Source: Mobula hypostoma (taxonomy: Eukaryota). From it: a DNA stretch of 64,000 nucleotides. The stretch is from NCBI RefSeq assembly GCF_963921235.1, contig NC_086097.1, positions 160,024,001 through 160,088,000 of the forward strand, read 5' to 3'. The notes below the pieces were generated by a model. That model did not search any database. It saw only the letters and a list, made by a program, of their open reading frames with translations, and had not been told where the DNA came from. Shown in pieces: positions 1 through 64,000 of the stretch (positions within the stretch are counted from its first letter, which is position 1; the number at the start of each line of letters is the position of its first letter). A program made the translations under genes and the position numbers.

Positions 1-94
1 GTTTTAATCTGCACTAAGTGCACTGTTGCAATGAAATAATCCATATGGATGGTATGCAAGAAATTCTTTCACTGTACCTCAGTATACACTATGA

Positions 95-350
95 CCATAG
101 GACGTAAGAGCAGAATTTGGCCTTTAGGTCCGTCGAGTCTACTCTGCCTTTCGATTATAGCTGATTTATTTTCCCTCTCAACCACATTCTCCTGCTTTTT
201 CCCTTATCCTTTGACACTCTTGCCAATCAAGAACCTGTCAACCTCCACTTTAAATATACCCAATGACTTGGCCTCCACACCTGTCAGTGGCAATGAATTC
301 CATACAGTCACTACCCGCTGGCGAAATAAATTCCTCACTGTCTGTTCTAA
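95..350 (-). mobile_element. CR1 LINE 3' end fragment
   Basis: Reverse strand reads like the CR1 ORF2 C-terminus (FISPAGSDCMEFIATDRCGGQVIG region; typically FFSQRVVNLWNSLP..AVEA) plus a CR1 3'UTR ending in a short TATGGTC-type tail. Confidence 0.75.
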
Positions 351-379
351 ATGTGACCATAATAAGGCAATTTACCAAT

Positions 380-745
380 ATACCAATGGGGAGAGACTGG
401 TTGAGTTGGGGCTATTTTTCCTGGAGCGTAGAAGGTCCGAGTGTGAGTTGGTGAACTTAGAGGCATATTAAATCATAAGGGGCATAGAGAAAGGGTCATG
501 GTCTTTTCCCCAGGGTAGGCAAGATTAAGACTAAAGGACATAGGTTTGAAGTGAGAAGGGCAGGATTTTCACATACAGAATGAGCAGCCAGAGGAAATGG
601 AAGAGACAGGTAAAATTACAATATTTGAAAGAGATTTAGACAGGTACGGATAGGAATGACTTAGAGGGAAATGGGCCAAATACAGACAAATGGGACAAAC
701 TCTGATAGGTATGGTGGTCATCATAAGCATATTAGGCAGAAAGCT
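380..745 (+). mobile_element. CR1 LINE 3' fragment, degraded
   Basis: GERLVELGLFFLERRR...LEAY motif (end of ORF 49..471), typical of the CR1 ORF2 C-terminus; followed by 3'UTR-like sequence. Confidence 0.75.
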
Positions 746-1202
746 TGTCACACACCAAGAGCTTTGCCAGCCTAGTCATCCCAGAATGTGGTCACATTAC
801 AGCAGCATTGCTGCAAGTGCATAGCCAGCCTATTAGCATCTTATATGGAAATGTTAGGCTAGCATAACTCTCCTGTAAATTAGGGAATCTTCAGCGGACT
901 GGTAAAGCAAAAATGAGGTCCATCACTGCACTTAGTTGTACAACAACTTAAGAAAAAGGAACATAATTAAACATCAATATTTCAGAGTTGCTGGCCAGAT
1001 TACGCTGTTCTAACATTTGCTTAACAAAGCACCACTTAGCTATCAGATTTACATTAAGATACTATGAAGTTTCTGAGTTACTCTATTTGCATAATATAAA
1101 TAACAGAAACGCAATAAAAAGCCAAGTCTTTACAAGGTTAAGTACTCTTTTACAATAACTGTCTGGCAGCGCAATTCAAACTATTATGCACCAAAAAATA
1201 AC

Positions 1203-1345
1203 AAACACAAAAGATTCTACAGATGCTGAAAATCCAGAGCAACTCACACAAAATGCTGGAGGAGTTCTGCAGATTAGGGAGCATCTACAAAGAGGAATAA
1301 ACAGCTGATGCTTCAGGCAAAGACCCTTCATTATGACTGAAAGGA
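1203..1345 (-). mobile_element. Penelope-like terminal repeat (pLTR), inverted, with degenerate hammerhead motif
   Basis: Reverse complement contains CAGTC-ATAATGA-AGGGTCTTTGCCT-GAAG-CATC-AGCTG followed by the shared pLTR body; lies inverted just upstream of a Penelope body. Confidence 0.75.
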
Positions 1346-1374
1346 AGAAGGAATTTTCCAGGGGCAAGATTACA

Positions 1375-2085
1375 CAAGGACTGCTCTCTCCGTGGTTCCT
1401 TTCTCCATTTGTCGCTCCCCACTAAGTACTACACCTGCCCATTCACCTTCTCCCTCACCTCCATTCATGGACCCAAACATTCATCCAAGTGAGGCATCAT
1501 TTCACCTGTGAATATTTTGTGGTTGACTACTGTATAAAGTGCTTATAATGTGACCTTGTCTACATTGGTAGGACTCAATATAGATTGGTGTACTCCTTTG
1601 TTGAACACCTCTGCTCCTTCTGCAAACATCAGGATTTTCCAGTAGCAAACCATTTTAATTCCTATCCCCATTCCATTCTGACATGTTGTTGAATTGCCTC
1701 CTCTTCTGGCACGATGTGGCCACCCTCATTTTAAATGAGCAACACTTCATAGTCCTTCTAGGACCTGATGGCATGAACATTGAGTTCTGGTCATTTTCCC
1801 CCTCCCCCCTCCATCTTCTTTAATTCCCCATTCTGACCTCTTAGCTCTTCTCCTCTTTGCCTATCATCTCCCTTGGTGCACCTCCTTCACCTCTCCCAGG
1901 GTCTACTTGCCTCTCCTATCAGATTCATTCTCCAGCTCTTTACCTTCTCCACCTATCACCTCCCAGCTTCTTACTTTGTCCACTCTCCCCGACCCACTTG
2001 GATTCACTGATCACCTTCTAGCTTGTCCTCCTTTCCCCCCTACCGCCTTCTTCTTCTGACATCTTCCCCCTTCCCTTCCAGTCTC
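1375..2085 (+). mobile_element. Penelope-like element fragment (GIY-YIG endonuclease region plus pyrimidine-rich 3' region)
   Basis: Decayed HFTCE..VVDYCIKCL.CDLVYIGRTQYRL..SFVEHL GIY-YIG motif; homologous to 11980-12260 and 37326-37613. Confidence 0.8.
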
Positions 2086-2149
2086 AAAATGTAATTATTG
2101 CTAATGTTGTGTTCAGTTTATTAGATACTAAGCGTTGTTGGAGACTTTC

Positions 2150-2720
2150 TGAGTGTTTCGTTTGAAATTAAGACGATGCTAATTTAGACTTTGAGTTACT
2201 TAAGATGGAAGGATCAGTATTAGGCTCAGAAGCTGGGTTCTGAATCTGAACAAAAAACTGTGCTGATATGGGACACAAATTACCCTGTACGGGGGTGGGG
2301 GGGACTTTACTGAATGGGTTCATGATGGATAATACTTTAAGAATTGATATGTAAATTCAAATGATCAATTTTTGTCTCGCATAAAACTAGGTGTGGAATG
2401 AGGGATAAATCGTGGATTATGAAGAAAATCAGGAATAGTGTTAGGTCCAAAATGGAAGCTGATAAAATAGCCAGGAGAAATAGCAGGGCTGAGGATTTGG
2501 AACAGGTAGGCAAGAGGGGTAAGTGGGAATATGAAGGTAAACTTACAGGGAACCAAAAAAAACCTGTCTGTCAAAGCTACTATAAATATGCAAAAGGAAT
2601 TGCTGAAAACAAATATAGATCTTCTACACTCAGAAATAGGGAAAATTATAATTGGTAACAAAGAAATGTCAGAATGATTAAATACATACTTTAATTACAT
2701 CTTCACTAAAGGGAACACAA
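2150..2720 (+). mobile_element. CR1 ORF2 EN-RT linker fragment
   Basis: ORF 2398..2658 (SWIMKKIRNSVRSK..EYEGKLTGN..CQSYYKY) matches the CR1 linker pattern PWLT..I...EYE.KLA.NIK.DCKSFYRY. Confidence 0.7.
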
Positions 2721-2831
2721 ATAGCCCTCTGGCCTTCTGCTTGTTCCTAATTTTCGTTTGTACAGTATGTTTCCTTTTCAATGTTGATCCAATTTGCTCT
2801 TTCCTTACTTTATTTTCCTTTGAGTTTGACT

Positions 2832-3180
2832 TAGAAACATAGAAACATAGAAAACCTACAGCACAATACAGGCCCTTCGGCCCACAAAGATGTGCCAAAC
2901 ATGTCATTACCTTAGAACTACCTAGGCTTACCCATAGCCCTCTATTTTTCTAAGCACCATGTATACATCCAGGAGTCTCTTAAAAGACCCTATTGCTTCC
3001 ACCTCCACCACCACTGCTGGCAGCCCATTCCACACTCTCACCACTCTCTGCGTAAAAAACTTATCCCTGGCAGCTCCTCTGTACCTACTTCCAAGCTCCT
3101 TAAAACTATTCCCTCTCATGCTCGCCATTTCAGCCCTGGGAAAAAGCCTCTGACTACCCACACAATAAATGCCTCTCATG
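2832..3180 (-). mobile_element. CR1 LINE, 5'-truncated
   Basis: ORF 2928..3179 (FFTQRVVRVWNGLP..GSFKRLLD); 3' tail (TTTCTATG)n seen as TAGAAACATAGAAACATAGAAA. Confidence 0.92.
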
Positions 3181-3499
3181 ATGACTTCATGATGACTTTC
3201 TAATTTACCAATGTACGAGTTGTTAATTTACTTACTATTTACTGCTTTTGCTGTTTATATCTCTATGCATTAACCTGGTGGGTAGACTTACAGAAAGTCC
3301 TTGCCTGATTCACTCAGGATTCCAACTATTGTTATCAGCTGACATCTTTAATAACATGCAACTTTTCATTTGTAAAAGCTGATCGTACATGAATTCCTGA
3401 CTAATCCATCACACCCAGCAAAATAGGAGCTTTTCTGTCACAATGATGCAGTGAGCAACTTGTCAATATATATTGAGGATGCTAACTGTTTGCACTGTA

Positions 3500-4038
3500 T
3501 TGAATTAAATTGAATTGAATTGACTTTATTTCTTACATCCTTGACATACATGAGTAAAAATCTTTATGTTATGTCTCCATCTAAATGGGCAATGTGCAAT
3601 CATAGTAATTTATAATAATTTAAAATAAATAGAACAGTCAATGTAATATAGGGTACATTCAAGTCAGTGTGAGTTCATCAGTCTGATAGCCTGGTGGAAG
3701 AAGCTGTCCTGGAGCCTGTTGGTCCTGGCTTTTATGCTGTGGTACCGGTTTGCAGATGGTAGCAGCTGGAGTAGATTATGGTTGGGGTGGCTTGGGTCCC
3801 CAATGACCCTACAGGCCCATTTTACACACCTGTTCTTGTAAATCTCTTCTGAATCATGGGAAGTTCACAACTACAGATGCACTGAGCTGTCCGCTCCACT
3901 CTCTGCGGAGTCCTGTGATTAAGGGAGGTACAGTTCCCATACCAGGCAGTAATGCAGCCAGTTAGGATGCTCTCAATTGTTCCCCTGTAGAAAGTTCTTA
4001 GGATTTGGGGGCCCATACCAAATTTCCTCAACCGCCTG
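3500..4038 (-). mobile_element. Rex1/Babar-type LINE 3' fragment
   Basis: RRLRKFGM..ILRTFYRGTIESILTGCITAWYGNC motif (ORF 3822..4127); (TTCAA)n tail at about 3500-3523. Confidence 0.85.
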
Positions 4039-4092
<54 letters not shown>

Positions 4093-4108
4093 GTGTGTGT
4101 GTTTGTGT
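4039..4108. repeat. (TG)n microsatellite with TGTA interruptions
   Basis: Directly visible. Confidence 0.98.
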
Positions 4109-5019
4109 AGGTATGCGCATATATCAACTCTCACAATTATAAACATAATAATAATCCACATTATGTCAGAAATTACAAGAGCTCTTGCCAATATTCACTG
4201 GGAATCATTTCCAAAGTATTGTAGAACAGTATAAAATTAATCCCTTTGCTTTGTCATAAACGCAATCCAGTTATGAAATTCTAATGTATAGGCTATGAAT
4301 CAGGTCAGGACCTGCAGAATAATTTGAGGAGCAACATCTGTCAGTTCACCTCACCACTGGAGACTGCATTACAGTGTCAGATTCCAACAACTGCAACCTC
4401 TCATTCTCTCCCTTCTCCTTCCTCACAACATCTCCTCAACACTTTGCCTGTCGCTCCCCTAGTTCTTCATGAAGTCTCATCTTCCAGCTGAACAGCAGAT
4501 AGTTAGTTTTGCTCCTTCGTGGGCAAAGGTGAGATCAACAACATTGAATAACACTGTCCCGTCCGAAGCATACTGATCATTTTGATCTCCTTATTTCAGT
4601 CTGCAAGCACCAGTATTACACTGCAGGACCTGCACCAGGACTGGCCTGGCCTAGAACCTGAGTGTCCCAGTGTTTGTTCATTCCTTCATTCCCAATATGC
4701 AGATTGAAAGGGTGCATGCTTTATATTAATCATGTTGTTCTTGTTCAATTAATTTTAATTAGTTATAATTGTTATTCTGTGTTGTGACCAACTATTTTTA
4801 TTTTTAAAAAATCAATTGTTTTAATTATTTTATTTACTTATTACACTTTTAATAGTTTTGTCTCTGCATCTCAGAAATATTTAAAACAATTCAGTTCAAT
4901 TAAAGGTCCGGTAGAAGTCAACACCCCAGCTCCAAGGACTGTGTTCTGTTGAAGCTTGTCAAGCATTTCAGGACCAGGACCTCTGCACTACACCAATCGC
5001 TGTTCACACTTTGTCACTA

Positions 5020-5330
5020 AATTAGGAGAGTAAACAGCAGAAAGTCAGGCCTCCACATTCATACCATGTGCAGGTCGATGTAATAATATGAGGACTGTAG
5101 CAGGTACTCTGTGGTGCAGACACAATCCATCACCATCCTGCTCATGTCATTCATGCCTGATCTATAAAATTGTAAGCCTGCACCACGTGCTTGATTTCCT
5201 AGCTTGGGCTGGAAACTATAAACATCTCACAAGACATCAAGAATGTATTCACTGGTTCATCTATTCACTCTTCCTGGGTGAATGTTTGACCGCAGATTCA
5301 AAGTCCAATTTCTATGGTGTAGTAAAACTT
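5020..5330 (-). pseudogene. Probable highly decayed PIF/Harbinger transposase C-terminus
   Basis: Frameshifted minus-strand peptides FLMS...AQAR/NQAR...IDQA...CYSP.HIITSTCTW occur in the order and spacing of Harbinger WLMTP..AE.RYN.AH..IEQA..LQYSP..II.ACC.LHN. Confidence 0.4.
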
Positions 5331-5939
5331 TCAGTCTACAAACTTGAGGCTAGTCCACAATTGGCAGGTTATCATACAGCAATCATTCTTCATTACAACT
5401 GCTCAGCACGTAAAACTACAAGATTTGCCATTTTTTGCAGCTTGGAATTCATCATTCATCAACAACTCAAGCCAGTGAATAGGCTCTGAATATATTTGAG
5501 AGCATCTGACCAAGTACAGAATGAGACTAATAAGTGGCATTCTGTACACTGAAAACATTAACAAACTAAGTGACTGCATAAAAAGTTTAAAGCAAGCACT
5601 TTTAAGAAGTTTTTTCATAACTCTCAGTTTGATTATACTTTCTACAAAGGAAGTTCTTTAAGAATGACAAGTCAAGGAACTCATTAAAAATATTTATACT
5701 AAATCTTGTATCCCAAATTCAAGACAAAGCGAATTAGAATTGGGAAGTTATTTTGTTGAAATTCATAATAGTTAAGACATATTTAATTTTAACAAGTTTT
5801 AATCTTGAATAAGTTTCATTGAATGTTTTTTCTAAAGCTTTTGTGTCTTGATATCAACCAAACCAATCTGATTTGTTTCACCTATTGAGCCCACTAAAAG
5901 AAACAGAAAAATTCTGTTGTATTATATTACATGCAACAT

Positions 5940-6145
5940 TGGGCTAGTCACCAGAGATATGAACTGATAATCCATATTGATCTAAGTTCAAATCCCACCA
6001 TGACAGGTGAGAAGATTGAAATCAATTTGAAAATAAATCTGGAAAAATAAGGGTTGGTATCAGAAAAAAAAATGACCTTGGAACTGTCAAATACTAGCTA
6101 AAATCTGGTAGGCTCCTAATTTATTTTGGGACAGGAGACCTGATC
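5940..6145 (+). mobile_element. tRNA-derived SINE remnant
   Basis: B-box-like GTTCAAATCCC followed by ACCATG.CAG and ATAAATCTGGAA, resembling a common chondrichthyan SINE as recalled; not searched. Confidence 0.55.
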
Positions 6146-6689
6146 TACCACAGACAGCGGAATAAATGTCACATTTTCAATCAAAACAAAGATCATGAAA
6201 ATCCATGAGAAAATATATTTTACTAAGCTTCCTTTATATACTTTCATGAGAAAGGATTATTCACAAAATGAAAAAAAACTTAAATAAACTACATCTATAA
6301 AATTATGAAATGGATGCATAATAAATTTAAAATCAATTAAGTTATGCTGCCAAATAATAATCCTTCATCACATGATGTGAAAGCACACATACAAAGCTGT
6401 GCCTAAAGTGCATCTGAAAATCAGAAGTTTTTATCAAAGAGTCAATAGATCAGAATGGACAGTTATTGATAAGTAAATGATCTAAATATATTGAAAAAAG
6501 TAGTTCTAGACTAGGTTGAGTTTTGAATTAAATTTTGCCTTGCGTTAATTCAATATTAATCTTTTATCAGATTCTGTTTATAAAAGGTTATGAACTGTGA
6601 TATGTAAGCCTACTTTGATCGTCTTTAAAAAGTCATGGGTTTTAGCTCATAAATGTAAGTCCAGTGACCCAGATGGTGCTGGTGTATGT

Positions 6690-6900
6690 ACAAAATGATT
6701 AGAGAAAATTGGTCCATACTCTCCGGAGTTGGGAGGAATAAGAGGCAAATACATTGAATTAAATAGGATTCGATGAGAGATTGAAAAGGAAATACTGGGA
6801 ACTGTTTTGTCCGGCTGAAGAATTTAGTGACTCAGCATAAAGTATTCATTAACAGCAGATAATGAAAAGAAAAATCTTTACTCAAAGGTTTGTGAATTAT
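6690..6900 (+). mobile_element. CR1 3' fragment, old
   Basis: Decayed LEK.G.YS.E..R.RG..IE motif and FTQR.V motif. Confidence 0.55.
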
Positions 6901-7259
6901 TCAATAAATGAGCTATCTTTATTCCAATCTCAAGCAATGAAAATTACTTAGAAAAATATGAGGAGACTTGCACAGCTGATGAAGCATGCGCACCAGGTTA
7001 ATTCACTCTATTCACTACCTCAGACCCATTCTCTACTATACTCCACTCTCCTTCATATCCCCACACCATCCCAGTCTCACTGTGACCTCTCTTCTTTTGG
7101 CTTCAAACACTATTCTTGCCGAGAGGAAGGTGTCACTTTTCCACATAATTCAGCATAATTCATTCCATCAGTGCTCCGCATTGAATCAGCCTCTCAAATA
7201 TGCTCAAAATCATATTACCATTTAATATTCTTTTAGCCATCTGATGCAGAAATTTATAT

Positions 7260-7760
7260 GTAATTGACTAATGTTGTCTTACTCTTTGTATCACCTACTT
7301 CAACTGTCGCTTCAACATCCCATTTCTGGATGTCAGGTTTACAAGGAGATATTTAATACCTGAGGACCATAACCTAGACTGAGTGTTTCATTCCATAACC
7401 TGAGTAATAATTTAATTTCAGTCTCAACTGCCAGTCTTCCATTCTTTCTTCAAGCTTTGGCTGAAACTAAGCTCATTCGTGCTCTGAATATTTCATGCAT
7501 TGGTATCTCAGCAGGAGTACTAACTCCTGTAGAAGTTGGCATTGCTGTGAAGTTTAGCGAGGTTGTCTCAATGTTAACCCAGAATATATTTATCTTTTGT
7601 TTCTTCAGAGCTTCTTCTGACAATTTCCTCAGATCCCCAATTTAATACTGAATGATTTGACAGACTAAGACTGTGTGAATACTATTTTATTTCTTTAAAC
7701 ACTCAAAAAATCTAAATCAATTTAGCTCATCATCCAAGACTAATTCTTCCAGTAAACCAT
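7260..7760 (-). pseudogene. Gypsy/Ty3 integrase core and C-terminal remnant
   Basis: Minus strand gives DGLLEELVLDD (GLPEELVSDNG), EALKK, PTSTGVSTPAEIPMHEIFRARMSL (TTG.SPAELLM.R.LRTRL), GP, and LKR at Gypsy integrase spacing; many stops. Confidence 0.6.
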
Positions 7761-7985
7761 CAGAATCTGAATCAGGGTTATTACCACAATTGTCATGAAA
7801 TTTGGTTTTCTGTGGCAGTAGTACAATGCAAGACATAAAGATTGTTATAAGTTACAATTTTAAAAAAATAATTAAATAGTTCAGAAGAGAAATAGTGAGA
7901 TAGCACTCATGAGTTTATGGACCATTCACAAAACTGATGGTGGTGGGGAAGAAGCTGTGCTTAAAATTTCTGAAGAAGCTGTGCT

Positions 7986-8085
7986 CAGTCCTGAGGAATG
8001 ATATCACCCCAAAACGTTGACTATTTACTCTTTTCCATAGATGCTGCTGACCTGCTGAGTTCCTCCAGCATTTTGTGTGTGTGGC
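7986..8085 (+). mobile_element. Free-standing Penelope pLTR copy with degenerate hammerhead
   Basis: CAGTC-CTGAGGA-...-AAAACGTT-GACTA then ATAGATGCTGCTGACCTGCTGAGTTCCTCCAGCATTTTGTGTG; inserted in a Rex1 3' region next to the local duplication GAAGAAGCTGTGCT (7948-7961, 7972-7985). Confidence 0.8.
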
Positions 8086-8369
8086 TATTCCTAAAATTCC
8101 TAATTTCCTAAAATCCGTAGAAGTGTGTGCCTTCAAGCTCCTGTTTCTCCTCCATAATGATAATAATCAGAAGACAACATGTCTTGTATAGTGAGGTCCT
8201 TAATGATGGATTCCATCTTCTTAAGGCACTGCCTTTTGAAGATGCCCTCAATGGTTAGGAGGCTCGTGCCTGTGAGGGAGCTTGCTGAGTCAATCACTCT
8301 CTGCAGCCTCTTTGATCCCGTGCTTTGGAGCCTGCATACCAAGTGGTGATGCAACCAGTCAGAATCCTC

Positions 8370-8429
8370 AACATAAACACAAGAGATTCTGCAGATGCTG
8401 GAAATCCAGAGTAACAGACAGAAAATGTT
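8370..8429 (-). mobile_element. 60-bp Penelope pLTR 3' end with 13-bp target-site duplication
   Basis: Flanked by AGTCAGAATCCTC (8357-8369) and AGTCAAAATCCTC (8430-8442); the insert matches 1203-1255. Confidence 0.8.
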
Positions 8430-8846
8430 AGTCAAAATCCTCTCCATGGTACATGTGTAAAAATTTTGCCAGAGTCTTTGGTGACCTACCAAATCTCCTC
8501 AAACTCCTAGTGAAGTAGAGCAGCTGGTGTGCCATTTGCTTCAATATGTTGGAACCAGGATAGATCCTCTGAGAAGTAGATGACCAGGAATTTGAAGGTG
8601 CTCACCCTTTTCATGCTGACCCCTCAATGAGAACTGGTGTGGGTTCTCCCGACTTCCCTTTCAGAAGTCCATGATTGATTCTTTGGTTTGCTGATGTTGC
8701 GTGTGAGAGCGTTGTTGTGACCCCACTCAACCAGCTGAACTACCTCACTCCTGTATGGCTCCTTGTCATCTCTGAGATTTTACCAATGACGGCGGTGTCA
8801 TCTGCAAATTAATAGATGGCACTTAAGTCATGAGTGTAGAGAGAGT

Positions 8847-9939
8847 CTTCTTCTTCTTCGGTTGTCCATTGAAATCCGATGACGACATTCACTCCTTTAA
8901 CGGTGAGATCTTTGATGACTTTCCAGTCCTATCCTGGACCCACAAGTTCTATTGCAGGTGGGACATGTATATGTGGTAGTGGTGGTAGTGATGGCAACCG
9001 TGACTGCATTTCTCCTGGCTCTCTTCTGCTGTCTTCTGGTTGTTCTTTCAATCTCCAGAATACGAACCCCGTCCCTGCACAGCTGTCGCAAAGTGGTACG
9101 GTCAGCAGCAACATCCTCCAGGTCCTCGGGTCTGATCTTGCATTTCCCTAAAGCATTCTTCATCTGATCCTTATAGTGCTTCTTCGGCCTTCCAGCTGAG
9201 CGTCGACCATGATGTAGCTGGCCGTATAACACTCTGCGGGGTAGCCGACATGGGGGTATCCTTATCACGTGCCCCAGCCACTACAGCTGACGCTGGGTGA
9301 TCATGGCCTCAATACTTCTGCAGTTGGTCTTTACAAGTATTTCAGTGTGAGGCACCCGCTCACACCAGCTAATTCCTAGGATGCGCTGGAGGCAGCTTAT
9401 GTGGAAGCACTCCAAGGACTTGATGTGACGGCTGTAGGCTACCCAAGCTTTACAGCTATAAAGGAGGGTGGTGACACAGACAGCTTGGTACACAGTGACC
9501 TTTGTGGAGGGTCGAAGGCTCCTGTTCTGAAAGACTCTATGCCAAAGTCTCCCAAAGGCAGCTGATGCCTGTTTAATGTGGCTCTGGATGTCGTTGTCAA
9601 TGCCGCTATCCTCAGAGAGAATGCTCCCCAGATATTTGAAAGATGGCACTACTGACAGTTTTTCATCACCAACAGTGAAGGCAGGTAGAGTGGGTGGGAC
9701 ACAGGTACTCCATTGGCAAACCAGTTCTGTCTTGGTGGTATTGATAGTCAGCCCCATCCTGCTGTACGCTCTCACCACCACAGCAAGGACAGTCTGAAGA
9801 TCGTCTGGAGTATGGGCCACAAGAGCGCAGTCGTCTGCATACTGTAGCTCCAGGACCCGCTCTCTACGGAGTTTGATGGTTGTGTGGAGCCTCCTGATGT
9901 CAAAGAGGTTGCCATCTAAACTGACATCCACTGCCACAC
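8847..9939 (-). mobile_element. RTE-clade LINE, young, 5'-truncated (RT C-half plus C-terminal C2H2 finger)
   Basis: ORFs 9281..9952 (ELQYADDCALVAH, FKYLGS, ASAAFGRL) and 8897..9268 (CPTC..CGSRIGLESHQRSH) are in one frame with a single stop; (GAA)n tail; TSD AGAGAGAGT at 8838-8846 and 9940-9948. Confidence 0.95.
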
Positions 9940-10249
9940 AGAGAGAGTACAACAGTGAGCATGTATCCTTAGGGTGTGCCTGCTTTGATTATTAGCAAGG
10001 AAGGGATACTACTACCGATCCACACTGACTCTTGTCTCTTGAAGAGGAAGTCAAGGAAGGTACATAGAACTAGGCTTTGAAGCTTGCTGATTATAACTGA
10101 GGGGATGATGGAGTTGAACACTAATTTGTAATCAATAAACAACAACCTGATGTCAGTACTGCAGTTGTCCAGGTGGTCCGAGGCCACTTGTGTTTTACGA
10201 TATTGGATGTTAGTATGCTTTATTGTCATACTTAATAAAACATATTTTC

Positions 10250-11260
10250 ATTGAATCCTTTCCTGAATAATTACATAGCTGTATTAATTCAGCCATCTGT
10301 TTGCTATCATATTCTGAAAAATACTCACTGTTACTTCCAGCTTCGTAAATATGTTAAAGTCAGTGTAACGTTACAATCATGATAGGTATTTCACCTATTT
10401 CTTAACTCTTGAAGATCCTCATCTGACCCAGTAGAGAGGCAACATTTATAATGATTGTGTTAATGTTCACAATAGCAGAATTTTCATTATGAAAATTTTC
10501 CTGAAGTCAGCCTTCTCAACACACTTAGTATGATGATCTTGTATGGCCCTGTATTGTTCAGTCATCTCCTGCCATCGTTTGTAATAAGATTTAATCTTCA
10601 TCTGAAAATTTGTTTTATTCTGACAATTCATATCTCATTTTAGAATGATAATTTCCCTAAACCTTTCCAACTTTCTCCACTAATATAACTAGAAAAATCA
10701 TCTGAAATAGTTTCTGATGTTAAGATCATGCTTTCATTCCCCTTTACCTGAATTCTCATATACAATCTATAATCTTGACAGCACACTTGCAATAGTATTT
10801 TATTACTGAATCATTTAATCATATGGATGAATGAAGCTGACCTTCTGTGGCATTGTTTACACATCATATTTTACGTTCAGTCAACCATTTCCATGCTGAC
10901 ACTTGCAATAACCTTATTAACTCGCGACATGTTCTTTCTCGCATGTCTATTAATTCTGCACCCAGTTACACTTGGGGTAATTTAGAGGAGCCAATCAGCA
11001 TATCTTAGTGATGTGGGCTGAAATTGGGGTAAGTCGTTGAAATCCACACTATTGCAGGAAGTGTGTGCAAACACCACACAGACATTGTGGGAAGTCAGTT
11101 TTGTGCCCTTGTTCCTGAAGCTGTGAATCAGCAGTATTAGCTATTGCGCAATCTGATGCCTGTTTTGACAACTTACAATCAAGTATTGCTGATGAAGACC
11201 TTTGATTTATTATCAAAGTAAAAGATCGGCCTGATAAAAAATGATAAAATTTCATCTCCT
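10250..11260 (-). pseudogene. Gypsy/Ty3 pol remnant (RNase H to integrase zinc-binding region)
   Basis: ORF 11049..11255 begins KFYHFLSGRSFTLIINQR (KFH.YL.GR.FTL.TDH); downstream YD.IQ and NTIASVLSRL (N..ADALSRL); collinear with the integrase at 7260-7760. Confidence 0.65.
10910..11160 (-). mobile_element. HE1/V-SINE-like tRNA-derived SINE, old
   Basis: Reverse strand: TAGCTAATACTGCTGATTCACAGC...TGTCTGTGTGGTGTTTGCACAC...GTGTGGATTTC, a V-SINE-like head and core. Confidence 0.6.
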
Positions 11261-12282
11261 ACTGCCTTTTCCTCGTTTTTTTTCTCTCCTTCCCTTTTCC
11301 ATAGACAGAAGATACAAAAGCTTAATAAAACCAGACTGTCTGCCTGAAGTACACCTTCTATTCAGCTATCTTAAGACTGTTGAATGGCCTCCTTGTATGC
11401 CAAAGAACTTTTGTTCTCTCTCACTCTATTATCATGGCATAGAATGCCTTTGGATGGCTGATTCTTTTCTTTATTTCTCAAAATCCTATTCCCTTTTGTC
11501 AATAAAGATGCCATTCCCATTCCTCAGTTCCTTTGTTTTTACAGCATCTGTTCCCAGGATGAGGCCTTCCTTCCCAGGATAGTAGTGATGTCCTCCTTCT
11601 TCAAAGAATGGGCTTCCCCTTCCTCCAACATCGATGCTGCCTCATCCACATTTCCTCCATTTCCCGGTCATCCACCTTCATCCATCTTCATGCCGTGTCA
11701 ACAGGGATAGAGTTCCTTTTGTCCTCACCTACCATCCCCTGAGCCTCCAGGTCTGGCACATCATTGTATGCAACTTCCACCACTCTACTACCAAACACAT
11801 CTTTCCTCCCCCATGCTTCACTTCCTGCAGGGACTGTTCCCTCCATGATTCCCTTGTTCATTTGTCCCTTCCAATTAATCTCCCTCTGGGCATTTATCCT
11901 TGCAAACAGTAGAAATGTTGCACCTACTCAATTGCTTCCTCCCTCACCTCTATTCAGGGACCCAAACAGTCCTTCCAGGTGAGGCAACACTTCACCTGTA
12001 AATCTGTAGGGTCACCTACTTTATCCTGTGCTCCCGATGCAGTCTCCTCTATACTGGGGAGACTCAATGCAGATTGGGGGATATCTTTGTTGACTATCTT
12101 TCCTCCCTCTGAAAAAAGTAAGCCATTTTATTTCCAATCCCCATTCCCATTCCGATCTGTTGGTCCATGGCCTCCTCTATTGCAGTGATGAGGCAACTGT
12201 TATGTTGAAGGAATAACACTTCATATTCCATCTGATTAGCCTCCAATCTGATGCCATAAACATCGATTTCTCCAACATCTGA

Positions 12283-12382
12283 AGCAACACACACAAAATG
12301 CTGGAGGAACACAGTAGGCCAAGCAGCATCAATGGATAAGAGTAAACAGTCGATGTTTCAGGTCTAGACCATTCATCAGGAT
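12283..12382 (-). mobile_element. Penelope pLTR copy with near-intact hammerhead core
   Basis: Reverse complement of 12347-12381: TC-CTGATGA-ATGGTCTAGACCT-GAAAC-ATC-GACTG. Confidence 0.85.
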
Positions 12383-12439
12383 CCCTCTCCAATTTCCAAT
12401 CATTTTCCCCCTTCCCCCATCCATCTTCTTCAAACCTCT

Positions 12440-14113
12440 AGAGGTAGCGGAGGTACTTAATGAATACTTCGTTTCAGTATTCACCAGGAAAAAGTCCTTG
12501 GCAATTGTAGGGATGACTTATAGAGGACTGAAATGCTTGAGCATATAGACATTAAGAAAGAGGATGTGCTGGAGCTTTTAAAAAGCATTGAGTTAGATAA
12601 GTCACCGGGACCGGATGAGATATACCCCAGGCTACTGTGGGAAGTGAGGGAGGAGATTGTAGAGCCTTTTGCAATGATCTTTGCCTCTTCAGTAGGGATG
12701 GGAGAAGTACTGCAGGATTAGAGGGTTGCAAATGTTTTTCCCTTGTTCAAGAAAGTGAGTAGAGATCATCCGGGAAATTATCAACTGATGGGTCTGATTT
12801 CAGTGGTGGGCAACTTGTTGGAGAAGATCCTGAGAGGCAGGATTTATGAGCATTTGGAGAGACATAATCTGATTAGGGATAGTGAGCATGGCTTTTTCAA
12901 GGGCAGGTCATGCCTTACAAGCCTGATTAAATTCTTTGAGGATGTGACTAAACACATTGATGAAGGTAGAGCAGTGGATGTAGTGTCTATGGATTTCGGT
13001 AAGGTACTTGATAAGGTTCCCCATGCAACGTTCCTTCAAGAGTAAGGACGCATGAGGTCCAAGGAGACTTTGCTTTGTGGACCTAGAACTGGCTTGCCTA
13101 CAGAAGGAAATGGGTGGTTGTAGATGGTTCATATTCTATATGGAGGTCAGTGACCAGTGGTGTTCCATAGAGATCTGTTCTGGGATCCCTCCTCTTTGTG
13201 ATTTTTATAAATGACCTGGATGAAGAAGTAGAAGGGTGGGTTAGGAAGTTTTCTGATGACAGAAAGGTTGAGGGTGTTGTGGATAGTCTAGAGGATTGTT
13301 AGAGGTTACAGCGGGACATCGATAGGATGATGAACTGGGCTGAGAAGTGGCAGATGGAGTTCAACCCAAATAAGTGTGCAGTAGTTCATTTTGATACATC
13401 CAATTTGAAGACAGATATCAATATAAATGGTAAGAATCTTGGCAGTGTGGAGGATCTGAGAAATCTTGCAGTCCTTATCGATAGGATTCTCAAAGCTGCT
13501 GCGCAAGTTGACAGTGCTGTTAAGAAGGCATGTGGTATGTTGGCATTCATCAACCATGAATTGAGTTCAAGAGCAGTGAAGTAATGTTACAGCAAACAAG
13601 ACCTTGGTCAGACCCCACCTGGAGTATTGTGTTCAGTTCTGGTCACTTCACTACAGGAAGGATGTGGATACTATAGAGAGAGTGCAGTGGAAATTTACAA
13701 GGATGTTGCCTGGATTGGAGGGTGTACCTTATGAGAATAGGTTGAGGGTACTTGGCCTTTTCTCCTTGGATTGACGGAGGATGAGAGGTGACATGATAGA
13801 GGTGTATAAGTTGATGAGAGGCATTGATTGTGTGGATAGCCAGAGGCTTTTTCCTAGGGCTGAAATGGCTAACACAAGGGGGCATAGTTTTAAGGTGCCT
13901 GGAAATGGGTACAGAGGGGATGTCAGGGCTAAGTTTTTCACACAGAGCGTGGTGGGTGCGTGGAATGCACTGCCGGTGGCAGTGGTGGAAGTGGATACAA
14001 TAGGGTCTTTTAAGAACCTCTTAGATAGGTACATGGAGCTTAGAAAGTTAGAGGGCTACGCGCCAGGGAAATTCTAGGCAGTTTCTAGAGTAAGTTACGT
14101 GGTTGGCACAACA
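12440..14113 (+). mobile_element. CR1 LINE (RT to 3'UTR), frameshifted
   Basis: ORFs 12533..12721 (KSPGPDEIYPRLL), 12743..13045 (HGF.KGRSCLT.LI.FFE), 13327..13584 (WAEKWQMEFN) and 13781..14077. Confidence 0.95.
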
Positions 14114-14469
14114 TTCTTCCCCTTATCTACCTATCAATTCCCCGGGTGTCTCTCCTCCTTCCCTTTCTCCCATGGTCCATTCTCCTGTCCTGTCAGATTC
14201 CTTCTTCTCTAGCCCTTTACCTTTTCCACCTATCACCACCTAGCTTCCTGCTTCATCCTTCTCTCCCACCTACCTGGCTTCACCTACTATATTCTTGCAT
14301 TTAATCCTTCCCCTCCTCCCACCTTCATATTGTAGCTTCTTCCCTTTTCCTTTCCACACCTGATAAAGGGTCTCACCCCAAAATGTTGAATGTTTATCCA
14401 TTTCCACAGGTGCTGCTGACCTTTCGACTTTCTCTAGGTATGATACATTTTGCCATTCTTTCTTACCAA

Positions 14470-15320
14470 CATTGGTGTGTTGGTAAGACCAGTAGTTATC
14501 ATCCATCCCTCATTGTACTTGAGAAAATGATGGGGAGTAAATAACTTAAACTGCTCTTGTCCTCCTGAAGGTACTCTTACAGGACTGTTGCTCAGGATTT
14601 TGGGCAAGCAACAATAAAAAAAAATAATAAGCTACAGTTTGTCACTAACTGTAGTGCATTTCCTTCTGTAGCTCTGCTACACCAGTACTGGGAAGATTGA
14701 ATGCTTAGGGTTTTGGATTAGGTGTCAATTTGTCCTGAATGTTGTTGAGCTTCTTGACCCATGCCTCATAGACAGTGGAAGTGCTTTGAGCTGAAAAGAA
14801 CTGGAACTTATGCCTCTGGTCTGTTCTTGCAGCCACAGCATCTGTGTAGTAGGTCCAGTTGAAAATCCAGCCGTGGCTGAGCATCCAGGAAAGTTGGCAA
14901 TGGTATTGCCACATTGAATAGCAAAGGTTGGTGATAAGATTTTCTCTTGTTGCTGATGATCATTGTTGGGCTTTTTTTGTGGAACGTTACTTGCCACTGA
15001 TCAGCTCCTGTTGAATGATGACTAGGTTTTGCTGTATTTAGGTATGGACTGGTTCATGTGCTGCAGAGATGCAAATTGCATTGAACATTGTGCAATCATC
15101 AGCAAGCAACAACACTTTTGACCTTACAATGAAAGAAAGATTATCAATATACTTAAGGGGAAGTTTTGCGGTGATTTCCTAGGCTGAGATGTTGGATTTC
15201 AAACGATCACAATCATCTTCTTTTGTGCAAAACCTGACTCCAATCATTGGAGCTAACTTGGTGTCCAAGTGAGTTCAGTTTTATCAAGTCTTTTTGGTGC
15301 CATTCTCAGTCAAATGTAGC
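14470..15320 (-). mobile_element. Old CR1-group LINE 3' portion
   Basis: Minus ORFs 14725..14997 and 14705..14914 (FNWT....VAAR..QR; KLNNIQDK); 3' region homologous to 39225-39480. Confidence 0.6.
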
Positions 15321-15324
15321 TTTA

Positions 15325-15895
15325 ATAACATATAAGACACTGGTAAGAGCACATTTGGAATACAGGTCGACCTTCACTAATCTGACTACCTGTAGTCCGG
15401 TTCTTTCGATAATCAGGTACTGATCATGCTTAATGTGATCCTTCTGTAATTCGGCATTTTCACTAATCCGGCACTCCTCAGGTCCCAATGGTGCCGGATT
15501 AGTGAAGGTCGACCTGTACTGCATAGAATTTTGTGTGTCCTGCTCTATAGAAGACCTTAATAGACTGGAAAGCATTTTTTCCCCTTGATTTTAGGAGGTT
15601 GAGGGGTGATCTAATGAACTTTTTTAAATCTTGTGGGACACAGATTAGGTGAAGAGCCGCAGTCTTTTGCCCAGCATAAAGGAGTCCAAAGCTAGAGCGT
15701 ATAGTTTTAAAGTGAAAGGGAAAAGATTTAATAGATGTAGACACAATTACAATTTTTATAAGACGTTTGAACAGGTTTAGAGGATTATGGGCCAATCATG
15801 GGTAAATAGGACATGCTCAGGGAGGCAATTTGGTCAGCATGGATGTGTTGGGGTGAAGGGACTATTTTCCATCTTGTACTGCTCTATGACTCTGT
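15325..15895 (+). mobile_element. CR1 3' fragment interrupted by a MITE
   Basis: YKTLVRAHLE|Y|CIEF reads through once the MITE and one TA are removed; RRLRGDL motif; tail CTCTATGACTCT. Confidence 0.8.
15363..15516. mobile_element. 154-bp MITE (pogo/Tigger-like, Tc1/mariner superfamily)
   Basis: Perfect 20-bp TIRs CAGGTCGACCTTCACTAATC (15363-15382 and 15497-15516); TA on both sides; internal repeat TTCACTAATCCGGCAC. Confidence 0.93.
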
Positions 15896-16087
15896 GAACC
15901 TATTTCCAAGATAGTTACTCTGATATCACTTGTGGAATAGAACTGATAGGTCTACATTTCAACAACACTGTAAAGAGGCCTGGAACCAAATAATCTTTGA
16001 AAACCGGCTGTCAGTGAACAACTATTGTAGAGTTAGTGATAATGCTGTCAATAAAATGGTCAATTCATGATTAGAAAACTGACAAAC

Positions 16088-17800
16088 TCCTTCGATTCCT
16101 GCTACTGTCTGTAAACCTAGAAACATAGAAAATAGGTGCACGAGTAGGGCATTCGGCCCTTCGAGCCTGCACCACCATTCAGTATGATCATGGCTGATCA
16201 TCCAACTCAGAACCCTGCACCAGCCTTCCCTCCATACCCCCTGATCCCTTTAGCCACAAGGGCCATATCTAACTCCCTCTTAAGTATAGCCAATGAACTG
16301 GCCTCAACTGTTTCCTGTGGCAGAGAATTCCACAGATTCACCATTCTCTGTGTGAAGAAGTTTTTCCTAATCTCAGTCCTAAAAGGCTTCCCCTTTATCC
16401 TCAGACTGTGACCCCCCGTTCTGGACTTCCCCAACATCGGGAACAATCTTCCTGCATCTAGCCTGTCCAATCCCTTTAGAATTTTATATGTTTCAATAAG
16501 ATCCCCCCTCAATCTTCTAAATTCCAATGAGTATAAGCCTAGTCGATCCAGTCTTTCATCACATGAAAGTCCTGCCATCCCAGGAATCAATCTGGTGAAC
16601 CTTCTTTGTACTCCCTCTAATCTTTCCTCAGATTACGGGACCAAAACTGCACACAATACTCCAGGTGTGATCTCACCAAGGCCTTGTACAACTGCAGTAG
16701 TACCTCCCTGCTCCTGTACTCGAATCCTCTTGCTACGAATGCCAGCATACCATTCGCCTTTTTCACTGCCTGCTGTAGCTGCATGCCCACTTTCAATGAC
16801 TGGTGCATAATGACACCCAGGTCTCGTTGCACCTCCCCTTTTCCTAATCAGCCACCATTCAGATAATAATCTGTTTTCCTGTTTTTGCCACCAAAGTGGA
16901 TAACCTCACATTTATCCACATTAGATTGCATCTGCCATGAATTTGCCCACTCACCTAACCTATCCAAGTCACCCTGCATCCTCCTAGCATCCTCCTCACA
17001 GCTAACACTGCCACCCAGCTTCGTGTCATCCGCAAACTTGGAGATGCTGCATTTAATTCCCTCATCTAAGTCATTAATATATATTGTAAACAACTGGGGT
17101 CCCAGCACTGAGCCTTGCGGTACCCCACTAGTCACTGCCTGCCATTCTGAAAAGGTCCTGTTTATTCCCACTTTTTGCTTCCTGTCTGCCAACCAATTCT
17201 CCATCCACATCAATACCTTACCCCCAATACCGTGTGCTTTAAGTTTGCACACTAATCTCCTGTGTGGGACCTTGTCAAAAGCCTTTTGAAAATCCAAATA
17301 TACCACATCCACTGGTTCTCCCCTATCCACTCTACTAGTTACATCTTCAAAAAATTCTATGAGATTCGTCAGACATGATTTTCCTTTCACAAATCCATGC
17401 TGACTTTGTCCGATGATTTCATTGCTTTCCAAATGTGCTGTTATCACACCTTTGATAACTGACTCCAGCAGTTTCCCCACCACCGACGTTAGGCTAACCG
17501 GCCTATAATTCCCTGGTTTCTCTCTCCCTCCTTTTTAAAAAAGTGAGGTTACATTAGCCACCCTCCAATCCTCAGGAGTTTTAAAGTTCTCCCTGTGACC
17601 GTGGGCTTTCTCCCACAATCCAAAAGCATACGTTTAGGCAGGCTATATTAGTGCCAAAAGCATGCTGACAATTACACACTCTCCCAGCACAATCCTTGGA
17701 CTGTGCTGGTTGTAGACACAAAACAACACATTTCACTGGATGTTTTGATGTTTCGATGTACCTGTGACAAATAAAAATAACCTTTATCTTTACCTTCAAT
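16088..17800 (+). mobile_element. tRNA-derived SINE split by a CR1 insertion
   Basis: TTCGATTCCTGCTACTGTCTGTAA (about 16090-16113) continues as GGAGTTTTAAAGTTCTCCCTGTGACCGTGGG (about 17575 onward) to a tail near 17790. Confidence 0.7.
16117..17574 (-). mobile_element. CR1 LINE (RT to 3' tail), well preserved
   Basis: ORF 16848..17483 (QHGFVKGKSCLTNL, YLDFQKAFDKV, GVPQGSVLGP, KFADDTK) plus 16617..16832 and 16207..16590; TTTCTATG tail. Confidence 0.96.
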
Positions 17801-18214
17801 CATTTTGCTGAAAATTGAGAATAGGCTTAGATGGTAATAAGGTGGATAGATTTTGTTTTGTTTTATAAGCAGGATTTATATTACCTTGCTCATTTTCTGC
17901 AGTATTGAGTTGAAAACAATAGTTTAAGGGTACTAGGCAGCTTGGCTAGAGACACAGCTCATTCTGAAGCACAGTTATTTCTACAGCTAGAGGCTTCTCT
18001 GCTCAATTACCTTTAGTGCCCTAAGTAAGTGCCCCATTTTCAGGCAGTTTTCTGGACAATGTGGTTTTCCTCCCTTTGTCATTTGTTTCACCTCTATGAT
18101 GAAATCACTCTACTAGAATTGATTTGATTCACTGCCTTGGTGTTCGAATTATGTGCTGAGCTTAACAGATGTCTGATGTCTCACTCACCCAGGGAAAGTG
18201 AATGTGCAGTACAT

Positions 18215-18946
18215 CGCCTCTCCTTTCCCGGTGTTGTGATCACCGCGTGGTCACTGTCCTACATTACTACGTCCATAGCAACACCTTCTCGCCGGTACTC
18301 CCCGTTTCCACCGAGCTTGGTACGTCATGGCATGACCGAATGTCCAGCGGTATGACTGGATGGGTAGGCTGAGCTCGTTAACCTTGGTTGGCAGCCAGCC
18401 TAAGAGAAGGACAACTCTGAATCCAAACCCAGGCAGGTGGGGCCCGTTAGCCTTGTCAGGCCATCCACCAAGGAGAAGGACACTCCGGTGTAAACTTTAC
18501 AATCCGAGGACCTCGCTGTCACCGTCCCAGCTTGCTAGGCTGTGGCAGATGAACCCCGGGTGTAAAGGGTGGGGCCAGTACCGCGCATACTGCACTCCAC
18601 CTAATATACCATTGCGCAGGCCGAAGGACATGCCCATGTCTACGACCATCCTCCCCGACCATTCCTCCAGCCCTGCAGCGATGGGAAAGGGGCGAAAACG
18701 GCAGGTGGAAGATGACATTGGAAGCCACAGTTCCAATCCTGCATGCAGGCGGTTCAGGTGTATGGGTCGTCTGATGTTGACCCTGGAGACGACGATATCA
18801 TTCGGCAGCACCCTGAACGACCAAGCAGCCTTCTCTAGGGACAACACTGCTTGCTCCACACGGAGAGGGGCCTAGAAAAGGCAGAAGACATGGGCAGCCC
18901 CCTTCCTAAATCTTCGTTCGCAAAGCCAAGCCATGATGATGATGAA
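18215..18946 (+). mobile_element. Non-autonomous RTE-derived retroposon (5'UTR-like body plus short 3' tail)
   Basis: CpG-rich island in AT-rich DNA; two copies of TARCCTTG..C(C/T)AAGRGAAGGACA, which resembles the RTE 5'UTR motif GGAGAAGGAAAACTC; ends GCCAAGCC-(ATG)4; no RT coding sequence. Confidence 0.6.
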
Positions 18947-19229
18947 ATTGATATACTCAGGAAATCAGGCAGCTTCCACAGAAAGAGAAAAAATGAAGTT
19001 GATGCTTCAGGGCAATACTTTTCTGCCTAAATAAGTGATTGATTTGATACATTAATCCAAAGCCAGGTAGCACTCTCATGTCTACAATACAACAGCAGTT
19101 CATTCCAGTCTCACCCATGTGCTCTGGACTGTGTTTCAGACCTGCATCCTTCATTATTATTGTGTCTATCAATTGTAAGAGTGGACCAGTAATCAGGTAA
19201 AGGACACAACAGTAAAAGCAGCGTGGTAC

Positions 19230-21150
19230 AAGATGGAGTGCAGAAAATTTACAATCACCAGTGAATGGTATTGAACCAACTGACGACGCTGCATGCCAAC
19301 AATTGTCCAGCTCCTGACAGCCAGAGACTTCAACCCAGAGTCTAAACAGAAGTTACTAGTCAGGTAGTTGAACTTTGGTTTTAATTTTCCAAAACTTCCT
19401 GGATTTGGGACAGGTTCTGTTAGATAGGAAACAACAAATATGACTCCTTTATTGAAAAGAAATATGGCTCCTTTATTCAAAAAGCTGACTCCATTATTCA
19501 AAAGACAGACAGAAAGTAGGGAACTAAAGGCCAATTAGTTTAACGTCTGCCAAAAAAATGTCAGGATCGAATATTAAAGATAATATAGCAAGGCACTTAA
19601 ACAAATTCAGTAAAATAAAACATTGTTTTGTGAAAAGGAAATTATGTTTGACCAATTTGTTTATGCTCTTTGAAGTAACAAAATCTACAGATAAAAGGGA
19701 CTCAATGGATGTGCTGCACTTAAATCTAGAGTAGCAGAATCAGTATCAGGTTTAATATCACTGGCATTTGTCATGAAATTTGTTATTTTGTGTCAGCAGT
19801 ACATTGCAATACATAATAATAAAAACTATAAATTATAAAAAGATAAATTTTTAAAAAGAACATTAAATTCAATAAGTAGTTCAAAAAGAGAGGAAAAAAT
19901 GCTGAGCTAGTCTTTATGAGATCATTGTCCATTCATAAATATAATGGTGGAGGAAAGGAAGTTGTTGCTAAAATGTTGAGTATGTGTCTTCAGGCTCTGT
20001 ACAACCTTCTTGATGGTAGCAATGAAAAGAGGGCATGTCCTGGGTGATGGGTGTCCTTAACGATAGATGCCACCTTTTTGAGGCATCACCTTTTGAAGGG
20101 TGATGCTAGCGCCAATGATGGAGCTGGCAGTTTACAACTTCCTGACTCTTTTTCCAATCCTGTGCAGAGGCTCCCTCATACCAGATAGTTATGCAACTAG
20201 TCAGAATGCTGTCCATGCTACATCTGTAGAATTTGCAAGTGTCTTTGATGACATACCAATTCTACTGAAATTCCTAATGAAATATAGCCACTGTCAGTCC
20301 TTCTTCGTAATTGCATCAATATATTGTGCCCAGGATAGATCCTCGGAGATGTTGATGCCCACCAATTTGAGACTGCTCCTGTTCCACTTCTGGTTCCTCA
20401 AAGAACTTCTTCACAGTAGGTGTGAGTGCCACTTAGTGGTAGTCATTGAAGCAGTTCATCCTGCTCTTCTTGGGCACTGGTATGACTTTTGCCCTTTTGA
20501 ATTAAGTGGGAACCTTTGACTGAAGCAGTGAGACATTGAAGATGTTCTCGAGTTGGTTGGTACAGGTGTTCTGAGCCCGACCAGCTACTACATCAGGGCC
20601 TGGTGCCTTGTGAGGGTTCACCCTCTTGGAAGGTGTTCTGACACCAGTCACCATGACACCAGATACTGCAGGAATTTTCACAGGTGTAGCTTTATTCTTC
20701 CTTTAAAAGTGTGCATAAAAGATATCAGGTTTCGCTTTGCAGGAAGTATTGGCCTGCAAACCCTTCGAGATCATCAAAACTTATTGCAAAAATAAAAGCT
20801 AATGGTACTGGAGAGATCTATTGGCACCGCCATAAGATTGGATGGCCAACAGGAAACAAAGTATAAGTGGGTCATTTTCTACTATAATGAATAGTGAGCC
20901 ATGGTAAGGTTCTGGGGCATAAACTTTCTACTCTTTATCTGAATGGTTTGATGCAGCCACCATGGGATGGTTGCTACATTTGCTAGCAACACAGAAATAG
21001 AGAGGAAAATAATTGCAAAATAAGGACATAAGGAGACAATAAAATGCTTTGCACAGTTTAAATGAGTGGGCAAAGTTTGACAAATTAATATGACAAATTT
21101 GGCAGGACAAATAGAAACTGTCCATTTTGGCAGGAAAAGCAGATGGAATA
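19230..21150 (+). mobile_element. Old CR1 RT fragments (19230-19730 and about 20730-21150) split by a Rex1 insertion
   Basis: Decayed NMTPLFKK..GN.RPISLTS, FVK.KLCLTNL and VHFGRK motifs in order. Confidence 0.65.
19735..20720 (-). mobile_element. Rex1/Babar-type LINE 3' portion with internal deletion
   Basis: Homologous to 7762-8700; CLKKVASIVKDTHHPGHALFSLLPS motif on the minus strand; ATTCTG-type tail. Confidence 0.8.
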
Positions 21151-22500
21151 TTCAGATTCAGGCTCAGATTTATTTATAGAAAAACATAGAAAACCTACAA
21201 CACAATACAGGCCCTTCAGCCCACAAAGTTGTGCTGAACATGTCCCTACCTTAGAAATTACGAGGGTTACCCATAGCCCTCTATTTTTCTAAGCTCCATA
21301 TACCTATCCAAAAGTCTCTTAAAAGACCCTATCTTATCCGCCTCCACCACCATTGCTGGCAGTCCATTCCACGCACTCACCACTCCCTGCATGAATAACT
21401 TAGCCCTGACATCTCCTCTGTTCCTACTCCTAAGCACCTTAAACCTGCGCCGTCTTGTGGCAGCCATTTCAACCCTGGGAAAAAATCTCTGACTATCCAC
21501 ATGATCAATGCCTCTCATCATCTTATACACCTCTGTCAGGTCACCTCACATCCTCTTTCGCTCCAAGGAGAAAAGTCCGAGTTCACTCAACTTGCCTTCA
21601 TAAGGCATGCTCCCAAATCCAGGCAACATCCTTGTAAATCTCCTCTGCACCCTTTCTATGGTTTCTACATTCTTCCTATAGTGAGGCAACTAGAACTGAG
21701 CACAGTACTCCAAGTGGGGTCTGACCAGGGTCCTATATAGCTGCAACATTACTTCTCAACTCCTAAATTCAATTCCACGATTGATGAAGGCCAATACACT
21801 GTATTCCTTCTTAACCACAGAGTCAACCTGCACAGCTGCTTTGAGTGTCCAATGGACTCGGACCCCAAGATCCCTCTGATCCTCCACACTTCCAAGAGTC
21901 TTATCATTAATACTATATTCTACCATCATATTTGACCTATCAAAATGAACCACTTCACACTTATCTGGGTTGAACTCCATCTGCCACTTCTCAGCCCAGT
22001 TTTGCATCCTATCAATGTCTCTCTGCAACCTCTGACAGCCCTCCACATGATCCACAACACCCCCCAACCTTTGTGTCATCAGCAAACTTACTAACACATC
22101 CCTCCACTTCCTCATCCAGGTGAAACATACAATGAGATGCATAGTTTGCGTTAGCAACCAACACAATCAAGGATGTGCTGGGGAAACCTACATTGTTGCC
22201 ACACACTCTAGCTTCAACATAGCTTGCCCATTATGTTCACAGAATAACAGAAGCAGCCACAGCAACAACTAAACAAAGCAAGGCCATAAAAGCAAAACAA
22301 GCCCCTTCCCCAGCACCCACTCACATACACATACAGTTTCCAACCCCAAAATAGGACGCTGTGGGTCTCCAGTCCTTGGCCCTGGACTCCCAGACACACA
22401 GACGTCCAGCCTCCAACCTCCAGTTCCAGGGCTTCACTCAGAGTTGCAGCTATCAGGCCTTTGGCCTCCGGAGTAGTCGACCCAGAAGCTTCAACTTTTG
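21150..22500 (-). mobile_element. Non-autonomous retroposon (tail at 21150-21176, body 22120-22500) split by a CR1
   Basis: (CTGAAT)n-like tail; body 22120-22230 is similar to the reverse complement of the SINE 3' part at 17640-17770. Confidence 0.55.
21177..22120 (-). mobile_element. CR1 LINE, 5'-truncated
   Basis: ORFs 22012..22206 (SKFADDTK), 21756..22166 and 21267..21530; same 3'UTR and tail as 2832-2930. Confidence 0.95.
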
Positions 22501-22705
22501 CAATGAAATAAAGGGAATTACAGAGGAATGAGAGAGGAGCTTGCTCAGGTGAATTGGGGGGCATTACTGGCAGGGATGATGGCAGAACAGAGGTGTATGG
22601 CTTTGAAAGGGATCCAGGATCAGCCATTATGAGAAGGCTGAGCTGACTCAATGGGCTGAATGGCCCAGGATTCTGCTCCTGTTTTACATCCTTATGGTCT
22701 TATGG
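22500..22705 (+). mobile_element. Internally deleted CR1 (EN-RT linker joined to 3'UTR)
   Basis: KGNYRGMREELAQVNW..LLAG followed within about 100 bp by a CR1 3'UTR and CTTATGGT tail. Confidence 0.6.
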
Positions 22706-23904
22706 GCCTTCATGTCTCTGCCTCCGCACTTGCTGACCGGTCTTCCATCTTCAGGAATATTATATCATGGTGAGAAATTGCAGAGTTCTGGGGTGTAGAG
22801 GGATCTGAGTATCTTAGTGCTTCATTCACGGAAGATTAGTATGCAAGACTCAAGTAAACCAATGAACACTGTATTAATTAACATTTATAAAAAAGTACTT
22901 TGTTAAAAAGAGGATCAAAATTCACCCTGATATAACTGAGATGGGAAGATGGTGATTTCTGGTCTGTTGGAACCATGGATCTGTCATGGCTCAAGGCAAC
23001 AATCTGTGGCTACACAGAGCAAGGCTGGTGTATACTTTCTGGACTGTTTTACTACCTCACTGCAGATTAGAAGGGTTGTACAGAGACCAAGTCTGAGCAA
23101 ATTATACAGCATCCATCTCTTCTAATTTCTTCTCAGTAGTCTTTAATTTACAACTAAAACATCCAATGTATATTTGCAGGGAGGTCCATTTATTATTAAC
23201 AATAGTTAAAATGTCTTGGTAGGGAATACTAATGACTAGAATATCATAGAAAGAGAAACGTCGCATGGTAAATAATCCTTCCTATATTTAGAGGACATTA
23301 AAATATAATGAAGATATAAAATTAATTCATTAGCAGTTGTGTTAATAGTAAGGTCTGTAAAGGATGTTTAAAACTAGCTAAAGGTGTGAAAATTATAAAC
23401 ATTAAAAAACTGAGCGATTTGCCAATAGGACATTTCAAGTACAGGAACTAAATTGATTATGCCATGGTTTCTATCCTATCTGATCATATATCAAAGGAAA
23501 ACTGAAAACCTCAAGGGCTTCACGTGAGTGGCTTGGCCTATAGCACTCATTCTGTGTCCTCCTAACACATTAGTGCAAAACATCTCGTGAAGACACGTCA
23601 AGCACCAGCTACAGCATTTTTAATGGCTTCTGGAGGATCTTGTAAGCAGGAGGTCACAGTGTCTCTTACTCTTGTTTATTGTAAAAGAGAATGTAAGAGA
23701 GGTTGGGAAAAGTAAGTGGCTTTACCTTTGATCTGTCTCACCTTCAACCTGCAGAGTCCATGCTGCATTCTCTAAACTTGCAAAACTCCTATGAACCTGC
23801 CCCACCCAATACAAACCCTACATAACCAACAAGTGCTAACCATTGTCATTTGTGCTTTTGGACCATGAAATCTCCCACATTTGTTGATTGGCTTTGTGTG
23901 TGAG

Positions 23905-24252
23905 AAGGTATCAGCACTCTGAAGGGCGGTGCCTCAAGAAGATGACATCCGTTGTTAAGGATCTTCACCATCTGAGACATGTTCTCTTCTCCTCTCTTCT
24001 CATTACTATCATCGGTGAGGAGATACAGGAATCCGTAGGCACAGACTCAACACTTCAGCAGCAGCTTCTTCCCCGCCATCAGATTTCTAAGCGGTTTGCA
24101 AATCCATGAACACTACCTCCCTATTCCTGTTTTGCATTACTTTTTATTTTATTTTTTATTGCAGCTTATTTTTTTATATGCTTAATCTGTACTGCTGCCA
24201 AAATAACAATACATTTTAGGGCATATGTCAGTGATAATAAGCCTGATTCTGA
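23905..24252 (+). mobile_element. Rex1/Babar-type 3' fragment
   Basis: RCLKKMTSVVKDLHHLRHVLFS (ORF 23888..24109); CTGATTCTGA tail. Confidence 0.8.
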
Positions 24253-26298
24253 ATGGAGTGCAATGAAATCCATTTGCAGAACATGCAGAGAAAGAGGAGA
24301 TACAAGGAGCTTGAATCAAGGTGTACTGCTCAAGAGCTCTTCACAGACTGCCTCGCTGGAACTTTTTAGTAGATTGGTTGCAGCCCCGAGTGCAGTTGGG
24401 AAACAAAGATAGACTCAACAGGGCATATGCATAATATTTTTTTCTGGTGCTTAAAACTTGATATCATGATCACATTGAGTTCCTAATATATCCCCCTTTG
24501 CATTATGATGCAATGATAAAAATAGTTTTCAAATTTAGCAAGGCTTGTGTAAATTGTCCCACAATCAAGAATCGTCCCAAATATAGTCACCAACATCCCA
24601 TATTCAATATGTTCATATTGTTTTCCACTTTTGGTCGAAGCAAGGTATACCCTCTTGATTAAAGGGTTTGTCACTGATTGCTTCTGTGGAGCTTCCCCTA
24701 TACTTTGCTGCAGCCCATAGAGTGGTTAATCACGTGACAATATCCTGACAGAAGGAACAGCCTTACAACAACACTTACTGTTTACAATTAATAATATTAT
24801 ATGATACAGGAGGAACAGCAGGAGCACCACATTTTAAATGTTGCGATAATTAGGTGACAATGTGCTCCTGGTGGCAACTACAGGACAGGTCTTTATTGCT
24901 GAGTTGGAGTACCTAATCAATCTTGCTGGACAGACATATGAGAAAAATCTGAATTGAGGAGGAGCTAATTGAGTAAAAATGCAATGGCTATTTGAAAACA
25001 CCTGCAAAGGACTAAATTTATAACAAGGAATTGCAATTATCTGTCTGGAAAATTCACAAGTAACACCATTGTTATTGGTAAAATGGTAACAAGGAGGCAC
25101 ACAGGAATTAAATAGATCAGCTGGTTGAGTGATACCGCAACAAGAACCCCACACTCAATACCAAGTAATTGATTCTGGACTTCAAGGAGGGAAATTGGGA
25201 GCAAACACCAGTCCTCATTGAGGGTCAGTTGTGGAAAGGGTGAACAGCTTCAAGTTACTGGCTGTCAGTATCTTGTAGGATCTGGCCTGGACCCAACCCA
25301 TTGATGCAATTATGAGAAAGCATGGCAACAGCTCTACTTCATTAGGAATTTGAGGAGATTTGGTATGTCTCCAAATTTCTACAGACATTCAATGAAGAAG
25401 ACACAAAGGTTGGGGGTGTTGCAGATGATGACACAAAGTTTGGGGGTTTTGTGGATAATGTGGAGGGCTGTCAGAGGGTACAGCGGAACATTGATAGGAT
25501 GCAAAACTGGACTGAGAAGTGGCAGATGGAGTTCAACCCAGATATGTGTGAGGTGGTTCATTTTGGTAGGTCAAATATGATGGCAGAGTATAGCATTAAT
25601 GGCAAGACTCTTGGTAGTGTGGAGGATCAGAGGGATCTTGGAGTCCAAGTCCATAGGATACTCAAAGCTGCTGTGTAATTTGGCTCTGTGGTTAAGAAGG
25701 CATATGGAGCATTGGTCTTCATCAATTGTGGGATGGAGATTAAGAGCCGAGAGGTAATGTTGCAGCTATATAGAACACTGGTCAGACCCCACTTGGAGTA
25801 CTGTGCTCAATTCTGGTTGCCTCACTACAGGAAGGACGGGGAAAACACAGAAAGGGTGCAGAGGAGATTTAAAAGGACGTTGCCTGGATTGGGGAGCATG
25901 CCTTATGAGAATAATTTTTTTAAATTAATTTTTAATGCATTTCTACAGTAAATCTACAGAAAAAAACTGACAATAAAATGGAGATTTATACAGTGCAAAA
26001 CAATCAAATCCAATATGTTATTCATAACAATGAGAAAAAGTACCCAAAAGAGAATTATGTAAAATTAGTATCCACTCCAACCTCCCACTGAAAAAAAAAC
26101 CCAGGCCAATCATTTCTGGGTGTAAAAGAAAAAAAATTAATTGGAGCATTCAACTCCAGAGAACGGTAAATATATAGAGGAAAAAAGAAAGTATAATGCC
26201 GAATACCAAAAGTATAATGTTTTTCACAACAAAAAAACGTATAACTTGCAAAAAAAAAGCTGAAAGTAAGGGACTGTAGCATAAAAAAAAGGATAAAC

Positions 26299-29200
26299 TT
26301 ACCCTAAAGAAGAGTTATGAAAATGTTCAAGAAAAGGTCCTCACACCGTATGAAACTTTATGTCCGAATTAAGAAGTGAATAATTAATCTTTTCAAGGTC
26401 TGAACAGGCCATAATATCATGAAGCCATTGAGTGTTTGTGGGTGGGGCAGCATCTTTCCACCTAAGAAGAACCAACCATCCAGCCAAGAGAGAGGCAAAA
26501 GATAATGTTCGACATTTAGTCGGACTCAAGTGCATATTTACTTCATCCAAGGTGCCAAAAAGAGCAATCAGAGGGTTAGGTTCCTAATGGCAATTAAGAA
26601 TATGAGATAAAGTTGAAAAAACTTCTCTCCAGAATTTCTCTAGACTAGGACAGGCCCAGCACATAAGGGAAGCTTCAGCCCCTTTACACTTATCACAAAC
26701 AGGACTGATGTCAGGGTAAACCCACGATAATTTAGTTTTAGACTTGAGCTGTGTACAACCTTAAACTGCAAGAGGCAGTGGCGAGCACATAGAGAGGTTG
26801 AGTTGACTGACTTAAGAATTGAATCCCATACCATATCAGATAAGGAGATATTTAGATCTTATTCCCAGGCAGTTCTAATTTTATCAAAGGGGGCACAAAA
26901 TCACTAACTTATCCTGAATAGCAGATATTAAACCTTTACCCAATGGATTGATACAAAGAAACAAGTCCAGAACATTTTTCTCAGGCATTTCAGGAAAGTT
27001 TAAAATCAAAGGGTTAATGAAATTTCTAATTTGAAGATAACTAAAGAAATGAGTATTTGGTACTCAATTGTTGAAAAGTTGCAAAATGATTATCTATGAA
27101 AAGATCTTCAAAGCGTCTAATACCCTTTCTATACCAATGGTAAAATGTTGAATCCCACATGTAAGGTAGGAAAAGATGATTGTGTAAAATAGGGCTAGAG
27201 AGAGAAAAACCATGAAGGCCATTAAATTTTCTAAACAGCCTATATTCTTAAAGTATGTCTGATAAGAAGATTAACAATAAGTCTAGGCAAATGACAAAGA
27301 AGTGTGGAACTGAGAAGTGCAGAAATTGAAATATCCTCAGTAGAGTTCAACTCCATTGTCACCCATTTTGGGCAGCCAGACTTATTATGGAAGAAAGACT
27401 AAAAAGTAAGGCAACAAATATTGGCTGCCCAATAATATAAATGAAAATTTAGCAAGGCCATACCACCTTCCTTTTTAGTTTTTAGAAGGTGAGAGCTTTA
27501 TTAAGTCTAAGGCATTTACCCTTCCATAAATAAGACGAAATAATCGAACCTAACCCATTGAAAAAAGCTTTAGAAATAACAATTTGTAAAGACTGAAATA
27601 GATTAAAAAATTTAGGAAGGATATACATTTTAATAACGTTAATACGACCTACAAGAGACATAGACAAGGGTGACCACTGTGTCAAACTCTGTTTTGTAGA
27701 GTTTAAAAGATTGGTAAAATTTTCTCAAAAAAGATTCTTAAAGTTCCTTTTTACTGTAATACCAAGATAAGTGAATTGATTGTTAACTACTTTAAAAGGG
27801 AGGTCATGGAATACTAAAGCTTGTGCTTCTCTATTAATTGGAAAGAGTTCACTCTTATGTAAATTAAATCTATAACCAGAAAGTTGACTAAATTTATTAA
27901 GAAGTGAAAACATTGAGGGCAAGGAGGTAGTCGGGTTTGATATAAAAAGTAAAATATCGTCAGCATAAAGGGAAACTTTATGCTCAACACCTCCCCTCCA
28001 AATCCCCATCAATTCAGCACAACTACGAAACGCAATCGCCAATGGCTCTATAGCCAAATCGAAGAGTAATGGACTTAAAGGGCAACCTTGACGAGTGCCG
28101 CGCTTAAGGCTGAAAGGCTGAGATTGCTGAGAGTTGGTCAAAACAGAAGCGGTGGGACATGAATATAGCAATTTAATCCATGTACTAAAACTTCGTCCAA
28201 AATCAAATTTTTCTAAAACCGCAAAAAGGTCATTCCACTCAACGCGATCGAACGCTTTCTCCACCTCAAGAGAAATAACACATTCAGGAGTCCCAGCTGA
28301 GGGTGAATATAAGATATTAAATAAGCACCGTATATTAAAAAAAGAAGACAATTTTTGATAAAACCAGTTTGATCTTCAGAATTAATAGAGTATAATGTTC
28401 TCTAATCTACGAGCCAAAACTTTAGCCAAAATTTTAACATCGACATTTAATAAGGAAATCGGCCTATACGAAGAACACTCTGTCGGATCTTTACCTTTTT
28501 TAGCTAATAGAATGATACATGCCTCGTTAAATGATGCAGGCAATTTACCATGCTTAAGTGAATCAGATAGAACTACAAATAATTGAGATGAAAGCAGTGA
28601 AGAAAATGATTTATAAAATTCTGCAGAAAAGCCATCAGGTCCAGGAGATTTACCTGACTGTAGTACAGAGATGGCAGATGATATTTCCTCTAATGACAAT
28701 GGTTCATTGAGTTTTGCTTTAAAGTCAGGGGAGAGCGAAGGAGTATTTAAACTATTTAAAAAATGCTCAACCGAGATATTCTCATTTAAAGATTCAAAAG
28801 TATAAAGTCGAGAATAATAGTTCTTAAGTGTGTCATTGATATCAGAATGATTCGAAGTAATTTTCCCATTTCCCATTCGAATTTTTGTAATTTGTTGTTT
28901 AACTGTAGAGTGTCTTAGTTGGTTAACTAAAAACTTACTGGACTTATCCCCATGAATATAAAATCGGCTCTTACTTTCAAGAAGTTGGCGTTCAACCAGC
29001 CGAGTGGAGATGAGGTCAAACTTAGTTTGAAGTTCTACTCTCTTCTTTTACAATTCAGGAGTTTTGGTCTGGGCATATAATTGGTCTGTTGCTTTGATTT
29101 GACCAATCAAATGTAAACACTCTAAATGCGTCTTTCTTTTCAGATTCACAATATATGAAATTAGTTGGCCTCTCAGATATGCTTTCATGGCATCACAGAC

Positions 29201-30060
29201 AACCTGGGATGAGATTTCAGATGACATGTTAGTACTTAAAAAAAAGTTATCTGGTCCTTCATAAATTTTACAAAATCATTATCCGACAACAAGGTCAGAT
29301 TAAAACGCCAATGTTTGTTCATTTGAGGAAAACCAGGGAAATTTATGGACAGGGTAACTGGGGCATGATCAGAAATCACTATACTCTGATAATCACAAGA
29401 GCGAACAGATGGAATCAGCTGATTATCCATTAAGAAATAATCAATTTTAGTAAAAGTACGATGGACTTGTGAAAAAATGGAATAATCTCTCTCAGTAGGA
29501 TGGAAAAAACACCACACATCAGAAATACCATAATTAGAAAGGAAAGAGTGAATAGATAAAGCAGATTTACTAGGGAGTCTAGAAACAGAAGAGGATCGAT
29601 CCAACACTGGATCTAAACAACAATTGAAATCATCATCCAATATGAGGGAATATAAACTCAAGTCAGCCAATAAAGAAAAAAAATGATCAAAGAAGTCCAC
29701 ATCATCTGAATTGGGAGCATAGAGATTAGCCAAGACTACCCTATTATCATATCATTTCCCAGAGACAATAATAAAACGACCATTTATATCCAAAATTTTG
29801 TTGTGAAGCTCAAAGGGAACATTCTGATTAATAAGAATTGAAACCCCTCTGGCTTTAGCCAGAAAAGCAGAATGGAAGTGCTATCTCACTCACCTAGACA
29901 TTAGGTGAGTGTTATCAAAACTACGAATATGTGTTTCTTGCAAAAAAGCAATATCAGCTTTAAGCTGTTTGAGATGTGAAAACACCTTCCTTCTTTTAAC
30001 AGGTTGGTTCAATCCCTTAACACTCCAGCTTATAAGATTCAACGGGCTAACCACTGTCAT
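26299..30060 (-). pseudogene. L1 ORF2 (APE endonuclease, reverse transcriptase, C-terminal Cys-rich region), many frameshifts and stops
   Basis: ISWSVKGLN..RRKVF.HLK..ADIAFLQETH; NLYAPN; IDYFL; SDHAPV; KSPGPDGF; YRPISLLNVD.KILAK; GTRQGCPLSPLLF; LYADD; YLGI. Confidence 0.93.
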
Positions 30061-30488
30061 ATAAAAAAAGAACATATAGGGTAGTAGGCATAAATATGGA
30101 CAAACATTCTAATAACAGCTCTGGGGCAGAAGTATAAAATAAGAAAATCAGGACAAAAAAAAAGTCCTGAATAACGAAGAATAATTAAGAGTTGTTTAAA
30201 CAGTGTTGGCACTAGAAAACCCTCCCCCCCACCGCCCCCTGTCCCAAAGCAAGAAAGCTACCAAAGAAAAGCAGCTGGCTCTTCAGAAAAAAACTACCCC
30301 TAACCCCAACTTCCAGTTTCTAAATATCTTCATGAGCTCCGTTTAATTAACAGTTTAAAAAAACAGAGAGCTTATGCACTTGCAATTAAAATTGTACATA
30401 AAGAAAAAAAGAAAACAGTACTATCAAGAAGTATTAGACTTAACTTGAAATAATAATCCAGATTACCATACCCACGAAAAAAAAAGAA

Positions 30489-31000
30489 TTCAGTAATTAA
30501 AAATTAATTTTATAAAGAAAACAGGGGAAAAAAAACAAAGAAAAAAAATACCAATCAGCCATCTTAAATAATCAAATCGAGTCTAAAGGAGACGCCATAG
30601 CAAAGAGACTTTCGATAAATTTCTGAACTACTTATAGCAAAGTTAAACCATTTTCAGTAATTTAAAAATTAAATTTAAAAGGAAAACAAAAAATAAAAAA
30701 AAACCAAAGAAAGGAAAACATGGTAATCGGTCATTTTAAATAATCAAATCGAGTCTGAAGAAATCACGATGGCAAAGAGATTTTCGATAAATATCTGAAC
30801 TTCTTATACCAGAAATAAACTGTTTTCAGTAATTAAAAAAATTTAATTTAAGAGGAAAACAAAAAAATTAAAAAAAACAAGGAGAGAAAAAAATAGCAAT
30901 CAGCCATTTTAAATAATCAAATCGAGTCTGAAGAATTTGCAGCAGCAGGGAGACTTTCAATGAATTCCTGAAATTTTGTAACAGAGTTGAACCATTTTTT
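30489..31000 (-). repeat. About 172-bp tandem array (two full extra copies plus a partial) in the L1 inter-ORF spacer
   Basis: AATCRGYCATYTTAAATAATCAAATCGAGTCT recurs at 30553, 30725 and 30898. Confidence 0.9.
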
Positions 31001-31743
31001 GTCCCCAGTACTAAGAGTTATTTGGAGATGGGCGGGATAAGTTCACGACTGTAAAACTCTTTCATAACACCTTTGTATTCAGCATGCAGCCTCAAAACTT
31101 GAGGAACATAATCTTCAACAATACGAATGGGATGGCCCTTGTAATTCAATTTTCCTCTCCGACGTGCTTCCATAATCAAAAGGTTTTTCACTTGAAAACA
31201 ATGAAAACAGAGTATAACTGGGCATGGCCACGAGCCCAATTCAGGCTTCAACCGAAATACCTGTACACGGTGGACTCTGTCTAACTCAGGAGAATTCGGA
31301 AGAATATCTTCCCCAAAAATCTCACAAAGGGGAAAAAAAATTCAACAGGAGCTCCGCTTTCGATAGCCTCTGGCAGACCAAGGATTCATAGATTATGCTT
31401 TCTGCTCCAACCTCGAGATCAGCTATTTTTGATGATAACTTGGTGTTATTCTCACTCAAATTACAACAAACGGCTTCCAGCTACTAAATACGACATTTTA
31501 AATCTCCGGTTTCTGAGTCAAGATGAGAGAGACTAATGGCATGATCCTTCACTTTGGAATTGATTTGATCCAATTTTGACTCCAACAAACTGAAGGAAGA
31601 CTTAAATTCAGATATAATCTCTTGACGGTGCTGGCCTTGAAGACTTAAATTCAGATATAATCTCTTGACGGTGCTGGCCTTGAATGGCGATAATGTCGGC
31701 AGAGACTTCTTTTTTTCCCAGATTTAGAGGGCTTGAAGGCCAT
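30917..31743 (-). pseudogene. L1 ORF1 (RNA-binding protein), frameshifted
   Basis: EIFGEDILPNSPELDRVH; PVILCFHCFQVK; LNYKGHPIRIVEDY; ends WFNSVTKFQEFIESLPAAANSSDSI*. Confidence 0.85.
31596..31681. repeat. Perfect 43-bp tandem duplication within L1 ORF1
   Basis: GAAGACTTAAATTCAGATATAATCTCTTGACGGTGCTGGCCTT occurs twice in tandem. Confidence 0.95.
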
Positions 31744-32053
31744 TGTAGGACAGATGGGCAGGTAGGAGAACTAAAAAAAAATTAGCAGTCTGGAGTAGAA
31801 AAAGGAAGATAAGAAGTATGGGGGTAAGGCATGAAACACAGCGACAATTTTAAGCCATTAACCTATCACCATCTTACCGGAAGTCGCCTTATGAGAATAG
31901 GTTGAGTGAACTCAGCCTTTTTTCCTTGGAGCGACGGAGGATGAGAGGTGACCTGATAGAACTGTACAAGATGATGAGAGGCATTGATTGTGTGGATAGT
32001 CAAAGGCTGATTCCCAGGGCTGAAATGGCTAGCACGAGAGGGCATAGTTTTAA

Positions 32054-32534
32054 AACATAGAAACAAAGAAACATAGAAAACCTACAGCGCAATACAGGCC
32101 CTTCGGCCCACAGAGTTGTGCCAAACATGTCCCTACCTTAGAAATTACTAGGTTTACCTTTGGCCCTCTATTTTACTAAGCTCCATGTACATATCTAAAA
32201 GTCTCTTAAAGGACCTTTTCGTATCCGCCTCCACCACCGTTGCCAGCAGCCCATTCCACACACTCACCACTCTCTGAGTAAAAGCTTTACCCCTGACATC
32301 TCCTCTGTACCTACTCCCCAGCACCTTAACCTGTGTCCTCTTGTGGCAACCATTTCACCTCGGGGAAAAAGCTTCTGACTATCTACACAATCAATGCCTC
32401 TCATCATCTTATACATCTCTAACAGGTCACCTCTCATCCTCCTTTGCCCCAAGGAGAAAAGGCCAAGTTCACTCAACCTATTCTCATAAGGCATGCTCCC
32501 CAATCCAGGCAACATCCTTGTAAATCTCCTCCTC
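32054..32534 (-). mobile_element. CR1 3' fragment inserted antisense into a CR1 of the same subfamily
   Basis: TTTTAA duplicated at 32048-32053 and 32535-32540; ORF 32264..32515; tail at the left end. Confidence 0.92.
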
Positions 32535-33214
32535 TTTTAAGGTGCTTGGAAGTAGGTACAGAGGAGATGTCAGGGGTAAGTTTTATACGCAGAGAATGGT
32601 GAGTGCGTGGAATGGGCTGCCAGAGGCGGTGGTGGAGGTGGAAACGATAGGGTCTTTTAAGAGACTCCTGGATGGATACATGGAGTTGAGAAAACTAGAG
32701 GGCTATGGGTAAGCCTAGGTAGTTCTTAGGTAAGTACATGTTTGGCACAGTTTTGTGAGCCGAAGGTTTTCTATGTTTCTATGATTCTGACTGGTTTCAT
32801 CACAACCCCAAAAGGAGGCTCCAATGTACAGGACTGCAAACTCACCCAGCTCCATCATCGGCTCTACCCACCCTGCCATCGGGGGTATCTTCAAAAGAAG
32901 GAGCTTTAAGAAGGTGGTATCCATCATTAAGGACCCTCACTATTCAGGTTATAGCCCCTTCTCGTTACTACTGTAATTGAGGAGGTATAGAAGCCTGACG
33001 AACCATACTCAATGGTTCAGAAACATCTTCTTCCCCATCGCTATCAGATTACTGAATGGTCCATGAAGCCATGAAGAGTACCTCACTATTTAGCCCTATT
33101 TATTTATTTTGTAATTGATAGTAATTTTATGTCTTTACACCATATTGCTGATGTACAATAAATTTCAGCAGCTAAAATAAGTTAAATGAAGTTCTCACAG
33201 AGGTTTCAACATTT

Positions 33215-35300
33215 TCCTGGAACAGTGCTCTGTCCCCATAGGTTTCAAGGCAGCCACCAGTATCCTGGTGTCCAAGAGAGGGAGAGTAGGCTGCTTTAAT
33301 GACTACTGTCCAGTGACACTGACCTCAGCAACAAAGTGTTTTGAGTGGCTGGTTATGGATCGGACCCTTTCCAGTTTGCTTAACGCTCAATAGTCCACTG
33401 ATGACGCCATAACCTCTGCACTCCACTCCATCCTGTCCACCTGGTAAATGGTGCCTCATCTGCCAGAGTACTGTTTATCTACTTCAGCTTGGCATTTAAA
33501 ATGATCATCCCCTCAGAAGCTGTCCTCATTGGGTGTCAACACCTCATTCCCTAACTGGATGTTAGACTTCTTGGCAGAAAGATAGCCTTAGGAGGGGAGG
33601 AGAAGATGGCGACACGACGCAGCGCGCGCGTCCGCTCCGAAATGATATCGTATTTGTAAGTAGGTACCATGCACAATCCTAATTTGATGGAGACAGACGT
33701 GAGAAGCACAGAGGAACATGTGGAGAAACTTCTGAAATGCCCACTTCACTGCCGCCGCTACTGTGCGATCAAGAATCTCCGGAGGGGACGGCCCCAAATC
33801 CTCAGCTTTGCTGATTGCCTGTTGCCAGGGCTGGGATTGAAGTGCTCGGCTGAGATGGTGCTCGGTGCTCAGTGTTGGAGGGCTGGTCGGAGGCTCGAAG
33901 TTTTCGGACGGACTCAAGAGTTGGCTGTGGTCGGGTGCTTCCAGGGTGCTGCATCGGCAAGTTTGCGGCGCTGGAAGCTCATGGCAGGGAGAGTTTTTCT
34001 TCCTTCTACCGTCTGCGTGAGATGATAGGACTTTCAAGAGACCTTGAGACTTTTTTTTTACCGTGCCCATGGTCTGTTCTTTATCAAATTGCGGTATTAC
34101 TTTGCACTGCTGTAACTATATGTTATAATTATGTGGTTTTTGTCAGTTTTTCAGTCTTGGTTTGTCTTGTGTTTCTGTGATATTATTCTGGAGGAACATT
34201 GTATCATTTCTCAATGCATGCATTACTAAATGACAATAAAAGAGGACTGCGTGTCCTCATAATCTAATCTAAAGGGCACAGTCAGTCTGTGTTGGCAGCA
34301 ACTTCTCTAGCTCTATCACGCTGAGTACCAGGCTGTATACTCAGCCACTGTTGTTAACACTGCTGATGACTGACTGTACATCTAGATCCAGTTCAAACCA
34401 AAGCATCGTTCACTGATGACACAACAGTAGATGGCCTCATCAGTGATGACAAGGCAGAGTAGAAAGGAGGTTGCATGGCTGGCAGAATGGTGTGAGCACA
34501 ACAACTTGAGTCTGAATGTGGACAAGACTGAAGAAATCATTGTGGACTTCAGGAAGGTGCAGGCTGACCATTCCTCATTACACATAAGCAGCTCCTCCAT
34601 GGAGAGAATAAGGAACACCAAATTTCTGGGCATGTACATAACAGACGATCTCACCATGTCCTTCAACATCACCACTTTAGTCAGGAAAGCATAACAGGGT
34701 CTCTACATCCTGAGGAGACTGAGGCAAGCAAGGGCCCTTCCATCCCACTAATCTAACCAATTTTTACAGGAGCACCACTGAGAATGTCTTAGCCAGCTGC
34801 ATCACTGTCTGGTACTGGAATTGCAAGGTATCTGACCACAAGACCCTACAAAGGATGTGAGGATTTCTGAGAGGATCATTAGGATCTTTCATCCACCCAT
34901 CTGAGATATTCACTGTATCAGGAGCGCAGAGTATGCAGGGCCCTTAGCATTGTCAATGTCTCACCCATCCATCCAACCATCTTTCTGACCCCCTACCATC
35001 AGGTAAGAGGTATCATAGTATTAATACAAGGACAATTAGGATGGAAAACAGCTTCTTCTCCCAGGCTGAGAGATTACAGAACTCCCTGCTACCACCCAGG
35101 ATTCATCATGCATGAAGTGCCAGTAACATTATACGGTATACTTTTTAAGTTGTGTTGTAAATGCACCTTATTATTTGTTAATTTATTTGTAGTAATATTA
35201 CTTTATGTGCTGTGTGTGTACTGTTATGCACTTTGGTCCAGAGGAACATTGTTTAATTTGATGGTATACATGTATATGATTGAAGGACAATAAACTTGAA
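33215..35300 (+). mobile_element. Rex1/Babar-type LINE RT to 3' end, interrupted
   Basis: VPIGFKAAT.ILVSK..FNDYCPVTLT; DPFQFA; ORF 34431..34694 (WCEHNNLSLNVDKTEEIIVDFRK..KFLG). Confidence 0.85.
33591..34272 (+). mobile_element. Young non-autonomous retroposon with AAGATGGCG head and (AATCT)n tail
   Basis: CpG-rich 5' half starting GGAGGGGAGGAGAAGATGGCG; AT-rich LINE-like 3' half with AATAAA and AATCTAATCTAA; interrupts a Rex1 RT. Confidence 0.75.
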
Positions 35301-35484
35301 GTTCATGTCATGTCAGATAGTAATAACAAAACTGACTCTGATTCTGAAATAAAAGAGAATTGGATTGTTATTGGCAGATGGATTCACAATAACATGTACA
35401 ATAGGTTGAATAAGACAAGCTTACCAAGGTTCTTCAACAAGCTTGGTCAATCACATGTGGAGAGTGTATGGAAATTGAGCAGAA

Positions 35485-35770
35485 GCTCAAAGAGATGAGT
35501 TTTGAGAAGCATCCTAATTAAGTAAAGAGAGAAGGGAACCAGAGGGAGTCATGATGGGAATACCCAAGTTTAGGACCTTGATAGCTGAAATCTTGTCTAC
35601 TTGTGATAGAATAATAAAGAAGCAAGGATGCATTGGAAACCAGATCTGGAAGGTTTAAAGATTTAGAAGGGTTGTACAGCTACAGACAGGAATGGAACTA
35701 ATCTTTGAAGGTTTAGGAGAGAAGGATGACAATTATAAAACGTTGATGCTGTTTGGCCAAGGACCAAGGT
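35485..35770 (-). mobile_element. Old L2-type 3' fragment
   Basis: Resembles the typical L2 3' region (TTCAGCTATCAAGGTCCTAAACTTGGGTATTCCC on the minus strand, FS..GPKLWNSLP-like). Confidence 0.5.
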
Positions 35771-36359
35771 CAGAGTGCACTCCCTGCATCTGTCTCATAT
35801 CCAGTGTGCAAAAAGGTGACACTGATTCCACCTCCTAACATATGACTTAAAATGTGTAGATACAATAGAACAGTAAACTCATGGGACTTTCAAATCAGAG
35901 AGTTTATCAACTAAGGGCTCTGTTAGCCTTCTGAGCAGGTCAGATAAAAGTTTATAGAACTAAGATTTAAGGTCTGTTTCGCACTCTATGTTTGCCGTTA
36001 ACTTTTGTGTGCTTCCAGTAGTTTTTGTCTCTAATAGAAGAAATTTATGTTAAGTGTTCTTCTTCTCACAGATGTGGCAACCCATTCAAAAAGGTATAAT
36101 CAAATACCATAATGGTCAGCAAGTCAGATGTCTTTTAATTATGGTCACAGTGGGGTGTGTCTGCCAAAGTCGGGGTGGGGGGGGCACTCACAAAAGGAAG
36201 GGTAGATAATATTGAAGGAATCTCTCAGGAGTGTTTTCCTATGATACAATCTCAGCCACAATTAAGCCTGAAGGCAGTAACCCAGTATTCAATAGAAGTC
36301 TTTTCACCCCTAGTCGCATTTGGCAGGAGGTTGTTAGAGCACCATAGAGAAAAATTAAG

Positions 36360-36620
36360 ATATACAGCATGCAGATAGGCCATTTAAACTACCATATCTA
36401 CATTGAGCTGTGGACACCTGTCTGTTTTAATCCCATCTTCCAGTATTTGGCAATTCAAGGTCTCATCTAGAAAAATCTTATAAGGTGCTAGCAACTCTGC
36501 TTCCACCACAAAGCCTGGTCATACTTTGCAGGTACTCATCAATCTCTGGATGAAATAGACGCCCCTCTAAATTCCTTAACACTTACCAGAAATCTCTGTC
36601 ATCTAATTGTATTATATATT
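36360..36620 (-). mobile_element. Old CR1 3' fragment
   Basis: Decayed FIQRL...KV.PG.VVEA motif and CR1-like 3'UTR. Confidence 0.5.
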
Positions 36621-37099
36621 TATAAGGAAGTAAGATTCATATAGACTTTTGTTGGAGAAATCCAGAGAGCAGCTGCTCCATTCTGTCCAACTCCATTGTG
36701 TTTTTAGCTAATCAAAAAAAAAACAACAGCTACAATGTTTCAGGGGAAACACAAACAACTTATGAAGTCATTTCTTTGATCTTCTATAATGAGACACCAA
36801 TTATGACAAACAGCAGTAAATTGCCTTTCAGATCACATTAGTTAAAAATATAGATCTCAATGAACATGTAGCAAACACCATTCTTTGTTAGATAAGAAAT
36901 GTTTGGATGTACTTTTACATCACTTTCCAGAAGTGTACAGAAATTACAACTGTTAATTACACCAGAGGTTAGTGATACCCACTGAATGATCGTAATTACA
37001 CGTTATTGGATTACAATAGTATTTTGCACAAACTAATGGTAGTCCTGAAATTATGTTTAGCTCTGAGTATAGAAATCAAAGTTTTTACATCATCCTCTG

Positions 37100-38014
37100 C
37101 AATTTTTGACATTTCCAGAGGGATCTTACCACCAAATACATATATCTTCACCTCCTCTCACACCTCTCTGCTTTCTGCAAGGTTCATATCCTGTATGATC
37201 TTGTCCATTCATCCTTTTCCACTAATTTCCCTCCCAGCATTTATCCCTGCAAGCAGCCAAAGTTCTACACATGCTCATTCACCTCCTTCCTTACCTCCAT
37301 TCAGAGCCCCAAACAGTCCTTCCAAATGAGGCAACCCCTCACCCAGGAATCTGTTGGGGACATCTATTGTGTCCAGTGCTCCCAATGTGGCCTCCTCTAT
37401 ATCGGTAAGACCCATCTCAAATTAAGAGACCACTTCATTGAGCTGCTCCGCTCTATCCACCAAAAACTGAACTTCCTGGGAGTCAAACATTTTTATTCTG
37501 ATTCTCATTCCCATTCAGACATGTTGGTTTATGGCCTCCTCTTGTGCCAGGAAGAGGACACCCTCAGGGTGGAAGGAACAACATCTTATATAGCCTCTAA
37601 CCTGGTGGCATGAATATTGATTTCTCTTTCTGCTAAAAAAAAATCCTTTCCCCTACCCTCTTCTTCTATTCCCCACTCTGGCCTCTTACCTCTTCTCTCC
37701 TGCCTATCACATCCCACTGAGTCCCCTCCTCTTCCCTTTCCCTTATGGTCCGCCTTCTCTCCTGTCAGATTCCCTTCTCTCCAACCCTTTTCTTTCATAC
37801 CCACCTGGCTTCACCCATCACCTTCCAGCTATCCTCCATCCCCTCCCCACATCTTTTTATTCTGGTGTCTTCCCTCTTCCTTTCCTGAAGAAGGGTCTCG
37901 GCCTAAACGTTGACTGCTTATTCATTTCCATAGATGCTGCCCGGCTTGCTGAGTTCCTCCAGCGTTTTGTGTGCATTGCTTTGAATTTCCAGCATCTGCA
38001 GAATTTCTTGTGGT
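37100..38014 (+). mobile_element. Penelope-like element 3' part: GIY-YIG domain, pyrimidine-rich region, pLTR with hammerhead
   Basis: ORF 37326..37613 (DIYCVQCSQCGLLYIGKT..LRDHFIE); CTGAAGA-AGGGTCTCGGCCT-AAACGTT-GACTG at 37885-37916. Confidence 0.9.
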
Positions 38015-38214
38015 TATAAAGGCTTCACCTAATTCTGTTAGGTTTTCCATATCCTTAATTATGTTCAAAACTTCAGAGGGCTATGAGGTTAATTATTCCT
38101 TATTACCCCTCTTCAGCTGCACAGAGCCTAACAGAATTCATACAATGTCTCCTTCCCTCTTCTTCTGTTTCCTCTGCTCCTCCTCAGCCACAGTTATCAC
38201 AGTTATTGAAGCTG

Positions 38215-38460
38215 GTCTGCTTAATTGTGAGGGCAAATATTGGCCAAAATGCCAGCTGTAGTCCCTTTGTTTCTTTTTGAAGTAAAACATTGATTGTTTT
38301 ACATGTCCATGGGAGTGCTGACAAGATTCATGTTTATTGCCTCATAAAAGCATGATTTCTCTGACAAAGCAACACACCCTTGGTTTTGCATTGACATATC
38401 CTTCTCGATCGTTGTGCTTAAGTCTCTGGAGAAGGACTTGGACTCAGAAACTTCTGGCTT
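38215..38460 (-). mobile_element. Deu-domain-like SINE remnant
   Basis: Reverse strand: GAGTCCAAGTCCTTCTCCAGAGACTTAAGCACAA...TGGCCAATATTTGCCCTCA, similar to 54045-54562. Confidence 0.55.
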
Positions 38461-39493
38461 CTACCAAGTCAGAGAATTGATAACCTGAACAGTGTGACAC
38501 CATACAACCAATTTCTATTAATTCCATCTTCCCTGTGCAGATGTACTTACTTTGCCAAGATAACACGTTGGTAATAGCTGGATGTACAAATCGGATTACG
38601 CAGTAGCTCTAATTTTACTTTCCACACTGAGGACACAGCTTTCATGATAACTCTTTGGGAAGATAAGAAACACCTCCAATCCAGTGCCTAGATTAAGAGA
38701 GTCGGGAAAAATATATCTCCAGGTGATCTAAATCTAATTTCTGGGCTTCCCAAGTCTAATGAAAGCAAATTTTATTCCAAAATATTTTTTAAGTCCCTTC
38801 AGTAGAATGATCCAAAGCTCTACAACCGTATTTTGTGTTTTGGAAATTGCAGGATCAAATCTGTAGAGCCATGATGAAGTAATAAGGGAAAAAGTCCATT
38901 CATTTAGTACAGCCTCAAAATATTTCACAGTATTATTTATTTAACCGTAAAGTATATAAACAATTGTTTGGCCATCAAATGCAGTCAGTTATTTTGCCAA
39001 TAGCAAACACCCATAAATAACATTCAATATTTATATAGGCCTGGGTTCTAGGAGGTTAATTTCTCATTTTTTAATAGTGTCATTTTTTAATTGTATGGAA
39101 GAGGGCATTAGGTTTAAACTGGAGCTGTTCTACTCCTGGGTGATGGCAGAAAGTAACATGTTTCCCTCAAAGCTAGGAGCAATCAGGAACTTTCTTACTC
39201 AGAAGCTGTAGAGGATATATGGAGGTGACTGGTAAGGACAACATTTATTGTGTGCCCTAATTGTCTTTGAGAAAATGATGGGGAGCTGCTTCTTAAACTG
39301 TCACAGTCTTTCTGGTGAAGGCAATCCCACAAAGTGAGTGCACAGGGAGTTCCTTGAATCATACCAAGCAACAAAGAAGTACCAAGAATGTACCTTCTGG
39401 TCAGCATGATATGTGATATAGAAGGGAAATTTCAAGCGGTAATATTCCCCTTCTCTTTTTTTAGTAATAGAGATCAAGAGTTTAGCATAATTT

Positions 39494-40295
39494 AATTCAA
39501 TTCAAAGGGGGAGGGGAAGGGGGGAGGGGAGGGGGAAGAGGGGGAGTTGGAGTTGTCATTCAACCATACATGAATATACATGGGTAGAGCCAAACAAGAC
39601 AGCATTACTCCTAGGCCAAATTGCAAGTCACCAAAAGACACACAGCACAAAAAAAAACACATAGCACATACATACATACATGATAGCAGGCAGATAAAGA
39701 TAGCCATAAGGTACACCCACACAAAAATAAAATAGTCCAGACCTGAACCATGAATGTCACAGAAATCTGCAGTCAACCACAATACAGCTTGTCCTCCACC
39801 GAGCGAACACTTGGGGGACAACATCAACTCAAGCCTGGACATCATACCACACTGCCCCTGATGGAGCACACCAGGTCTGATGCCTCGCTCCTGGCAGTGG
39901 TAAACAGGCAACACCGTGACTTGAGTCCTATTCCTTGCTATGACCGAGGTCACACAGCTCCCCTGCTCTCTACCAATAAATCAGTGCATCGAACTTGAGG
40001 CATTCTACATTTGCAATATGAAAAAGGGTCTTGAAATTACAAGAAAAATGACAAAACAATTACTCGCTATTAGACTGTAAACCACCTTCGATGCAGGCAG
40101 CAGCACAATGCCGAGTTCCTTCATTTTCTCCGCCAACAAACAATTTGCTGATGGCATTGACCAGCAGTACTTTAAGTTCTTAATGTCTAGCAGGATTTTG
40201 CAATCATAAAAAGTATGTTTAAAAAGGAAGATAGTACCTTTTGTGGACCCCATAGAAGCTTCTGCGATCAAACATGCCACCATCTTACTGGAACC
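39494..40295 (-). mobile_element. Non-autonomous retroposon with GTAAGATGGTG head and microsatellite tail
   Basis: Minus strand starts GGTTCCAGTAAGATGGTGGC (40295); LINE-like 3'UTR at 39555-39720; tail of AACTCC/CCCCT/TTGAA units. Confidence 0.55.
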
Positions 40296-41238
40296 TGTAG
40301 GTGTCAGAGTAGAGCGGGTGAATAAAAGCAGTGCATTTTGTAGGTGTTACTCACTGCATCTTAGATGTGCCATTAGCAGAAGGAATAATTGCTTCAGGTT
40401 TTGGATGGGTTATCATCCAAATGGAATAATGTCAAGCATCTTTAATGTTGGGGCAGATAGAGTGAAGAGTATACAGAACTTTCTCTGTAACTGTAACACT
40501 TTCCTCATCTAGTACTTCATCAAATTCAGTGTCATCAGCAAACTTATTAACCAGCACATTTACATCATGAAAAAAAGATCTCAGCACTGACTGTTGCAGA
40601 ACACCACTTGGTTACAGAACTCCAGATAGAGAAATACCCCTCCACCCCTACTCCCTGACTTCTGTATTCAAGCCAATCTACCAGGTCAGCCATTGCCTTA
40701 ACCTTCTGGATCATCCGACCAAGAGGCACTTTACCAAATCTGATGGAAGAGAGGTCATTAGTGGTGCGGCTGAAGGTGGCTGGGCCTAGAGAATTGCTAG
40801 ATAAATGCCTAAAGAATTGCCCAAGGACTGGGAGATCATATTTCAACAAGCATAACAATTGTTCTTTCTGTGAGGTTTGATTCCTGTCATTGAATGACCT
40901 TCCTTCGAAAGCCATTGACTTCAATTTTATCATGGCTCTTTGATCAAACACTCTGGCTTAATGTCAGGGGTGGTCAACCCAACTTCACTTCTGGAATTCA
41001 GCCTCAGGGTCCATATTTGGACTGAGGAGATCTGAAGCCAAATAGTGCAGACTGGAGGAGAAAATTATTGGAGAGTAAGAGCCGCTCGTCACATTCCAGC
41101 ACCTTGATAGGTGGAAGCTAATAGGATTTGATTTGTCCCGTTTTCATGGAAAGAAAATCCCTGGGCAATTGTTCACATTATCAGGTCGATGCCCTTTTGT
41201 AACTGTATTAGATACACTGGGCAAGCTCTGGATATTCA

Positions 41239-41325
41239 AGCAACACACATCAAAGTTGCTGGTGAACGCAGCAGGCCAGGCAGCATCTATAGGAAGAGGT
41301 ACAGTCGACGTTTTGGGCCGAGACC
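41239..41325 (-). mobile_element. Free-standing pLTR copy truncated inside the hammerhead
   Basis: Reverse complement begins GGTCTCGGCCC-AAAAC-GTC-GACTG. Confidence 0.8.
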
Positions 41326-41659
41326 TCTCTCTCCTTTTTGTCCCTCTCACTATACCCCTTGCCCATCCTCGTATTTGTGTTTTTAAGCTCTGGATGTTAG
41401 CTGGGTTGTTGTCCAATGGAATGGAATAAATCACGTTGGCTGAAGGCTGGCTCCTCTGACAGGAATTCCTTGAGAGGAATCGCAGGTCGATCATCTCTCT
41501 GCATATCTAATTGTGTGTGTTACAACCTCCTCTTTTGGACCCACATGTTGGCTACCTCGTTATGTATCATGGTTTGACAGCTTTAATTATCTGCAAATGT
41601 GATTCTTTCTCCAGTAATACAGAAACTCCTTTCAATCCATGTCCTCAGATCAGACATTT

Positions 41660-42997
41660 GACATTGATTACAGTCCAGTGGCCCTGACCTCACACACCAC
41701 GAAGACCCAAGAGAGGCTGGTCCTGACCGCTTCCAACCCCTGGTCAGATCAGCCCTCCATTCCCTGCAGTTTGTCTACCAGGTGCACACTGGAGTCAGCG
41801 ATGCTGTCATCGACCTGTTGAACAGAGCCTACTCCTAACTGGATAAGCGGGGCAGCACTGTGAGGATCATGTTTTTTGATTTCTCTAGTGCCTTCAATAC
41901 CATACAGCCCTCATTACTGGGGGAGGAGCTCCATTCAATGCATTTGGCACTTCTGTTGTATCTTGGACAGTAGACTACCTGACTGGCAGACCACAGTATG
42001 TGCAGCTCAGAGCTATGTGTCAGACATGGCTATAAGCAGCACTGGGGCCCCAAGGGGAAGTTTACCTGCTCCCTTCCTGTTTACCCTATATAACAAATTT
42101 CACTGTTAACAAATTTCATGACACTTGCTGGTGACAAACCAGATTCTGATTCTGATCTCAGACTACAGATATTCTCTGATGACTCAGCAATAGTTGGGTG
42201 TATAAAGGGAGGACGGGAGGATGAATACAGGGCCCTGGTAGACTTTGTCAGATGGTGCAAGCTGAATCATCTGCAGCTCAACATCAGTAAGACAAAAGGG
42301 ATGATGATGGGCTTCAGGAAGACTAAGCCTGCATTGCTCCCTGCTACTATTGATGATGAGGACGTGTATGCGGTGAGGATCTACAAATACATGGGGGTGC
42401 ACCTGAATGACAGACTCGAGTGGAGCACCAATACAAGAAGGGCCAGAGTTGCCTCTGCTTCTTGAGGAGAGTGAGGTCCTTTGGAGTATGCAAGCCTTTC
42501 TTTCACATGTTCTACCCAGTCTGTTTTCGCCAGTACAATCTTCTATGCAGTGGTATGCTGGGGCAATGGCATCGACACGAGTAATGCCAACAGGCTCAAT
42601 AAACTGGTTAGAAAGGCTGGCTCTGTTATAGGAGTCAAACTGGACACACTGGAGGCTGTAGTAGAATAAAGGACTTTACAGAAAATCCTGGCAATACTGG
42701 ACAAGAATTCTCACCTTCTGCATGCCACCATGACTGAACAGAGGAGCACTTTCAGTAATAGACTAAGACAACTATGCTATTCCAAAGAGTGCTATATGAG
42801 GTCATTCTTACCCTCGGCCACTAGGCTCTATAATGAGTCAACCTAGAGAAAGGGAAGTGATAGACTCCCCCCTGTTAGACTATTTGAGGAAACTTATTTT
42901 TTTTATTAATTTTACTTCTCTTTTAATATTTATATCTGTGTACTTGTAATACTACTGTGACACTGTAATTTCCTTTGGGATCAATAAAATATCTATC
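41660..42997 (+). mobile_element. Rex1/Babar-type LINE RT to 3' end
   Basis: DYSPVALTSH..KT.ERLVL; STGAPRGS..APFLFTLY; LQIFSDDSAIVGCI; WCKLNHLQLNISKTK; CAATAAAATATCTATC end; a short foreign tail is inserted at about 42090-42155. Confidence 0.9.
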
Positions 42998-43889
42998 GTC
43001 TTACATTTTTCTTTAATGAAGGAAGTAAAGGAAGTGAGAAAATTTAAAAGCTTAAACATAGCTTTAGGAAGCTGAGTGAGCATGGGTAGAACGTTCAAAA
43101 ATTAAGATAGGTTAAATCATTGTGCAAGTACGATAAAAAAGGAAGAAAAGCTCTTGAGAGGAGAGTTGTCAATCTGTAGATAACAATCAGGAAATGGTAC
43201 TTCTTTTGAATTGGTACTGTCTCAGTATTGGAGGATAACATAGCAAAGGTCTTGAAGTAATTCATAGTGATGTGAATAATATTACCATGGATTAAAGAGA
43301 TATTTTTTATGTCTTAATTATGCCAATGGATGGCAAATAGCCAGGGATTGGGAGGTTACCCAATAGTTACATTACTAGACTAATGGAGAAAGGCCTGCTA
43401 TTTAAACTATAATTTAAATGTTACCACTGCAGCTGCACAATATATCTTCAAGTAATTGAATAAAACTCAAGTCTTTCATGCAATGAAATCTGCATCTGCT
43501 CCTAGATTGGCCAGAATGGACCAGACTGGATTCACCAATCTAAGCATCAGCAATGGCAATGGCTGTCTCAGAAAGCCAATCAATTTAGGGGGCAAGTAGA
43601 AATGAACAATAAATGCTACCATTATCAGTAATTCTCACATTCTGTGACTAAATATGCATGAGGAGAATTAGCAGATGCCCAAAAAGTTATCTAAACAATT
43701 TACACCTAACTACAATCTGGGCAAGGGAATTTGCAATAAACTATAGGAATCCCAAGAGGTATGGAGGAGTTTTGGATATCAGAACACGTCCACAGATCTC
43801 TGAAGGACAGACACTGGTAAGGAAGGGATTCTTACCTATACTGATCTTTACATGGACATTTTGCTGGAACCATATATCGCTACTAATGC

Positions 43890-43978
43890 AAGCTGCTGGA
43901 GAAGTACAACAGGCCAGGCAGCGTCTATGGATCAAAATAAACAGTTGATGTTTTGAGCCTAAACTCTTCATCAGGAAA
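43890..43978 (-). mobile_element. Free-standing pLTR copy with hammerhead motif
   Basis: Reverse complement: C-CTGATGA-A-GAGTTTAGGCTC-AAAAC-ATC-AACTG. Confidence 0.75.
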
Positions 43979-45209
43979 GCTGATATAAAATGGTGGTATA
44001 TAAAACAGTGATATATAAAGAGATTAATATTAAACAGTGATTCCCTATGAGGGGTGCATAGGAACACTAAAGATTACAAGGGTTTATTTGATTTTAATAA
44101 TATTAAATCAATTTAGTTAGAAAGGTCATAAATAGTGAAAATAAATAAAATTGTTCCCAACCTGATGCACAAGCCTCCTGATTTTATGATGATTAAAGAG
44201 ATCAGAGTTGCAAGCTTCACATAGATTTGTACAGCATTCCAGCAAAGAGGCCCTTCAGCCCATAATGTCTATGCTATCAAGCATCCACTTGCCTGATCCA
44301 TATTCGATTCTCCTCACATTCCTATCAATTTACCCCAGTTTCTGTCTTTCATTTACAAAGAGCAGACAATTTATTGAGGCTAATCAGTCTACCAACTGAA
44401 GTACCTCAGCCGACACAGAAAAGGACTGAACATTCAGCACTTATCCTTGATAAGCAATATATCCAGTTGCAGTTCTCCTTTGTATGTCAGGTTGCATTTA
44501 TTCAGTTCCTCTGTCAGTGTGTTTTCTGCATTTTCTTTTGATCTCTAAATACAATCAATGAAATCCCTTGCAATAAACCTTCAGCTTGACAAGCATAATG
44601 TTAGCACAAAGAGTCAAGTCATATTTATCACAAAGATATACTGCAATCCTGTGATTTTCTAGTTTTGATCCATTTATCTTCCAGTAAAATCTAAAGCAAA
44701 CACAGAGCCTATGATTAGGGCCATGATTTGTTACTAGTATAAAACTTGGACAAGTGTCAGTAATGCCAACTTGAGGATTGTACCTGAATGTGAAAATAAG
44801 GACCATATCTGATGATGCAAGACACTTATAGTATGCTCAAATTCAGGTTTCTTAGTATATAGAAAGAGAACAAATAGTTAACATATTGACCCAGCTATGG
44901 CTACTTCCACAAATTCAATTTTGCTGTGGATACCTCCTAGGCTACAGTGGTCTCAGTTTATTCTAAAAATGATCCAAGGGATCCAAGACAGCAGCTAATT
45001 CATGAAAACTCACTAATTTCAGAATCGGGTTTGAGGTTAAACAATGGAGTCTCTTGCGATTGGGACGTCTTTCTATATTTTTCTTTTCGCGTTTTCACTG
45101 TGCACAGAAAGATTCTACATAAGATCTAGGGAGTTTTAAATTGTTAAGCAATTTCTCTCATCATCTTACAAAGTCATACAGAACAAACGTGATAAGATTC
45201 CAGAGGTAA

Positions 45210-45385
45210 AAGAGACTCTGCAGATACTGGAAATCTTGAGCACCATACACACAAAATGCCAGAGAAATTCAGCAAGTTGGGTAGCATCTATGGAGAGAAA
45301 TAAACAGTTGATATTTTTGGCCCAGACCCTTCATTAGAAATCCTGATGAAGGGCTTGGCTTGAAACAACAGCTGTTTTCTGTGTG
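45210..45385. mobile_element. Inverted pair of pLTR/hammerhead units
   Basis: Minus-strand unit 45210-45337 abuts the plus-strand CTGATGA-A-GGGCTTGGCTT-GAAAC at 45343-45366. Confidence 0.8.
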
Positions 45386-45422
45386 TTGATACGTTTCCAT
45401 TAGTTCAATCAGCTTCTACATA

Positions 45423-45895
45423 CAGTGCTGTGCAAAAGTTTGGGGCACATATATAGCTAGGGTGTCTAAGACTTGGGTTGTAATTATATATATATAGCAC
45501 TGTACTGCTGCAAATGAAACCTAATTTCATGACATATGTGAGTGATGATAAACCAGATTCTGATATGGATCTCTATTGTGAACTGAGAGTGGGAAGGAGG
45601 CATAGAGAGGGGAATCATGGTTGGGAAAAGGGAGAAGGGAGAGTGCAGGAAGCTTCAGAGGGACATTCTGTAATGATCAATAAACCATTTGTCTGGAATC
45701 AAATTACCTTACCTGGTGTCTCAGGTCTGAGTGTGTCTGTATTCGTGCCTTCCCCCACTCCCGGCACTCCTTCCTTGCCATCCATCCCACACACCCTCAC
45801 CATTTCCAACATCCTTTGTTCCTGACAGATTTACAAACTCGCTTTCTGCTAAATGTTGACAAATACAGTACTGTGCAAAAGTCTTGGCCACGCAC
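45423..45895 (+). mobile_element. Composite non-autonomous DNA element: Tc1-like mini-MITE ends flanking about 380-400 bp of cargo
   Basis: TA-CAGTGCTGTGCAAAAGTTTGGGGCAC at 45421 and TA-CAGTACTGTGCAAAAGTCTT at 45864; cargo is homologous to 63297-63710 (reverse). Confidence 0.7.
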
Positions 45896-45899
45896 CCTT

Positions 45900-47040
45900 T
45901 AATTCCTTTGAAGATTTAGCTTGACGTCCAATACTTAGACAAACGTCTATAGATGTGCAGTGTAGAGTATATTTACTGGTTACATCACAGCCTGGTATGG
46001 AAACACCAATGCCCTTGAATGGAAAATCCCACAAAAATTAGCAGATACGGTCCAGTCTATCATGGGTAAAGCCCTTCCATCCATTGAGCGTATCTACACA
46101 GAGTGCTGTCACGGGAGAGTAGCATCCATCATCAGGGATCCCCACCCAAATTGTGCTCTCTTCTCGCTGCTGCCATCAGGAAGAAGGTACAGGAGCCTCA
46201 GGGCCCATGCCACAGTTATTACCTTTCAAACACCAGTCTCTTGAACTTCATTCAACTTCACTTTCTCCATCACTGAACTGTTCCCATAAATTATGGACTC
46301 ACTTTCAAAGGCTCTATATCTCGTGTTCTCACTATTTATTGCTTATTTATTTATTTATTATTATTATTATTGCTTCCCTTTTGTTTTTGCACGTCAGTTG
46401 TTTTGTCTGCCCTGTTAGGTGTAGTCTTTTATTGATCCTTCTAATGGTTTGTGGATTTACTGAGAATGTCCACAATTAACAAATCTCAGGGTTGTATATA
46501 GTGACATATATGTACTTTGATAACAAATTTACTTTGAACTTTACTTTCAACTTTGAACTTTGAAGTGCAGAGAGATGAGGACACAGTTCATTGTATCACT
46601 AGCAACAGCCTCCCCTCAATAGACTCTGTCTATACTTTTCACTGCCTTGTAAAAACAGTCTACACAATTAAAGACCTTTGCAACCTCAGGCATTCTCACT
46701 TGTCCACACTTCCATCAGGCATAAGATACAAATTCTTGAAAACGTGCAGTACCCGATTCAAGAGCAGCTCCTGTCTCTCTGTTATAAGACTATTGAACTG
46801 ACCTCTCATATGAGAGAGAGGAATATTTGATTTTCCGATCTACCTCGTCATGTTTCTCGCATTTTATTATCTACTTGCACTGCACTCTCTCTGTAACTGT
46901 AACGGTAACACTTTTCTGTATTCTGTTATTGCTTTTTCCTGTCCTTCCATAATGCACTTATGTTGCAAAATGATATGTATTTATGGAATTCAAAGTGAAG
47001 TTTTTCACTTCATTTCAGTTCATGTGTTTAATTACTAAGT
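45900..47040 (+). mobile_element. Two adjacent Rex1/Babar-type 3' fragments (45900-46564 and 46565-47040)
   Basis: ALFSLLPSGRRYRSLR (ORF 46062..46244) with an (ACTTTGA)n tail; LPSGIRYKFLKT..TRFKSS..VIRLLN (ORF 46553..46801). Confidence 0.85.
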
Positions 47041-48007
47041 TAATTACTGATGACCTTTATTGCAACCTGTGTCCTGGGCATATCCTTCTCTTGCTTTGGG
47101 TCTCATTTTATTTTAAACTTCTTGCCACACTTTAATGCTTGACAAACTTTTTACAATCTGTTGTTTAAAAATACAAACATGGGCACACAGAAGTTTAGCA
47201 GTGAAAGCTATTTTAGTTATTTTCCTTATTCAAAACAATCTCATTTTAGCAATACTCACATTCTGAGACTCCATGAACATGACAAAATGATAAGGAATGA
47301 TCTGGATATGATAAGAAAACTAGCAGCCAGATTGAAGTCATGAAGTGGGTAGAATCTTTACAGCTTTGCTTCAAAAGTAATTACGTTTGGTGCTTGCCTC
47401 ATTGTTGACAACACTAAACACAGTTTCCTTGTTGAAATCTCTGCAAACTGAATGGCATATTTGTACGTATCCATTGACACTTTGACTCAATAAGAAAATG
47501 AATATTGTAAACAAAGGAGACCTCCAAACACACTTGTCTTATTAATTATGAATTCAAGGGAGCAAGATGAGAAGCTTACATTGCCAAACTATTCATTTCA
47601 AGGATTCTGATTATTATTCGGTATAGTGAACTGAGTAAAAATAGTTGACAGATATTATAAAAATTGGGAAAGGTGTGAGGAGAAAGGGGAAAGAAAAAAA
47701 AAATCAGGCCGTACGACTCTTCTGTCTAGAAACTGGTTCCTACAGGGCTATTTTTTCAGTGTTACGTGATGCAAAATCAGTTTTATGTTGATTTTGTGTT
47801 GATTCCCGGACTTCTGGTCACATGCAAAAGGAGAAAATGGTGCAAGATAGGCAGCAGTTGTGTAAGTAAGACTGATGGAGACACACTAGAATGTAGGTAC
47901 TGCAATCTGGAGCAACAAACAAAATCCCAGAAGATCACAAACCATCTGGTAGAATCTGTCGAAGGAAATGGGTAGTCAGTGCTTCAGGACAAGAGTAGTC
48001 ATCTGAT

Positions 48008-48990
48008 TTCAAAGTTCAAAGCAAAGTTTTTATCAAAGAGCATATATGTCACCATATACAACCCTGAGATTCATTTTCCTGTGGGAATAATCAGCAAATA
48101 TATAGAATAGTGACTATAACAGGATCAAAGAAAGATCAACCAAACTATGCAAATGCAAATATAAATAAAAAGCAATAAATAACGAGAACATGAGATAATG
48201 AGATAAAGAGTCTTTAAAGTGAGATCATTGGTTGTGGGAACATTTCACTGATGGGACAAGTGACTGAAGTTATCATTTAATTCAAGAGCCTGACATTTGC
48301 GAGGTAGTAACTATTCCTGAAGTTGGTGATACGAGTCCTGGGGCTCTTGTACTTTCTACCTGATGGCAGCAGTGAGAAGAGTGCGTGACCTGGGTGGTGG
48401 GGATCTCTGATGATGGATTCTGCTTTCCTATGACAACATATTATGTCGATGTACTCAATAGTTGGGAGTGCTTTACCTGTGATACTGGGTTGAATCCACT
48501 ACATTTTGTAGGATTTTCTGTTCAAAAGCTTTGGTGTTTCAATACTTGGTCATGATACAGCCAGTCAATACACTCTTCAATATGCACCCTTAGAAGTTTG
48601 TCAAAGTTTTAGATGTCATGATGAAACTCCACAGACTCTTCAGGAAGTAGAGGCACTACCCTGCTTTCTTTGCAATTGCACTTATATGCGGAGCCCAGGA
48701 CATGTCCTCTGAAATAGTAACACCCAGTGATTTTGAAGTTGCTAAACCTCTCCATCTCTGATCCTCTGATGTGGACTGGTTTCCCTCTCCTGATGTCTGC
48801 AATCAGTCCCTTGGCCATGCTGACACTGAGTGAGAGGTTATTGTTATGACACCACTCAGACAAATTTCCAATCTCCCTCCTGATTGCTGATTCATCATCA
48901 CCTTTGTTTCAGCCCACAACTTTGGAGTCATCAACAAACTTGAATATAGCATAGAATTAGCCACACAGTCATGGGTGTAAAGCAATTTGA
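48008..48990 (-). mobile_element. Rex1/Babar-type LINE 3' portion
   Basis: EWCHNNNLSLSVS (ORF 48609..48863), LYTHDCVA; (ACTTTGA)n tail. Confidence 0.85.
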
Positions 48991-49173
48991 GGTAAGCATG
49001 ATGTTTTCCCAGTACTAATAACATCCATCATCATGCAGACATATATTGTAGTTCTGGCCAATGTAATATGGATTTCAAAGTTTCCGACAATGAGATACTC
49101 AGGATGTTTCAGAGCAGAGCATAAGGCGTTCAAAGTAGATATAGCTTACTGTACCAACAATTTAATGGAATTA

Positions 49174-50800
49174 CAGTGGCATGCAAAAGTTTGGGCACCC
49201 CGGTCAAAATTTCTGTTACTGTGAATAGCTACACGAGTAAAACATGAACTGATTTCCAAAAGGCATAAAGTTAAAGATGGCACATTTCTTTAATATTTTA
49301 AGCAAGAAGATTTTTTTACTTCCATTTTTTTACAGTTTCAAAATAACAAAAAAGGAAAAGGGCCTGAAGCAAAATTTTGGGCACCCTGCATGGCAGTACT
49401 TAGTAACACCCCCTTTGGCAAGTATCACAGCTTGTAAATGCTTTTTGTAGCCAGTTAAGTCTTTCAGTTCTTGTTTAGGGGATTTTCACCCATTCTTCCT
49501 TGCAAAAGGCTTCGAGTTCTGTGAGATTCTTGGGCCGTCTTGCATGCACTGCTCTTTTGAGGTCTATCCACAGATTCTTGATAATGTTTCGGTCAGGGAC
49601 TGTGAGGGTCATGGCAAAACCTTCAGCTTGCACCTCTTGAGGTAGTCCATTGTGGATTTTGAGGCGCGTTTAGGTTCATTATCCTGTTGTAGAAGCTATC
49701 CTCTTTTCATCTTCTGCTTCTTTTTTACAGACGGTGTGATGTTTGCGTCCAGAATTTGCTGGTATTTAATTGAATTCAGCAAGACAAAGGAATTGGTTGT
49801 TGACTTCAGTAGGAGTAGCCGACCACATGACCCCATTTACATCAGTGGTGCGCAAGTGGAACAGGTCAAAAGCTTTAAGTTCCTCGGGGTCAATATCACA
49901 AATGACCTGACTTGGTCCAACCAAGCAGAGTCCACTGCCAAGAAGGCCCACCAGCACCTTTACTTCCTGAGAAAACTAAAGAAATTTGGCCTGTCCCCTA
50001 AAATCCTCACTAATTTTTATAGATGCACCGTAGAAAGCATTCTTCTAGGGTGCATCACAACCTGGTATGGAAGTTGTCCTGTCCAAGACAGGAAGAAGCT
50101 GCAGAAGATCGTGAACACAGCCCAGCACATCACACAAACCAATCTTCCGTCCTTGGACTCACTTTACACCGCACGCTGTCGGAGCAGTGCTGCCAGGATA
50201 ATCAAGGACACGACCCACCCAGCCAACACACTTTTCGTCCCCCTTCCCTCTGGGAGAAGGCTCAGGAGCTTGAAGACCAGATTTGGGAACAGCTTCTTTC
50301 CAACTGTGATAAGACTGCTGAACGAATCCTGCCCCAGATCTGGGCCATACCCTCCAAATATCTGGACCTGCCTCTTGGTTTTTTTTGCACTACCTTACTA
50401 TTTTCTATTTCCCTTTTCTATTTTCTATTTATAATTTATAATTTAAATTTTTAATATTTACTATCAATTTGTACTCCAGGGAACATGAAGCATAGAATCA
50501 AATATCGCTGTGATGATTGTACATTCTAGTATCAATTGTTTGGTGACAATAAAGTATAAAATATTCATTCTTCCCTCTACCAGTGAAATGTTCCCCATGC
50601 CACTGGCTGCAACACAAGCCCAAAGCATGATCGATCCACCTCCGTGCTTAACAGTTGGAGAGGGGTTGTTTTCATGAAATTCTGCACCTTTTTTTCTCCA
50701 AACATAGCTTTGCTCATTACAGCCAAAAAGTTTGATTTTAATTTCATCAGTCCACAGGACTTGTTTCCAAAATGCATCAGGTTTGTTTAGATGTTCCTTT
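49174..50800 (-). mobile_element. Tc1-family DNA transposon, right half (DDE transposase region and IR/DR terminal repeat)
   Basis: WKQVLWTDE.KIKLFG, TVKHGGGSIMLWAC, QQDNEPK, PSQS motifs; TA-CAGTGGCATGCAAAAGTTTGGGCACCC terminus; inner direct repeat GCAAAATTTTGGGCACCC at 49369-49386. Confidence 0.93.
49779..50562 (+). mobile_element. Young Rex1/Babar-type LINE fragment inserted in the Tc1 transposase
   Basis: Open frame SKTKELVVDF..FKFLGV..LYFLRKLKKFGL..PLPSGRRLRS..NSFFPTVIRLLN; ATTCA duplicated at 49774-49778 and 50563-50567. Confidence 0.92.
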
Positions 50801-50899
50801 GAACCTTTTGAATAGAACTTTTTGGCCTCTGACAACCAAGTCCAGCTCCTGGCCTTCACGTGTGGCTTAGCTACCAAGCCTGTCAAAACCATTTTGGCT

Positions 50900-52460
50900 T
50901 CATGTGTGCAGTCTAGAACCAATTTTGGGGATTATGAGACCTTATGTGATTGGTCAATTACGCTAACTGGAAAAGTATAAAGGTAGCTTGCCAAACACCA
51001 ACTCTATCCTGACTAAAATTCAGATTCCAATCTGAATTTCCTTGTCAGTATAATTTTTGCTGCTGTGATCGTCTTCATCTTCGCCTTGCCATTCCATTGC
51101 GTGCCACTACCATTGTTCCAACCATGTCAACATTAGAGTTGATTTACCAGGATTATACCAGAAATATGAGGTTATACATTTAAAGAAATTATGAACTAAC
51201 TGGATCTCTTTTATCTTGAGAAAAGAAGTCTCAGTTAATTGAGGTCTCTAAAATCATATCGAGTTGATGCCAAGCTTTTGATATTGGGGAAGAGCACACC
51301 AATATAAGGTGATCTTATGACATCCAAAGAGTGATGAGAATGTTGAGGAGTCTATCACAGGGTGTTGTTAAAGCAATTGGTATGCATACATTGAAAGAGA
51401 GATTGGGCATGCACACAGGGAAGAATAAAAAAGAGGATTACAATAATGGTTTTAGATGGGGGCAAACCGGAGGAATTTTCTCTCTAGTTAGTCCATGCAA
51501 TAACACTGGCATAGACTAGCTTAGTTTGACAAAATGCAGTACACTTCATGAAAAAGCTGCTTTATTTGAAGGATGTTTCCCCTTCTGCCCTAATTCCATG
51601 CCCCTTATCCAAGCTATCAGTTGGAGACGTAGATTGCTCATTCATGTCTCTAACCATCAACTTCTGGTTCAGCCACTCCAATATCAGTTTCTGCTTGAGG
51701 CAGGTTTCAACTTTTAAAATTCTTGCCTTGGTGAATAATAATACTTTGATATTTGCATTTCTCATATGTCTCATTAAATTTCATACATTCCTTAAGGCCT
51801 GAGGATTACGCCATCTAAATGCACAATGACTGCATCCACACTTGAAAGTTACTTCCATGGAGCTTCACAAGAATTTGCCATTTAAGTATATATTTTTGTG
51901 GAATTTAGAATTTTTGACCATTATATGGATATTTTATGTTGAACTATGTATTGGTAATACAGCATTATTTTAATTGTATCACAAAATTTATAAATAAAAT
52001 GACCAAACTCTTGAACAAAGAAATCAAGTTTATTTTTCTTCTATGTTTTTACTAAATGCTACGTCCATTATTTTCTTCCTATAATTGGCAGACCTTTTGA
52101 AATCAAAGTTTCATAATACTTAATGACTTCTTTTCTGACCTTGGTTATGAGATCACAATTTTGAATTTCACAGTATACTCCTTGATATTCAATCAAATCT
52201 TCAATGAAAACAATGCTCTAAAAATGCAAATTTTGTTGATCAGAAACAGCAAGACACAATTCTTTATGCTACATCAACGATAAAGGAGAGAAAATAAAGG
52301 CACTAATTTAATTAAGTTTGGAAAGAAAACCTTCTGTTTTATGATACATATTACAAAGTAGACAAAATCAATGTATTAGATTATGCTACAAATCTAGCTG
52401 ATGGAACATCAATCAGTGTAAGGAGAAATACCAGTCACATTTCATAATGTCATTTTTGAA
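50900..52460 (+). pseudogene. Possible very old Gypsy integrase remnant, interrupted by a CR1
   Basis: PLRAT.PL.QPCQ, TLESYF, VEFRIFDHYMDI, LADLFE.K, YKVDKI..SVRRNTSH appear in Gypsy integrase order; heavily decayed. Confidence 0.35.
51140..51520 (+). mobile_element. Old CR1 3' fragment
   Basis: FTRIIP..GYTF..L.LFYLEKR..LIEVSKI motif; LSQGVVKA..LKERL. Confidence 0.55.
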
Positions 52461-54044
52461 GCTATTTCACAATGGGAATGTCTTGTTATTAAAGATCCTC
52501 AAAATGGCTGAGACTGCAGAATCAGAAAAGGAGACCTTAGCAGAACTAATTTACTCTCCAAGATAGAAAATCAAGAATAAAATTATGGATATAATTGACA
52601 GAGATGGAATGAACGTGTAAACTAGTAGAAATACAGTAGCAACTATAACTGATCAATAACCCTGATGGACCTGAAAGAATTGAATCATTGTCCATCAAAC
52701 CAACAGAAGAATAGAAGAAACAAGGACAAAAAGAAAAATGACTATTGGTCAACAGGCTGGATAGTATTTTCTGCAGGTCAAAACCTCTTGGAAACCAGCC
52801 AATCAAATAACATTGCTTCATATTTACTCATTTATTTTTGCATTCCACAATTTTGCATTTTAAATTTTGAATTTCATTTTTTTCCATTTTAGCTTTATTA
52901 AATTATGCAAAATTCCCAATAAAATCTCCACCAGGTTAATTCTTTTGGTGAATTGAAAAGGGTGCTTTGTTTTAAGAAAAATACACCTATTTGAAGCAAT
53001 ACTCCTGCTTAATATATGAATTGCACCTCTTTAACCTCTTTGGCCGAATGAATTTATGCAACTGGATTCCTGTGATGTTAAATCAAAGGTTCTCAAATAC
53101 GGCTCAGATAGGCAGAAAGACACAATCACAAATTATCTATTTAGAACTACAAACCTTCATAAATTAGGACAGAATAACAATTATTAAAACTCTTAACTAG
53201 GTGTGCATGGGCCACTCACTGCAGCATACCTTCCATTGATTTGTGCCGCTGCCCATGACCAGCCCATCGGTAAACCCTCAAGGAACTATCCCCAAGGCCC
53301 CACCACCACCCCGAACACTCTATTTTTATACGCTTTCCACTGATATGAAAGGCTGCGGTAAGTGGGCCAATATATAGCACAGATCAAAGCTCTGAATCAT
53401 AACCACCACTCTTCATGAGTCCCACCCCTGTTTTCACCTAACTTTCATGTTCCCATGGTAGTAATGCATTTTCATGATTGTATTCCCATAGTAGTAATCA
53501 AAGTTCTGCTATGTTCAAGACCACAGTGGTGGTGAATCTTTCAACGAGCAAGATCAGCCCTTTACAATACAATTCCTAAATATGGTTTGATATTAAGGAT
53601 TTTTTCTAATTGTCATTTCTCTTTTTAGTTGGGATATTAATGTAAAATTATTTGATCAACCACTATGTTTTCCATAGTACTGCTCTGGTGTTACACCTCA
53701 CCTGATGTATGTATCTTCATTGTCCAGCTGTTCCAGAGCTGAGTGAAGGGAAAATGAAATGGCATCTGCTGTTGACTCTTGTGATGTTAGGCAAATTTAA
53801 GCAGATCCAAGTCAATCCTCAGGCAAAAGTTTATATGCTTCTTGGCCAAAAAGCATCACAGTAGACATAAGTGCTACTGGGCAAAAGTATACGGTGACAT
53901 CTACGTACTTTGATAATAAATTTACTTTGAACTTTGAAGATCCATTTTATTTGTTCATAATGACTGGTTAATTTTTTTATTAATGAATTTGTTTATTTAG
54001 GATCACAAAGCAATGCCACACATTGCACACACAAGTCTGCTGTG

Positions 54045-54562
54045 ACCTTGTGGTAGCATTCAGGGATCTCAAGTCAGGTGATTGTAGGTTCAAGTTCCAC
54101 TCTTGAGGTTCAAACACAAAATATAGAATGTGCACTTTTTTAGGAGAGTGACACTTTTAAGGTGTTGGCTTTCAGCTGGAATTCTCAGGAAAGAACATCT
54201 TTATCCTCTCAAATAAATGTAAATAATTTGGCTAAATGAAATGAAGCAAAGAAAGCCATCTCTCTCTCATTTTCTGGCCAATACTAATAGATCCCCCAAA
54301 CAATATCCTGAAAACAAATGACCTGGTCATTAAATCATTACTAATTGTGGAAGCTTCAGTGACAAGATGTAGGGTAGATTAACCATGATTACATCAGATG
54401 ATGGAACAGACTTTAGGAGCTTAATATCCTTACATTCTTGCTGTCCATGAATCAGCTGTTCCATTCCCTACACTTCAACATTCTTGAAAGGGTAGAAAGC
54501 AGCTAGTGACATACGGAAAGGTTGTACAAGACAGTATTTAAATTCACTCTTTCTTTCTTTCA
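54045..54562 (+). mobile_element. Deu-domain-like (SacSINE1-type) SINE, old
   Basis: tRNA-like head GGTTCAAGTTCCACTC; central TGGCCAATA..AAAACAAATGACCTGGTCATTA; L2-like tail ending (CTTT)n. Confidence 0.6.
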
Positions 54563-54724
54563 GTAACAGCTATGGCTTTCATTTTCTAAGTCCTCGACTT
54601 TGAATATGATCCTTAAGCATCTTCAGTTGTAGGAACAACTTCTTCCCGTCTGCCATCAGATTTCTGAAAGGACAATGAACCAACCCATGAACAATACCTC
54701 ACTATTTTTTGGTACTCTTCTCAA

Positions 54725-57700
54725 ACCTCATCCTGGAGCATACTCACACTGGCTGCTGCAGAAAGAAGTTCATAGTAACTGTCAATCATCGAACTAGGGT
54801 CCCCAGAATTAGTGATAAAATTCCATCAGACAGCATGATAGAAGCCACCAATAAAGCACTACTCACAATTGCAACCTCCAACATAAATGAGACCAATAAC
54901 CTGATATATGTATCGGCAGCAGCAGTCCTAGAAAAACCACAACAGCAGAGGTCAGCAGACTAAATGAACTGCAGAAAGGTGGGAAGACCGAAGACTCATC
55001 TCGGCTACTAAGGAACTACTGAGGTACATTCATAGCCAAAGCCCTGGAAACTGCCAAGCAATGGTGAACAGTTCTGGCTGCTAGACTACAGACATGCACT
55101 AAGGACACAGAGGCAAAGTGAATAAATGCACTCTTCTTCAAAGGACCAGGAAAAGTATTCACACAGTTCTAGAGCAACAACATGCCAGTAGCTGAACCAA
55201 TCAAAACAACAGAGGACTGCAGACTGGAAGGGTATATGGGAAAAAGAAGCATCACATCACACCACTGCCCAGTGATTGAAAGCCTACAAGCAAGCCTCTG
55301 CAATCGACCAGAGGAAGAACCAGACACCATCACAGCAGCAGATGTCAGCAACGGGTAGCAACTATGAAGAACTGGACATCACTGGGGCCTGACATGATCC
55401 ACATTTATTGGTTGAAGTAACTAACAGTATTGCATACAGGGCTGGCAGCTCAAATGGGCCAGGGCTTAAAGCAGGCTCCCACCCTAACAGATTAACTCAA
55501 GGAAGGACAGTACTCATAATGAAGGATGCTCATCAAGGAGCAACACCATCAAACTACTGACCTACAGCCTGCCTGTCAACAACATGGAAGCTCCTATCAG
55601 GCATCATAGCCACCAAGCTGAGGAAGCCCTAATCAGAGGGGGATTAGTAATGGAACCAAAGGCTTCAAGCACCAACTACTGGTAGACAAAGCAGTCATGT
55701 GACTCCAAGACCAGGCAAACCAACCTAAGCACGACCTGCATCAACTACCAGGAAACATATGACTCAATACGACACATGGATCCTGGAAAGTCTGTCTCTG
55801 TACACAGTCAACAGGACACTGAAGACCTTCATCAAGAACTCTGGTGGATGAACACATGGCTGAGGAACTGGTGTAGGGGGCAGGGTTTCAGATTTCAGGA
55901 TCATTGGGACCTCTTCTGGGGCAGGTAGGACCTGTACGAGAAAGACGGGTTACACCTGAACTACAAGGGGACCAATATCCTTGTAGGGAGGTTTGTTAGT
56001 GCTATTGGGGAGGGTTTAAACTAGATTTGCAGGGGGATGGGAACCAGAGTGCCAGAGCAGATAGTGGAGCAGGGGTGAAAATAAATGATGTCAAAAGTTC
56101 ATGCAAAGTCACAAATAGAAGAGTTGTGTGTGGTGGTAATTATCTTCTCGGGTGTGTCTATTTCAAAGCAAGAAGTATTGTGAGGAAGGCTGACAAGCTG
56201 AGGGCATGGATTGACACATGGAATTACGACATTATAGCCATTAGTGAAACTTGGATACAGGAGGGGCAGGACTGGCAGTTTAATGTTCCAGGGTTCCGAT
56301 GTTTCAGACGTGATAGAGGCAGAGGAATGAAGGGTGGGGGGAGGTAGCATTGCTAGTCAGGGAAAATGTTACAGCAGTGCTCAGGCAGCACAGATTAGAG
56401 GCTTGTCTACCGAGGCCATATGGATGGAGCTGAGAAACAGGAAAGGTATGACCACATTAATGGGATTGTATCATAGACCACCCACTAGTCAGCAAGAATT
56501 GGAGGAGCAAATCTGCAGAGAGATAGCAGACAACTGCAGGAAACATAAAGCTGTGTTAATGGGGCATTTTAATTTTCCACATATTGGTTGGGACTCCCAT
56601 GTGGTTAAAGGTCTAGATGGGTCAGAGTTTGCAAAATGTGTTCAGGAAAGTTTTCTAAATCAATATATAGAGGTACCAACTAGAGAGGAGGCAATATTAG
56701 ATGTCCTATTAGGAAATGAGTTAGGACAGGTGATGGAAGTGTATGTAGCAGAACACACTGGTTCCAGTGATCATAACACCATTAGTTTCAACTTGATCAT
56801 GGATAAAGGTAGATCTGGTCCTCAGGTTGAGGTTCTAAACTGGAAAAAGGCCAAATTTGAAGAAATGAGAAAGGATCTAAAAAGTATGGCTTGGGACAGG
56901 TTTTCTCTGGCAAGGATGTGATCGGTAAGTGGGAAGCCTTCAAAGGAGAAATTTTGAGAGTGCAGGGCTTGTATGTTCCTGTCAGGATTAAAGGCAAAGT
57001 GAATAAGAATAAGGAACCTTGGTTCTCAAGGGATATTGGAACTCTGATAAAGAAGGAGAGAGAGATGTATGACATGTATAGAAAACAGGGAGCAAATAAG
57101 GTGCTTGAGGAGTATAAAAAGTGCCAAAAAAAACTTAAGAAAAAAATCAGGAGGGCTAAAAGGAGACATGAGGTTGCTTTGGCAGTCAAGGTGAAGGATA
57201 ATTCAAAGAGCTTCTACAGGTATATTAAGAGCAAAAGGATAGTAAGGGATAAAATTGGTCCTCTTCAAGATCAGAGTGGTCGGCTATGTATGGAACCAAA
57301 AGAAATGAGGGAGATCTTAAATAGTTTTTTTTTGTGCGTCTGTATTTACTAAGGAAACTGGCATGGAGTCTATGGAAATAAGGCAAACAAGTAGTGAAGT
57401 CATGGAACCTATACAGATTAAAGAGGAGGAGGTGCTTGCTATCTTGAGGCAGATTAGAGTAGATAAATCCCCAGAAACTGACAGGGTATTCCATCAGACC
57501 TTGAAGGAGACTAGTGTTGAAATTGCAGGGATATTTAAAATGGCAGATATATTTAAAATGTCGGTATCTACGGGTGAGGTGCCAGAGGATTGGAGGATAG
57601 CTCATGTTGGTCCGTTGTTTAAAAAAGGCTCTGAAAGTAATCCGGGAAATTATAGGCCAGTAAATTTGACATCGGTAGTAGGTAAATTATTGGAAGGTGT

Positions 57701-60550
57701 ACTAAGAGATTGGATCTACAAGTATTTGCATAGACAGGGACTTATTAGGGAGAGTCAACATGGCTTTGTGCGTGGTAGGTCATGTTTAACAAATTTATTA
57801 GAGTTTTTCGAGGAGGTTACCAGGAAAGTGGATGAAGGGAAGGCAGTGGATGTTGTCTACATGGACTTCAGTAAGGCCTTTGACGAGGTTCCGCAAGGGA
57901 GGTTAGTTAGGAAGATTCAGTCGCTAGGCATACGTGGAGAGGTGGTAAATTGGATTAGACATTGGCTCAATGGAAGAAGCCAGAGAGTGGTAGTGGAGGA
58001 TTGCTTCTCTGAGTGGAGGCCTGTGAATAGTGGTGTGTCACAGGGATCAATGCTGGGTCCATTGTTATTTGTCATCTATATCAATGATCTAGATGATAAT
58101 GTGGTAAATTGGATCAGCAAATTTGCTGATGATACAAAGATTTGAGGTGTGGTGGACAGTGAGGAAGGTTTTCAAAGCTTGCACAGGGATTTGGACCAGC
58201 TGGAAAAATGGGCTGAAAAATGGCAGATGGAGTTTAATATAGACAAGTGTGAGGTATTGCACGTTGGAAGGACAAACCAAGGTAGAATATACAAGGTAAA
58301 TGGTAGGGCACTGAGGAGTGCAGTAGAACAAAGGGATCTGGGACAGATACAAAATTCCCTAAAAGTGGTGTCACAGGTAGATAGGGTTATAAAGAGAGCT
58401 TTTGGTACATTGGCCTTTATAAATCAAAGTATTGAGTATAAGAGTTGGAATGTTATGGTGGGGTTTTATAAGGCATTGGTGAGGCTGAATTTGGAGTATT
58501 GTGTTCAGTTTTGGTCACCAAGTAACAAGAAGGATACTAATAAGGTTGAAAGAGTGCAGAGAAGGTTTACAAGGATGTCGCCGGAACTTGAGAAACTGAG
58601 TTACAGAGAAAGGTTGAATAGGTTGGGACTTTATTCCCTGGAGTGTAGAAGAATGAGGGGAGATTTGACAGAGGTATATAAAATTATGATGGGTATAGAT
58701 AGAGTGAATGCAAGCCGGCTTTTTCCACTGAGGCAAGGGGAGAAAAAAACCAGAGGACATGGGTTAAGGGTGAGGGGGGAAAAGTTTAAAGGGAACATTA
58801 GGGGGGCTTCTTCACACAGAGAGTGGTGGGAGTATGGAATGAGCTGCCAGATGAGGTGGTAAATGCGGGTTCTTTTTTAACATTTAAGAATAAATTGGAC
58901 AGATACATGGATGGGAGGTGTATGGAGGGATATGGTCCGTGTGCAGGTCAGTGGGACTAGGCAGAAAAATGGTTCAGCACAGCCAAGAAGGGCCAAAAGG
59001 CCTGTTTCTGTGCTGTAATGTTCTATGGGTCTATGGTTCTAATGAACCATTAGAGGACAATGCTAGAAGTTAACTCTAAGCCAAATGCACAAGTACTATC
59101 TGTACTCCTGTTCTGCATAGGCTTGAACCCCCTCTGCCAAATCATCTCAAAGCGTGGATATGGATACAGGTTCAAGAGTGTAGTGACCATCAGTCACTTC
59201 CTGTAACGGATGACATCAACGTATATGCCAGAAGTGAAGGGGACATTGACTCACTTATGCACCTGACAAGCGTGTACAGCAAAGACATTGGGATATCTGT
59301 CGGACTGGAAAAGTGCAGCCGGATGGTAGTGAAAAGAAGCAAACTCATTAAGACTGAAGGAGTCAAGTTACCTGAAGGCCACATGCCAGACATACAGGAC
59401 AGCTACATATACCTGGGGATCCTGCAGATTCATGGAAGCCATGATGAGGACACAAGGAAGGCTGCAACATCCAAGTACCTCCAAAGAATAATACAGGTCC
59501 TAAAAAGCCAGCTGAATGCGATGACTAAGATCAAAGCCATTAACACATTTGCCCTATCTGTAATCAGATACTCAGCCACAATAGTGTGCTGGCCAAGAAA
59601 TGAACTGGAAACCACTGGCATCAAGACCCAGAACCTATTAACAATGAATGCAGGATTCCATCCAAAATCCACTGTCGAGTGACAGTACACCTGCCAGAAT
59701 AAAGGAGGATGGGGACTTGGAAGTGTCAAGGCCACAGTCCTAGAAGAAATGCAAACATCCATGAGCATGTCAGGAAGGTGGCCCCTAAGGACAACCTGCT
59801 AGGAGAATATTTCAGACAATAGGCAGGGGATATGGAAATAGAAGGGGTAAAGCAGAGCCAGAGGACCAGATGCCATGGCAGGATAAACCATTGCATAGGA
59901 GGTACCATTACCAGATATTAGTGGTGGCTGACATAAGGAAGTCCTACAAATGACTATAAATGGCAGGGCTGAGGGACAGCACAGAAGCACTGCTCATGGC
60001 TGCACAAGAATAGGCACTGAGTACAAGAGTATTAGAAGTTGGGGTGCAAGATACAGGCAGGGACAGCATACATTGAACAGTACAATCAAGATGCAGGAAC
60101 AGTGTACAGGAACATCTGTGCTGAATATGATTGGACACTCCCAAGTTCAAATGGAAAGCACCTGAAAGGTAGTAGAGACTGGCAGAACTAAGATCCTGTT
60201 AGACTTCCAAATACAGACTGACAAACAGATACTGGCCAACCAACCAGAGATAGTAATACTGGACAAGGAACAGAAGAGAGCATAGTAATAGATATGGCAA
60301 TCCCGAATGACAGTATGACAGTAGCATCAGGAAGAAAGAATATGAGAAGCTGGAGAAATATCAGGGCTTGAAAGAGCAGGTAGAAAGCCTGAGTAGTCCT
60401 GGTGGTGATAGGAGCACTTGGGGCTAGAAACCAGGAAAGGGAGAGTGGCTCCAATAAATCCCGGGAACAACATCTGAGATCTCAGTCCAGAAGAAGGCAC
60501 TACCAGGATCAGCAAGAGTACTGCACTGAAAACCTCAAGCTCCCAGACGT
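54725..60550 (+). mobile_element. R4/Dong-type non-LTR retrotransposon (RT plus restriction-like endonuclease), decayed; pieces 54725-55842 and 59041-60550
   Basis: NETNNLIY; MKNWTS.GPDMIHIYWLK; TQGRTVLIMKD; CLSTTWKLLSGII; DDINVYA; DIGISVGLEKC; DFQIQTDKQILANQPEIVILDK..IDMAIPND..EKLEKYQGLK..VIGALG (PD-(D/E)xK RLE). Confidence 0.88.
55843..59041 (+). mobile_element. Near-complete CR1 LINE (ORF1 esterase C-terminus, ORF2 EN plus RT, 3' tail), frameshifted
   Basis: KDGLHLN.KGTNIL (SGNH-like ORF1 end); YDIIAISETW; SSDHN; NPGNYRPVNLTS; KFADDTK; tail TTCTATGGGTCTATGGTTCTA. Confidence 0.96.

Positions 60551-60552
<2 letters not shown>

Positions 60553-60604
<52 letters not shown>
60553..60604. repeat. 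(GT)n microsatellite
   Basis: Directly visible. Confidence 0.98.
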
Positions 60605-60607
<3 letters not shown>

Positions 60608-61799
60608 CACATATACATTATTACAATTGTTATATATACATATACACACATTATTGTAATTGTAATTTACGGATTATTTTATATATTGCATTGAGCTGCT
60701 GTTACAAAACAATAAATTACAAGGCATGTACCAATGATATTAATCGGATTCTGATTTTGATTTTGATTCTGATTCGCTTGACCACCTCTTTATTCCTCCC
60801 CTTAGAAGCCCATTTATTTATCTAGTATCTTAATCAGCCTTGCTGGAGACTCCTTTTTGCTTCAGCAACCATTGCTTCAATTTAACTTTGGGTTGTCTAG
60901 TGTTTTATTTTCTGTGTTAAAGGTGCTGTATGTTGTAAGTTGTTGTTGTAGTTATGTATTGATAGCCACGTTAATGAGAGCTATTGTAGCTGCTATGGTT
61001 CATGTCAATCCAGTTATCTTCTCAGTAAATACATGCTGATTCTCCCCACACTCAATATATCGTCCAGATTGTACACTTGTGGGATTTCTCATTCCCTGCG
61101 TCATTCTGCTGAGTTAGTAGTTTACTAATCACAGCTGATAGGTAAATCCTCAGGAGTATTTGAATAAAATTTTTCTTGTCAGTACGTATTTGGGCTGGAA
61201 TTATTCAACTGGCTGAAGTTCTTCTGTATGATCCGCCACAATTTTAAAGTTCAGGCTTAAATTCAGGTGACTTTTTTTGAATGTACCACATACTATGCAG
61301 GGCTTTAAACTGGAGTCCAAAATGTGACCACGAGAGAGGCACCAGAGACAGTATGCAGGACCATGGGGGAAGATTAGGGGAATTAAAAAATTAGCCTTTC
61401 TCAATGGGAGCAACAAAAACTCAATGAACTGAGTGGTGCCCTTCTACAATGATATGAATGTAGGTCTGATTGCCTGATGCTGTCAGGGTGATTGTGACTT
61501 TTAAGTCTCATGTATCTTGGTGTCCTGTTTGTGTATTTCTTATTATGGAATTTCCATGGTCTTCCAGAGAGTAAGAATCACTTATACTCCAAAAACATCC
61601 TACCCAACTAAGTTGACTGAAGTTGTGGAAAAACAGATGTTACATGAGCTTCCAAAAGGCATACGATAAGAGAATATTGGTTATGGTTAACACTCATAAT
61701 GCTAAAGACATCGACCTGGGAAGGAAATTAATTGAGCAGCCGAGGGAAGAGAAGGGATACACAGTGAGCATTCATACTGAAAACTTATTGGCAGGAAAG

Positions 61800-63250
61800 G
61801 ATAAATGTTATGGCTGCAAGCATCTGCCGTAATTTCTGAAAGAGGTACCTGAAGAGATTGTGGAGGCATTAATAGTGACCTTTCACAAATCACTAGATTC
61901 TGGAATGATTCCAGAGGACTGGAAAAACAAATGGCTCTCCACTCTTTAAGAAGGAAGGGAGGCAAGAGGTAAAAAATTCTAGGTCAGTTAGCCTGACATC
62001 AGTAGTTGTCAAGATGTTAGAGTCAATTATTAAGGATGGCGTTAGGGATACTTAGAGCACAATAGATGGAAGACAGCATGGTTTCCTTAAGGAGCACTCT
62101 TACCTGACGAATCTGTGGGAATTCTTTGAAGAAATAACAGGAAAGATAGAGAACGGAGAATCAATGGGTTTTCAGAAGGTACCATACATGAGACTGCTAA
62201 ACATGATAAGAGCACATGGTATTACAGGAAAGATACTAGCATGGATAGAAGATTGGCTGACTGGCAAGAGGCAAAGAATGGGAATAAAGGCGGCCTTTTC
62301 TGGTTGGCTGCTGGTGACTAGTGGTAATCCACCACTGTTGGCGCTAGATCTGCTGTTTTTCATGTTGTATGTTAGATGACAGAAATAATGACTTTGTGGC
62401 CAAGTTTACAGATGACTCAAAGATTTTTGTAAGAGCAGGTAATGTTGAGGAAGAAGAGCAGTGCAGTAGGACTTGGACAAATTAGAAGAATGGGCAAAGA
62501 AGTGGCAGATGGAATACTGTGTGGGGAAATGTATAGTAATACACTTTGGTAGATGGAATAAAAGAGGAATAATTCAGAAACCAGAGGTGCAAAGAGACTT
62601 AGGAGTCCTCTAGTGCAGGATTCCCTAAAGTTAACTTGCAGGGAGTATGGGAGGCAAATGCAATGTTAGCATGTAATGCTGAGGCTTTGTAAGGCATTTA
62701 TATTGTGAGTAGTTTTGGGCCTCCCATCTAAGATTGGATGTGTTGCATTAGAGAGGCTCCAGAGGAGGTGTACAAGATTGATCCTTGGAATAAAAAGGCT
62801 AATGTATGATGGGTGATTGATGGTCATAGGCCTGTACTCACTGGAGTTTAGAAGAATGAGGGGGGATCTCAATGAAACATACTAAATATTGAAAAGTCTG
62901 GATGAAATGAATGTGTGGTGGACACTTCCATTAGTGGGAGAGTTTAGGGCGACAGTGCACAGCCTCAGAATAGGATAATCTTCTACAACAGCGATGAGAA
63001 AGAATTTATTTAGCCAGAGTATGGTGAGTCTGTGGGGTCCATTACTATGGACAGTTGTAGAGGCCAATTCATTTGGTATGTTTAAAGTGCAGATTACTTG
63101 GTTCTTGATTACTAAGGGCATCAAAGGTTACAGGGAGATGACAGATAAATGGGTTTGAGAGGGAAAGTAATTCAGCTATGATCGAATTGCAAAGATTTAA
63201 CAGATGAATGGCCTGATTCTATTTCTATGTCTTATGTTCTTGTGGTCTGA
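61800..63250 (+). mobile_element. CR1 LINE RT to 3' end, old
   Basis: QHGFLK..S.LTNL.EFFEE; IRAHGITGKILAWIEDWL; WAKKWQME; LYSLEFRRMRGDL; TCTTATG-type tail. Confidence 0.88.
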
Positions 63251-63255
63251 ACATA

Positions 63256-63710
63256 CAGCACTGTGCACATATGTCTTAGGCACATATATAGATAGAGTAT
63301 TTGTCAACGTGGAGCAGAAAGTGAGTTTGTAAATCTGACAGGAATGAAGGATGTTGGGAATGATGAGGGTGGAGAACTGTGGGAGGTGTATGGGACTGAT
63401 AGCAGCGAAGGAGTGCCGGGGCAGGGGGCGATGCAGGTGCAGGTGCAGACACACACAACCCTCAGACACCAGGCAAGGTCACTTGATTCCAAAGAATTGG
63501 TTTATTGATCATTACAGGAAGTCTCTCTGGTGCTTCGCACACTTTCTCCTCTCCTTTCCACTTTTCCCAACCATAATTCCCCTCTCCTTGCCCCTTCCCA
63601 CTCTCAGTCCACAATAGAGACCGATATCCAAACCAGGTTTATCATCACTCACATATGTCATGAAATGTGTTTATTTTTGTGGCAGTACAGTGCAATAAAC
63701 AAAATTACTA
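63256..63710 (-). mobile_element. Second copy of the composite mini-MITE/cargo element
   Basis: TA-CAGCACTGTGCA..GTCTTAGGCACATATATAG followed by the reverse complement of the 45500-45865 cargo. Confidence 0.75.
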
Positions 63711-63711
63711 T

Positions 63712-64000
63712 TGTAAGGGGTTTTTTCTTTATGTTAAAATTAAAATGGCTTCTTTGTTATGTTAAATGCTGAGAAAGTTTCTAGCTAGCACTTTGCTTGG
63801 GTTATAACAGATAACAGGATAAATGAACCAATAGGTGTCCATGTTATTCTTTCTTGGGGTGTTATGCTGTCTCATATGGCTGGGAACCAGGGGGTTTTGG
63901 CGGGGAGATGGAGGAGAGACCATGAGGATGACGGATGTGTGGGAAGTTTCAGGTTGATCACTCCGGTGGTCCTGAGCTGCGAGTCGACAGGGTCAGAGTG
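63712..64000 (+). mobile_element. Probable LTR start (runs off the window)
   Basis: Abrupt TGTAAGGGG start interrupting the composite element; CCAAT motif; rising GC and CpG content. The matching CA end is not visible. Confidence 0.4.

Follow-up and report, generated by a model that had tools for sequence, protein, structure and literature searches.

Short dispersed repeats that carry a minimal hammerhead ribozyme motif raise the question of whether they are a mobile family of their own or part of a larger element, which was followed up here in a 64,000-nt stretch of the Mobula hypostoma genome (GCF_963921235.1, NC_086097.1, 160,024,001–160,088,000, forward strand), hereafter the window. With a probability of roughly 85%, a massively amplified Neptune-like Penelope element has this unit as its 3′ end, made up of a minimal hammerhead motif and a tail of 92 or 129 nt, and the solo copies are likely the element's shortest target-primed insertions, made in the manner outlined below. 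All hammerhead copies listed in a preliminary description were recovered with their positions and strands, and an nhmmer profile built from them gave 11 matches in the window (E ≤ 4.3e-4), namely the nine cited arms and two very degenerate copies absent from that list (18950–19027, minus strand, E 2.6e-7; 47904–48007, minus strand, E 1.4e-6). In 164 kb (the window plus ten other 10-kb regions) the profile found 28 matches, against 0 in the reversed-read control.

Judged from their sequence, the eight cited loci all derive from the 3′ end (hammerhead and tail) of a Neptune-like Penelope element and are decayed; positions within copies are numbered relative to hammerhead C3. The copy at 1202–1348 (minus; profile match and sequence), with a hammerhead and long tail (−17 to +130) and core lesions at 16.2 and three catalytic positions, is the inverted arm of a head-to-head insertion, and its partner (1358–2085, plus) is a decayed Penelope ORF end (linker, GIY-YIG) with 3′ UTR up to the hammerhead edge, the hammerhead and tail being lost (tblastn E 3e-27 to the protein of the element L098 described below, self-blast and sequence). 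Solo stubs lie at 7981–8098 (plus; −4 to +95, short tail), within an unrelated repeat and with only a weak TSD-like repeat, at 12282–12385 (minus; −2 to +96), at the ORF/3′ UTR junction of an older Penelope copy and with an 11-bp TSD-like repeat bearing two mismatches, and at 43862–43982 (minus; start at −2; profile match and sequence), where inspection of the flanks found no TSD. A decayed ORF 3′ fragment (thumb, linker and GIY-YIG) ends at the stop codon (11492–12279, plus; tblastn E 3e-64), and a tail-only fragment (+80 to +134) was matched by the profile at 8370–8437 (minus). Two copies are 5′ truncated, one retaining 210 nt of 3′ UTR, the hammerhead and a short tail (14125–14453, plus) and the other the linker, a GIY-YIG remnant, the 3′ UTR, the hammerhead (37885) and a long tail (37089–38015, plus; blastn E 2e-102, tblastn E 4e-44). 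A younger copy (41223–41397, minus; 91% to L098) sets an arm from +9 to +106 head to head with an inverted piece of 3′ UTR (41324–41370) and has a 13-bp TSD with one mismatch, and a head-to-head stub pair (45190–45399, both arms) is joined at the hammerhead front edge and flanked by a 13-bp TSD-like repeat with two mismatches. Old copies in the window have weak TSDs. The earlier remark that several copies stand alone is borne out to the extent that solo stubs exist, but only three of the nine cited arms are solo.

It had also been observed that no copy is fully intact here, and the minimal-hammerhead descriptor indeed passed 0 copies in the window against 236 in the fetched loci; lesions are concentrated at CpG, as proposed, with 32/72 CpG positions changed versus 25/231 others. 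CUGANGA, GAAA, NUH, stems I and II and the palindromic 15.2–16.2 are all present at the family level and in no single window copy; for the family, the assignment to a minimal type-I hammerhead is correct, including the additional A behind A9 and the palindromic ACGU stem III. The core pieced together from the damaged copies is a real sequence, occurring as 1,105 exact 33-mers, or as 76 exact 38-mers when CAGTC is included (reversed-pattern controls, 0 each), and it equals the majority line of the older clusters. Among the subfamilies, which were defined by clustering, the older ones have the G10.1–C11.1 pair, and the youngest has G10.1–U11.1 (39,061 exact copies of this younger core variant). 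Ahead of helix I there is a polypyrimidine tract and an AG. The covariation suggested for stem II did not hold up: GAG/CTY double changes number 41 against 76,577 GGG/CCY, with 1,508 and 844 single changes, and the supposed GGTC/GACC copy (12347) is changed on one side only, breaking G10.1. No compensatory covariation was found in the stems, which are essentially invariant between subfamily majority lines. The double changes exceed expectation 2.5-fold (41 versus 16.6; formally significant, Poisson 3e-7) and are scattered over the subfamilies, an excess attributed, by assumption, to mixed copy ages; a GAG/CTC subfamily was rejected after inspection by eye of 30 of the 41 copies, which were scattered. 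Rfam is uninformative for minimal motifs, having reported no hammerhead family for the window or for three loci whose motifs are intact; scanning the fetched loci with the descriptor revealed no unrelated hammerhead family.

The proposed identity of the repeats as Penelope pLTRs was confirmed by intact pLTR-ORF-pLTR copies, both hammerheads being present at full spacing in 6 of 20 fetched regions. In L098 a 1043-aa open RT/GIY-YIG frame lies between pLTRs that each carry a hammerhead, 3518 bp apart, and a second locus (L088) has an open frame of 1044 aa; on sister copies (L043, L044) Pfam RVT_1 and GIY-YIG gave E-values of 1e-5 to 1.5e-3, below the curated cut-offs. The open frame starts at +87; its first probable ATG (MPTPKK) is located some 170 nt downstream of C3. 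The L098 translation contains a CCHH zinc finger in which two Cys fall between GIY and YIG (VIYCVRCSRCGLLYIG ... EHLRSV ... ATHF), a feature included in the definition of EN+ PLEs (PMC8557442), and a Neptune/Nematis-type CX2-5CXXC linker between RT and EN (CKRNKCYTC). The linker, together with reports of Neptune in vertebrates, suggests that the element is Neptune-like. EN+ PLE traits are further seen in the pLTR direct repeats around the ORF, in truncated tandem and inverted copies and in a tail of about 37 nt, and they agree with the 5′ truncation, partial tandems, adjacent inverted copy, one-end 30–40-bp tail, TSDs, CX2-5CXXC linker and CCHH GIY-YIG described for elements of the Neptune/Nematis type (Craig et al., 2021, PMC8557442; Arkhipova et al., 2013, PMC3846280). 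As in the minimal hammerheads described from the pLTRs of metazoan PLEs (Cervera & De la Pena, 2014, PMC4209133), intact cores, an extra nucleotide between 9 and 10.1, a palindromic 15.2–16.2, a 4–5-bp helix I and a location in both pLTRs were found, mostly as single motifs of truncated elements, some closely spaced on opposite strands. The present family differs from that description in its youngest subfamily, with G10.1–U11.1 instead of G–C, and in its number, at least 76,577 intact-core matches versus about 4,000–9,000 in coelacanth and Xenopus, a comparison made between different descriptors.

Samples of core- and tail-anchored copies were drawn from the young subfamilies in the first 7 Mb of one chromosome, with an alignment error of a few nt on the 5′ and 3′ end calls. 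In 100 core-anchored copies the 3′ ends cluster near +92 and +129 while the 5′ ends range from 0 to −2870, giving a continuum of lengths up to 2.9 kb, and no SINE-like lineage with private alleles and a fixed 5′ end was found among 100 young copies. TSDs of at least 10 bp flank 18/27 young short solos (control 0/216), 18/40 long solos (control 1/320) and 71/73 inverted rows (control 8/584), so the SINE-like trait of a TSD-flanked primary insertion is present equally in long copies. Because young short solos carry TSDs, solos are true insertions, and the notion that they are all deletion remnants was rejected. All nine variable sites are polymorphic in both short and long copies, none of the nine has an allele private to stubs, and both tail ends are common to both. 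The solos are therefore likely the short end of a 5′-truncation continuum and not a separate mobile family; of the earlier proposal of a ribozyme-headed non-autonomous retroposon, the primary insertion, often starting at the ribozyme, is upheld, and the separate family is contradicted by the length continuum and the common alleles and tails.

Head-to-head pairs combine a long-tail and a short-tail arm in 49/49 cases, with correlated arm lengths (rho 0.61), and both arms of each pair come from the same subfamily, matching at 202/228 diagnostic sites versus 56% in shuffles. Often a single insertion unites a short arm with a long, ORF-bearing one. In 18/49 pairs the short-tail arm extends further 5′ and neither arm contains the other; for these pairs, the idea that inverted pairs arise solely by fold-back on one cDNA was rejected. 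Arkhipova et al. (PMC3846280) favour a self-primed reaction on an antisense template; the strict one-sided tail (49/49), the arms with common subfamily alleles and the 18/49 pairs incompatible with one-cDNA fold-back set the present family apart from the EN+ PLEs so described (PMC8557442; PMC3846280). RT would start internally at +92 or +129, as that of Poseidon of Anolis carolinensis (PAc) does in vitro, and in a head-to-head insertion the two nicked strands would prime on RNA from a common source locus, each at a different start site. In PAc, likewise, two internal RT starts delimit the tail, both strands are cut and extended and the dominant substrate is uncleaved RNA (Frangieh et al., 2024, PMC11167929), features that the DNA suggests here. 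PAc differs in that its ORF starts inside the hammerhead, whereas the open frame here begins from +87, and in that its start sites do not differ between strands in vitro (PMC11167929), while the pairs here always have one of each.

The 5′ ends have a hotspot at the ribozyme front edge. Among 100 tail-anchored copies, stops occur at 1.26%/nt between −29 and 0 versus 0.06–0.17%/nt upstream of −60, and 54 of them have their 5′ end at −29 or downstream of it; the hotspot spans a broad stretch (+60 to −29). Many copies begin at the front edge, probably since some element RNAs start there; many cDNAs would then run off the RNA 5′ end just ahead of the ribozyme, and longer read-through RNAs would give rise to long and tandem copies. 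Alternatively, a template barrier or a joining artefact (ribozyme fold, stem I dimer pairing, bound protein, or palindrome annealing of cDNA ends) could cause the hotspot with no RNA start, which is possible but the less probable account. Joints at −4/−5 and −13 are palindromic, stop rates are already elevated inside the core (0.37–0.56%/nt) and most full-length templates reach upstream of the edge; many head-to-head joints also involve local self-complementarity (CCTTC/GAAGG, AGTC/GACT), a feature that might by itself account for some of the 5′ peak. A fixed barrier predicts equal stopping at every pass, but edge stopping occurred in 16/23 copies ending in the ORF start (12/14 when non-independent tandem units are left out), 28/74 of the main class and 4/36 long read-through copies (70%, 38% and 11%; p 2.7e-5), a dependence on template class that speaks more for an RNA 5′ end than for a fixed pause. 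A further point against this alternative is that partnerless solos also stop at −3 to −11. Since 32/36 long read-through copies pass the edge, a second RNA pool must be assumed under the RNA-start account. Splicing was rejected as the cause of the hotspot, as the TSDs of solos lie immediately against the copy, no upstream exon is common to them and the junction at a tandem array elsewhere in the genome (L408) has no GT donor.

A more specific and distinctly tentative proposal is that short (100–350 nt) RNAs starting at the uncut hammerhead edge are copied by an asymmetric RT dimer from two fixed starts into both target strands, with occasional repeated round copying yielding the hammerhead-per-unit array at L408. 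If so, a non-LTR retrozyme would here be arising out of a Penelope transcript, the stubs serving now and then as fresh templates. Published non-LTR retrozymes (Cervera and De la Pena, 2020, PMC7229834; Li, Clavereau, Pollet, 2026, 10.64898/2026.07.22.740005) are likewise pLTR-derived, and the one 310-bp tandem array with a hammerhead per unit (L408) resembles them, whereas copies in the window occur as scattered monomers or as inverted pairs with a minimal and not a canonical hammerhead; head-to-tail tandem units, a feature of such retrozymes, form no array in the window.

That ribozyme cleavage sets the template, with a cut or circularised monomer being copied, is unlikely. The hammerhead occupies both pLTRs at unit spacing, its core is better kept than the flanks between old and young subfamilies (36/38 versus 69–85%) and some copies exceed one unit (L098, L407), as a religated circle would permit. 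Copies starting at the cleavage site nevertheless number only 1/100 and 0/95, PAc ribozyme mutants insert normally with no reads ending at the site (PMC11167929) and the youngest subfamily has G10.1–U11.1 where a G–C pair is conserved. Contigs from 8 of 22 sequencing runs showed neither molecule ends nor a junction at the cut site, a result that does not bear on expression or cleavage. The cleaved 5′ end is not the inserted end, and the copied RNA would nearly always be uncut (or religated); a ligated circle as template may be compatible with the DNA data. In folding predictions the active dimer lay well above the inactive folds, and the ribozyme could cleave only in dimer form, probably weakly or assisted by protein. 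Dimer cleavage has reportedly been treated by Lunse and colleagues in 2017.

That the 100–140-bp unit is an independent ribozyme-headed retroposon, retranscribed from solos and mobilised in trans, is very improbable, for although stubs are abundant (54/100 tail-anchored copies), TSD-bearing and start at the ribozyme, might retain an internal promoter like that of D. virilis Penelope (PMC2377424), shift mildly in allele frequency at three sites relative to long copies and have a tandem counterpart in the L408 array, they possess neither a fixed 5′ end nor, at the nine variable sites, a private allele, share equal tails and TSDs with long copies and often pair with ORF-bearing arms.

The motif and its scattering are already known biology, and the element is of a known kind. 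The value of the family lies in its scale, as tens of thousands of near-identical young copies together with intact ORFs allow Penelope insertion starts and ends to be counted, with testable predictions about the mechanism (a single RT start site on each strand, a template of uncut RNA and an RNA 5′ end lying at the edge of the ribozyme) and a natural comparison of G10.1–C with G10.1–U that bears on whether the ribozyme matters to a successful element. No cartilaginous fish was noted among the hosts described in PMC4209133; the element family is present in sequencing-run contigs of five organisms (8/22 runs examined).

A reading-frame remnant at 37110-37610 of the window has ∼130,000 candidate genome matches, and stepwise 5' walking from these reached complete pLTR-ORF-pLTR elements, which confirms the Penelope origin proposed for the dispersed repeats. 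The hammerhead is present in both pLTRs at full spacing in 6/20 fetched regions, and two regions carry uninterrupted frames (L088, 1044 aa; L098, 1043 aa). The period of L098 is 3518 bp, with a stop ∼300 nt upstream of the 3' hammerhead and a tail that continues into the ORF start. The encoded protein combines RT and GIY-YIG domains (weak Pfam matches, on sister copies); its linker reads CKRNKCYTC, and a CCHH finger is present. Since a linker of this type with a CCHH finger denotes Neptune or Nematis as described in PMC8557442, the element would probably belong to one of these, judging from its protein features. Another locus (L407, G000:C2:157231600-157237500) contains over one complete 3.5-kb unit in head-to-tail arrangement, with 97-98% identity to L098.

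All nine hammerhead-bearing arms at eight loci were found as the preliminary description gave them, and a profile built from these arms located two further degenerate copies in the window. The same profile gave 28 matches in 164 kb of sampled DNA vs. 0 in the reversed control, and extrapolation puts the 3.48-Gb genome at roughly several hundred thousand copies. The copies at 14360 and 37885 are still joined to upstream element sequence, those at 1302 and 41302 and both at 45305 are four arms of three head-to-head insertions, and those at 7986, 12347, and 43942 are solos (lone hammerhead and tail), one of which was inserted into an older element copy at its stop codon. Every window copy is damaged at one or more positions of the core or stem III, and none satisfies the minimal-hammerhead descriptor, in agreement with the statement that no copy here is intact; damage is enriched at CpG positions, as had been noted (32/72 vs. 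25/231 others). The core rebuilt from these copies does exist, with 1,105 exact genome matches (76 including CAGTC), while a younger variant (CUGACGA, UAGUC, CCU) has 39,061 and a degenerate intact core 76,577 matches, all reversed controls giving 0. With C3 of CUGANGA numbered 0, the predicted cleaved 3' product starts at +28; a read-through copy 6 kb to the right of the window starts at +2 of the 5' hammerhead (L222).

The motif matches the anatomy of a minimal hammerhead, as proposed. In alignments to the young reference, the majority sequence of 31 long, old copies departs from L098 at two of the 38 nt of the motif, as against identities of 69-85% for the flanks and 89% for the ORF end, and in contigs from other organisms similarity drops off at the motif borders. 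Because the motif outlasts its flanks and similarity elsewhere is lost at its borders, these comparisons suggest that it is under selection. The suggested covariation of stem II did not hold: GAG/CTY occurs in 41 copies vs. 16.6 expected from 1,508 and 844 singles, an excess that is real but small, the 30 inspected copies are spread over several subfamily backgrounds, and GAG/CTY is the majority form of 0 subfamilies. A G-U pair occupies 10.1-11.1 in the youngest subfamily. By nearest-neighbour folding, the monomer adopts an inactive rod (-11.0 kcal/mol); the dimer reaches -11.5 (young) or -19.9 kcal/mol (older form) in the active-type fold and -30 to -34 kcal/mol in inactive folds. These modelled energies are compatible with low or protein-assisted cleavage, which has been reported for PLE hammerheads. 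Copies beginning at the predicted cut site number 1/100 and 0/95, and the 5' end of an insertion is therefore not fixed by cleavage, although the copied template may be a circle formed by religation.

Minimal hammerheads in pLTRs, their genome-wide single copies, and their opposite-strand pairs have been described previously (PMC4209133). Among 100 young core-anchored copies (the 100 listed of 39,061 matches, all within the first 7 Mb of C1), 3' ends fall into two groups, around +92 and +129, and 5' end positions span 0 to -2870; since this sample is blind to ends inside the core, sampling was repeated with 100 tail-anchored copies (the 100 listed of 67,476 matches). TSDs of at least 10 bp flank 18/27 short solos (control 0/216), 18/40 long solos (control 1/320), and 71/73 inverted rows (control 8/584), some pairs being counted from both arms. 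Solos are thus real insertions and not all deletion remnants. The idea of a separate retroposon family was not upheld, as allele comparison at nine variable sites found no stub lineage among 100 sampled copies, and 9/9 of these sites are polymorphic in short and long copies alike, with mild frequency shifts at three.

In all 49 distinct head-to-head pairs with two measurable tails, a long-tailed arm is joined to a short-tailed one; the tails of solos split 33 to 37. Within pairs, arm lengths correlate (rho 0.61) and arms match at 202/228 diagnostic sites (shuffles: mean 56%, maximum 71%). The short-tail arm reaches >20 nt further upstream in 18/49 pairs, where each arm holds sequence absent from the other, so that both arms need an RNA template. 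In PAc, the Poseidon element of Anolis carolinensis, both strands are described as cut and extended, with two internal start sites bounding the tail and a predicted dimer (PMC11167929); long/short pairing with an RNA template per arm fits that scheme. The one-sided tail of such elements is already known qualitatively (PMC8557442, PMC3846280). In the parts of the literature covered, neither the strict pairing of a long with a short tail nor a 5' hotspot at the border of the ribozyme had been counted, and subscription papers and supplements may list the family. The repeats are real and of a known element type, and the mechanistic by-products are modest.

Tail-anchored copies stop most often at the front border of the hammerhead, with 11/100 at +60..+31, 15/89 at +30..+1, 28/74 at 0..-29, 6/46 at -30..-59, and 2/40 at -60..-89. 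An ORF-start sample (95 matches to sequence just behind the tail, of 594 genome-wide) adds copies ending at +171..+435, which were consequently primed in the 5' part of the RNA. A fixed barrier on the template that halts copying at the edge predicts equal stop rates, but these were 16/23 of such copies reaching the edge (12/14 without tandem rows), 28/74 in the main class, and 4/36 in long read-through copies (chi-square p 2.7e-5 between the three classes). Short RNAs starting at the edge, together with a separate read-through RNA pool, would yield such class-dependent stopping, and palindromic joints may contribute to the peak. The minor class whose 3' ends lie in the ORF start, between +171 and +435, has 41 copies (L293-L412), often tandem duplicates with identical 3' ends, which suggests that short RNAs with priming at the 3' end gave rise to them. 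In D. virilis Penelope, an internal promoter with a start within the pLTR has been reported (PMC2377424), and helix I is described as the end of an intron. A polypyrimidine tract and AG just before helix I (L098:1700-1724; window 37868-37885 and 2065-2085), with TACTAAC in one subfamily (L048), resemble a 3' splice site as in that element. Three read-through copies (L096, L310, and L321) begin at the same place, -462/-463, which lies in an AT-rich part of the GIY-YIG region (ATTTTAATT) and is possibly a hotspot of self-insertion or joining.

Retrozyme arrays derived from pLTRs have been reported in one chondrichthyan (10.64898/2026.07.22.740005). A single insertion with a 13-bp TSD (L408, G000:C2:157816000-157819000, minus strand) contains ∼4 tandem 310-bp units, starting at +68, running through three full units 0-1 base apart, and ending at +93, with a hammerhead after each join; this retrozyme-like array could come either from repeated copying or from later local duplication. 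The window also contains a 172-bp tandem repeat of 2.4 copies (30476-30998) and a perfect 43-bp duplication (31596-31684). Many fragments, at 56000-58860, 16210-17580, 21180-22170, 25340-25910, 12710-14110, and 31880-32770, are presumably CR1/L2-type LINEs, as labelled from translations, and those at 27728-29751 (-), 8900-9990 (-), 49646-50431 (+), 59080-59680 (+), and 50467-50931 (-) we take to be L1/Tx1-, RTE-, and Rex1-type, another non-LTR RT, and Tc1-type transposase remnants.
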